Shown one piece after another: positions 1-64,000 of a stretch of 64,000 nt of DNA. The notes beneath the pieces are model-generated. The model was not told the DNA's origin. It ran no database searches and worked only from the letters and a program-made list of their open reading frames with translations. Position numbers and translations under genes: made by a program. This DNA comes from Sphyrna mokarran (lineage: Eukaryota), in assembly GCA_024679065.1 (NCBI GenBank), contig JAGIQG010000003.1, forward strand, positions 91,016,001 through 91,080,000. Direction: 5' to 3'. Position 1 is the stretch's first letter. Each line of letters starts with the position of its first letter.

Positions 1-541
1 AAAGGGAGAGAGAGAAACATTCAGCAAGTAGCTGTGCAATCTATAGTTTCAATTAAGGTGGACTGAAAACCACAGCAGTTAAGACTGACTGCGAAATTGA
101 AGTCTAAAAGAGCAGGAAAGGGGTTTGGATGTGTGTGAAGTGTTAAGTTGACTAAGGATATTGTGAATCAAGAGACTAGCTTCAAGGAACCCAAGACGAG
201 AATGCCATAAGAGTTCTAGCATATTTCCAGTACGTACTGTAAAGACTGAGTGGCATGCATTGAATTTTCGTATCTTGCCATGACTTGAATAGTAGAATGT
301 TAAGTGTTAATCTTTCATGTCCTAAAAGACTTGTTAGCTTGCACTCTAAATTAGTGATTGTCCATTTTGCCAACAAAATCATTTCTTGATAATAATGTAG
401 TTACTCTGAGGTTCAGTATAGAGTCTAAATTCCCATAAATTCTTACATTACAAAATTGTAGTGATTCAAGAAGGTAAGTATCCACTTCTTTCTCGATGTC
501 AATTAGTGATGGGTAATAAATGCTGGATTTGCAGCAATGCC

Positions 542-1310
542 TGTGGTAATATAAACAAGACCTAGCCCTTAAGGCTGATAAAATTGAATATCCTAAATTA
601 AAGAATTGGGCATATTAAAATCAAACAGTCAAACCTCGGGCTGGCCCATTGTACAAATATACAAACATGTCTGAGCCTGACCATCAATCACCCATCATTT
701 CCCCCTACTCATACTTAGCCGGAGATCATTATATCCCATTGAAATGCACTAGAGTATTGTTAGAAGCCCAGATTGGGCCAGACTTTCTGTCACCGTGAGT
801 TCCTGCAGTTGGCTTATCTGATAACAGGTTACATGAAAGCAATAGCATGGAGATGGACCCAGGCGTCCTGTCAGGCGGAAATCAAGAACCCACTGGTGTT
901 GGAACCGCCTCCTCGGACCTCATTGGCCGGAAACCAGAGAAGTTTTTAGATATCAGCAGGGAAGACTTGATGAGGGAGGTGGTCTTGACCACTCAGAAGA
1001 CCAACCAGAGAAGGAAGGAAGGAAGAAGCTGCCATCGAGACTCACCTTTGTGATGATGGACCAGAGCGGCTCAGATTTGAGCCTGCAGTTTTAACCAAAC
1101 CATCTTTGAAACCATCTTTCAACCATCTTGAATCTAGGGTATCCTCTTGTTTTATGTAGATAATTTGAGGGTTAATAGTGTTATTGTTGATAAGCTTGTT
1201 GAACCTTTACTTGTGTTTGTTCATTGTCCATCTTGCAAATAAGGGCACAGAGGTAAAACCTTAGAGTAAGCAAACTGGTCAAGTGTATCTGAAAATTAAC
1301 AGGTACAACA
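542..1310. mobile_element. Solo LTR of an LTR retrotransposon/ERV, inserted into a LINE 3' tail
   Basis: Starts TGTGGTA, ends TACAACA (imperfect inverted termini). Flanked by ATGCC (537-541) and ATGCT (1311-1315). Removing it restores the LINE tail ...AATAAATGCTGG...CAATGCYCACATC that is also seen near 54150-54190. Confidence 0.8.
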
Positions 1311-2666
1311 ATGCTCACATCTCATAAACAAACTTAGAAAAGCACAGTGGTGCAATACAGATATGCCATTTAGTGAAGCCATGTTTAGAAGTCTCAATTC
1401 TGAAAGATCTGAATTTAGGTGTGATAAGTATTGTTTAACGTTTGTAAGATTTGTGTGTGTGTCTTTAGTTTAATTTTAAGGGAAAAAAAACAAGAACCGT
1501 ATGGGATTGCACAGCATCCTTTCCTGTAAATACAGTCAAATAATGGCCGAGAGTTGGTGCTGCTCCATATCTGGATATATGCAAGTAATCTTGCCCTGAG
1601 CTTCCTAAAAATTAAGCAACCGAGAGCCAAAGCCCATGGTTAAGGTCAATGCAAAAGTTCCAAGTAATTGTTTTTTTTTCCATAGAAAAACTGAAGACAG
1701 CATGAGTGTGTGGAATGTAGACCGAGATCTCTCCCTCCACAAAGCATCTATCCGATGATGTACTTTACCCTAACTATTTAAATTTCTGAGGGAAAGTGCT
1801 GCAAAAGTTCTCCCTGACCCTTTAACTAGTTTTGACTCTACTATTGATGACTTGACATTTTCTTGGCTGCAGCAGCACAAGAATCATCATTTTCCACTGA
1901 GTATCTCATCATCTCAGTCAATACCTTTCCCTCTAACCTTCGATCCCATTTCTAACCAGATATATATCTGACTTTTTAAAGGAACTAATCAACCTAGGAT
2001 GCGTTTGCTGGAAGCCCATACCACACAGCTTCCAACCTAATCCCTCGTTTCTGGCTAAAACTTATTAATTTTGTATTTGTGCTTCCTAGTCTGTTGCTCA
2101 CAGTCCAACTATAACAGTTTAAATATGTCTTCATCGTTCCTGCATCTCAAACATTTTAAAGATCAGGATCAATTTCTTCCTTCAAAGAATTTCCAATTTC
2201 AAGTCCATGTAAATTTTCAAATGCTAAATCCCTGAGTTAAAGAATCCATTGTGATTCTTTTCTCAATCTAACAGATTTTCAGTCAAAACTGCAAACAAAA
2301 TTCTATATCTGATTTCTGGGTGATTAATGTAATGTTAGAAGACATATTTCTCGTTGTCACTGAATGCCCTTGAAGGACTATCTCTTTATTTGGTCAGTAT
2401 TGCTTGTATCAGCTTCATACTCTTTGAAAAACATTCTTAAATGATCAATATTTAAATGCAATTTATTTTATCTTTGCCTCTTTGCTAATGATCAGTAAGT
2501 ATGTTTCAAGTTTTACTTTTGCAATGCACATTACCTTCAGTTCACTATCTATTTTCCATAGTAAAGTTTTTTTCTAGTCCAGAATTTATTTTGTTTACTG
2601 GTTTAGATCCCTATGAATGCTATTAGTCTTCATTATATTTGTCATCTGCAGCATATAACTAGCACA

Positions 2667-2980
2667 GGGCGGCATGGTGGCACAGTGGTTAGCACTGTTA
2701 CCTCACTGCACCAGGAACCAAGGTTTGATTGTCAGTTTGGGTCACTGTCTGTGTGCAATTTGCATGTTCTCCCCATGTCTGCTTGGGTTTCCTCTGGGTG
2801 CTGTGGTTTCCTCCCACAGTCTGAATGATGTGCTGGTTAGTTGGATTGGCCCTGCTACATTTGTCTCTCGATGTACCCAAACAGACGCCGGAGTATGGCA
2901 ACTAGGGGATTTTCACAGCAACTTCATTGCAGTGTTAGTATAAGTTTACATGTGACAACAATAAAAACTACTTTAAACTT
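2667..2980 (+). mobile_element. tRNA-derived V-SINE (HE1-like head and core, non-CR1 tail)
   Basis: GGGCGGCATGGTGGCACAGTGGTTAGCAC A-box head and V-domain TTCTCCCCATGTCTGCTTGGGTTTCCTCTGGGTGC...TTTCCTCCCACAGTC. Tail TTCATTGCAGTGTTA...AATAAA is shared with 20944-21218. Confidence 0.9.
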
Positions 2981-4399
2981 CTTGTCATCAGTATAAGTTT
3001 TAATATTACTGTATTCCCTCATCTCAAAGTACAATACAACATCACACAAAATGTAAGTTTATCCCTCTGTAGACTGACTTCTTCACACTTAATGTCACTG
3101 TTCATGTGCTGTCAGGCTAATTTTCAATCAAGTCAGCTGACCATTAATTCCACAGAACTTAACCTACTCATGAAAGCAATCAATGCACTTCATGGTAGTT
3201 AAATTGTGTCAAACACTCTTAGGCATTTTGACCTGATAAATGTAAGCTTTGTTTATTTTAGCGGAACTTCAGGGAATAACTTTTGAAAATCCAAGTAAAT
3301 TACGTGCACTGAACAACCATCATTCTCTGAATTAGTCACAGCCTTAAGGAATTACAGCCATACATTTCTCAAGGACAAACCTTAATCAGTATTACATAAA
3401 TTACACTAAAGGAGGTTCAGAGCTCATCTTGTTTGTGAACATTGGAGTATTATTTGTTCTTTAAAAGATGGTGTTGTACTTACAGCAGTCTTAAATTTAT
3501 TAACCAAGGTTTTGCCAGTTTCTTCAATCAATTGAATTCTGGATTGTATTTGATGTGATAGAATCTAAGTTTAATTCTTAGCGCTTCTTCATTCCAGTGA
3601 TTTTAATCCTAAATTTCTCATATTTCTGCATCCAAAATTTCTCAGTAATCTTAATTTTTTAAACATTGAAGTGAAGAATTAATTTAGCACATCTTCTGTT
3701 GCCTGATCTCTATAACATTTCTATTCAATTATTACTTGAAGGATCGAAATGAAAGTTAACACTCTATTTTCAGAGCTGAAAAAATTCTTTGTAATATTTT
3801 GATTTTACCTTCAATACAATCTCAGAGCTAGGAATGTCTAAGATAATTAGAAGGACATGCACTCACCTTATTTGCTGACACAGCACAGTAGCTACAGGGC
3901 CAATTTAAGAATACAGTAATGAATTTTCACCCTTGAGTTAATTTTAATGGATCACAACCTCATTAATTCTATACTTCTGATTGAAATAGGAGCAATAAGG
4001 GCAAGAATCGATCTCAGGTTGCCACCCAAGTGCCACCATTCAAATACAGTGTTGAAGAATTGAATTCATCTATGTTGAGAGTGCCGCCTGATGGACTCGC
4101 TGGTAAGTGCAGACATATCATTTTGGATACAAAACTACATGGAATGATGCCAATTAGTGACATTTGACTTAATTTCTAGAGAGTTCTTTGGGTACAAATT
4201 CTAACTGGTAGCGTTTCTGAAGTCGTTTCTGGAGCTAGCTATGTCTATTTGTTATAATACAAGTTTATATTGCAACAATTACCTGTTGATCAAGTTGGTA
4301 TTGGCAATAGCATATGTAGTATGCCTAACCCCGGAACAACTTGCAAGAACATGCAAGTAATTTCCATGGCATTCACAAGAAGGCCAATGAACAAGATTT

Positions 4400-4680
4400 G
4401 ATGACAAACAACATAAGTTGATATCAGGACAGATTAACAAAAGCTTGGACAAAAAAGGAAGGAGCACCAGAAAGAAATAGAGGAACAGGTAGACATATGC
4501 AAAAATTTAGGGAAGGAATTCCAGAAGATAATTCCCAGGCATATGGAATGAGGAATTAGATGTGCAGCAAGAGATCAGGATTGGAGACATGCAGAGATTC
4601 TGGAAGTTTGTAGAGTTTGAGGAAGTTATTAAGATGGGGAGGAGTGAAGTCATGAAGGAATTGAACATGAGTTAGAAAGG
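4400..4680 (-). mobile_element. Old L2 LINE 3' fragment
   Basis: Similar to 25927-26330 (TTTAGGGAAGGAATTCCAGA..., GGAGTGAAGTCATGAAGGAATT). Confidence 0.55.
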
Positions 4681-5624
4681 AGGTATAATTAATAGTTCCA
4701 ATCATCCTAGTGATGTTTGCCATACTTATGATAACTTTCTACTGTATCTGAAAGTTCTATATTATGTTCTCTAGCATACATTCTATTACAATGTTCATAT
4801 AAAAAGAGCTAAAAATTGCTCTGCTATCCAAAATCCAAAACATGCCTGAAATTATTTGCTCTATTCAAAAGTAGATAGTGAGGTGAAGAGTTACTACATA
4901 AAAGTTATGAAAAACAAAGTTCAACAACTGGAATAAAATGATGTATTGAACATCAGAAAGACATATCATTGCCACTCACTGCTGCAAGGCAATTATGAAT
5001 GTAGACTGTGTATGGGGCAAAACAAGACAAGAGTAATGGAATTAGATCCAAGTGAGGCAAACTACTGTTGGTCAAAGTTTCCAATGAAAATTATCATTGC
5101 GGAGAGTGTGTGTAACTGATTGCAGGACCACACTCCCTGCAGTGACATTGCCTGCTGCCTCAATTGTAAGTTGAGGGATTCAGACCTAAGCTAAGTTCCT
5201 AAACCCCAGGAATATCTCTAGGCCAGGAGGCAAGTGAGAAAGGAGGGCAATGAATTGACGGAAAAAGAAACAAAGAAAAAGGTTACATTGTATCCTGGTT
5301 TCTGATAAGTGGATCCACACAAAATCTAATCACACTGAATTTTAATGTAGAATTTAACTATCATGAAACCCAAAGGGTCCCAAGTGGCTTCCTTCTTTAC
5401 TGTAAATCTTTAGGGTTGTACTGACACTGAGCATTTGACTGCAGTTCCTTTCTCTGTGATTTTAATGGGATGATTAATGTTACTTGTTTATTGTTCCAAG
5501 TGAATTCTCAAGAATGTTCATTTCTTTTATGAAACCAGTGTATATTTAGGTGCATATCTGAAGCCACTATACACATTGATTTTAGGTTGCTTGCATTGAT
5601 AAAATTCTACAAGGAGCATTAGAG

Positions 5625-5810
5625 GCAGGATCATTAAATATTTTTGAGTTAGATTCTTGATTAATAAGGGAGTCAAAGGATATAGAGATGGGTAGACAGG
5701 AATGTAGAATTGAAGCCACAGTCAGATCAGCCATGATCTTGTCAAATGGTGGTGCAGACTCAAGGAGCTGAATGGCTAATTCTTGCTTCTATTTCGTATG
5801 TTAGTATGAT
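5625..5810 (+). mobile_element. CR1 LINE 3' UTR fragment
   Basis: AGATCAGCCATGATCTT...AATGGTGGTGCAGACTCAAGGAGCTGAATGGC...CTTGCTTCTATTTCGTATG, a typical CR1 3' end. Confidence 0.7.
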
Positions 5811-6674
5811 AATATCTGAGCAATTTGTTTTACAGGGATAATACTTCTACTATTGCAAGAATTTCAAACAAATCCATTAAATTCATGTAAGCTATTAATT
5901 TAAGATGAAATTTAACGTTGGAAGGGCTTACCTAATTTCCTGCTAAAGGTTTTAATAGACCCAATTTGTGGGTCACTTGTGACAAAACCCTCCATATCCT
6001 AATAAACCTTTCTTACAAAAACACATCTAACTTATTTCATGCTTCTGGAATTAATTCTAAATTTTATGTTCTTGATGCTGACTCGATGCCATTTTGTAAT
6101 CCATTCACTTTATTTTCCTTGACATTTTGAATATTACAATCTTCTTTGCACTAGTTTCCTGTTCACACAGCTTGGTGTCAGCTGCAAATTTGATATTTCA
6201 TGAAATGCCTTATCTGATATTGTTCATGAATAGCATAAATAATAGCGAAACCAAAATAGATCCCAGTATGAGTCCGATAATTGCTGACCCCCCCACCTCC
6301 CCATAACCATTTATCATTACCTTTTGCTGCCTGTCATCATCAGTTTTTAAAGCAGTCATGTAACCTTTCATTTTTCATTGAAGCTTTATTCTCTGCAGAA
6401 GGCTTCATCATTGAAATCTTGATAAATGCTTCTGAAAATCAAAATCCAACACATTGTAGCCGTTGGATATCCCTTCTTCCCAATTTAATCATCTTTTCAA
6501 AAAATGCCAGTTGACTTACGAGGTTTGACTTATTACTTCTAAAGTCATGCTGTCTCTTCTAATTTGCCAGTGCTTTTTCTAAAAATATGTTAAAAGAAGT
6601 TGAGCAGAATTTTCCGGTGGGCTCTGGGATGAAATAGGATCCTGCATCTGGACTTGGCAGGAGCCGGATAAGGG

Positions 6675-6890
6675 GAGCTTCGAAGGAGGGTCATCTCGAC
6701 TCGAAACATTGGCTGGAATTTTACTGTCCGCCTGCCACGGGCAAGGGGCAGACCATGGAAATGTCGGTTGACCTCAGATGGGATTTTACAGTTTTGGGAT
6801 GGGCAAGGTTGTAAAATCCCGCCCATCTATTTTCTCTTCACAGATGCTCTCAGACTGGCTGAGATTTTCCAGCATTTGCTATTTTGTTGA
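6675..6890 (+). repeat. Penelope-derived short repeat with degenerate hammerhead motif, interrupted by a MITE
   Basis: CGAAGGAGGGTCATCTCGACTCGAAACATT | insert | ...TCTCTTCACAGATGCT...GCTGAGATTTTCCAGCATT. The same family recurs at about 7922, 15400, 21300, 32797, 33050, 37070 and 41265/47345. Confidence 0.7.
6711..6824. mobile_element. ~115 bp Harbinger-type MITE
   Basis: TIRs GGCTGGAATTTTAC / GTAAAATCCCGCCC; flanks ATT/ATC; related inverted copy at 7306-7423. Confidence 0.75.
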
Positions 6891-7305
6891 AGGGAAACTA
6901 TTTTTTGGGAGGCAGCATTCTAATCAGCCACTTCTGAGTTTGCCATCCAGTTAAGTGTAGCAGGCAAGCTCCCAATGATCCCAACACAGTTATTAGACCT
7001 TCAACAGTCCCACCAGGGGAGATGGATACAGAAAAGGCTGGTGAGAGAACATGAGAAACTCAGGGAAGCACCATTAAAAGGGTGAAAATTAATAAATTTA
7101 TTAGATTGAAACAACAGACCCTTCTGATTTGAGGGCCTGTTGTTTAGGCTGTGAGTTCACAGCCTTGGGGGGATTGAGGGGATCTGGGATGAAGCTTTTG
7201 GTTCCATTGCCTCTCACACCTGCAACAGAGAGGCCAACTCCATTTTAGATGGCAGCCTTCTCATGCAGAGAGAGCTTATTTAACAACTATCAAAATGACA
7301 GTCAT

Positions 7306-7423
7306 GGTGGGACGTTACAGCCTTGTTTGACCCAAGACTGGAAAATCCTGCCTGAGGTCAATGGACCTTCTCATTGTCTGCCCTTTGCCCACTCTGATTC
7401 GCATGGCGGGCGGAATGGTAGAT
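7306..7423. mobile_element. Second copy of the same MITE, opposite orientation
   Basis: Reverse-complement similarity to 6711-6824 (AAAATCCTGCCTGAGGTCAATGGAC vs GTCGGTTGACCTCAGATGGGATTTT). Confidence 0.7.
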
Positions 7424-7536
7424 TTAGGAATGAGTGTGCAAAACAGGCCCTGGTCCTGATCTTAAATATGCAATGAATATGTAAAATCCTGAAAACATTC
7501 AGCAGGTCTAACAGCATCTGTGAAGAGTAGTGATGA

Positions 7537-7900
7537 TGTAGAGATGCCAGCATTGGACTGGGGTAAACACAGTAAGATGTCTCATAACATCAGGTTAAAG
7601 TCTAACAGGTTTATTTGGTAGCAAACACTACTAGCTTCCGGAGCGCTGCTCCTTCATCAGGAGAGTGGGGAGTTCTGATCAAAAACAGGGCATATAAAGA
7701 CAAACACTTAATTTACAGAATACTGATTAGCTGTAAAGACACACATTCTAATCAGTATTTTGTAAACTGAGTGTGTGGTCTTTATATGTCCTGTTTATGA
7801 TCAGAATTCCCCACTCTTCGGATGAAAGAGCAAAGCTCCGAAAGCTAGTGGCGTTTGCTACCTAATAAATGTGTTGGACTTTAACCAGGTGTTGTAAGGA
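7537..7900. mobile_element. Penelope-like (PLE) foldback element, inverted pseudo-LTR arms
   Basis: ~150 bp arms at 7580-7730 and 7748-7898 are reverse complements. 9-bp direct repeat TAGTGATGA at 7528-7536 and 7901-7909. Same family as 25367-25913. Confidence 0.8.
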
Positions 7901-10900
7901 TAGTGATGACAGATAAATAATCTGAACTATTAACTCTGTATCTTTACAGTTAGTGGTTTAGATTGATTATGTTTCATCATTAATCTTCATAGACGCTGTC
8001 CAACCTCCTTAATATTTCCAGCATTTTCTGCTTTTAACTTTAGATTTCCAGCTTCGGCATTATTCTGCTCTTCAATATGTAGATTGGCTACCTGTCAATT
8101 TGTAGTGGGTTGGAATGTGTGGGGAACCCTCTGGATGCATCTCTCAGCTATTTTCCCTGACACCCTCTCCCTACTGTTTGTTCCTCCCCCAACTCCACTT
8201 CAAGTCGGAAAAATTCTTGAGCAGGTCCTCCATGATGTTTGGCTAACTGAACTGTAATCCACTGAATTGCTCCTTCTCTAAAACTATTGCCATGACCTAA
8301 ATCACCTTCTCTAAAGGTAAAGCCTGATCGATGTTGGAGAACCTGAAATACTCGCCAACGCTTTAATCATTTTCTCATTCCCATTTCCAAAGAATATTAA
8401 TGGCATCCATATCATACCATCGAATCCAGTGGTGCTTGACTGACTAGGTACATAACTAGGATGCTTGTTAAGGTCCATAAAGTCCATTCTTCCTTATAAA
8501 AGTCTACACAAATTAGCTTCTTTAAGATACACTGAAGCAAACAGTTTAATGGCCAGATCCACACTATGCCAGTGTGTGTTGGGGGCCACATGTGATGATC
8601 GAATCCATTCATCTCAAAAACTTGTTTTTAAATTTAATTAGTTTCTGAAACAAACAGATCATTGTGTTCTGATTTAGAATTATATTCATCACTGAAGCAA
8701 TAGCAACACAGCAGCTCTTTCCAAACCTCCAGACTTGTAAAATTCAAACAAAACAAAAGCTTTCAAAAAAGTAATGTGGCAATAAATATGATTGCACTGA
8801 CTTTGGCTTTGAAATACCAAATGAGCCATAATTTCAATTAATATGAATGATGCTTATCTAGCAATGAACTAATTTTCAAATGTTATAGTTAATTGTTCAA
8901 TCATAGCTTTGAGTAGTTGTTTATGAACTATGGGTTCATGCTTTTAAATAATCAATTTATTTAGAAAAATAGTGCTCTCTTATGAAGCTCTGGTAACTAA
9001 AATAAACATCCTTGTAAGGAGCATTATTTACACAAAATAATATTATAAGTCAAATTGCTATATGTAACATATCGAGAGATATATCTAAGCAGTGATTTTA
9101 GGCTTCAATGCATGTATAACTTTACTGGACTGAAAAAGCTATTGTCACAAATTCATTGTAATCTAATGGCCTATTATCTGACATGTTCTCAGATTGGAAA
9201 CCTTCACAAAGGCAAATGATAAATAAACTGCAACACTCTGCCCTGAATTCCAATCAACCACCTTCTGACAAGTGCCAGGATCAATCCTAAAGAGAAAACT
9301 ACAGAATGATTTTGAAAGGAGATCCATAAACCATTCTATCTCTGCACTGATGAATGCTACTGAATCTCCAAGACAACGCCAACAAGTGACAAATTACTTG
9401 AAGTAAAATTCACATTGCGCTGATTATTGGAGATGGGATGTAAAGTGTAATTAGTTATTAATCTTGAGCCTCTCGGTCTATACACCCTTGAGCAGCACTG
9501 ACTGTATGACCTCAGGTTGAATTTTACCATCTCTTATGGGAATGGGCTGGAAGGCAGGTGCAGAAAAGTGGCAAGTGTCATGCCCGTTTTCTTCCCACTG
9601 CCATGCCAACTTGTCAGCAGTGGAAAACATGGCAACCACCTAAGTGGCAAATTAAGGATCTCTTCCTGCATCTCCTGATGTTTACCCTGAAGTCCACTGC
9701 CACATGAACAGGTACTGAAGTGGGAACAGTTTAGAAGGTTGATTATTAATATTTTCTATCATCTCCATCAATGACAGTAAAGGTAATGATTTTCATTCCC
9801 ATCTGTTTCCCACTTCTATCCAGAAGATATCACCACTCAATGTGGCTGAGTCAAAAACCTGGAATGTTTTCCCTAAGAGCACTGTGCAGTTTAATAAACC
9901 TACCCAGCTCAACTGCAGCAGGTTATGAAGATAAGCCACAACAAACTTTATGCTAGGTATGACTCCAGCCAATAGAGAGTTTTCCCCCTGATTCCCATTG
10001 ATTCCAATTTTGCTAGTGCTCCTTGGTGGCACACTCAGTTAAATGCTGCCTTGATGTCAAGGGCATCACTCTCACCTCATCCCAGGTAAATCTAGAATGG
10101 TACAGTTTTATCTATGAAAAGGAATGTCACAATTCTTTCAAAAATACTGGAGCCAGTGTTTGGGAGACCATTGCTTATGTCGCCCATTATGTAATATATA
10201 AACAGATTAAATAATATTGGTGATCCTGCCTCACTCCTCTTTCAAAGGATTTGGAATATATAACCACCATAAGCTTCAACTTCTCCATTGTACCTCTGGT
10301 TCTTTGTACCTAACTTATTATTTAATAACTTTAATGTGGTTGATTTGTGATACAGTTACTGAGTTTTCTCACTAGATGGGGTTTGTTCCGAGCTGGTCAG
10401 AGACCTTGATTTCCTATCAAGAGAAGTAATTTCAAGGCTATTTTCAGCTTTTCAAAACACCAGGCCGAGAGGTCTCAAGCCATTCATGGTAAATGTTCTT
10501 TGGAACAATGATATGTGTCTGAAAATTGCATCAGGCAATGCCCATTTTTATTTTTATTGTTATATTCAACTTAGTATAGAATTTATTGAGTCGCAGATAA
10601 GAAGATGGTGGTCCATTCCATGTATTCATTATTCTATGTTATAGAGCAGGCACATCAATCTGTTTGACATTCATATACAGAAAGTTAATGTTATGGTTCT
10701 GTTCTTTTCCACCTTTATCTCAATATTGAGCTAAATTGTGGTCTGTTAAACAGTCTGATGATTTATCTTGTGTTGGAAGACCATTCTCTCCTCCAATCCA
10801 ATTTTTGCATATCTCTACTCCAGTGTCTCTATGTATCCCTGTTTAAATTTTATTAAACCAAGATGTTTTAACTTTACTATTTATGTTGAATCTTACGCTA

Positions 10901-10954
10901 GTAAAGGCTAATGCGGGAAGCTGCATTAAATAAAGCTGCATCATGCTCTCCACA

Positions 10955-12100
10955 TTTTATTTTTTTCATGGGATGTGGGCATCACTGGCTAGGCCAGTTT
11001 TTGCCCATTCCTAATTGTTCTGGAGAGCTGCCTTCTTCAATCATTGCAGTCCATGCAGTGTAGGTACATTCATGGTGCTCTTAGGAAGGGTATTCCAGGG
11101 CTTTGACCCAACGACAATGAAAGAATGGTGATTTAGTTCCAAGTCAGGATGGTATAATATTTGGAGGACAATTTGTTGGTGATTGTGTCTTCATGCATCT
11201 GCTTCTCTTTGAGCTTCTACATCTTGAGCTCACTGGTTTAGAGGGTGTGTCAAGGGATTTTTGTGTGATTACTGCAGTGTATCTTGTAGATGGCACGCCC
11301 TGCTGCCAGTGTTCGTCAGTGGGGAGAGAGTGAATGTTGGAGGCAGAGGATGGAGTGCTAATCAACGGGGCTGCTCTGTTCTGGATGGTGTTGTGTTTAT
11401 TGAGTGTTGAAGGAACTGTACTAATCCAGGCAAGTGGAAAGTATTCCATCATACTCCTGTTGCCTTATAAATGGTGGATAGGCTTTAGAAATCAGGAGAT
11501 AGTTACTTTCCAGCCTCTTGATATTTATATGACGAGTTGCGGTTCAATTCTAATCTTGGGTGACTATCTGCGTGGAGTTTGCACATTCTCCCCATGTCTG
11601 GGGGTTTTTCTCCTGGGTGCTCCAGTTTCCTCCCACAGTCCAAAGATGTGCAGGTTAGGTTAATTGGGCATTCTAAATTGTGCCTTAGTTTCGGGGGATT
11701 TAGTAGCATAAATATTTGGGTGTTTTGATTATAGGACCTACGTGGGATTGTGGTTGTTGCACTGTAGGGATTCTATGATTCAGTTCCTGGTCAATGGTAA
11801 CCTTCAAGATGTTGATGGTGATATTTTCAGTGGTGGTAATTCCAGTGGATGTCAAGGGGTGTTGGTTAGCTTCTCTTTTGTTGGGAGATGATTATTGTCT
11901 GGCACTTGTGTGGTGCGAATATTACTTGACATTTATCAGTTCAAGTTTAAATATTGCCCAGGTCTTGTTGCATATGGATATTGCCAGCTTCAGTCTCTGA
12001 GAGGTCATGAATGGTGTTCAACACAGTCGTCAGTGAACATGCCCAATTCTGACCTTATGATGAAAGGACAGTCATTGAAAAAGCAACTGAAGATCATAAG
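10955..12100 (-). mobile_element. CR1-group (jockey-like) LINE 3' portion, decayed, split by a V-SINE
   Basis: Reverse complement of the family at 53092-54200 (CATGGGATGTGGGCATCACTGGC tail; minus-strand MEYFPLAWIS...NTIQNRAAPLI). Confidence 0.8.
11545..11782 (+). mobile_element. HE1-type V-SINE (5' truncated) inside the LINE
   Basis: V-domain GAGTTTGCACATTCTCCCCATGTCTG...CTCCCACAGTCCAAAGATGTGCAGGTTAGG and CR1-type tail CACTGTAGGGATTCTATGATTC. Confidence 0.85.
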
Positions 12101-12344
12101 AGCAATTTTCCTCTTTACTCTGAAAACCTCAAATCATTTCATTTTTATGCAGGATGCTCTGAAATACTGTTTGAAACACATAAGCTCCTTAGTAGATTCT
12201 GGTCTCTTTAGTAGCTAAACAACACAACTTTGCTCTGGAATATTGACTGGATGGAGCCTTCATGGGCAGCTGTAGTGACAGTTGGTAATTCCTATCACCA
12301 TTCTCCAGACAATTGCCCTTGTTCCCTCACTCACAGAGCAGCTT

Positions 12345-12822
12345 TTTGATTTTAATTTGATTTATTATTGTCACGTATTAAAATACAGTGAAAGTATTGT
12401 TTCTTGCACACTCTACAGACAAAGCACGCCATTCATAGAGAAGGAAATGAGAGAGTGCAGAATGTGGTGTTACATTCATAGCAAGGTGAAAAATCAACTT
12501 AATGCGAGGTAAACCCATTCACAAGTCTGACAGCAGCAGGAAAGAAGCTGTTCTTAAGTCGGTTGGTACATGATCTCAGACTTTTGTATCATTTTTCTGA
12601 CAGAATAATGGAAGATAGAATAACCAGGGTGCATGGGGTTCTTAATTATGTTGGCTGCTTTGCTGAGGTAATGGAAAGTGTAGACAGAGTCAATGGATGG
12701 GAGACTGGTTTGCGTGATGGATTGGGCTACATTCACAACCTTGCAGTCTTGGGCAACTCAGGAGCTACACCAAGCTGTGATACAACCAGAAAGAATGCTT
12801 TCTATGGTACATCTGTAAAAGT
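12345..12822 (-). mobile_element. Rex1/Babar LINE 3' end
   Basis: Minus ORF 12554-12736 reads AQSITQTSLPSIDSVYT...KAANIIKNPMHPGYSIF, the Rex1 ORF2 C-terminal signature. AATAATAAATCAAA-type tail at the left end. Confidence 0.8.
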
Positions 12823-13419
12823 TAGGAATTAAACATGACAGTTGTGACATTAATTATTTTTGCCTAGTTTGGTTTTGGCAGTTAATCATTTTAAATTCAG
12901 ACATAGCATGTAAAGGATTCTTAATTGGGCTTCATAGTGTCACTGGGCTACCAAGCCTCCAGGGATCCAAAATGGATACAATTTTGGCCACTTCCAGTGC
13001 ATCCCTGCTAAAGGCCATGTTTAGAAGAGCAATAGGGCTTTTGTATTGTGTGCTAGAAATGTGCAGGGTAAAGAGTTTGTGACATGTCAGTTTGGACCTC
13101 ATAGATCCTATTGAAACTCTTTCATTAACACTGTCAGATGGATACACATTCAGTTTCATGAGGGACCCGCACATTAACGTAATTTAAAGAGTTCACCATT
13201 CAACTTTCAGGTAAGCTTCTTTTGACTTAATTTTGTTGTTGTGAAGTTGTAAGAAGGAATGTTTTTTGTCGTATTGCAGGAGATCTTGCAGGTTGTTTGA
13301 GTGATGCTGCATCTTTGAAAGAAGTGGAATAGAGTTTAAAAGGCTCTCAGCAAAATGTTTTTTCTGACTCATGACAGGGGGTTAAACCTACAGGTCCTCG
13401 TGTGTTTCAGTATGACAGA

Positions 13420-14350
13420 GATTGAACACAGGCAGCATAGAGGGCAAGCTGTGCCTTGAACAAGGAGGAGAAGAGCTCTCAGCAGAGAGCCATTCCCACC
13501 TAGGGCATTCCAGGAATACTCCTGTCTCCTGCTGAGCCAGGATTAGAGTTTGAGGAGGCAATGATTAACTGAGAATGTGGTCACTGAACTGAGCCATCTC
13601 TATCAACTGGACTTACAATTGCAGAGCAGGACAAAGGCTGTGCCACTATTATCCCTCAAGACCATTCCTGTCCTCGGGACCCTTCTAGACTGAGCTCATG
13701 ACATTGATGATAGCTTAGTTTATCAGGCACTACTGCATCAGAGTTGTCATGCTACAGGCAGTGAATGGGGATTTGACTGTATTCACTCGAGAAGTGGAAG
13801 GAGCATGTACACAGCTTCACTAGGGTAGTGGAATTTCCAATGGTGCATGCACTTGGCTCTGCAGCTGCTACATCTCAATGAGTAAATCTACCAGAAACAA
13901 GGATACAATTTCATCAACATGCAATTTGCAACCACGCATGGATCTTCATGTTGGTGAATACCCACTATTCTGGCAGCAATCACAGTGTTTTTATCCGTCA
14001 ACAGTAATATAACTATTGACCATTCCAACCATGTGATGAACCAGAGAGTGGCTACTGGGTGAAAAGTGTTACTTATTCTATATGTGATGCATGACTCCAC
14101 TCCACTGCTTAACCATGTATGGATAATGCCCCTATTATACTGCAACCAAGAATGTGGTGGAGATGACCATTGGCGATCTGAAATAATAGTTCTGCTGTCT
14201 GGACTCATTAGGAAATAACTCCAAGTCCGTGGTAATTTGCTGTGTTCTACAAAACCTGACAATAATGAGGAGCACAGTCCTGTCTGCCAGGCTATTGGTG
14301 AACTTCTCAAGAAGAAAAGGAGGCGGAAGATGAGGCATCAAAGGTATCTT
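13420..14350 (+). pseudogene. Decayed Harbinger (HARBI1-like DDE_Tnp_4) transposase
   Basis: Residual motifs: xCMHLAL (~13845), KGYxxINMQ (~13900), ATKNVVEMTIGDLK (~14142), VVICCVLQNL (~14229). Many stops and frameshifts. Confidence 0.7.
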
Positions 14351-15580
14351 TGCTTTGGATGGGCTATCAGTGAGTGGCTCATTAGACTTTACTTTCCCTA
14401 CAGATATCCCCAGCTTTCCAACTTTTTGCTACAACTCTTCACAGCAAACTCTTCATCAAATGTAAAACGCACACCAAAGACCCACTCCAAAACAACTTCA
14501 GCCAAAGCATCTCTAATAAAAATATGAAATGATACTATTCATCCTTTCCCTTGGTCTCTGTCTTGCTGGTGCCTTTGTTATTGTTCTGCTCCTATTTAGT
14601 GTTACCCTGGTGTTTGTTAATTTTCAGAACTTCAGTAACTCCAGAACTCCTTTGAGCAGCTCTGGATATGGAGGGCAGGTTTCAGAATGGACTGCACCAC
14701 CACCACGTGGGTAATAGCATGCTGGGCTGGCCTGCTGACAGACAGCAGCAAGGGCAAAGACAGAGTGGTAGTAACAGGAGCACAAATACTATCAACCAGA
14801 GAGAGAACAGTAGCTCTGTGGAACCAATATGAATCCCCAGTGCGGTACTTCAGCAATCCTGATAATCTGCTAGCAAATTGATTTCTGGCCAGCTGTGAGA
14901 ACCTGCAAGCCCTTTTGAGTGCAGTTATCCACAAGCCCTGAAGCCTGCAGGCTGAGATTATCAATAGGCATAGAGCTCAAGATCTTGGTCTAAGCTTCTT
15001 ACTGCGGCATTCAGACATTTGGTGACTCATGCCTGTGCTGCAGTGCAAACAAAGACATTAGCTCACAGATGCTGCATCACTGCTGAGACCATAAGTGCTG
15101 TCATGAAGTTGGCCAATATTTCCATACTGGAAAAGATGGGTTCCAAGCTCTTTGCAAAACCCTGTGCCAGTTTGGAACCAAATTCCTCCATGCTCCTTGA
15201 CAGTAACAACCGACATTGGTAACAAGCCTACCAATGCACCGAGAATCTCTATATGCTTTCCTATCAGATTTTCCTGCATGCAGCCCCATCAAATGCCTCA
15301 TCTGAGTTCACTGCAGCAGAACATGTCTGCGACCTCACGCACTGAAATGCTGACATAGAGGCTGCTCTTTTCCTGTTGGAGCTGTGAGAAAATACTGAAA
15401 ATATTCATTGGGTCAGGAAGCATCTACAGACAGAGAAGAGTTAATATTTCAGGTTGATGATATATGTTGTTTTTGCTCCCAATTTATTTAATCACTCATC
15501 AATTTAGCTCTTGATAACTGGTAATATCTTGGTGAATCATTACTGCACTCCTCCACAAGGACAGTATATTCTTCCTAATT

Positions 15581-16912
15581 GAGAGACAGGATCTACAGGC
15601 ATTTAGAAACACGAGGGCTGATTAGGGACAGTCAGCATGGCTTTGTAAGTGGAAAATCATGTCTCACAAATTTGATAGTTTTTTGAAGGAGCAACCAAGA
15701 AGATAGATGAGGACAGTGCAGTTGATGTTGTCTACATAGACTTTAGCAAGGTCTTTTATGAGGTACCGCATGGTAGGTTGTTGCATAAGGTTAAATCTCA
15801 CGGGATCCATGGCGAGGTAAGTAAATGGATACAAAATTGCCTTCTTGACAGATGCCACAGGGTGGTTATAGAGAGTATTTTTTTCAAACTGGGGGCCTGT
15901 GGCCAGTGGTGTGCCTCAGGGATCAGTGTGTGTCTATTGTTATTTGTCATTTATATTAATGATTTGAATGAGAATATAGGAAGCATGATTAGTAAGTTTG
16001 CAAGTTTAAGATTGGTGGCATAGTGGACAGTGAAGAAAGCTATCTCCAATTGCAACGGGATCTTGATCAATTGGGCCAGTGGGCTGACGAATGGCAGATG
16101 GAGTTTAATTTAGACAAATACAAGATAATGCATTTTGGTAGATTGAAGCAGGACAGGACTTACTCAGTTAATAATAGGGCATTGGGGAAAGTTACAGAGC
16201 AAAGGGATCTAGGGATACATATTCATAACTCCTTGAAAGTGGAGTCACAGGTGGACAGAGTGGTGAAGAAAACATTCAGCATGCTTGGTTTCATCAGTCA
16301 GAACATTGAATACAGGATTTGGAATGTTTTATTGAAGTTGCACAAGACATTGCTAAGGCCACACTTGGAATACTGCATGCAATTCTGGTCACCCTTTCAT
16401 AGAAAGGATATTATTAAACTAGAAAGAGTGCAGAAAAGATTTACTAGGATGGTACCAGGATTTGATGGATTGAATTTTCAGGATAGACTGGGACTTTTTT
16501 CTCTGGAGCATAGAGGCTGAGGGGTGATCTTATAGAGGTCTATAAAATACTGAGCGGAATAGACAAAGTAGATATCAATATCTCTTCCCAAAGCTAGGAG
16601 AGTCTAAAACTAGACAGCATAAGTTTAAAGTGAGGGGGGGAGAGATACAAAAGTGTCCAGAGAGGCAATTTTTTTTACAGAGGGTGGCGAGTGTCTGGAA
16701 CAAGCTGCCAGAGATAGTAGTGGAGGCGGGTACAATTTTGTCTTTTAAAAAGCATTTGGACAGTTACATGGGTATGATGGATGTAGAGGGATATGGGCCA
16801 AATGCTGGCAATTGAGATTAGCTTAGGGGTTTAAAAAAAACGGGTGACGTGGCCAAGTTGGGCAGAAGGGCCTGTTTCCACGCTGTAAACCTCTATGACT
16901 CCATGACTCTAT
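15581..16912 (+). mobile_element. CR1 (HER1-like) LINE, 5'-truncated RT C-half plus 3' UTR
   Basis: SQHGF..GKSCLTNL, VDVVYIDFSK, ORF 16023-16520 LQRDLDQLGQWADEWQMEFN...RPHLEYCMQFWSP...LERVQKRFTRM; 3' tail (CTATGACT)n. It sits inside an older minus-strand CR1 remnant (~15520-15580 and 16913-17110). Confidence 0.95.
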
Positions 16913-17442
16913 AATACATTGTGACCAGAATTGCACATTGCTCATGGCATTCCACTGGTGGTCTAACCAGAGCTTTGTATAGCTTCAACCAAACTTCCCC
17001 ACATTTACATTTAAACTTATAAAAAGGGTAGCATTCCATGAGCCTATTTATTTTCTATTCCTCACCGCTACATAGTCGTGTTGTGTGAACATGGACCCCT
17101 AAATTTCTTTGGTTCTTTTGTTTGAGCTCAGAAAGGAAGAGCCAGAAGTTGTGCATGAACACTGGTCATTGAGGTAAGATGGTAAAGAATGGCCAGCTCC
17201 ACTACAATCATAACTGCATTCATATTTAGCTCAGTGAGGTGCCAATCACACATGTCCAGTATAACTGGTAGCAACACTGGAATAAAGGCATTGGATGTGT
17301 TGTAGGTAACAATGTGAAGATCTGATTACTAAAAAAAAAGAGGGGGGATTTTTCTCGCTTGCTACTTGGGTGTGAAGTAGCAGTTAGACAAGGTATTATG
17401 ATATGATGTGCATGTACCTTTAAGGATGGACATCTTAAACGC

Positions 17443-17757
17443 ATAGAATCATAGAATCATTGAATCCTTACAGCGCAAAAGGGGGCCATTCAGCTCATCG
17501 AGTCTGCACCAATTACAATCCCACCTAGGCCCTTTTCCCATCATCTTATATATTAATCCTGTTAATACCCTGACACTAAGTTCAATTTACCATACCCAAT
17601 CAATATAATCTGCACATCTTTGGACTGTGGGGGGAAATCGGAGCATCTGGAGGAAACCCACGCAGACACAGGGAGAATGTGCAAGTTCCACACAGACAGT
17701 GACCTGAGGTCAGAATTAAACCCGGGTCTCTGGCACATGAGGCAGCAGTGCTAACAA
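17443..17757 (-). mobile_element. HE1 V-SINE with CR1-derived tail
   Basis: ATAGAATCATAGAATC tail at left; TGCACATCTTTGGACTGTGGG...GGAGGAAACCCACGCAGACAC core; tRNA head end GGCAGCAGTGCTAAC. Confidence 0.9.
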
Positions 17758-19234
17758 CAGGATGTGAATACTATGACTTGTTGTGTCAAAGAGAAAAAGA
17801 ATATAACATGGTAACATGGTGGCAGTATTGTTTTGATGAATTGGCGTGGAAAATATGCAAGCTTCAACTTTTTGCAACAAGCAGAAGAAAAGAACTGGAA
17901 TTAAACTGAAACTCATCATATTTAAGTTCTTCTCTAACATTTTAGGATTCCTGTACATTTATTCTAGGAATGCATTTCATTTCTGATAGCAGGTATTATC
18001 TCCTAGAAAGATTGCTCAAATTCCGGTGAGCTTAACCAGTAAAAGTTTACATGATACGGAGTTTTCTCAGGAGCAGAAATTACACAGCAGACTTCAAGTG
18101 GTCTCTCTCTAAGTAGACCTCACAGACGAGAGAGAGGCTATTGCTGCTCAAGTTAAATGCTATAGACTGGATTGGGAAGAAGAATCCATCCAGTAACAGC
18201 TCCTAACTGCTAAAATAAGCCTGCAAAAATACTTTTTCACATTTCGTTTTTACACTTCTGAAGCCCTAGATTCATTTTTCCACCTAAATCATTGCTCTGT
18301 GGGCAGAGCTTAGAGTCAACTCAGAGAAAATCAGAGCTCAAAAGTGCCACCATTTCAGTCAAGCTGTGACCAATGGTCATGTAAAAGGTACTGCAACTCA
18401 GAGTTAATCTAACACAAAGAGCTGGAAGAAACTTGTGTTGCGATTAAAAGCCCAGATAGCTTTAAAAGCCCTGCGCAAAGCTAAAGGATGACCACAAAAT
18501 TTCCAAGTTCAACTGGAAAGCAACAAGTCTTCTATCTAAATTTGTTCCAACAATGCATTGAGTCATGTTTTCAATACTTCTAAATAAGATAGGCAAACCA
18601 CAACAATGGAAATTGCTATAAGCAATGAAGGCCTCCATAGACTAAACACATCAGTCTGTCCGATTACTATTATCAAAATCCAGATAAAAGATAGTGTTCT
18701 GATCCTGGGCCAGATCCCAAAGTTTGTGATAAGTTCCAGTTAAAGGCCAATAAAGTTTTGTTTAAAGTAGATAACTTCTGAAATGTAAGACACTTACTAC
18801 GAGAACAAAGCCACAAGTTTCCATGGGTTTTGAACAAACAATGTTATTATATGATGTCAAAAAGATAAAACATAAGGCAACTAAAGCCTCATGGATTGAA
18901 CACATTAAAGACCATCTTAAAAATGCTGATTAAGTATGGCCAATACCTAAAGATCAATAGTCAAGTTCAGCTTCCAAATACACCATCAAGAGTTCATGTC
19001 CTTTAGGCAACAACCAACAAAGACTATTGATTATTTCATACCTTGATTCAGAAACAAGACTTCTTGTGACTCTGTGCTTCACTGCAGCAGAACGAGCTCC
19101 AATAGCATTCCAAACCCAATCCAATGTTTACACCAGGGAAACACTGCAACAAAGTGTATGATTAAACAAACGGCTGACACATTTCAAAGACTTACAAGTG
19201 TACTGCTCTGTGTTAAGGTTCATTCAGACACAAA

Positions 19235-20255
19235 GGGAGGTGATTTTGCAAAAAGAGCTAATTGCCCAACGTGTGGGAAAACAGGAGATCTTCCTGCCAT
19301 TTTTTGGGTGTATTCGGTGGATGGATTTCCGACACTTCCAAAGTCCGCTGCGGGATTCATGCTGGTAAGGGCAGGGGTCTAAACCAACCTGAGAGGCCAG
19401 CATCAGCGTACTGAGTCAGCTACTGCACATGCACTGACCTGTCAGTGGGGAGATTAGTGCGTGTACCCTTGCCTCCCAATTGCTGGCCTTTTGATCACTG
19501 GCTTCCCTAATCTCCCCCACAATAACCGGCTTCCCCCCAGTTGCCAGCCTCCATAACATCCCCCCATCTCCTCCCAGGCCAGACCTAAGCACAAGCCCCC
19601 ATCGTCAGCCCAACACTCCTCTAGGGCCAGTCCAACCTCCCCTTCTTATGACTGGCTTGAAACTTCCCCTCCCTATGGTCAGCCTGATTTTCCCTCTCCC
19701 CCATACCCAGCCACAATTGTCCTCCTCCTTCCCAACCCCATCAATCCCTCATACAGAGGTCCCATCCACCACCACTGATCACTCTCACCCCCAGTGGGCC
19801 ACACCCCCTCATATCTCACCCCCTTGGCATTCCACAGTACTCAGTGGGCAGTGCCAGGGTTCCAGGCTGGCACTTCCTGAGAGGCACTGTCTGCCTCAAC
19901 CTCCCAGAGGGTCTCAATGGCCTCTGTCTCCCACTGTGAAGTGAATACACCTGGTTCCTATTGATGGGGAGCAGATTTAATTCCCATTGATGGGAACTTG
20001 TCCCAGCGGGAAGGAAACATTAGCAAGCCCGGATAATATTATTATGAACTCACTAATGAGATTGAAATTGTACTTTCCATATCATAATCAGTCTCATGCT
20101 GATTTCTTGTGCAAGGCTCATTATGTTATAAAAAAGATCCGGGAAAGTCGCAATTGTCTGCACGCTGGTCGTGACTCCCGCTCCAGACCCCTGCTAACAT
20201 TTCCTGGCCTGCTTTGCTACTTGAGCAGTTCAGCAAGCTGGGAAAAATCGCTCCC
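19235..20255. mobile_element. ~1 kb non-autonomous Harbinger-type element
   Basis: Termini GGGAGGTGATTTT / AAAAATCGCTCCC; C-rich interior like other copies in the window. Confidence 0.6.
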
Positions 20256-20943
20256 AAGGTTATTTTCATTTGCTGTTATATAAATAGTTTGTTCCTTTAA
20301 GGATTAAACTTTAAGACCATAGAATCCCAATAGCACAGAATGAGGCCATTTGGCCCATTGAGCCTGTAGTTAGAAAATGATATATTGTGCTATCTGTATG
20401 TTCCTTCCAGGGAACATATTTTAAACTGCTATCAATCATTACACACATTGACAAGATGTGATACATTAGTCCCAAGGTTTATAGTGAGTCTGCAAGCAAC
20501 AGTAGTAGAAGTCAGTTGCATGATACAAAGCCTCCCAGTTAACTGTATATAGTCATATCTTCAAATAAAGAACCCACTTTATTGTTTCACTAACCTTTGT
20601 GTATGATTGGCACATTTACATTGAAGAAAAAGAGAATATAATGAAATCATAAGGAAAAAAGCTGGATGGGGTAACCACGCAAGCCAGTAGAGTATCCCCA
20701 CTTATTTTCCACTGACTTAAACAAATGGAAAGAAAATGAAACTGTCCTGATTAGAGGTCTGTCAACTATCGGTGTCTGGTTTTCCTCTTTGTTGCTCACG
20801 CAATTAATGCCGTATGCCCAAATCCTAAAAAACATCCTGTCTCAAGTTGTCTTGATGATGGGATTTTGTGCTTTGAGAGGATGTAATTCTGAGTGTTTGA
20901 GAAGTTTTCTAACTTTTATGTTACAATGGGTAAGAGTTTCACT

Positions 20944-21218
20944 CACAGTGGCACAGTGGTTAGCGCTACTGCCCCATAGCCCCAGAGACCTGGTTTGATT
21001 CCCGCTTGAGTTACTGTCTGTATGGAGTTTGCACGTTCTCCCTATATCTGCGTGGGTTTCCTCTGGGTGCTCCAGTTTCCTCCCGCAGTCCAAAAGACAT
21101 GCTGGTTACATGCATTGATCTGAACAGGTGCCTGAGTGTGGAGACTAGAGGAATTTCACAGTAACTTCATTGCAGTGTTAATGTAAGGCTCACTTGTGAC
21201 TAATAAGTAAACTTTAAA
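20944..21218 (+). mobile_element. V-SINE, same tail type as 2667-2980
   Basis: CACAGTGGCACAGTGGTTAGC head, V-domain, tail GACTAGAGGAATTTCACAGTAACTTCATTGCAGTGTTAATG. Confidence 0.9.
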
Positions 21219-22259
21219 AATGGTTAATGACATCAGCGGGATAGTAAGAACCTGCCGGCGGCAATGATGGACCACTTCTGCTACCTGAAAATCGTAGCCA
21301 TTAATCTTGTTTCTCTCACCACAAATTCAGCCAGACCTGCTGAGTATTTGCAGCATTTCTGTTTGATTTTGGATTTGCAGCATTTGGAGTATCAAAAACA
21401 AACTTTTCAAAACTATTTATCCATTTGTTTGTCATTTGTGAGAATCTGTTGCGTGCAAATTGTCTGCTGTGTTTTCATTAAAAATGGTGATTGCACTAGA
21501 AAAGTAATGAATCTGATATAAAATACTTTGAATGTCTTCAGGCTATGTCTGAGCTCACAAAAATCTCCATGCTTTTTTCAAATTCCTTTTTAGTTAATTA
21601 GGGAAGAGGGATCAAGGGTATAAAATAAGGATTGCTTTGCATTTTTTTGTGCTGATGCTTTTATATGTTGGTTGGATGTTAATTTGTATACAAATGGGGT
21701 TGGTTGCTCGCTTTACTGTGAGAGAGGACGTTTTCACTTTAGGTTTTCTGATCAGTTTCAATTTAACATTGGCGTGATCACACTTGAAATAAATGGGCCT
21801 GTGCCAGTGTTAAAAAGATTTTGATGGGATCAGTCTAGGCCCATGGGTAGTTTTGTGGATTGCTACATTGGCAAGCAGTTTGTGTTTGCCCCTGTGAGGA
21901 GCTTCAGACAATGAGCCATTAAGCATGCTGTTTGTACTCCTGTGGAGAAGAGCCAACACAGCATGAAGCCTAACATATAATGCTTAAGGGCCTGCAAAAT
22001 GGTGATAGCTGGATTATCAACTGCCTGCTCATGAACAGAGAAAGAAAACTGAACAAAGGTCAAAGGCAAAGCTCTACACAATTCCAAAGAAACATTTTTT
22101 ACATTGTTTATCAAAAGAAAAAGATGCATGATGACATTAGATGAAAGGTTCATGACGCAAGTACAAACTAAATAGAACAGGAGTACCAAATGATGAATGG
22201 AATTCCTGAGTTGCCTTTTTCTTCTCCAGCAGTTCCTAGGGACTGAGAGTGATTTTCTT

Positions 22260-22960
22260 CCACTCAAGTGTTGTGGGTCCCGAGTTGACTAAAAAGGCTA
22301 AAAACTGGGTCCACATACTCTGCCGCTGCTGGGGCAGATAGAGTCTGATGAAGTAATTGGGTGGGATGCTCAGATTTTGGTCTGCTCCTTCTTTGTTTAT
22401 GCTTGACCTCTGCCTGGGCTTGTTTGAGGTGATCAAAATGGTTGGCACCTACACAGGTGCTTCTTATCCAGTTTGTATGGTGTCAAGCAAGAAATTTTCA
22501 CAAATCAGGTGGGTTGTTGCATTTTTTTCAGGGAGATTTTGAGGATGTCCCTGAAACATTTCCTTTGTCCTCCTGGTAACTGCTCGCTGTGATGAATCTC
22601 AATGCAGAGACCTTATTTTGGGAGTCTTGTGTCACGCATGTGGATTGTTTGGCCAGCACAATGAGGATGATTAACTGTAACTGGTGCTTTGATTCTGTTG
22701 ATCTGAGAGAGGACATTGATACTAGAGTGCCTAACATACTGTTGACTTTGCGGAGGTATCACTGGCAACATTTCTCCAGGGTTATAAGGTGTTTGCTGTA
22801 CATTGTCCATGAGGGAGCATTGCAGTATGTTGATGACATTTGTGTATGTGCACACATAGAGGCCAAACTCCAAAGTATCATCAACACATTCACAGAGGGG
22901 TATGAAAGACTAGATCTTAGGCTATACGTCGAAAGATGAAGGTCTTCTACCAGCCTGTGA
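22260..22960 (-). mobile_element. RTE LINE fragment with internal inversion
   Basis: Minus strand 22260-22745 encodes the RTE C-terminus (SINVLSQ...HMRDTRLPK). Plus strand 22815-22955 encodes the RT core LQYVDDICVCAHIEAKLQSIINTFTEGYERLDLRL. Confidence 0.75.
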
Positions 22961-23849
22961 GTAATAGTGGGCTAATCTAATCACTATCAATACTTAGATA
23001 ATGTAGCACAAAAATTGAAGAAGGCAACAAAATGGTGAGATATATGCGTGGTGAGACCCATAGGAGAGAAGACTATTAGTGAGAAATTTCCGAGGTCAAT
23101 GTGGATTTGAAGTGGGGGGCAGGGTCCAGGAAAATAGCGGGAAATCACATCAGAAAAGCTCCCTAAAGTCTTCCCACCTCTGAATGAATTTTTCAAAGGC
23201 AATCTGGGCACCAGGATGGAAACTTAGTGGGAATGATGAATATCCAATTAAGGCTGTTAAGGAGGTAATTGACAATTATTTTTTTAAAGGGGAATTGAAA
23301 TTGACTGAAGATGTACAGAGCTTCAATAGCTTGCCAGTTTAAAGAGGGTGAAAACACTATCTGAATTTCATTGTTACCCAAAATTGACAGGCATTCAAAT
23401 GCACAGTATCCAAGCAGCAAGATTCAGGGTTATCATTGGAAAAGAATATAGCTTATAGAGCAGATGGCCTGCTGTTAAAGCCAGTAAAGAGAAGATATTC
23501 TCATTGGAGTCCTGTAATAATACCTGATGTAGTGTTCAATTGTTCAATCATTTGATGTTTGATTCTATGTGTTTGAATCTTCATTGTTCTGCGTGCTGTT
23601 ATTCAAGACTGGATGTATTTATTAAGACAAACAAAAAGCAAACTGGAAGCCGATGCTGCAGACATTTTAAAGCACTGTAAATATAGCTCTGCTTTAGACA
23701 TGGAAATTAGTGTGGCATCTCTGCATATGTCAAAGGCAGAAAATATCACACCAAAGAAATTCAAGAGGCAAACTCTGAGTAGAGAAATGCACTTAGAGCT
23801 GACCTTCTCCTATGAGAAGGAGAAAGAGAGAGAGAGGAGGAATTCAGCT

Positions 23850-24810
23850 GCCATATGTATAGGAAAGTAGTGGGAAGGGGAATACCAGCAGCATGACATA
23901 GTGTAACCTCCTGAATCTGGAAGGTGCAAAGAGGCAGGGAAGCAGTTGGAAATTCAAGTTAATTGCTAACCAATGTACAGGATCATATGGCATGCCACAT
24001 GGCTCCTGCATGTAGTTTGCCAGACATGGTCCTCCACAAGGGTTACCATTCTGTCTATGAAGGAGATTGTGTCTGCATAATTCAGAAACATGGTTTCATT
24101 CATCACACTGATGACTTTCTCTATTCCAGACAGTTGGGAGAGAGTAGTTGTTGGAAACTCTGTCAGATGCCCACATGTTTCTCAATTATAATCGGCACTG
24201 ACTTGTGCTCAAATTGTTGGCTATGTTGGTCTGGTGTGACGCTAACCCCTGTCTTCATGCAAATAGTGGTCCTTGTTGAGTTACTGTGTATAAATATTCC
24301 CCAGCATAGGATGCCATGGCTACTAAAGAATATGTGCAGGACTAGTACCTTCCAAGGATGCTTGCTATTGGCTTTGCTCGCCTTCAGTAGGTCATTGAAG
24401 AGTTTCCAGCCCATATCATGGTAATGATACAGTGGCTGCAAATCTTTTTGGTCACTTTCAGCCAGGTCTTCTTAATGAGACTGATTTCCTTTCTCTTCCT
24501 CCCATCCTCTGGGAAGATTATCTGCCTGCTTTCTTCACTGCTTGCAGAAGTATTTCCAGGGAGGTGTTAATAAACTGTCTAGTGACCTATTTGCATAGAT
24601 CTTCCAGCCCTCTACACACTGCCTTCTGTCATACCCTTGTTTCAACCTTCTATTGGCAGCCGATATGTAAGCTGTAGATGACCATTTAATGCTGACACAC
24701 TTAATTGAACTGCTGATACTAACTCTTATTCACCAGCCTTAATTGGTCAGCTCCCTTGCATGTCTATGGTTAATTAGTCAGATGGCATCACTTACTCATA
24801 GAAATCCCAT
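23850..24810 (-). mobile_element. Decayed Harbinger remnant with Myb/SANT-like exon
   Basis: Minus strand ~24570-24430 gives NTSLEILLQAVKK..IIFPEDGRKR-like text, matching the Myb N-terminus of the 41 kb element. Boundaries uncertain. Confidence 0.5.
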
Positions 24811-25366
24811 CATCCGTGCACGTGTGGAGTTTGGGGAGGTGGGGAGAATGGTTTGTGATGCAGAAATGACTGCACTGTCAGGATCTCCACCCAACCAGAA
24901 CTTATGCCAAGTCTACACAATATACTGTCCACCCACCAGACTACAAAAAGGATGTTCAAAAGTTGGAGAGGAGGCAACAGGAATGATTTCAATTAGAATT
25001 GAAAAAGGAGCAATCACTACAGCTTAGAAATATATGAAGAGGCCTTTTTATGATCTGTGCAAAATAATAGAAGATTTGGTAAATGTCAGTCCTGAATATT
25101 ACTCAAATTTAGAGGAGCTGTAAAATCTTAAAGAATAATTAATAGATGGGAACAGAAGGATTTTTTTCCTTACAGTATTAATAAATTCTTATCAATATTT
25201 TTACAAGCATTTATTTCCAAATATTGTTAAAATGTGGAAGTTCAAACACAGACTGTAACTAAGTGACATACCGGGAATATATGATCTATAGTTTGCACCC
25301 CTCACGTACAGGTTTCCCTCCTCATAGGTGCTTCCAAATGTCTCCTCTGATCTTTGATTTCAATGA

Positions 25367-25913
25367 TGTGGAGATGCTGCCATTGAACTGGGATAAACAC
25401 AGCAAGGAGTCTCACAACACCAGGTTAAAATCCAACAGGTTTATTTGGTAGCAAACAACACCAGCTTTTGGGACTCTGTCTCTTTGTCAGGTGAGTGGGG
25501 AGTTCTGATCACAAACAGGGCATATAAAGATTCACACTCAGTTTACAGAATACTGATTAGAATGCAAGCCTTTACAGCTAATTAAGTCTTAAAGGTGCAG
25601 ACACTGTGAGTGGAGGTAGCATTAAGCACAGGTTAAAGAGATGTGTATTGTCTCCACACAGGATAGTAAGTTCGCATGTGTGCGGAACTTGGCTATCAAT
25701 CTCTGCTCAGTGACTTTGTGCTATCGTGTGTTGTGAAGGCTGCCTTGGAGAACGCTTACCCAAAGATCAGAGGCCGAATACCTGTGACTGCTAAAGTGTT
25801 CACCAACAGGAAGAGAACAATCTTGCTTGGTGAGGATGGCCTCAACTGGGATCTTGGGTTTATGTCACACTATTTGTAACCACAATGACTTGTCTGGGTG
25901 TACAATATCTCAC
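25367..25913. mobile_element. Penelope-like element 3' fragment with inverted end
   Basis: Begins TGTGGAGATG like 7537. Contains GLNWDLGFMSHY (end of the GIY-YIG ORF) on the plus strand after an inversion at ~25830. 13-bp TSD TTGATTTCAATGA at 25354-25366 and 25914-25926. Confidence 0.8.
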
Positions 25914-25926
25914 TTGATTTCAATGA

Positions 25927-27810
25927 AAACTTGTATTTATATTGTAACTTTATTATAGTAAACCAGCCCAAGGTGCTTCACAGGAAAAGTATCAAACAAA
26001 ATTTGGCACTACGTCATATAAGGAGATATTAAGTCAAATGATCAAAGAATTAGTCAAAGGGGAAGGATTTAAGTAACATCTGAAAGGATAAAAGAGAGGT
26101 TTAGGAAGGATATTTCAGAACTTAGGGCATTGGCAACTAAACACTGAAGGCATGGCTGTCAATGACAGTCCAATTCAAATTGGCAATGGTCAAGGGGCCA
26201 GACTGGGAGAAGTGTAGCTCTGTAGGATTGGAAGCTGGCAGGATTTGGAGTTGGGGGGTGGGGGGGTGTTGCTGATGTAGGGAGGGATAAAGCATAGAGG
26301 AATTTGAAAACAAGAAGGAGAATTTTAAGGTCGAGTTGCTACTTCAGAAATCAATATTAGTCAGCAAGCATGGGGACATTGGGTTTTCGTGCAGGTTAGG
26401 TCTCAGGCAACCATGAGAGACTGGCCAGGAATGTGCCAGAGTAATCGACTGTATTTAACAAAGGCATGAATGAGGGTTTCAGTTGCAGATGAGCTAAGAC
26501 AGGAAACATCGGGCAAGTTTGCCGAATTGGAAATAGGCGGCCTGAGTCAAGGTGAGGCCGCGGAAGCTCACCGTGAGGTCAGATTTGACAATGGAGTTTC
26601 AAGGCATTTTTCAAGGAGAGGATATCGCTAGAGAAAAGATGTGTGATGGGGGACCAGTAACTTGAGTCTTTCTTCACTTGGAGGAAATTTTTCTTCAGTC
26701 AAAATTGCATATCAGATAACTAGTCAGGTAAATTACAGAGGAGTTGAGAGAGGCAGTGATGGAATTGAGTTAGAAGCCATCAGAATGCATATGAGAACTG
26801 GTGTTGTATTTTTGAGATATTGCTGAGGACCTGCATTAAGATGAGAAATAGGAAAAGGCCAAGAATTTACGGGAACAGGAGATCAAGGTGCATAAGTGGG
26901 AAAAGAAGACATTTTTGGTGATTCCCTGGGCCATGACTAAATAGATAGGAATAGAACAAAGCATTGCAAGTACTATAAAGCTGAACAATGATAAAAGGCA
27001 TTGGAGGAAGATGGATAGTCAACCACTGCCAAACACTGCAGACAGATTGAAAAAGATGAGGAGCAATAGCTTATCTTTGTCATAGACACACAGCATGCCA
27101 TTTGTGACTTTCATAAGAGCCGATTCAGTATTGTGGCAGGGGGTAGAAACTGGATTAACTATAGAAGCATAGAACCTATGTAGAAGGAGGCCATTTAGTC
27201 CATCAAGCCTGCACCAACAACAATCTCACTCAGACCCGACTCATAATCATTGCATTTACCCTCCTAATCCCCCGGATATTAAGGGACAATTTATTATGTC
27301 CAATCAATCTAACCTGCACATCTTTGGATTATGACCTGGAGGAAACATAGGCAAACATGGGGAGAATGTGCAAACTCCACACAGACAGTGTTCCGAGATC
27401 AGAATTGACACAGCAGTGCTAACCATTGTGGAGTGACTCAAGCATGGACTTCTGGGAAAGATGGGCATGGATTTAGAAGATGAAAGCATTTTCAAGGATT
27501 TTCGAGAAGAAAGGGAGATTCAAGGTGGAATAGTAGTTTGCAAGTACAAAGGCACCAAGAATTATACTTTTTAAGAAGACAGTGATGATGGCAAATTTGA
27601 AGGGGAGATGGGCAACACTTAAGGAGAGAGAACCATAAACAATGCCAACTAATCCGGAAGCCAAGTGCGAAGTTGGATGGTGAATAGTTTAGTGGGAATA
27701 TGATGGAGGGTACAAGAGGTAGATTTCATGGAAAGAATGAAGTTGGAGAGGGCCTGAAGTGAGTTTGGGGAAGAATTGGAGAAAGAAGTGATTTCAGGAA
27801 TTTGACAAGT
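25927..27810 (-). mobile_element. L2 LINE, decayed 3' ~1.6 kb
   Basis: L2 3' end AACTTGTATTTATA...CCCAAGGTGCTTCACAGG, followed by purine-rich antisense ORF2 (GGATAGTCAACC...GCAGACAGATTGA = LDLSAxFxxVD). Confidence 0.75.
27160..27430 (-). mobile_element. HE1 V-SINE inserted in L2
   Basis: AGAAGGAGGCCATTTAGTCCATCAAG tail, CTAACCTGCACATCTTTGGA and GGGAGAATGTGCAAACTCCACACAGACAG core. Confidence 0.85.
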
Positions 27811-28129
27811 GGGACCCTTGAGGGGACCCCCTCACTTTCCTGCAGGCTTCATTGCATAATGATCAGAAACAAGGACATGCAGCTGATTTTTTTTTATTTA
27901 CACTCCCATCCTAACTCCTGGACAGCTGATTGCAACCAAATACTTGTCTGTGATAACACCATCTAACTCAATTGAGTGGTGGGATAGTCCTCCGACTTTC
28001 AGCCACACTTATGCCATTTTATTTGGAATGAATCACTGTAGCAGTTTCACGTGTGTTCACATTTATTCCTCCTTTGTTATTTTAGCCACTACCGTGTTCA
28101 TTTCTGAGAGGTCAGAGGGTGTCTCACCC

Positions 28130-28800
28130 ATCTTCCTATTTATGTTCAGCCCACTTAAACCACAAGAATAATGGGAACTAAGATGCTCTGAAATGGATAT
28201 ATTACATTAGAAAAGGGGGTTAGGGTGTTGGTGCAGAATTTGAAAATGTGAATTATTAATTTGGAATCGTATTGGTGATCTGACATTTTCAAAATTTTGC
28301 AAATCCTCTCATTTTCCCTGGTGAGAAATTCGAAAAAGAAACTCATAATATATCTGCATTCTCCACAAAGTGAATTAATTGAGCACGAGAGATTTTGCTC
28401 TCCCCCTCTCTCTCTCTTTATGTATATATCAAGAACAAATACTTCCAGTGATATTAATTTGGAAAGCAATAATGTGGCTGTTCCAGTCTGACTCCTCGCC
28501 GTCGCTCGGCTTGTCAGCCGTTCCAGTATGAAGTAATTACCTGCTGCTCGGGTCAAAGTTACAGAGGTGAATGGACCCCCTCAGGAAATGTACCAGTCAT
28601 TCTCACCCATATGAGCTTGACTGAAAAGCAGCTGTCAAACTATAATCATGCTGGTAGAGAGAGAGAACCTGACAGCTAGTCGTCTGGACAAGGCTTTGAA
28701 CAATATGGTACTTGGGGAGTGACAGCTGTGGGATTTTAGCTTCTCGCTGGGTATGTGTGAAAACAAGCTGTCATTCTATTAATATGAAAACATGTCTGTT
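28130..28800. promoter_or_regulatory. Candidate conserved non-coding element / developmental enhancer
   Basis: No repeat similarity seen; CpG retention; TALE sites (CTGTCA 28632, TGACAG 28670 and 28720), TAATTA 28534, TCF CTTTGAA 28694, SOX AACAAT 28699, nuclear-receptor GGGTCA 28550. Confidence 0.45.
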
Positions 28801-28984
28801 TGGAAATTTTAAAAGTGCTGTTCCGGTGAAACAAAGCAATTTGTTTTCACTTTGCTCAGTTAAATAAATCACATTCTGAAATGTAATTTCACATTCTCAT
28901 GATGACTGAAGCACACAGCTTTTCCCATTATTTTTTTGCTTTGTAATATTGTCATTTAACCCTGCCTATCCCATTAACCATGGA

Positions 28985-29352
28985 ACTAGACAGTGGACAA
29001 TGGTAACCCAGATACACAGGGTATGATTTTGTGGACCCAGGTTAAAATCCCACCATGGCAAAATTGTGAAATTTGAATTCAGTAAAAATAATCTGGAATT
29101 AAAAGTCTAATGATGACCATGAAACCATTAGTGATTGTCATTGTAATCTATCTTATTCAGTAATGTCTGTTCGGGAAGGAAATCTGCTATGCTTACCCAG
29201 TATGGTCTACATATAACTCCAGATCCTCAGCAATGTGTTAAGTGCCCTTAGAAATGGCCAAGCAAGCCACCCAATGCAAAGGCAATTAGGAGTGTGCAAT
29301 AATTGTTGGCCCAACCAGCAATGCACACATCCCCTGATGAATAAAATGAAAA
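28985..29352 (+). mobile_element. tRNA-derived SINE carrying the CR1-group LINE tail
   Basis: B-box-like GGTTAAAATCCCACCATGGC; ends GGCAATTAGG...GCAATAA...CACATCCC like the LINE tail at 54135-54200. Antisense relative at ~63005-63620. Confidence 0.7.
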
Positions 29353-29654
29353 CAAAATTCATGCTTCCTTGCTGAAGTTTCCAAGGTCAGGTCATTGTGC
29401 TCATTATGTCACATCCCAAATGTGGTCATTTTATACAATAAAAGATTGAAGGTGGTGTGATACTTTTGAGATGTATTGTTGTCAATGGTATGAGCAGATC
29501 TTCTCTGGGACATATCAAGATGCTTGTCGTGGAAGTAATACTGTCCGTAGGCAGTATGTGGAAGCTGAGAGAACATAGAAGGCAATTGTGACTATCATTA
29601 TGTCAAATTACTAGCACAATGACTTTATCATTCTGAAAATGTTTAATATTATAT

Positions 29655-30030
29655 AATTTATGACCTCAGGAAATCCCAAATGCTTTTCAGCCAATTGAGC
29701 ACAATTGAAGTGCAATCCCTTTTGTAATGTTGTGAAATATGGTAGTCAGTTTCAGAGATCTGCAATGAGATAAATGGCCAGCTATTTTGCCTTAGTGATG
29801 TTAGCTAAGGGATAAATATAGACTAGGAATCCAGAATCATTTTCTCCTTTAACAAATGCTATGGTGCAGTATCCTTTATGTCTATTTGCAAGATCATATG
29901 GTGTCTTTAATTGAGAGACAACACCTCCGGCCATTGCACACTTAAGTCTCAGCCTAGATTATGTACACAAGTACATGCAGTGGATTTTAATCTTCTTACT
30001 CAGGCAAGGGTTGGATTGAATGGATCTGAT
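29655..30030 (-). mobile_element. Deu-SINE (SacSINE1/AmnSINE1-like)
   Basis: Antisense Deu-domain text GTGATGTTAGCTAAGGGATAAATAT...ACACCTCC...TCAGCCTAGATTATGT. Partial copies at 21430-21545 (+) and 37255-37420 (-). Confidence 0.65.
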
Positions 30031-30259
30031 ACTTAGTGCTTTCTTTCTGTATTTCAATAAAATGGAAAATACAAAGCAAGATAAAGGGCAGAATTCTCCA
30101 AACTCGTATGCCCTGTCCCCATTGCCAGGATAAACAGAGAATTTGGCACTCAGCAAGAACTCCATTCACCCAAACGGGACTAGAGAATCCCAGCGGGGGG
30201 TAATGTCGGAATGGCAATAAAGGCAAAAGGAATCAAAAGTTTCAGTTCCAAACTGTTGC

Positions 30260-32442
30260 ATGGACTTTTTCCCCATTGTACTAAGTGTGGAGCAAGTGTG
30301 AAAAATGATATATTTCCTGCTGGTAGCAATGGCAGGTTTTTATGCTGAATTTTGCCTCCTGTCTCATTAATTATGCATGTACAGGAAACACGCTGGATCG
30401 CTGATGTGAGATCCCTGGTTTGGTCATCCTGCCATCAGCTCAATGATTTCTAGCTCCAGGTATCACATCAAAATGGTACCCATACACAGCTTTCTCAATC
30501 TCTCTAGCCCAGTACTGCTACAGACAACTGGCCCTAAAAGGAAAGAAAACAGCAGCTTTCAGGTTCAGTGATACCTCCTTTGAACACCTGCTGGACACCA
30601 TGCTTCCATGTCCTGTACTGCTGTAATGGTCACTGGAGACAGTGCAGGTGAAGTGCTAATACTGCCCACAAGAGGTCAAGAATCTAGCACAGATAGAGGA
30701 TGAATAACATCATCCTTGTGCCAGGATAAATCAACTATCTCATCATTCTCAACTCTCACTCACAATCCATCACACAAACACAGGGTTCTCACTGCTAGCT
30801 TGTAGGACATCACCATTCGCTCTCACATACATATCTTTACATATCCATCTGGCTGCATCCTATCTGGAGCTTACATCCTCATCCTGTCCATGATTTCCAC
30901 TCATCATCCTACTGGTGGAAGCTGGTAACTGTCAAGGTCACGTGCACACACCTGCCTCGTATAGCCTGTGCTCTGGATTCATCCACTGTAGCCTTTTCTT
31001 TCTTAAACTCATTACCTTCATCCCCTTTGAAGTCTTCCTCCTCAGAGGAGACATGCAGCTCCTCTATCTTGTCATCTGGCAAGTCCTCCCTTTGCAGCAG
31101 CAGGTTGTACAGCACGCAGCAAACTGCCATGATCAGTGAGTCCTTCTACGGACTGTACCGGAGTGCTCCACCAGATCTGTCCAAGCATTGAATTGAACCT
31201 TTAGGTGCCTATTGTCTGCTTGATTCATGAGTCTGTTGTATTTTCCTTGTGCAGGTATCTGAGGCTGGTGCATGGTCATCATCAGCCATGTCTTTTACCA
31301 CTGAGGAATCAGCCCTAAATTCTCTGTGGTTTACTTGAGATGCACGAGTCTTGAATGCTTCCTGGATATCTGGTGCAAAGCTGCATGATCAGCTTCTGAT
31401 GGTCTTCCACCAGCTATACATTGAGTGACTGGCAGACTTTCAGGTTTATGTTCGAGTGCCTGTTGCCAGGAAACGGTCATAGTCACATGAGCGCAATCAG
31501 TGGCACTCTACACCTGCACCGCCATTGGAAGGCTGTTAACATGTCTCAGCTGTCCTCGCTGCTAGTTGGGGAATGCAGGTTGGTACTAATGTAATCAGCT
31601 CCGTCCTCTCCCAGTGCGAGCACCTACCCTCTAAACAACCCACAGTGCCCGCCACCATCAGCGCTTCTCATTTAAAGTTGTTCTGCACCATTGCTGCAAG
31701 TTGGATGATGGTAGTGCTGAGCTGTCTCAGCCAGACCAGCTTGGATCCTCCCATTATGAATATGGAAGCTACCCCCCCCCCCCCCCGCCCCCACCACCAC
31801 CAATTACCCGGAGAAGCTTCATACTTAGATTTCCCCTACCCTCACAGACCTCCCCTTCCACTCCTTGAACCCTTGATCCTATCATGCTTCTGTTGCATAC
31901 TTGTTGTTAGCCCCTGAATATTGTGAAGTGGAGATGCCTATTGCCATGGTCCTCACCCATCCCTATTCTGAGGCCACTTCCATTGTTTAACACATACTAC
32001 TCCCAAACCTCCTCCCCACCAATGAGAATCTTCCACACATGTAAACCCAGTACAGACTTAGCCCTGCGGCTCCTTCTCCTGTTTGAGGGCACTGGCCCCA
32101 TTTTCTTCGTACTGGCCTTGCCCTGCAGATCTTTCTCATGCTTCTAGCTATATTCCCCTCCTCTCCCCACTTCCCCAGTGCAACCCTATTCCTGCCACCT
32201 ATTAAAAGCCACCCTGTCTTAATGTTGGTCTGGTAAGTAGAAACTTGCCTGCAAAATCCCTCCTTGAATGTGTTGCTGCCTGTGAAGCAGCAACTGATTC
32301 CTGTGAGCACTGCGCGATGCTAGGTGGGTGGACTAATCTTGAAGTGAGGAGTGAAGTGTAGGTTCACCAGGTGCATGTCATTTGTGTACCATCGTGAAAC
32401 CCATTGTTCCAATTGCACACTGATGTGCTCGGATGATCCACC
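30260..32442. mobile_element. Internally deleted Harbinger (Myb remnant +, transposase remnant -)
   Basis: Plus ~30535-30730 FRFSDTSFEHLLD (Myb-like). Minus 30905-31520 TDCAH, SLNV, AVCCVLYNLLLQR plus acidic tail. Same convergent layout as 41352-47344. Confidence 0.7.
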
Positions 32443-32445
32443 TGG

Positions 32446-32796
32446 GGTGGAATATTCCTGTGAGGAGACCTTGGCTACAATTCTCCCATTTCACATGCCC
32501 CACTAATGCTTCCAACAAGAACGGACAATTTGGTGCTAAGCCAAATCTCCATTCACTGCGGCAGGACTGGAGAATCCCAGCCATGGGTGAGGTCAGAGAG
32601 TTCGGCCATTGTAATGAGATGCAAATATATTGAAATAATTTATTGTGGTCGGAAATGCAGCTTGTCATTCACAGCTGGAGTGCACAATCACAACCTGGTT
32701 TTACGACGATGTGAGACTGATTTTTATCCTTCTCATGATATTTTCTTCTCCCATCTGCCATGGTGTTGGCTGCAAATAGGTATGGAAAATTTGGCC
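32446..32796. mobile_element. Harbinger-type MITE(s)
   Basis: Termini GGTGGAATATTCC / GGAAAATTTGGCC; the right end abuts ACTAACTC of the hammerhead repeat. Confidence 0.6.
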
Positions 32797-33110
32797 ACTA
32801 ACTCAGTTTGTCTCTCCACAGATGCTGTCAGACCTGCTGAGCTTTTCCAGCATTCTTTGTTTCGATTTCAGATTCCCACTAGGTATTTTGCTCTTATTTG
32901 CTATAGATTGAAGCTGAGTTGACTGCTATCATATATGATGACAGTGCAGATTTTATGCCTTGACTTGCAGATTTGTTTATTAATGAGAGTTAAGGGATGT
33001 CCCATATAAATGAATTCAAGGAGTGTGATGGGACATTTATATAGAAGCTGAATGTGCTGGAAATACTCAGCATATCTGACAACGCATGGGAAAAGAGAAA
33101 CTGAGTTAAT

Positions 33111-34050
33111 GGGTAGGATTTGATTGATGCACTTGATATTTCAATGGTGGGAGTAAATGCCTTTCAGAAACATACTCTGGTGGATAACTGGATCTCTCCT
33201 GTTTTTGTGAAGGCTAGGCAGTTCATAGGATGGTGGCAAGGAAGCTATCCAATTAATAGTGCCTGTAGCCTACATGTAGCTGCAATTTTACCAGGCACCA
33301 GTGCAGCATTCAGACAACTGAAAATCAAAATATAGAAGAATGAGGCAGAAACAGTAAGCAGTCGGCAATGAAAAGCAAAGGTAGTCCCATGACTTCAGGA
33401 TGCCATCCTTGACACTTCTGAACACGTAGCCTCTGAAAGAGCCAGCTCCTTTTTCCATAGAGCAAAAGAATGTCACCAGTGTTAACCAAAAAAGGCATGG
33501 GTGGATGCAATAGTGAGAAGCAGAGGAGTTGTGACTAGAACCTGGGACAAGAACAGAAAGTGCTTGAATCACTTACACCAATCTGGAAAGGTGAGTGGCA
33601 TACATTAACAGTCTTCTTCTGAAAGCCCAACATTAATTGAAAGGCACCCATAAAATCAGAGGCCAGGGGATAGACTCATGCATGGGGCAATCTCAAACAC
33701 CAATGTCTATTGGGGTATCCTGTCATTATGATGTAGCAAAGTCCCAGATTCAGATATGCTGCATTGAGATGGCTGAATGGTCCTCTCACCATGCCATACC
33801 ATATCATAGGTATGACACTAAATGTTTACCTTGCCCTGGCTGAAGGAGCATTGAAAGCATTGACATTGTCCAGGTTCACGCCTAAAGGAGAAGCTTGCCC
33901 AGAATTTCAGGGAACATTAGTTCACCAGAGATGGAGTAACCATGATCATTGACCTGGTGCTGATGGTGGAGGAAACTTTGGGAATTGTTGGGGTCACTGC
34001 AGGGTAGCTGTTGCCGAGTTCGAGGTAGACCTAGCAAGTATGAGGAATAT
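33111..34050 (+). mobile_element. Harbinger left end with decayed Myb/SANT exon
   Basis: TIR GGGTAGGATTTT directly after GAGTTAAT. ~33390-33590 resembles the Myb exon (VRSRGVVTRTWDKNRKCLNHLHQSGK) and ends at a GTGAGT donor. Right boundary unclear. Confidence 0.6.
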
Positions 34051-34883
34051 CTCAAGATTCAGCTGCGTCTAACATTTTCTCAACCTTGTGTGGTATTAAG
34101 TTCATGTGAGGGCCTTCAATGAACTGGTAGCTTCTCATTAAAGGATGGACTTAAACACTGATGATAGAACAGATAAGTGATGTGTCTACTCTGGAATTCT
34201 CACAAAATGTAGCAATGAGTAAATCAGGGGGAGCCCTGCAATATGTAATCGTTTCACCACCCCACCAGCACCCCTTCAATTTCAGCTGCACTTTGCAGCA
34301 GGGTCCAATGGATAAATTGTCACAATTTTAAATTTGTATATATTTACTTTTTTTTACCTGGCTTGACGCTATTATTCCCGACCCCTTGACCTGTTTTGGC
34401 TTTGGATATGTGGCATTCACCCATCTGAAAGAGGGGTTGGAACCATAACATCTGTTCCACACTTGCATTTTGTTTTTCAACTAATTCCATTATTTTGAAA
34501 TCTTGAATGCAAGCCTTAGAAATGTCCCCTCATGTGAATCCAAATGAAATGAAAGAATGTCTGATCTGAGTTTAATGAAACGCTTAATGGGGTCCCATTC
34601 ATTTTCAAATCAGAAGCAGATCGAGCACAAACATTCTATCAGCCTCTGAGGAAGTTAGCCTGCGATTCTGCCACGATGTATTTAATTCCTTTTTTCTTTT
34701 ATTTGAATGACCCTTTTGTCCAGGAATGACTTCAAACCCCCGTTTGCCTTTGATTGGAGTGAAAGATTTACAACTCATATCAAAGGGAGAGGAAATGTGA
34801 AGTTTTTCTCCCCCTCCCCCGCCACTTGCTTTCCTTGTGGTCTTGCAAAGCGGCACAAAGGCAGAGGTTGTGTTTAAGGAATC

Positions 34884-34933
34884 TGTGTGTGTGTGTGTGT
34901 GTGTGTGTGTTGGGGTGGGGGGGGGGGGGGGGG
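34884..34933 (+). repeat. (TG)13 microsatellite followed by a G17 run
   Basis: Read directly from the sequence. Confidence 0.95.
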
Positions 34934-35499
34934 TGGCAGGCTGGTGGTTGGGGTTAGTGTTTGCTGGCAGGTTATAGGCACCTATCTATCAGTTCACACT
35001 GTCCGGGCATGGGGCTAAGAGGACAAGGACATCTTGCTATCATTGCATAGGCAGATGACTCCGGGAGGAGAGAGCTCTGAGAAGTGTTCAGTCTGCCTGG
35101 GTTTTTAGGAGCTGGAGTGTGTTGTGTTCCCTCAGTCGCACAATGTCGTGGGTACACGGGGTTTAAGCAAATGCACAGGGTCTTAGCTATCGCTGCTGAC
35201 GCTGTCTTCTCTGAATGAGGAAAAAGAAAATTAAGCGGGGGAAAGGGAGGTGGTGGGGAGACTGGGTGTCGGGAAAGTGATTAAATACGCAGGAATGAAA
35301 GGAAACTGTCAACAAATGAATCGAACTGCGAAGAGTTTTATCGTCGCAGTTGGAGATGGAAAAGAGCAAAATAATTTAAAAAAAGCACCAGCATCGGACT
35401 TGACATCTCAAATGAGGATAACAGGAAACAAATGGGATGCAAGTCGGTTCAAGAACTGAACTGTTGTGATATGAGAAAAATATATTAAATGGGAAAAAA

Positions 35500-35731
35500 A
35501 ATGAAAGCACAGACGAAATGTAGAGGACGCTGCAGCTCTCTCTCGCCCCAGCATGTTTACAAAGATGCCATCTAGTTCCCATGGCGATTGCACTATTCAG
35601 CTTTTCTGAGATTCAGTCAGCTCCACTGAGCTAAGATCCAATAGCTATTCCCGATTGAAGACTGCTTATGAGCCGGGAGTTTCCTGGCTCAGTGAACCGG
35701 TCACTAAGAGAAGAAACCAGCTCATGTAAGT
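35500..35731 (+). promoter_or_regulatory. Candidate promoter / alternative first exon
   Basis: FOX TGTTTAC 35554, X-box-like GTTCCCATGGCGAT 35575, CCAAT 35638, ATG 35668 open to a GTAAGT donor at 35726; CpG-retaining unique sequence. Confidence 0.35.
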
Positions 35732-35994
35732 TTCTATTCACGTGTAGAGCTGCATTTAAAATTCTTATTTTGAATAAAAGTTATCTGCAATTTTTCCCCT
35801 TTGAGAAATAGTTGCTGACAGATTATGGAAAGTTTGTTACATAAATCCTTACAGTCCATGTATTATGCCCTGCTCAGTTTCTAATGATCATACTGACGGG
35901 TCAGGGCAATATTAGACTGATTACTGCCCCCCGCGAGAATTATGCAAAGGTCAATTCATATAAATTTTTCCAACTACTAATACTGAATACTGAA

Positions 35995-36660
35995 GGCTCG
36001 GATTTTCACTGGATTTTCAGTCCTATGATTCATTAGTTATAAGTTCGCATCAAATTTTCCAATTTACTCCTTGACTCCCCTTCCCCCCACGTTGTGCTAC
36101 CTATGGGTGTGACTTTAACTCTGCCTCCCACCCAGCAGAATTGACATATGTAAAGGGAAATCATTCCTTACCTACCCTGCAGCCACCCAGATTTTGACTG
36201 GGCTTCTTGATGGACCGTACAGTTGCCTGCAGTGTCCTCATTAATATGTGCACTGGAGGGCTTCTTAATCGTCTAAGGGAAAAGTATCACTCCTACCTCC
36301 TGTCCATCTCCTGCACCAAGGCCTCCAGTAAAGGTTTGGTAAAACTGCTGCAGTCCCAGGTAACCATAGGCTGCTGTCCCCTTTGCTTGCAGAGGTTTGA
36401 CTTCAAACTAGCATGGAGATCTTGGAGCCTATCATTTCCAATGTGGAAGAGATGGCCATCTTCTGAACCGAGAGGCAGTATCTGCTTACTGTTGCAGAAC
36501 AGGTGAAGGCACCCAAAATCTGAGTGTTGTTGAAGCTTAGAAAGCTCCTGAAATCTCAGGTAGTTGGTATTATGGCCATAGACACCAATGCTCAAAGAGT
36601 ATTTAAGGGTCTCGCAGCAGCCCAGCTGTATTACATCAGATTACTCGGATTCTAAGTTTT
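35995..36660 (-). mobile_element. Non-autonomous Harbinger derivative with Myb N-terminal remnant
   Basis: TIR-like GGCTCGGATTTTC; minus ORF ends SFTKPLLEALVQEMDRR (compare PRFSEADLExLxxAVEERR). Confidence 0.5.
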
Positions 36661-36769
36661 TGTCTCAGTACAGGGGCAGTCACTCTGTGGCTATGGGGCT
36701 GAATTTCAGGCAATTTACTCCAATTCCCTGCTTGCTTTCCTTTTTGGTACCATCAATACATTCTGAAAC

Positions 36770-37193
36770 ATAGCTGCTTGCACCCTGTCAGGCATCCTCT
36801 TCCACCTTCAAAGCTCCTCTGCATTTTTCAGTTCTCTGCCTCTGGTCCTCTATATCTCCCATCCTCTGTTCATCTCAGCATCAGTGTCAGAGCACTGTCA
36901 CCTCGGCCCTATTCTTTGGTGCTCTCTCCCCAAAACTCTTTGCCCCTCCTTACTGTTTTCCTTTGTACACCTTCATCAAACACACATATTTTTGCTACAT
37001 CCTTTTCGTTGAACAGCCCTGATGTAGTACTTGCTCCTGTTAAGGTAAAATAGAAAATGGTGGTCTGTGAAGAGAAAAAAGATAAGGTTAATGTTTCAGT
37101 TCACTGACCTGCCTGCTCCTCATTATTTCCCTATAAAATGCTGTGAGACATTTTGCACATAAAAACACTTTATATAAATGCAAGTTGTTATTG
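36770..37193 (+). mobile_element. L2 LINE 3' end
   Basis: Pyrimidine-rich sense strand ending TATATAAATGCAAGTTGTTATTG. Confidence 0.6.
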
Positions 37194-38119
37194 CGTCTGT
37201 CCATAATCTGGTTCCAAAGCACAGTATTTGTCCTGGATCTGGAATAATGAGAAATCATTTGCATTTATATAGCATGAAACGCTCCAAAGCATTTCACGGC
37301 CAATTAATTTCTTCTGAAGTGCAGGAACTGTTGTTATAAAGGCAAATGCTGCAGCCAACTTTCACACAGCATAGCTCCACAAAAAGCAAAGGGGATAAAT
37401 GGCCAGTTAATCTGCTTTCGGAGCTGACCACCTGACTATCCTGAACATGGCTTCTTGTATTTATACAATGATTGAACTAGACCAGAGAAACAGCCAGAAG
37501 GCAAAGTAGCTGATCAGTTGATGCTGACATTTAATAAATACTCAAATTTTGGATACAACTTTAGTTTATTTTCTCTCCTCATTGAGAGCTTATTATTTTT
37601 CTAGTTTTGCTGTGCTTTATGCAGGTAGGTCATGGTAATCTTCAGAAACTAGAGAGCACATGGTGTTCCAGCTGAAGGGGTTAGGCGAACATTATTGCAA
37701 ATCCAAATTCTGAATATTATTATGCAAGGTTTTGACCAAAGAAAACAAAAACCCTTAAGGGAGACTTTCTAACTCATTGCTAGGGAAAGTGATTTGGCAT
37801 GGGGTGACATTTGCTCATGCATATGGACCTTGTTGACTGTCAGCCCTGGAAAAGTAATGCATCAGAATTAATTATCTTTCCCATACATTAAAATCATTGC
37901 AGGATGATTGTTACTTGACAAATGTTTAATAGGGTTTTTTTTTATATAGGTACCTGCAATTGTATTGTCATAATCCAACATTCTTTGTAAAATGAATAGG
38001 AGAATAGGTGAGAAAGTACAAGTACATAATGTTCTTTGATTATATGTACAAGTGTTATTTCATAATCCTGCTTGTAGAGTTTCAGACCATTAAACTGTAA
38101 ATAAATAATTCATATATGA

Positions 38120-38930
38120 TTTATTTATTAATTCACGGGCTGTGGCCTCACTGTTAGCTAAGCTAACAATTATTGCCCATCCTTAATTGCCCTTGATGGT
38201 GGTTGTAAGCTGCCATCTTGAACTGCTGTGTTAAATATGATGTAGTCACACCCACACCGACCTGACACAGCAGCAATGAAGGAATGTTGAATAGTTCAAG
38301 TCAGGGTTGTGCGTGAGAGGCGGGGAGCACTTGTAGATGATGGATTTCCCTTCAGCCTCAGCCTCCTTATTCTTTGGAGAGGGGGAACAGAGATTGTGGG
38401 TTTATGTGTGCTGTCAAAGAAGCCTTGTTGAATTGCCACAGTCCATCTTGGGACACAGTGCCACCACTGTGTGCTGGTGGGGGAGGAAATTAATGTTTGA
38501 GGTGGTGGATGCGGTTCCTTTCATGTGGACTGCTTTGTCTTAGAAGGTGTCAGACTTCTTAAATGTTTTAGAAGTGGAAGTCATGTAGTTACCGGGAAAC
38601 CATTCCATGACTTGTGCCTTGTAGATGGGAGCGTCAGATGCTCAGTCATCCCTAACTTGCTGAAAATACCCAGCCTCTGATTTGCTTGGGTGACCATAGT
38701 ATTTATGAGGTTCATGTAATTAAGGTTCTTGTCAATGGTAACCCTGAGGATATTGATGGTGGGGGACTTAATGATGCTGATGCCAATGAAAGTCAAGGGG
38801 AGATGGTTAGATTCTCCCTTGGAGATGATCATTGTCCAGCAAAAGTGTAACACAAATGTTACTAACCATTTATCAGCCCAGGCCTGGATGTTTTCTAGCT
38901 CTTTCTGCATGTATGGCCACTTGCTCTGAG
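38120..38930 (-). mobile_element. CR1-group LINE 3' portion
   Basis: Minus ORF MQKELENIQAWADKWLVTF...PTINILRVTIDKNLNY...QRLG; same family as 53092-54200. Confidence 0.85.
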
Positions 38931-39044
38931 CATTTTCAAACTGATATCTAAATGCAGAGTCCAGTCAATATCATGTGAATTAATAATGTATGAACTGTGT
39001 CAGGAAATATTTGCTCTGTCACATATTGCTTTAACACATTAAAT

Positions 39045-39132
39045 CTCACAACACCAGGTTAAAGTCTAACAGGTTTTTTTGGTAGCAAAAGCAAAAGCTT
39101 TCAGAGCGCTTGCTGCCTCTTTGTCAGATGAA
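39045..39132. mobile_element. Short PLE terminal fragment
   Basis: CTCACAACACCAGGTTAAAGTCTAACAGG...GGTAGCAAA, matching the 7580 and 25411 arms. Confidence 0.75.
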
Positions 39133-42100
39133 GAACATGGAAATAATTGGCTTTTCCCAAATTTCAATAATTGGAGTCATAAAATCTTATTTATTATTAT
39201 TTATTAATTGTTATTATTATAGTTAAAGGGTTTCCTTACACAGAAGGGCATTTTATCTCAAAATATCTTTTCTATCTCTGGAAAACTGCATAGTATTGTT
39301 GTATGATATATATGCCTGGATGCTGTTGTAACGTAAAAGTGCTTGATGAAGCAAGGATTAATGTGGGATTGGAGAATAGCACGACCATAGGGCCATATAG
39401 AATGTATAAGTCACTTGGTAATAGACTGTAGAACATTCTAGAGAAAAAACAGCCTGCATGGAGCAGCACTATGCATGATAAAAGTAATTGGGATCTGTAC
39501 ATAGTTAAAGACTAATAATAAATGGTTCTGGTTTAGGCACTAGAAATTTCAAGATGTCATCTCTGAGACAAAAAATTAACTTATTATGCAACAAGGTGCT
39601 CAGCTTTGGCACCATAACATATCAAGTACTCTGCAAATACAAACTTTTAACCAGAAGTCCTGTAGTTTCTGAATAAGATTTACAACTTAGTGCTAATATA
39701 AAGCTAATTTTATCCTTTGTGCCCATATTCAGTAAAAAAAAAGGTTAAATCAGGATACTCATAACAAAAGAGAGAGTTTACACAACGTCAACCCTGGTCT
39801 GGTCTCAGGGAAAATGGTGGAAGAATGGCAGTCTCCTCATTTTTGTTTGTTTTAAAATCAATCTCCACCCATTTCTGGAAATAACAACTTGTGTGTGCCA
39901 TATTTCCTGCGCTTCTGGAACACTTTGGCTGGAATTTTCTGGCCATTCATGCCGATGGGATCTTTCAGTGCTGCCAATGGTACAGCCACTGCAGATTTCC
40001 TGAAGACGAGGGGTGCATTCAATGGTAAACATAAAAGCCTTTAAGGGGAAACAAATGGGGAAGAAAGAAATGGGAATTTAAGATTCTAGATGAGATAAGT
40101 TGGAGGATGGTTGTGTGGAGCGTATGCACCACATTGATCAATTGGATTGAATGACTTATTTTTGTGTAGCCCGTTCTGTTCAACTCTATGTGACAGATGT
40201 GAATAAAACTGCAATAAAATCAGATTTAAAAATATTGGTTTCACAAGAGTATGATTATCTATATATACATTAAATTAACATTTAATGGCCTCATTAAAAT
40301 TTTGTAGTGGATGGCCTTAGTCCTGGCTTGAACTTGATATTTTACCCACTTCTGTGACTCAGCTGAATTGAAATCATGTAGTTTAAGCATATGGAAGGTA
40401 TTCAATTTCCCTGAATGCTTCAGTACAATTTAATCAGTTAAACTGCTAAAATACATCTACTTTGCTTCTTGCGCTCCAATATTCAGTTTGTCAGAATTAA
40501 TTTATGTATATCCAAAGGATGGATTTTAAGATTTTTGAAAAGCATAGTTTTTTTAACTTGTTTATTGCTGCCAAGATTATGTACAATTGAACCTTTTTGT
40601 TGTGTCCTTCATAAACATCAATAAGCATATTTCACAAATTTTATCTTTCCTCATTGTAATTTGAGTTCATAGGTTGTTTTGAGCAAAGTTAAAATATGAC
40701 AGAAAATACAAAATTCTAATTTCTGTACTGTAATAGGGAGAGATGGATAGAAACAAACAGAGGCTTTGTCTTCCTAATCTGAGTTACCTTTTCAAAACTT
40801 AAATTGCATTTTGAAAGCATGTAATTCTCTTTGAGGTAAATGTACAAGGAGGAAATAAGTCAAAAGTGAGGGGTCCCTTTTTCTTATAGTTTTCCTTGGC
40901 AAGATGGACGATTGAGGTGAGGACATACTAGAGAATTAATAGTGAGATGAATGATAGTGGCATAAAGTGTACAGGAATTGAACGGGTTGCTCCAAGAATT
41001 AGAGTAATGAGGGAGTGTTGGGTAGTTGGGCAGAGTGAAAATTGAAAAATTATTGGAGATGCACTGTATGCAGTAGGGGGAAGGGATAACAAAGAGGCTG
41101 CTGAAAGTCGCAGTCTACATTTTCCTCACAATTCACAGTGGCTTCTTCATACCTACAAAATGCCATGCCAAATAGTAGCTCCCATCTGTAAGGGACGAAT
41201 CAGAGACCAATGAAAAGAGAAGAGGGCAGAGAGAGAAGTAAAAATATAATAAAAATATAATAGTGCAGGTGCTGAAAATTTGAAATAAAAACAGAAAATC
41301 TGGAAAACTCAGCAGGTCTGGCAGCATCTGTAGAGGAGAAACAAAGTAAATGGGGGCAATTCTCCCAAAAGTACTGAATTGGCTGTTCTGACAGTTCAGC
41401 TTCTCACCCACATCTCCACGCTCTGTGCAGTGCAAAGGGCCCAGTCGTGAATATTTTTAAATGTTCAGGGGAGGGCAGGCCCAAGAGCCTGAAATCAGCA
41501 GGATGATTGGGAACTCTTGCTTACACACATCGCTGGGAGATCGTGGTAAAGTCCTCTTAGCATCTAAATCACCATATACATTGCTGGCTTCCACAACTTC
41601 CCCCCTTTCCCCTTTTCTGGCCCCAGAAATTCTGACATTTCTGGCCTCATCATTGGCTCCAGCCCCACATCACCACCCCTGGCCTCCACCCCTGCCTTCA
41701 TCGCCATCTCCTACAACCCTCCCACAGAAACATTGCTGGTTTCATTGTTGTCTCCCAAAACCGTCCCACACAGATAACCCCCCTCCCCCACCCCCACCCA
41801 ATCTCCTCCCACACACAGTCATGGCTGCCTACTCATCTCATGTCCCCATCAGCATTATCTTCCATCCCTTGAACATACTGTCTTTACTGCTGTCCTGCAG
41901 AGAACTAGACATGCGTAACCCCAGCTTGTGATCATTCCCTCTCTTGAATGGGAGCCTTGAGTATTCGACGCCCCTCCATCCTCCGGACACAGCAACCAAT
42001 CGATTAGAAGCCCTGAGTATTGCACCACTCCCCTGGACATAGCAGCCTATTGAATGGCAGCCAATCAGCACCCTGAGGGATGAATGACACTCAACTGAAT

Positions 42101-42239
42101 GCAGCCTTCAAAATCTCTCTCAAGAATTTGTTGCCAACAGCCCCTTGACTGGCTGCACTCACTACACCTACACTCCCCTAATAAGCCAGAACGGTATGTA
42201 AGCTGCAGGAATGGACACACAGCCAATCATGCCATAAAG

Positions 42240-44179
42240 ATGGCTGCTTGTAAATCAGCTCCCAGATTTTCTGAGGCAGATCAGGAGCACTGCTCAATGC
42301 CGTGGAGGAGAGGCATCATCGTCTGTTCCCTGGCCAAGGCCCCAATCCAAGGGGTGCCTTTACCCATGGCATTGTGGGAGGAGGTGGCAGAAGGGGTGAA
42401 TGCCAGGAGCCTGACACAGCGCTCTGGCAGGCAGTGACGCAAAAAAATGAATGATGTTCTGTGAGCAGCAAGGGTAAGTGAGCATCCCTGTTGAACTGCA
42501 CACATGCTTGGCCTGGATCTCCAATCCTACTTAGATACCTGAAGGCCATGCAACAAGTGATCCTTCTCCCAGGAACAGAATCTAACCCATTCCCCTTACC
42601 CCTCAGCAAGTACCTTCCAGTGGTGACCCCTTTCCCTGAAGCTGTCAGCACAATGCAATATGTTAATGCTTGTCATCCACCTTATGTTCCACAGGAAAAG
42701 AACATCCACAATGCACAGACAGGTGGTGGTGTGCCTGACCTGCGGCAGCTGAGTAGCATGGAGGAGCATGCCATAGAGTTGGCAGGGTGGGGTGATGGAC
42801 CATCCAGAATGGTCACCGGCAGTCAGGTCAGTGACCAGCATGCAAGTGAGCAGAAGTGCACCCTCAACCTCAGTCCTCCTCTAAGTAAGTGTGATGCTGC
42901 ATGGAATATTTTGCCTCCCTCTCCCTAATGTGTATTCTTTTTTTCCAGTTCTGGATCCAGAGGAACCTGGCCCTTTGGATGGTGCCACCACCCTGCTGCT
43001 CTGGAGCAAACTGCCCACGACTCTCTGGATGACACATCGGATGGAAGCACTGAAGAATCCTCCGAGGGCAGCACCACTGAAACGTCACCGGCACTTACCA
43101 CACAACCCACCAATAGAGAGACGATCCCCATGATGGTACCTTGAGTGGATCATGATCTGGTGAGCACATCACAGTTTCTGATGCACGTCGGGTGGAAATG
43201 GGCACATTCGGAGGCTCGGGCACAGAGAGGTTCGCTGGAAGCCAGGATCCAACTGTCCCCAAGCCAGCTGCTGAGTCTCTGGGTTTGTTCCTCCCAAGAC
43301 TGGTGAAGATGCATCAGGAAACCCAAGGAGTTGTGGAAGATCTGTCAGCAACCATGCTGCAACAGCAAGGCTGTTTAGGGGAGTCAAACAGAGTGCTATT
43401 GCAGGAGATGGTGCCGACACAGTGTGATACCCAGGCCAACGCTGCAAGGCTGGCAGTGGAAAATCTGGCTCAGGGATCTATCCTCATCCTGGAGACACTA
43501 CGGGTTATGGGTGGGTGTGTTTCCAGCATCCTGGAGGCACAGAGTTCGATGGTCATGGGTGTCAGTGGGAAACACTGCTGGCCATGGCTGAGACCATTGC
43601 TGGCTTTCTGAAGATGCAGCAGACCGTAGCTGTGAGCCCAGGCTCAGATGGCTATTGCAGAGCAACTCCAGAGACTGGCTTGCTCACAGAATGCTGTAGT
43701 GGAAGTACTCCAGAGCTCGGCTGAGTCTTACCGGGCCAGGGCTGAGGAATCACAGACCATGATGCAGATGCATCTAGGCATCCAGGACTGGCAGAATCAG
43801 ATGATGCTGGAGTTTAGTCCCCTACTGTGGCATATCCTGGAATGCCCTCCAGGGCTTCAGGGTACCCCAAAGGAAGAGGAAGGCTTGAGCCGACATCGAG
43901 GTCTTCCACCCACGAAATTCCGCATGTCCAGAAAACTACTGATTCCCCCTTTACGTACAGTGGGGCATCTTGGGATCACTGAGATGAATAAGGTGGCATC
44001 GAAACAGTGCCATCTGCAAGTCAGCTAGGCCCTTCTGGGTCCCAGCCACCCGGCAACGTCCACCAAGGGCATCACAGGCAACGGGGCATGCACCACAGCT
44101 GGATACCCCCAACTCTGATGTGCGTCCCGGGCTAGCGCTGAGGAGAAGCAGTAGACAGCACAAAGTTAGAAAGTTATAG
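42240..44179 (+). pseudogene. Harbinger Myb/SANT-like (NAIF1/MSANTD-type) DNA-binding protein gene, 3 exons, disrupted
   Basis: MAACKSAPRFSEAD...LWEEVAEGVNARSLTQRSGRQ*RKKMND; donor GT 42474, acceptor AG 42693-94; exon 2 QTGGGVPDLRQLSSMEEHAIELAG; donor 42846, acceptor 42947-48; Q/E-rich coiled region; basic end RRSSRQHKVRKL*; AATAAA 44247. Confidence 0.85.
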
Positions 44180-44799
44180 TTCACTAGAGGGCATGAGTGA
44201 AGGTCAGCGTTAGTCAGGGTTTGGTAATAATTTATGTTGAGAGTACAATAAACTGTTAATTACGCATCAAGCTGTGACTAATGTGTCTCTGATTCTCTTC
44301 CCCGCCTCCACAGTTCAGTGTTCCCGACTCCCAAACATAGAGAAGTTGTTTGTTGAGCCTTGCAGACCCAGCCCATGTTTCAGGGTGTATGCCCTACTTC
44401 CCTCAATATCCACCAAACCCTTGGTGCAAGTGCCTACCCTCTCTCTCAGCCAAAAACATGTTCCCAACCCTCACAGCTACATAGGCCTGGGTGGCAGTGT
44501 GCATTCGGAGTACAGGTAGGAGTCAGACTTGAGTTGTACCAAGGGCACGATCCCAATGCGCACAACAGTGAGTTAGCGTCATCTTCCAGCCCTCAACCAA
44601 AACTCTCAACCGTTGCCAGCCCAGGCACATTAATAAGGTTGAATATTTTGGGGAAAAGGGCGGTGGGATAACAGGAGCAGGGGAAGGGTAATGTGATGGT
44701 TTGAAGGCTCCAGGTCGGTTTGGAGGGATATAGCGGCTGCATTTGCTCCTGGGGTGTGATGCGTATGTATTGGTTGCATCCCCCTCACTGCACAGAACC

Positions 44800-46060
44800 A
44801 GCAAGGTGAAGCGGGATGCAATCAAGGCTCCCTCATTGCCCTTCCCTTCGGACACCTGCCATCGCTGTCCACCCTCTTTTTGCCGGCTCCTCATGCTGCG
44901 GGGCACTCAGCTCGCCCCCTGTCTGTTCCTCCTTGTCCTCCTCCCCCTCCTTCTGTAGCTGGTCTCCCTGCTGCTGGGTGATGTTGTGAAGAGCTCAGCA
45001 AATGATGATGATGCATGAAGTATGTACAGCGTCATACAGGAGGGCCCCTGTACAGTGGTCCAGACAGTGGAACCGCATCTTCAGCAGGCCAATGCACTGC
45101 TCAACAATGGACCGGATGGCTATATGGGCCTCGTTGTACCAGGTCTCCGCCTCAGTCTTGGACCTACATAGAGGCATCATCAGCCTTGAACTTAGTGGGT
45201 AACTCTTGAAACACAGTAGCCATCCTGGGAGCCTGGGCTGGTCTTCAAAGAGTCCAGGAATGCCCGACTACCGGATCACAAAGCTACCATGGACACTATC
45301 TGGGTGGTGTGCATGATCTTGAGCCAATGGTTGCAGACAATTTGAACGTTTAGGGAGTGGAACTCCTTCCAGTTCACAAATTGCTGTGGCCCTACATGGG
45401 AAGCCCACAATTCAATATGCATGCCATCCACTATGCCTACACATTTGAGATCCTGACGATGGATGTGAAGTCGAGAACCCGGGTCTCCTGCTGTGCATGG
45501 CCCACCTTGAAATTAATGAGCTGCCATGCCCGGGCATAAAGGGCATCTGTGACCTGTCACACAGGTCTGTGTATGGAGGTCTGAGAGATACCAGCTAGTT
45601 CGTCATTGGGAGCCTGGAATGAGCCAGAATCATAGAAATTGAGGGCTGCTGTCACCTTCATGTCAATGGGGAGCAGGTGACAGCTACTCCCCTGGGGTGC
45701 CAGATGTGAGAGCAACTCACAAATGTGACACACAGTGGTCTTGGACAAGTGCAGCTGACGAAGACACATCTCCTCCAAGAGGCCTCGAAGGAATTGCGGG
45801 GCCTGTACTTCCTTGGCCTCAGCACCCTCCATCTTCTGTGCACCCTGTTGGGAGTCTGCTCACCTACCTCCTGGCCCTCAATGTCTGCTTCCTGCACTCT
45901 TTCTTGAGAGTCTGATGGTGGCTGCTTTTGCAGTGGTCTCTCCAGGCCCACCACCTCCTCAGCTGTCGCCTCCTCCTCTCCCAAACACCACCGCACTCCC
46001 CACCCCCCAAAAAAAAAGCTGCTGCCACCAATATGGCCACTCCAGATCGAGCAAACTGAG
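44800..46060 (-). pseudogene. Harbinger HARBI1-like DDE transposase, frameshifted
   Basis: LPIDMKVTAALNFYDSGSFQ...GISQTSIHR, GIVDGMHI (first D), GWLCFKSYPL (second D lost), YNEAHIAIRSIVEQCIGLLKMRFHCLD...ALHN. Confidence 0.92.
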
Positions 46061-48887
46061 AGTTATCTGTGCAGTGAGATTTGGAAAGAGCGTAGAATGA
46101 TGGTTTATTACCATTGGCTGCATTGACCCAGCACCAACCCAATCCCTCACTTGGACCAGAATCCGCACTTGTGGAAGCTGGCAATGCCAACAATCTGTGG
46201 TGCCATGCATGGCCCGATTAGGGTCATGTGAGATTCCGATCATGACAAATGCTAGCACAGATTATGCAGGTTTGGTGTACAGATGTGGGCAATGCGCAAC
46301 CTTGAGTCATTGCATGTGTGCAATTGCAGCATGTGTTAAGGCATGTGTTATTGGTCCCGGTCACAGGGCAGGGACAGCTGCAAATCAGCACCAGATGTGT
46401 GCCCTGTGACAGCAGATTCTATGCAGTCCATGTCTGAACCTCTGTACTCCAGCCTGGAGCAGCAGCTGCTTCATCTGGTTAGGCCTCAGTCAGTACACGT
46501 ACACTCGTACTTCACCCCAGAACACCAGTGGAGTCCCTGACTTTACCCTGTGGAAAGAAGATGCCACTGCAAAGTGCAATGAGGGGTGGCGGGGAGCAGG
46601 AGCTCTCGAGGTTGCCTCTCATAATGTGCTTCAGTGCTGCTTGGAGGTGGGGTGTGGTGGGGAGCTGGAGCACTTGACGCTGTATCTCACACTGTGCTTC
46701 AGCGCTGTTTGGAGAGGGAATGGGTGGTGGGGAGAGCAGGAGGCCTCGAGGCTGCTTCCCACTGTCAGCTTCAGCGCTGCTTGTGGGGCGGTGGGAAGGG
46801 GGGGGGGGGGGGGGGGATAGGTAGGATAGGTGGGAGTGGGACTCCCTGACGGAACCTCACCCAGGAAGCCGTGAGGAAATGGAGGCCTCCCTGAACCTCC
46901 CTTCCCCAACCTCCAGATGTCACTTGTCAATGGGTCAGAACTGAAGGCAGCAGGAGGAAGGTCATCAGGCATCTCCAGGGCCTGCCTGCAACAACCCCCA
47001 TGCTCCGCTAGCAACACTTATCTCCTCACATCCGTTCAAGACTGCTATGCCAGGTCGCGACTTTTAAATACCTAATCTAAATGCGTCAAAATTACAATAT
47101 GCCAAAGAGGTGGGGGACGCAAATTGCTATGTGGATTCCGAAAATGATGCGCCAAGGTAAGTAAGCTCATGCTAAACAGTAGCCTGCCGGTTTTCAGTGG
47201 GTTCCTGGTGATGCCATATTTCTCTGGTTGGGAGATGCATCTGGGTTAGAAAGAATGTCGGAGAACCCGCAAAATAGCCAACAAACACGTCTTCCAGCCA
47301 GACTTGGCTGAAAAGTGGTGGGACATGATGGGAGAATAGCAACCAATGTTTCGAGTGTGTCTGACTCTTCTTCAGGGAGATTATATTAGAGAAAGTAGCA
47401 GAACATGTAGAGAGAAAGAGAAATGACTAAACAGAGGTAACGGGGCAGATAAAGGGAATACCATATTCATTTACTTACTGCCACGGAAAATGCAATAAAG
47501 ACGGTTTTCATTTACAAATTTCACTGTCACGGAAACAAAACAAAACACCACAGAACACTGTTTCATAAGAAATTGTCCTGACTTTGACACATAACTTCCT
47601 GGTTCCCCAGTGTTGGAATTGGGGGATACCCCAAAGATGCACTGAGAAATCCCTCTTGGAAGTTCCCAAATGGGAGTTTACTTTGCAATTGTCCAGAAAA
47701 GCTAACTTCACCTGAACAATAGTGTTGGGTTGGGAACTATCTGACAAAGTGACAACTTGGGATGGTTTTGCCAGTTATATCTTGATAGTTGGTCTGAAAA
47801 TTAGAAGGGAAAAAAAATAACTTCTAACTCTAGACTAACTATTAAAATACCAAAACTGAGCCTCACATGGACACCTCCATACATGACTGCCCCAGCAGAT
47901 TCCCCATTCCACCCCCATCCATGACCTGATCTCCCAGCTTGCTTCAGCATCACTCCAAACACCACCAACCCCATTCGACAACCCCCTCTCCTGTTCCAAC
48001 GCCCCACTTCTGGTCCAACTCAACCACACCCCACCTCGCAGCCTCTAGGCGGCCCAATCCGAATCTCTCTTCCAGTCTGATCCAAACACCTCCCATATCC
48101 TCCTCATTACTGTTCACCTCCTTCCCCCATTTTGATCCAATCCAGCCCACTTGGCTCTCCCCTCCTGGTCCCACCTGACCTAACTCCCACCCCCCGGGAC
48201 CCTTCTGGCCCATCCCAATCTCCCCACGATTGTCTGAAGCACTTACCTTGAAAACTTACCTCCAGTTAAATTGTACCTTTAAACATTTCCTTTACAGCAG
48301 CTAGTAGGTAAAAAGAGGGTGTTCCTTTCTTCTCTGCATCCAAGTTACTCCTTGCTGGGGTGCTTCACTGCTCCCATCTCACCCATCCTGAGTGAGGAAT
48401 ATTGGGCAAGACTGGGCCTTTGCGATTGCAGCAAAAGTAAGTCCATTCAGAGTAATGATCCACTGGAGATTATCAAGATGACAAACTCCTTTATTCCTTA
48501 CTCAACAGATAACAGCCCTATTGTTATGAAATAGCATGACCTCTCACTCCATGAAGATTCACTCATACATTGGGCTACAATCAGTGATCCTAAGGAAACT
48601 ATAAGCATTCAGAAGCTATGTGAAGTGTCATTCAGATCAGAACTAATCCAACCTGACCAATAACCGTCCCATCAGTATACTCTTGAAAGTAATGGAAGGT
48701 GTCATCCTCAGTGCTATCAAGTGGCACTTACTCAATAATAACCTGCTCACTGATGCTCAGTTTAGGTTCTGCAAAGCTACTCAGCTCCTGACCTCATTAA
48801 AGCTTTTGTCCAATAATGGACAAAAGAACTGAACTCAAGAGATGAGATGAGAGTGACTGCCCTTGACACCAAGGCTACATTTGGCTG

Positions 48888-51800
48888 TGTTGCAATCCCA
48901 GTTAACGTTACAACTGGATAGAAAGATCCCAGAATGGAACCCTGGCTCAAAAGACTATAACATTTAACAAATGCGGAGAAATAGACTCTCAGAACTGCTA
49001 ATTAGTTTTAACAACAAGAAAAAACAATTTATAGAACATAAAAAAGTTGGACTGTAATACGATATACATTTACTTTTACTTTGGCTTAAAAAGTACACAG
49101 TTTTTAAGATTAATGTGGATGATAAAGTATATTTGAAGCTACAATGGTCTCATTAACATGCAAAGTCCCCTAGAAGCACACAAGATGATTGTGGTCAATA
49201 CACATTCCTCTCTGAACCCAGGTTAGTGTCTTTGGTTTTCTTCTTTTTTTGAGTATGAGCTCTTTTTGATTGAGCTAATGATTGCCTGTCCAATCAGGAA
49301 ATCTCACCTGTATATATAATGAGAAGTGTCAGGTTTATTGATGATTTTAGGAGTGGAAATAAGTTTGGAAATAAAGGGAATTTGGTGAATGAATATCAGC
49401 CTCTGAAGAGTTATTTCAGTGGAGACAAGGAAAAAGAATGACCCTAAGGATCTTGCTTGCTAATAGGTGACTTTGTTTGATGGTAAACCATTTTCAGGCA
49501 TCCTGCCTTCGTTGGGGAAACTGAACTCTTTTGACCCTGCTGCGGAGGACTGGGCCCAGTACATAGAATGCATGCATTACTTTTTTAGGGCTAATAACAT
49601 TGTGCTGGATAAAAAGCAACAAGTCATTTTTCTGACTACTTGTGGACCATTGGCATTTGCCATCATTGGCATCTTAACATTCCTGGTGGCACCAGATATC
49701 AAAACCTTCCAGGAATTGATGGACCTGGTGAGGGAATGTTATGACCCTAAACCAGCTTTGATGCTTAGAAGATTCTGGTTTTACTTGGCGCTTGGGAGAT
49801 AGGGGAATCTGTTACAGGTCTCCTAACAAGGTTGAGACAACTGGTGGAAGCATGTGAATTTGGGTTGGTGCCTAATGAGATGCTTAGAGACCATTTGGTA
49901 TGCAGATAAATAATGTATCTATTCAGAAACACCTGTTGGCTGATGCCCAACTGCAGTTCAAACAGCTGGCCTTATTGTTGGAAAATACTGCAAGTGGAGC
50001 TTATGAGTTGCAAGGTATCCTGATGGAAGTGGACATCCATGCCAGTTTGACTGAGTTTGGGGACCAACACTTGAGTGCAGGCGATTATGTAGCCTTCCTC
50101 AGGAAGTATCCAGATACAAATAAACCCAGGTCTGCTCTCAGTACAGCCCAAAGTAAAGTCAAACTTTGACTAGACAGTCAGCAGCTACTTTAGAATCTAT
50201 CCTGCAAGACATTGTAATTGTTAGCAGTATGCAGAGTCAGAACAGCAAAGCAAGATTTCAAGACCTAGATTTAGGAAAATGACACATTAATCTGTTCGAT
50301 CTTTCAGAGAACAATGGAAAACATGTTACAAAGTTTACCCCAGCTGGCCATTTATCTGGATGATGTTCTCGTCACAGGTAAAACAAAGGTGGAACACATA
50401 CAGAATCTGGAGGACATTCGTATTATTTTTCAAGGGTCAGTGAGCACCTAAAAAGGAAGAAGTGTGTCTTTGTGCTGTTCAAATGATGCATCTGGACTAC
50501 AAAGTGGACAAGTTGGATCTGCATCCTTTGGGCAATCAGATGTGGGTGATTAAGGATGCTCAGCTCTCACATCAATCCAAGAATTATGGTCATTTTTAGA
50601 GCTGGTGATGCACAATGGAAAATTTATAACCAAACTGAGCCTCCATCTTAGTTCTGCTACATCTACTGTTAAAAAAGGATCAAACTGGAGAGTGGCCTGC
50701 TCGTCAACACCTGGCTTTTAGGACAATAATTCAACAGCTGTCATCATTCATTGTCTTAGCACATTATGATGCTCAAAAAGAATTAAAGCTAACCTGTCTC
50801 CGTATAGCATTGGGGTGGTACGTAGATGGTTAAAGAGGAAACAGAATATGCCAACATGAAAAAGAAGGGTATTTGGAATGGAAAAATTCCATCAATACCT
50901 TGCATGGACAGAAAATCATAATTGTCACTGGTCACCAGCCGCTACTGGGCCTTCAAGAGAGACAGAGCCATCAATAGCAACTGCTCATATCCAGAGGGCG
51001 ACATTATTATTTGCTACCTACAACTGTCAGTTGGAACATCAGCCTTGAGTAGTTTGCCATTAGCAGACACTACACCAATGGTAATGACCATGAATTTTCT
51101 GGGTACCCTCCCAGTGGCCGCACATAATGGATGAGGACATAACAGTGGTTGTGGGTCGGTGCCCACAATGTCAGGACAAGGACAAAAGTTACCATCAGCA
51201 GCTCCCTACACCCATGGGAATGCTGTGTAGACCATGCACTAGGCTGCAAATGGATTATGCAGGCCCATTCATTGACTTTATGTTTCAGATCATAGATAAT
51301 ACCCTGTCCAGTGGATGGATATCCATAAGGTGTATTTTGCAACCACAACAGTAGCAGTAGAGAAATTCCACACCTCTTTTTCAGCACATGGAATCCTGGA
51401 AGTGATGGTCTCTGACATTAGAGCCTCTTTTGCCAGCCAGGAGTTCCCCAGGTTCATGAAGTCGAGTGGGCTTTGACATATCAGGATGGCACCGTACCAT
51501 CCATCATCAAATGGTTTCGCAGAGAGAGCAGTCCAGACTTTACAAGCTGGTTTTAAAAAAAAAGTCAGCAACCTCAGTGAACACCAAGATCCTTCATTGG
51601 TTATTTGATTATAGGACAACCATCCTTGCCACCAGGGGAATGGATCCCTCAGGATTGCTTATGGGCAAATGACTCCACAGTAGATTGAGTTTGATTTTCT
51701 TGAAGATGGGGGACGGGGGGCATGGGGGGTGTGGAGGTGGAACATAGCAAAAAGCCCAATGGAGAGGCCATGACTACAGCATACAGGAGAGACAATTGCA

Positions 51801-53091
51801 GGTCTGTGAAAAGAATTATGCCAAGGGTCCTGCATGGCTACCATGAACAGTTGACCGGGACAGGGCTGGTATCCTATAAATTATGCGTGGGTGAGACCAT
51901 CCAGGAAAACCATCTGGATGGGGTGTGGGGCTCAATATCACAATTTGTCCAGGAGCCAACTATGCCCAGTGGGCTGAGAACCAAGGAACATCCCCCGGCT
52001 CTCCATTGCTTTTAGTTTGGACTTCAAAGTTTGAAATGGACACAATGGAATAAATTACGGCTACCTCTTTGCCTCCTAAGGAATAGAGTGAACTGGAACT
52101 CAGGTGCTCATGTCATAAGAGGTAAGTACCTGTTCGATACACCTCAGCCAAATTGGATGTCGAATTGTGGGAACTGGATCCGGCACTAAAAGGCCACAAG
52201 AGATCCATGATGGGAGTGCACTGCTGAGGTTCCTTGGATCTACGGGAGGAGGGGTGGAATGACCTCAATGAGCCCCATGAGATAGGCCTTTTGGAGTATG
52301 AGCTCCCTTATTGAGTTAATAATCATCTGCCCAATCAGTGAGTCTCAGTCTTGATAAGGAATGTCAGATCTATTGATTCTCTAAATTCTGACTTTGTACC
52401 TGAAACACTGTTAAGAGTGGAAATAAGTTTGTAAATAAAAGGAATCTGGTAAGGGACACCAGCCTTTGAGGAGTTATTTCAGTTGCATCAAAAGTTCTAG
52501 CCATCTCTGAAGTCTGGGCCCCATTTTAAATCTAGGTAATGCAATGTCTCTTTAATTCAAAGCACATTGTTTATTCTTCCTTGAATTCCTCTGAACAATA
52601 CATTAGTTTCTTCACTTAACTTCATTCATCTGAAACATTCTTTCTGTTCCAATTCTCTGGTTATTGGGACTGTATCCTGTTTCATAGAATGCTTGCATCT
52701 TTGTAACTCCCTTATCCTGTCCAACTTCTCCTAGCAGAGTTGAGAGCTGCTCATTTCTCAGTGATCTGTCTCCAACTTCTCTGACTTCCAGTTAAAACTA
52801 AGAAAAAAGAAAACATTTTTCACCTTAGAAGGGCCTCCAGTTGCTAAGCAACAAACACATACTTATTCTATTTATTCTTCATGCTGTAACCCTCTCTAAG
52901 TACAGTAGAAACACAGTTGGAATTTAACCAACAATGACACATACACAAATACCTTTGCCTAGCATGACCCTAACCAAAAGTTCTTTCCAGGCACAGAAAC
53001 AATAAATTAAACCTACTTAAAACTATAGCGTATTTGTCATGTTTATACCTACAAATATAAATCCCTTTAAACTATTTTTCGTTCCCTAACA
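48888..53091. mobile_element. LTR-like insertion (probable solo LTR, ~1 kb net) hosting a Gypsy element
   Basis: Starts TGTTG, ends TAACA. Flanks GCTG/ACTG exactly interrupt the LINE RT at AFDRVW. Net pieces are 48888-49245 and 52482-53091. Confidence 0.7.
49246..52481 (+). mobile_element. Gypsy/Ty3 LTR retrotransposon, internally deleted and decayed
   Basis: 5' LTR remnant ending TTATTTCA 49418; PBS-like TGGAGACAAGGA 49420; gag GKLNSFDPAAEDWAQYIECMHYFFRAN; RT YLDD 50353-64; integrase (RLQMDYAGPF, APYHPSSNGFAERAVQT); PPT GGGAGGAGGGG 52244-54; 3' LTR 52255-52481 TG..CA. Confidence 0.93.
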
Positions 53092-55929
53092 ACTGAGTGT
53101 GACATCAAGGAATCCCAGCAAAACTGGAATCAATGGGAATTAGGAGAAACTCCCCACTGATTGGAGTCGTACCTAACGCAAAGGAAGATAGTTAGTAGAG
53201 ATTAACCATCCCTTTCCTGAGATATCTCTGCAGGAGTTCATCAAGGTTGTCCAAGGCTCAACTATCCTGAGCTGCTTCATCAGTGACCATCACTCCATCA
53301 TAAGGTCTACCATGAGGATGTTTGTGATGTTCACACAACGCTCAGCACTATTTGTGACTTGTTGAATACTCAAGCATTCTGTGTCCAAACACAGCAAGAC
53401 TTGGATAACATTCAGATTTGGACTGACAATGGCAAGCAACATTCATGCCACACACATGTCAGTGTATTCAACAAGAGGAAATTTAAACATTTTCCCTTGA
53501 CATTCAATGCAATTACCATTGAATCCCCCACTATTAACATCCTATGGGTTACCATTGATCTGAAACTGAACTGGACAAGCCATATAAATACTGTGACTGA
53601 AAAAACAGGCCAGAATTCTGCAGCATGTAATTCACATCCTGAGTCCCCAAAGCCTGCCCACCATCTACAAGGCACAAGTAAGCAATGTGAATCTTGAGCT
53701 GCCGAGACGAGTATGGCTCAAGCAATACTGAAAGAATGTGGAACCATCCAGGCTAAATAGCCTGTTTGATTGACACCCTATCTACCACCTTAAGCATTTA
53801 CTCCCTCCATGACTGACACAGTGAGGCAGTATTATGTGCCATTTACAATTTGCAGTGCAGTAACTCATCAAGGTTCCTTCGACAGCACTTTCCAATCCTC
53901 TAACCTTCACTATTTAGAAGGACATGAAATGTTCACTATTTAGAAGGCATGGGAACACCACCCACCTACAGGTTCTCCTCCAAGCCATTCACCATCCTGA
54001 CTTGGGAATATATTGTCTTTCCTTAAGTATTGCCGGATCAATATTTTCAGACTCCCTAACAGCAGTGTGGTCTGCCTCTATATCAAGTGGACTGCAGCAG
54101 TTCGAGAAGATGGCTCACCAGCATCTTCTCAAGGGTAATTAGAGATAAGCAATAAATGTTGGTGTAACTGCAGCACCCATATGCCATGAAAGAATAAAAA
54201 ATCATTTGGAGTTGAGATAGAGAAATAGAATGTTAACATACGTAAGTTCCTTCCTGAAATTAAGGTAAACTATGTCTAATAGGATTGCTGCAACTATAGG
54301 AACTTACAAAAATAAGGTTAAAATACCCACACTTTGTCAGTGAAAGTAGTGAATTGAACCACGTCGCGTTGGTTTGTCTATGTTGAGTGATGTACTGGTA
54401 CCATATTGATGCCAAAGCTGTCATGGTGGAATGGCCGTCCAGGTGGTGGCCTGCTCTGAAGCGAAGGGCTGAGCCTGCCAGCCCACACTCAGGCAGAAAC
54501 CACCACTGAACCGTGACACTCTTTCCCCGTCACAGGCCGTGTGCTTTTGAAAAGACAAGCTGTCCAGCTAATTATCCCGACTGGGGATACAGCCTGCCAC
54601 TGGGACCCCATCATGGGCGGTCTGGCATTTCTGCAACTGTTGAAATATTTGGTCTCAGCCACAAGCCTGACATCTATCAGGACCAGCTGAATTTTTCACC
54701 TCTGTCATGTCTTCAGCAGATTTTTCTTTGTATAACAGCCGTGTCTGTAATTAACAATATCCACTCTAAATCTTGAAGTCACAAAGGTTATATAATACCA
54801 GGATTAATGTATTGCTGTCTTGAATATGAAAAACCCAGAGAACAGTAAATCATGGGCTATTTTTGTGACTGAATCAAACTTGTAGTGCATTTATGTAATA
54901 TTCTGTTGTAAAATCATCCCTGATAAGGCATTACCATCTTGTGTAGGATAGGATAGTCCTTTTACCAATATAAATATGAGTTTCCAAACTTGGATGTGGT
55001 ATGGGTAGTGGGTATAAGATGAAGACAGCATATTCTGTTATTCAACAGTGCCATTTAGACCTTTCCAATACTGACGAAGCTTTCACTGGCAGATGTCCAT
55101 GAATTTACATTCAGAAACACATATAATAAATGTCCTGTAAAGCAACTGAAGAGAACATGACATAAATAAGAGATAATAAAAATCTCAACATGTTTCAAGG
55201 GGAACATCATTACAGGAGTATACATTAAATTATTTAAATAACAGACTTCTTACTGACAGAAAATATCCATAACTTTATCCTGCTTTTCTTTGCCCCTTAC
55301 TCTGGCGCCATTCCATAACAAACCAACATTCTGAGTCTCACTTCTCCACAGTGAACTGTTCAGCTAGTATCAGTGACAAGACCTGCCAGTGAGCAGCTCC
55401 ACAGGAAATTGTATGGATCCTAGTCAATGTTTGACCTGACAAATCTCAGCTGTACTTTTTGTTTGAAAAAAATGAACATTACCTACCAGACAAGTGGTAT
55501 TTTAATTATCTTTTTGGAACCATATCTGGTAATGGGGAAGAGTATTTCATAATGAAAGTACTACTTATTTGAAATAAATACATATCCAAGTGAAATTAAC
55601 TAATATTTTCCCTGGGGTAAAAATGCGACAGCTACATTCAATTGTACTTGTTGCATTGTGACATATAATGACAATAACTTTGGAAAGATTCTATTCATAT
55701 GCTACTCTGCATGAAAGAAGTTAAAGATAAAATAATTGTTGTACAGTTAGAACTGTTAAGAAAATGCTTTTACCTATTTTCTAAGTTCTCCACAAAAACA
55801 CAATATGAGGAAGAAGATTTGTTACAAAGATAATAGAAGTTTGACTGAGTACTGCAGTGATGAGAACACTGTACTTTTATCTCTGAAACTGATGATTCAA
55901 ATTTAAACCAGAGAGACGGGAAGAAAGGC

Positions 55930-56500
55930 TCTTGTTTCTGATAACTATTAGGGGTTTTAAGTGAATCGAGTCTCAGGCAATCTCAACCCAGCTCCCAATG
56001 GACATGAGTCCACAGAATAAAATTGCCCTCATATTCAACACTGTTGGCAATAAATTGTAATCTTTCAAAGGGAGTGCAGAGGTTAAGATTTAGACTTGTT
56101 GTCACGGTAATGCAGTGGAACCATGTCTTCGGTCTAATCTTACCTGTACTGCATCTTAACTTGATGAGACAACAAAGGTCCAGTGGGGGAAATCTTACCA
56201 TTTCTCTGTTTTGCTGTCACGGATTTCAATGAACATTCAAATATTTAAAAATACATACTTAGAAGTAATAAAAAATATTTAAAAGTGATAAACCTTTATT
56301 GATTGTTGTTACAGTGCTTGAACAGTTTGTTGCAAAATAAATGCTGGTAATACTTGCAGAAAGGAAAGGATGTCTTGATCTGATCGATTCTAATGTTACT
56401 AGAGTGGCCATTTTGGAATCAAGGTTGCGAGGGCAATACAACCCCATCATGTATTTGCAAAGCTTTGACATGTCTGTCAAGCAATTTTTTAATGTAAAAA
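55930..56500. promoter_or_regulatory. Candidate conserved non-coding element
   Basis: Repeat-free block with TTCAAAG (TCF), AACAAAG (SOX), CAATAAA (posterior Hox/Cdx), TGTCA and TAATC motifs. Confidence 0.3.
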
Positions 56501-58032
56501 AATGGATTCCATAAAATGTGCAACATTCTATTGACTTATTTTACTTTAAATGATCTTCTTTTAAAATGTCTTCAAAGTATTTAATAATCTTCCTTCTGAT
56601 ACGTATTTTAATTGGTATGAAAAAGGTGGCTTCTTAATCTTTTCATTTGCTAATTCATTATTCAACAGAGGCAAATGCTGAACTATTTCAATTATAGTTC
56701 CATCAATAGCAATTCACACTTACATTAAATATCAACCTACTCGAAACGAGAGCTATTCCCTGCCATTCCTCCGAACTACACTTTGCATTGATGACTCTGT
56801 CTAATTGCAGTCTAAAAGACTTGACCCTATTGCATGCCTTTTCAAAAAATACAATTTCTTTTGTTAAAAAAACCCCACAGCTCCAAATGTTAAAATATAA
56901 TGAATTTTCTTAGACCCCTTAATAATTTTCTTTTCCAAATTGTGGGGTGTGAGGGTTGGAGGTGTGCTCTTTCATTGTGACTGGAGTTTTCATTTATGTT
57001 CGGTTCCAATTATATGTATTTGAGTACTGAATGTCCTTTGCAACTATTAAAATGGAGTAAGCTTTTATCATATCATAACATCCATGAAAATGAGTTTCTG
57101 TAAATTGGCAAAACTGAATATTCAGTAAGCTAGCAAGAATATCAAACATTCTTATTGCACATTGTTCTCTAAATACTGCAGTAAATTTTTATCCTTATTT
57201 AAGATTAATAAATCAAACTGAAATCAGAAATTAACTTTATGCAAAACAGTTGCAGTTCTTTTATTATTCTATCCAATTTGCTAGCTCAAATTTGAACTTT
57301 TATGGGGGCTGAGTTAATGGAACATTGGAAGCAACATGTATGAAATGTAATTGGTTGGGATTGTTAGTCAATTGTAGAACAGGACATTTGATATAATGGG
57401 GCTATACAAAATTGAATCATGGGGAAACCAGTTTTCTTTATTTCACTGCCTAATTTCTGACAAAAATAGTCCAAAATATGTTTCTCCCCTCTATAATGTC
57501 CCATATTCTTAAATTGTAAAGACAAACACCTATGCTTATACTTGTGTGTTTCAATTAGGTTGTATTCGTATGTTTGGCATTTGGAAGACACTTAGGAGTT
57601 AATATGTTGTGCATCAGTTATGTAATCGTTCTGATATTCAGATCCAATGGCATATGAACAGTGTGTTGGCATGGCTGTCTGTCCTTAGCCCCAATCATAT
57701 TGAAGCAGAATGGCATAACAGAAAAAATGCAGAGTGTCTTTTCCCACATTGTTATTAGCTGAAATTGCATTTTAGAAACTTCAGCAATGAGGAAAGAGAG
57801 ACATGCATACACATACATAACCTAAGGTCTATTAGCTCTTCAGCTGAGATGTGGATGATTATATATCCTCTCGAGGAGAAAGGTAACAAAACATGAAAAG
57901 TTGAACTTTAATTGCATCACCATTCCCAACCCCAGATCTGTTTGTGCATTCTGAAGTACACAGTTTATCAAATTTAACATACAGGACAAAACTTTACCAA
58001 AAAATTACAAAGTGTCAGGATCTGATTGAAAA

Positions 58033-58965
58033 CTGGTGTATTTCTCTGCAGAAAAACAGGCAGGTTTTCTCCCCAGATTGTCAAAAAATAAATGGCAGGA
58101 CAAGGATGTGTTTCATACTATCATGTTGAGGGATGGAGCCTAAACACGCTGGCACCATTTTTAAAGGTGTCCTAATCAGAGGAAAAAAATAATCTTTCTT
58201 CTACTCACCGCACCAGAGATCCCCACAATCAAAGCCAGCATCACGCCACTCACTAACGATCAAAGCCAGGATTACACCCAACTCCCTGGCCCGCCACGCC
58301 GATCAAAGCCAGCGTCATTCCCCCCCCACCCCAAAGATCGAAGCCAGCATCCCCCCCCAACCCCAATGATGGATGCCAGCATCACCCCTCTCAAACCCAA
58401 TGATGAATGCCAGCAACAAACTGCCCCACAATCAAAGCCAGCACCCTTCCACACCCCCTCCCCCTCCCCTCCCCCTCCCCCTCCCCCTCCCATGTTTATA
58501 GCCATGAGTGGCACCCCCACCGCTTTCACATCTGTTCTCCCCCCCGACCAGCCCCAGGCTTTCACTAGGGACTGTCCCCAGCACTGTCTGCCAGCACTGT
58601 GCCAGAACCAGTGCTAGGGCACTGTCTGGCCATGTTCTTCTCCCCTAGGGGCTATGCTCATTTTTAAGCCGGGGTGGGTGGAATTTTCATGACAGGTTCA
58701 CATCTGGGTGAACCTATTGTAAACCTCACAAAAGTTACATCACTTCGGCGAGGTTTGAAAATATGCAGAAGGGGGAATATATGGTGTGAGGTCCTGTTAA
58801 TGATATTAAAATTTATTATAATGCATTTAAATGAGGTTGTCGTCCTTTGTCACTGGCATAAAATCATGGAACAGGGTCTCTCCAGAGAGAATTGTGCTTT
58901 CCGCTTCTCTCCAGTTTTTCAGTCACCGTTCTCTTTGATGGCGAACATGGTCTAAAATCACACCC
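58033..58965. mobile_element. Non-autonomous Harbinger-type element with internal minisatellite
   Basis: Right terminus TAAAATCACACCC. About six ATCAAAGCCAGC-core units of ~30-45 bp at 58225-58445. Interior resembles 19235-20255. Confidence 0.55.
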
Positions 58966-60059
58966 ACAATAAAGACACAACAAATAAGGTGAGGTGAGTG
59001 ACGGGGGGGGCAGGGTGGGAAAATGGGTCAATGATTGGAGGCCAGGAGCAAAGGGTTGATAACGGGGGAGGGTGGGAAGAGGCCAATGATCATGGGGAGA
59101 GGAGAAGGGGCTAGAGTGGTGCGGAGGGGTAGAGAAGTACCAACACTGAATAATGGAGAGCAGAATGGAGCTTCACTATGAGAGGAGGTTTACTCAGGTT
59201 ACTTTAAAGGGGAGCCCTTTCACCCTGATCTCTGCGCAACAGATTTTGCCAATATGATTTGGCCCCGCACCTGTAGGATGGTTGAATCACACCCCCTTAA
59301 TTTGTTTTGACAGTATGGTAAATTCTGGAAAGAAATCTGACTAGTTTCTCTGGAGAGAAACAAGCCAGCCAGAAAGAACACTGCCACATTCTTGAGATTT
59401 AGGCCAGAGTGTTAGCTAGATTAAGTTAGAGCCTCTGCATTTAACTCACTCTTTTGAGTAGACAAATTCTGCATCAATGTTCATATGCATAATTCCATAC
59501 TTTTTATTTGTTGCTGATATAAAAGTTTCAGTTCCAGATATGGGAAAACATTCCCATTTTCAATTGCAATTTTGTAAAAAAAATCATGGAATCAGACAAA
59601 GGATGTAAAGAAAAATATTTTACAGTGCTTAACTGAAAAGAATTGGAATAGGAAGAAGGAAAGCAAAAAGAAAACTCGCAAGTCAAAAAAAAATAGAGAC
59701 GTGGAAAGAAAATAGAAAATCAAGTAAAGGAATCAACGCAGGGAGGTCAGAGGTTATAAATTTAGTTTATTGCAGAGACAGACTGGAGCTTTGTAACAAT
59801 GTGGCTTTGCGGGTTATAGTAAAATCTTCAAACAGTTAACAAAATGAGATAAGAAAGACCTAGTAAGACAGCTAAAAGTTGATGATGGAAGCTGAGGTCC
59901 CTCTCGGAGAAATGTGGCACAACCTTTCAGAGAAACAAGAAACCCTTTTCTCCTGCAGTGTCTTTCCTAAGCCCCATAGCATCTGACTGTTTTGCTCACT
60001 CCAGCGCCCACGTCTATTACCCACTCATATAATGCTGTGTCATGTATATATTTCATATT

Positions 60060-61130
60060 ATGAGGTTTCCCTTCAGATCTCATGGCTTGTCAGTAAAGCA
60101 GGAAAATTGTACATAATCCAGGCTGTCAAGATGGCTGGGTGCGGTGAGGGGGAGGCGAGTGGAGGGGGGGTGGTTTGGATTTAATGGTGTTCTGTCTGAC
60201 TGACAGTTGTTTGCAGCACGCCGTCTATCAGACAACACTTCACAATGTGAATATGTCGTGAGGGAGCTGATTAAAGTGGGTTACATTCCGAGCATTCCTG
60301 CCGTCAAACTGACAAATACTAATCTTGTCATATTTGGCAAAAGAGCGCAGACCGCTTGATTAATATTCATAGGCCTTAAATGCTAGATTGGATGTAATTT
60401 TTGCCCCTTTTATACCTTGCAAATGCTTTGCAGCTTGTCTCGGGGATGATTAATGCAAAGCAATTTTCTGAGCAATTTGGTTCTTTTTGTAATTTATCGG
60501 AACACTCCGTTGAGTGAGGGGCAAGGGGCTTTCAGGTGATCCCTAGGAAAGTGGCACTTCTAAAGGTTACAGTGTTTAGATGTCTGGTCACATATCCAAC
60601 CGAACTGCATTTAATTCAGGTGCTTGATTGGATTAAATGAGTTTTCCATATTCTTTATTAAGGAGCTGTCAGTGCTGGGAGCTGGTGTCAGGGAGGTTGT
60701 GCCACATTTGATTATTCACAGTTAATACATTAGGTAAGAAAGAAAGGTTGAAAATGCAAAAAGTGCAAGCATTACCTCCAGAAATGGGAATTGCTGCTGA
60801 CGGCTCCCATTTTCACTCTGTTTGTTCAGCGGCTATGATAAATGCCAAAAGGCAACCTCCGAACGTGGGGCGATAAATGCCAGAGCATCGAAAGTCTTTT
60901 TTTCTGAATGATGAGATTTCCATAATGTAAACTAGATTATAACAATACCAGTGCTTCTCATGTATTTTAAATGAAGCGTTCCAATTTCCTCGCATATACC
61001 TGAAGGCAAGATGCTGATCTGAATACAGAGAGAGAGAGAGAGAGTTAGGGAAAGGATCCATTTTAAAATAAATACATGATTTGGGAGAGAAAAAATGGAA
61101 TGCCTGCTCAGTGTAAACGCATTAAGTGAC
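60060..61130. promoter_or_regulatory. Candidate conserved enhancer cluster
   Basis: Repeat-free and CpG-retaining; TGACTGACAG 60197, TGATTAAT 60357 and 60447, TAATCC 60114, GGATTA 60630, several TGTCA. Confidence 0.5.
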
Positions 61131-63194
61131 AATTTTATTTCTTTGTGTGTAGTAATGTCTGGAAAAGTTTCTTGCATTTTTGTGGAGTCTGTATATCACA
61201 CTTGGAAACAAGTGGTAGTCATTGATGGACCTCTAAGTCTTTCTCTATACTTCCCCAACACTGGGATATTGTTAGAGCCAAGGTAGATATATTTGATAAA
61301 GATAGATAAATATTACGATTTTTCATCATGTAATGAAAGAATCACTCTTCAACTTGCATTCTCCAAAGTAACATTTTCCTTTGGTTCCCCAGAGGTATTC
61401 CTCAGAATCTACATCAAGAAATCAGGCAATTACTCTGGCTCGTTGTCTTCCAGCATGGTGCAAAGGGGCCAAGGCTGGCTGCAGAATTGAGTAAAGTCTA
61501 AACTTGCTTCACGTAGCTAATCTCTGCTATCATCCAATGTGCACTTGCAGTTAGAAGCTCGCTGAAGGAACATTGTCAAGAAATTAAAAGGCTTCGGGCA
61601 ATCTGTTGTCAGCTTGATGCTAAATCCTTGCGGATGAAGAAAACAGGTTCGATTAGACTTTATAAAGGTTTCTGAATTATAGATGGAAATAAGGAATGGT
61701 TAACAAGAGGGGAGGACATTGGACAATGAGAAAACAGGGTACTACCTGGCCTTTTTTTGATAGCTGCAAAATACAAGTTCTGCTGATTGAGGCCCATTTA
61801 GTATGCTCTCAGTATAATCTATGAACTTGGAAACAAATGAGAGAATACAATACATCTGTCAGGAAGCCGACAGGTAAGCCTAACCATTGGTACCAGATAG
61901 AATACCCAATCTAGCCTATCAAGATGTGTTACATGTCAAACTATTCCATATTTACTATCAATTGATGATGAATTGCCAAATATCTTAGTTGTTCTCTTAT
62001 CATTCATACCCATGATCCAGTGGACAGAAATTTAAGCTGGAATTGTACAACTGGAAACCATGTCATAGTTTTAAAGTCTTCATGTCTCAAGTTATTGTGA
62101 CACAACCTAGCTTATAATGTAAGGTCGCTTGCAAACATTAGGTTTTTCCCCAAAAAGTCAAAATGCCACAGAAAAGCAGAGCCTTTGCTACAGAGGCCGA
62201 TCTACCTCCTGTCACTAAATGGTCAGGTCACCTCCCAAACTAACCCCACCTCACAGACATAAGGGTAACTCAACCTGTCCCATTAGAGGCCAGAACCCCT
62301 GAGTCAGAGACCTCACACCCTACACCCCGCTGCATCCAGTTAGAAGTCTCATCCCCACCCAACAAGAGAAACACTCCAATATTACAACAGCAAAGGCCTT
62401 GTCCCCTTCTGGCTGGCCCCTGCCGCCCTGCCAGTGACACCCTGCCAGTGACACAGCTGGCTGCTGAAGCATTGCCCCCTGGATGTTGGGTAACTAGGCA
62501 AATGTGTGTTGTTATATGTGTGTTTGTGCAACTTATATCTCAACTACTTCTCTGCTTGGAAGGTAAGAAATTTCAGGGGATCTGGAGTCAATGTTGAGGA
62601 TGTCCACGGCCAGACTCTTGCAACTGTATGCCACTGTACCATCAGCTGTAGTCCATTTGTCCTGCCGATGGGATAGGACATACCCTTGGATGGTTACAAG
62701 GACATTGGTTACAAGGTATGATTAACTGAATATGTCAGACTGAGATTTTCTGACCCTTCCACTGGCAGTCATTGTTGTGGGTGGGACAGGAAAACTTGGA
62801 AAACTCATCGGTGGTGGGCCTGGAAAAACCCACCATCTATGTCAGGCTGTTGTTTGATTCACCCATCCAAGTCCCTAGATGTTAATGAGATGGACTTTGC
62901 AGAGCTATGCCTTGCTGGCTGGTACATCTGGTGCTATTGTTAACTGACTTTTCTGTGGCAATCTGATACTACTAAGTGGCTTGCAATGCTATTTGAGAAA
63001 GCAATTAATAATCAACCACATTTTTGTAAGTCTGGAGTCACATGTATGTTAGACTGTGTATGAAAGCAAATTTCCTTTTCTAAAGAACATTAAGGGACAA
63101 AACTATTGCTTTTATGGTCCCCATCACCAGAACTAGATTTATTAATTAATTGAATTTAAACTGCTGTCCCCTACCCTCATCTCCTCTGCTATCA

Positions 63195-63532
63195 TTGAAT
63201 CATAAGTCCCTACTGTACAGAAGGAGACCATTTAGCCCATAAAGTCTGCATTGACTCTCTCTGACTCTTGACAGGGTATCTTACACAGGCCCTCTCCCCT
63301 GCTCTATTTCTGTAATCGCACACATTTATCCTGGCTAACCTATCTAACTGATACAACTTGGAACACTATGGGGCACTTTAATATGGCCAATCTATCTACC
63401 CTGCACATTTTTGGACTGTGGGAGGCAACCAGAGCACCTGGAAGAAACCCATACAGACAATCACCCAAGGCTGGAATTGAACCTGGGTCTCTGATGCTGT
63501 GAAATTGCAATGCTAATCACTGTGCCACCCTG
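63195..63532 (-). mobile_element. HE1 V-SINE nested in an antisense tRNA-SINE (~63005-63620)
   Basis: CTGCACATTTTTGGACTGTGGGAGG core and TGCTAATCACTGTGCCACC head; CR1-type tail at left. Confidence 0.85.
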
Positions 63533-63625
63533 CTATGCTGGGATTTGAACTAATGTCATTGGAGAATTAGCCTGAATTTCTGGATTATTAGCTTTGTAAT
63601 TTTATCATTACACTACCAACTCTGT

Positions 63626-64000
63626 TATAGAGTCATAAAGTCATAGAGGTTTACAGCATGGAAACAGTCCATTCGGTCCAACTTGTCCACACACCCTTTT
63701 TTTCAAACCCCTAAGCTAATTCCAATTGCTCGTATTTGGCCCATATCCCTCTATACCCATCTTACCCATGTAACTGTCTAAATGCCTTTTAAAGGCAAAA
63801 TTATGCCTGCCTCTAGTACTGCCTCTGGCAGCTTGTTCCAGACACTCACCACGTTCTGTGTGAAAAACTGCCCCGGACACTTTTGGATCTCTCCCCTTTC
63901 ACTTTAAGCCTATGCCTTCTAGTTTTAGACTCCCGTAGCTTTGGGAAAAGATATTGACTATCTAGCTGATCTATGCCCTTCATTATCCTATAGACATTTT
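63626..64000 (-). mobile_element. CR1 (HER1-like) 3' end, runs off the window
   Basis: Reverse complement of 16540-16912 (ATAGAGTCAT..AGTCATAGAGGTTTACAGCATGGAAACAG). Confidence 0.92.

Follow-up and report, generated by a model that had tools for sequence, protein, structure and literature searches.

Harbinger-type DNA transposons of the shark Sphyrna mokarran were found to have inserted independently, with TSDs (duplications of the target site) of 3 bp, at a single offset of a Penelope-like element's 3′ repeat. Genome-wide, 77 of the 22,346 half-sites of this host repeat adjoined an exact Harbinger end (about 315x background), and the junction pattern had 77 matches against 0 for a backwards control, and the recurrence noted by an earlier sequence-only reading at five junctions was found to hold across the genome. 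The hot spot is real, yet it is most likely a coincidence of sequence: insertion probably favours the RTT triplet since its flanks nearly match the target that these elements use throughout the genome.

The window, the whole stretch of 64,000 nucleotides that was analysed, contained the five junctions (Table 1). The strings quoted for them in the sequence-only reading were all present at the coordinates given, and the junctions shared a common register of 14 bases on the host repeat (GGSYRGR-ATT-YT-MC), with the end at 32796 one base short. The repeat string quoted with them was a consensus, the AACTCTGTTTCTCTC part of which had no exact occurrence in the window, and of the empty triplets reported, those at ~15440 and ~37088 were clear and that at ~7925 was degenerate. 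The five sites were of unequal quality. The site 41352-47344 (5,993 bp) was two-sided with TSD AAT/AAT and host halves on either side, followed by the site 6711-6824 (114 bp), which was two-sided with TSD ATT/ATC and about 5 host bases missing on the right. At 33110/33111 the partner end at 33900 was tentative (790 bp; TSD match 1/3), and at 32796/32797 the partner at 32445 was tentative, the left host GAAAC-RTT was absent and a MITE was nested at 32473-32582. The site 21299/21300 was one-sided, no partner end being found within 9 kb. The window was an outlier, with 5/8 site-bearing host copies filled against 5/75 in a random 1.4 Mb. The probability of at least 5/9 filled sites at 8% occupancy was 3e-4, so that among ~43,000 such windows several are expected; no filled host site was present in the neighbouring 50 kb, which led to the rejection of a regional hot spot around the window.

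Table 1. Host repeats and Harbinger-type insertions in the window
Positions	Strand	Feature
6676..6710	+	Left half of host repeat, with degenerate core of the hammerhead, stem II, GAAAC and TSD copy ATT (6708-6710)
6711..6824	+	114-bp Harbinger-type MITE, family F1, 14-bp TIRs, internal TIR-like hairpin
6825..6885	+	Host right half, begins ATC; ~5 bases missing beside junction
7921..8072	+	Degenerate host copy, empty triplet, broken further downstream
15387..15455	-	Host copy, empty triplet
21286..21299	n/a	Harbinger-type end adjoining triplet, partner end not found
21300..21392	+	Host right half, begins ATT
32445..32796	n/a	Harbinger-type element, left end tentative, nested MITE 32473-32582
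32797..32897	+	Host right half, begins ACT
33041..33110	-	Host right half, begins ATT
33111..33900	n/a	Deletion derivative of Harbinger type, 790 bp, with tentative far end
37064..37121	-	Host copy, empty triplet
41249..41351	-	Host right half; TSD copy 41349-41351
41352..47344	n/a	Decayed autonomous-type PIF/Harbinger element, 5,993 bp, 15-bp imperfect TIRs
42099..42454	+	Broken second ORF of the 6-kb element
44998..45512	-	DDE_Tnp_4 (PF13359) transposase, broken into two fragments (E 4e-9; E 0.002)
47345..47382	-	Host left half: core, stem II, GAAAC; TSD copy 47345-47347

The elements belong to PIF/Harbinger (PHIS), as they showed short TIRs, a 3-bp TSD and an extended palindromic target preference, with a DDE_Tnp_4-type transposase in the 6-kb element. 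The better PF13359 match of the 6-kb element was found to beat the curated cut-off. Its second ORF, on the strand opposite to the transposase, looked Myb/SANT-like when judged by eye; no Pfam Myb/SANT match was obtained for it, and searching with its putative Myb part retrieved no homologue. A short fragment at 33486-33608, inside the 790-bp derivative, also looked Myb/SANT-like by eye. Among 50 MITEs collected blind to their flanks, the TSD was identical in 19 and matched at two of three bases in 18. TIR likeness and the shared target suggest that the MITEs are related to the 6-kb element.

The Penelope origin proposed for the host was upheld. The host repeat was found ~350-400 bp past an ORF, on the same strand, at 3/3 loci (L039, L316 and L317, all of subfamily C, two of them chosen for long frames). 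This ORF matched 29 proteins of 595-1208 aa, which mostly contained RVT_1, PF28514 and PF26215, with GIY-YIG (PF01541) present in 3/29. Direct Pfam scans of the decayed ORF fragments gave no match, GIY-YIG included. The subfamilies A and B are probably of Penelope origin as well, by homology.

The host repeat was also found to contain the anatomy of a minimal hammerhead, as had been claimed, and is a predicted ribozyme. In an alignment of 26 copies, chosen by core pattern without any demand for pairing, the core contained CUGANGA, an extra base, G10.1-C11.1, GAAA, a palindromic 15.2-16.2 and UH. C3-G8 and U3-A8 each formed the core pair in 9 rows; U3 was present in 9/10 GUC-type rows against 2/16 others, which amounts to one evolutionary event. 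Both stems were formed in the predicted folds of 4 copies, and 77% of stem cells were paired against 16-44% with slid partners, although shuffles were not beaten (38/500, 60/500). The Rfam hammerhead models at gathering score gave 0 matches in the window and 7 loci. In the predicted hammerhead the duplicated triplet occupied positions 16.2-16.1-17, up to the predicted cleavage site, in agreement with the sequence-only reading. With DDE chemistry, the staggered cut would fall before the triplet on the ribozyme-sense strand, not after it, and minor hot spots were found at non-catalytic offsets; on these grounds a tie between the chemistry of RNA cleavage and the cutting of the DNA was rejected. 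The proposal that insertion destroys the ribozyme was not supported, as almost all host ribozymes were already broken: merely 2 of the 88 host matches in 1.4 Mb contained an intact core. In the predicted fold of 6676-6714, the first MITE bases GGCT restored stem I. The density of the host was ~63 per Mb, or roughly 170,000 copies.

Of the 66 Harbinger ends close to the host repeat, ~44 were found on the triplet, with minor insertions at offsets -5, -13 and -23. The insertions outside the host (92 sites; also pooled ends) define a palindromic target, RASWC-NWN-GWSTY, which was present around either end of all four MITE families; RASWCNWN preceded 4,436 of the 60,693 exact Harbinger ends. The TSD centre was NWN, mostly A/T-rich, and was dominated by ATT, AAT, TAT, ATA, AAA and CAT. 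CTG or CAG (the NuwaI/Harbinger3-type CWG) was found in 2/96 half-sites, and TAA and TTA (the NuwaII C/TNA/G target) in 4/96, though the flanking C and G were present. The C/NWN/G target with Harbinger3-like flanks departs from the TSD rules of both NuwaI and NuwaII.

In a matrix trained solely on the 92 non-host insertions, the triplet was the top position in the host repeat (mean 49-62x in present-day copies), followed by peaks at -5, -13 and -23, the positions of the minor insertions. The offset +6 held 6-8 of the 66 ends, though its matrix score was merely 5-7x. For consensus host sites the matrix predicted 75-375x (173-196x with purines pooled), and after correction for 10-15% decay 260-450x, against 315-390x observed. 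A second repeat type, with CATAGARTCA-type tails, was filled 54x against 62-293x predicted; the matrix over-predicts such tails and under-predicts the host triplet.

MITEs of several Harbinger-type families, together with longer relatives, inserted independently at the triplet, by estimate thousands of times, and the hot spot arose most likely because the flanks of the triplet, GAAAC and RRCTC, resemble the general target of the elements. Like that of Harbinger3_DR, the transposase would recognise this sequence directly. In the predicted hammerhead, the invariant G12-A13-A14-A15.1-C15.2 makes up the left half-site and the 3′ strand of stem I the right one, so that selection acting on the ribozyme while the retroelement was active would have stamped a near-optimal target into the roughly 170,000 copies. 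The decay of CpG to ATT would contribute a modest added preference. Insertions were carried by subfamilies A and B, whereas the youngest subfamily, C, was nearly unhit, probably owing to a spread later than the MITE burst and to a poorer match with the target. Subfamily A supplied 49 of the 77 host matches (sorted by eye), consistent with its 37:22 abundance. Subfamily B diverged by 12% against 15-19% for the MITEs and looks younger, yet it was hit, so that this dating is crude.

The sequence-only reading had described the repeat as a dedicated safe-haven landing pad, which was not supported because most insertions lie elsewhere and ordinary sites were filled at an equal rate. Only 4 of 170 flank-blind MITEs were found at the triplet (CI 0.6-5.9%; about 97% of insertions lie elsewhere), and in this set the elements did not have most copies at one multicopy target, as Dada-like elements would. 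In a matched two-sided control, 68 MITEs between perfect-consensus flanks were found per 69,877 empty sites and 20 between host-type flanks per 30,242, a fill ratio of 0.68 (95% CI 0.39-1.13) with no host excess, where the perfect-consensus denominator contained sites of unknown age and the control rate is therefore too low. In one-sided comparisons, host sites were filled ~17x other RAAAYRTT sites and ~40x other RTTRRCTC sites, against 6-7x and 14x, respectively, given by the uncorrected matrix for the missing half-site, which left a residual host excess of 2-3-fold.

This excess would suit an unlikely reading in which the sequence preference is joined by a host-specific boost from a TIR-like motif, a hammerhead-like DNA fold or selection for a harmless site. 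The ratio of triplet to -5 ends, ~44 to 3, likewise exceeds what present-day matrix scores suggest, and a TIR-like motif, GCTGAGATTTTCC, was present ~30 bases downstream of the triplet and scored as a TIR (18.5 at 6857 in the window). The two-sided control nevertheless showed zero host excess; the motif was weaker in subfamily A, which supplied most host matches, and present in the nearly unhit subfamily C; and the half-site GAAAC was suboptimal, scoring 14 against 30 for GAGAC. A Harbinger clade actively steered to the Penelope hammerhead, through the TIR-like motif or a ribozyme-DNA fold with a 2-5-fold gain over sequence preference, is judged slightly less likely still.

The proposed creation of the target by CpG decay, with AACGTT turning into AACATT, held in part, as a modest preference was found and GTT was targeted as well. 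Sites in the CA state were filled 1.5-1.8x more often (45/77 filled sites against 9,721/22,346 overall, p 0.011; 0.088 after control subtraction). In 32 two-sided cases, the TSD copies were AA in 20, GG in 5 and discordant in 7, with G in one copy and A in the other. The copies agreed in A/G beyond independent decay (Fisher p 0.023), and about half of the insertions were estimated to have entered an already decayed ATT (share 0.55, range 0.18-0.74). G was also rare at the first TSD position outside the host, though partly from decay after insertion, because both TSD copies follow a C. The discordant pairs show that GTT is also a target and, with the GG pairs, point to insertion where the site was in the G state; sites in the CG state and in the T state were still filled, at 209x and 240x background. 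Decay as the sole cause, with intact GTT sites unused, is thus contradicted by the discordant pairs and very improbable, and it stands as a modifier.

The independence of the insertions, as first proposed, follows from the several MITE families and both orientations found at the shared offset, which do not fit one amplified composite. An origin in which the retroelement copied a single MITE-in-host composite, or a small number of them, as a unit is scarcely credible and was refuted as the main cause by this diversity: an orientation skew was found inside families (F1 11:1, p 0.006; F3 13:4, p 0.049) and quick trees had little support and did not force several origins, but four families and host subfamilies A and B were involved with an overall orientation of 17:17, host-inserted copies were not closer to each other (distance 0.33-0.39) than to others (0.32-0.38), host label changes on three trees (7, 11 and 5) were near the shuffled means (9.5, 10.8 and 4.3), and the inserts ranged from ~50 bp to 6 kb with unrelated flanks.

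The zebrafish Harbinger3_DR and Harbinger3N_DR have a 15-bp palindromic target, AAACACCWGGTCTTT (PMC3016246, PMC2836001), given as AAACAC-CWG-GTCTTT with the half-site A-A-S-A-C for Harbinger3_DR (PMC3016246). The elements described here share with it the 3-bp TSD, the DDE_Tnp_4 transposase and an extended palindrome, with R-A-S-W-C near A-A-S-A-C, whereas their TSD centre is NWN instead of CWG and their preference looks looser; the available portions of both papers do not mention a hot spot inside another element. NuwaII, of the PHIS superfamily, comprises two-ORF elements of ~4.7 kb in fishes, an amphibian and a turtle, with TIRs of 13-46 bp that start with GG and a TSD flanked by a conserved C on its left and a conserved G on its right, as here; the NuwaII TSD is TNA instead of the six triplets that dominate here (PMC4482050). 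The host resembles the minimal hammerheads of Penelope-like pLTRs (PMC4209133): stem I is short, an additional base stands between 9 and 10.1, G10.1 pairs with C11.1, 15.2-16.2 is palindromic and lacks loop 3, and the U3-A8 variant of the core occurs. Its copies are likewise mostly solitary, with opposed pairs, and lie after an ORF of RT-plus-endonuclease type. In contrast to that set, the hammerheads here are nearly all decayed and far more numerous, at ~63 per Mb against the 4,000-9,000 copies reported in coelacanth and Xenopus under a strict descriptor; a DNA-transposon hot spot is not mentioned in the parts of that paper available. Dada and Pokey (PMC3706591) are likewise DNA transposons that return to a single offset within a multicopy sequence. 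The families of Dada target their small-RNA genes specifically, whereas most copies here lie elsewhere, and Pokey, preferential and not exclusive, is the closer analogy. No description of Harbinger insertion into a Penelope hammerhead was found in the literature searched, which covered sources other than Repbase and most subscription journals.

The hot spot does not show a new targeting mechanism; if steering were true, a DNA transposon would be part-way to target specificity for the ribozyme of another mobile element, with the pairing conserved among related genomes. The C/NWN/G target with its Harbinger3-like flanks merits recording, and for repeat annotators the MITE-in-host composites are recurrent and not a family. 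The nested insertions allow relative dating of the host subfamilies, as A and B were hit and C was not. As a clean and countable case, an RNA constraint, the invariant core of the predicted hammerhead, would by accident have fixed a hot spot for a DNA transposon at >100,000 places.

A hot spot for Harbinger-type insertions was found genome-wide at the triplet, the RTT/AAT spot of an abundant Penelope-derived repeat (the host) that is duplicated as the target-site duplication (TSD). The left 13-mer of the host occurred 22,346 times (backwards control, i.e. the reversed pattern, 4,162) and was followed by an exact terminal inverted repeat (TIR) in 77 cases (control 0); because exact TIRs numbered 60,693 genome-wide, the enrichment at this shared offset, as proposed in the sequence-only reading, amounted to 315x over background raw and ~390x net of control. 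In the 30 bases upstream of the host anchor, 66 TIR ends were sorted by eye: 44 were on the triplet, as probably were 3 more, and the minor offsets, counted from the triplet, were +6 (6-8 ends), about -5 (3 ends) and -13 (2 ends). The 30 bases following the anchor contained 10 TIR matches, 4 of which were the host's own TIR-like motif. One host copy (locus L269, near 1500) was hit by two MITEs, one on the triplet and one on +6, and tandem or repeated MITE insertions in the same or adjacent targets were found in contig C993 (72421-72550 and 95287-95516).

In the window, all six quoted junction strings were found where the earlier reading had placed them. The ends of the Harbinger-type elements shared a 14-base register, GGSYRGR-ATT-YT-MC, found blind to the flanks. 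No partner end was found within 9 kb of the insertion at 21299. Site-bearing host copies were filled in 5/8 cases in the window, against 5/75 in 1.4 Mb of random sequence (14 contigs; copies sorted by eye). The adjacent 50 kb contained no filled copy. The pattern is thus real across the genome, and the window happens to be an unusually rich sample of it.

Insertions and other features of the window
Feature	Position	Remarks
MITE, 114 bp	6711-6824	clean at both sides
Harbinger-type element, 5,993 bp	41352-47344	clean at both sides; TSD AAT/AAT; broken DDE_Tnp_4 transposase inside
Two further insertions	far ends at 33900 and 32445	both far ends tentative
Harbinger-type end	from 30086 onward	outside the host repeat
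TIR-like motif, ~30 bases after the triplet	6857-6870 (+)	also in every subfamily B and C host copy
Short imperfect tandem array, ATCAAAGCCAGC units	58165-58617	beside a TIR-like end at 58676
Decayed LINE-type reverse transcriptase fragment	15996-16520 (+)	only one of the three with an RVT_1 match (weak, E 0.0096)
Decayed LINE-type reverse transcriptase fragment	38581-38964 (-)	
Decayed LINE-type reverse transcriptase fragment	53287-53697 (+)	

The independence of the insertions was borne out by 36 host-inserted MITEs with resolved ends (two sets of 30 loci, locus L276 and the window, leaving aside loci without a resolved second end, other offsets and duplicates). They belonged to four families, with one MITE outside the assignment, and were not closer to one another than to non-host copies; the host label was scattered over the weakly supported trees, and the orientation at the triplet was 17:17 across the three related families. 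Inside families the orientation was skewed (F1 11:1; F3 13:4, the opposite way), the skew of F1 agreeing with the orientation bias seen in its TSDs at other sites. On contig C1, one cluster of non-host copies was also skewed by strand (12:3), where a random distribution was expected.

The flanks of 92 non-host insertions contained the half-site R-A-S-W-C with an A/T-rich TSD, and the half-site was found at both ends of all four MITE families. Harbinger-type elements would thus prefer a RASWC-type target everywhere, and the host triplet would be used for its matching flanks. In the available text of PMC3016246, zebrafish Harbinger3_DR has the target AAACAC-CWG-GTCTTT, with the same flanks as here but a different centre; that of PMC2836001 states a 15-bp target preference in vertebrates. 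A matrix trained on non-host insertions, host sites excluded, ranked the triplet first within the host repeat, followed by -5, -23 and -13, three offsets that also took minor insertions. Its prediction for consensus sites was 75-375x, or 173-196x if purines were pooled and 260-450x when corrected for 10-15% decay. In a model-free control, 68 MITEs between perfect-consensus flanks against 69,877 empty sites, and 20 between host-type flanks against 30,242, gave a host-type/perfect-consensus fill ratio of 0.68 (CI 0.39-1.13), the host count being lowered because the host pattern was stricter on the TSD. This control agreed with the matrix: the target sequence most likely explains the use of the triplet.

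A repeat common near the beginning of contig C1 (G000:C1:208000-2600000) contained the perfect consensus target AAGAC-GTA-GACTT many times, and the consensus 13-mer was 3.75 times rarer genome-wide than its backwards control. A second recurrent landing site was a tandem tail (CATAGARTCA) belonging to a different abundant repeat (loci L238 and L245, both at 1501; 29 hits genome-wide).

Room is left for a small additional effect at the host triplet on top of target sequence, since a 2-3-fold excess remained at host sites in one-sided comparisons, the tail repeat with similar predicted scores was filled only ~54x, +6 was used more than predicted and site ages were unmatched between the compared sets; the model-free ratio speaks against it. 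Selection for harmless sites, the proposed safe haven, would have little left to explain after the matched control. Dedicated targeting of the triplet was not supported by flank-blind MITEs, only 4/170 of which were found there (1/50, 0/29 and 3/91; pooled 2.4%, CI 0.6-5.9%).

CpG decay was found to help insertion without being required. The proposal that it creates the ATT target was upheld in that CA-state triplets were filled more (423x) than CG-state (209x) or T-state (240x) ones, and failed as a requirement, the CG state being still filled and the first TSD base differing between the two copies in 7 of 32 two-sided cases, against A/A in 20 and G/G in 5. By the best fit to these cases, 55% (18-74%) of insertions went into already-decayed ATT. 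Subfamily C contained 3 matches, at most 2 within the host, against ~17,800 sites, ~40-fold below subfamilies A and B. Its younger age (non-CpG divergence 7% against 15-19% in the MITEs) and its lower target score (10-95x) are two candidate causes, either of which may account for this.

A host profile from 29 loci gave 88 hits in 1.4 Mb (~63 per Mb). The host motif, a putative minimal hammerhead, contained stem I, CTGANGA, one additional A, a 5-bp stem II beginning G-C, and GAAAC-GTY, followed by the second strand of stem I; these are the traits listed for minimal hammerheads of Penelope-like elements in the available text of PMC4209133. Stem I and the triplet distinguished three subfamilies, the youngest of which, C (7% diverged), contained GUC and, in 9/10 rows, a published U3-A8 core variant. 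Stem pairing was 77% against 16-44% with slid partners and did not beat a shuffle control; no Rfam hammerhead match reached the gathering score in the window and 7 loci. In 3/3 loci looked at, the repeat was found 350-400 bp after a long ORF matching single-ORF reverse-transcriptase proteins (annotated GIY-YIG domain in 3/29), thus a Penelope origin of subfamily C was shown; we infer the same for A and B. A Penelope-like ORF at L316:1167-1760 (-) contained a 36-bp tandem expansion in its endonuclease region, read as a repeated 12-residue unit. Host copies were often in close inverted pairs (C1 block 7509-7726; locus L313; window 32797-33110), as reported for Penelope-like elements.

The claim that insertion destroys the ribozyme was not supported. 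Copies of the predicted host hammerhead are probably mostly dead or solitary regardless of insertion: an intact core was kept in only 2 host copies in 1.4 Mb, a third match being unpaired and outside the repeat, and minimal hammerheads reportedly need a dimer (PMC4209133, available text). At 6676-6714, MITE ends beginning GGCT would rebuild the 3' strand of stem I, and the predicted fold survives insertion.

The elements were found to work like Harbinger3 and NuwaII but to miss the TSD rule of each (PMC4482050, available text), and they lacked the near-exclusive targeting that is the criterion for Dada in the available text of PMC3706591. The literature searched contained no account of a Harbinger hot spot in a Penelope hammerhead; the hot spot is real and, within that literature, undescribed, but most likely coincidental.
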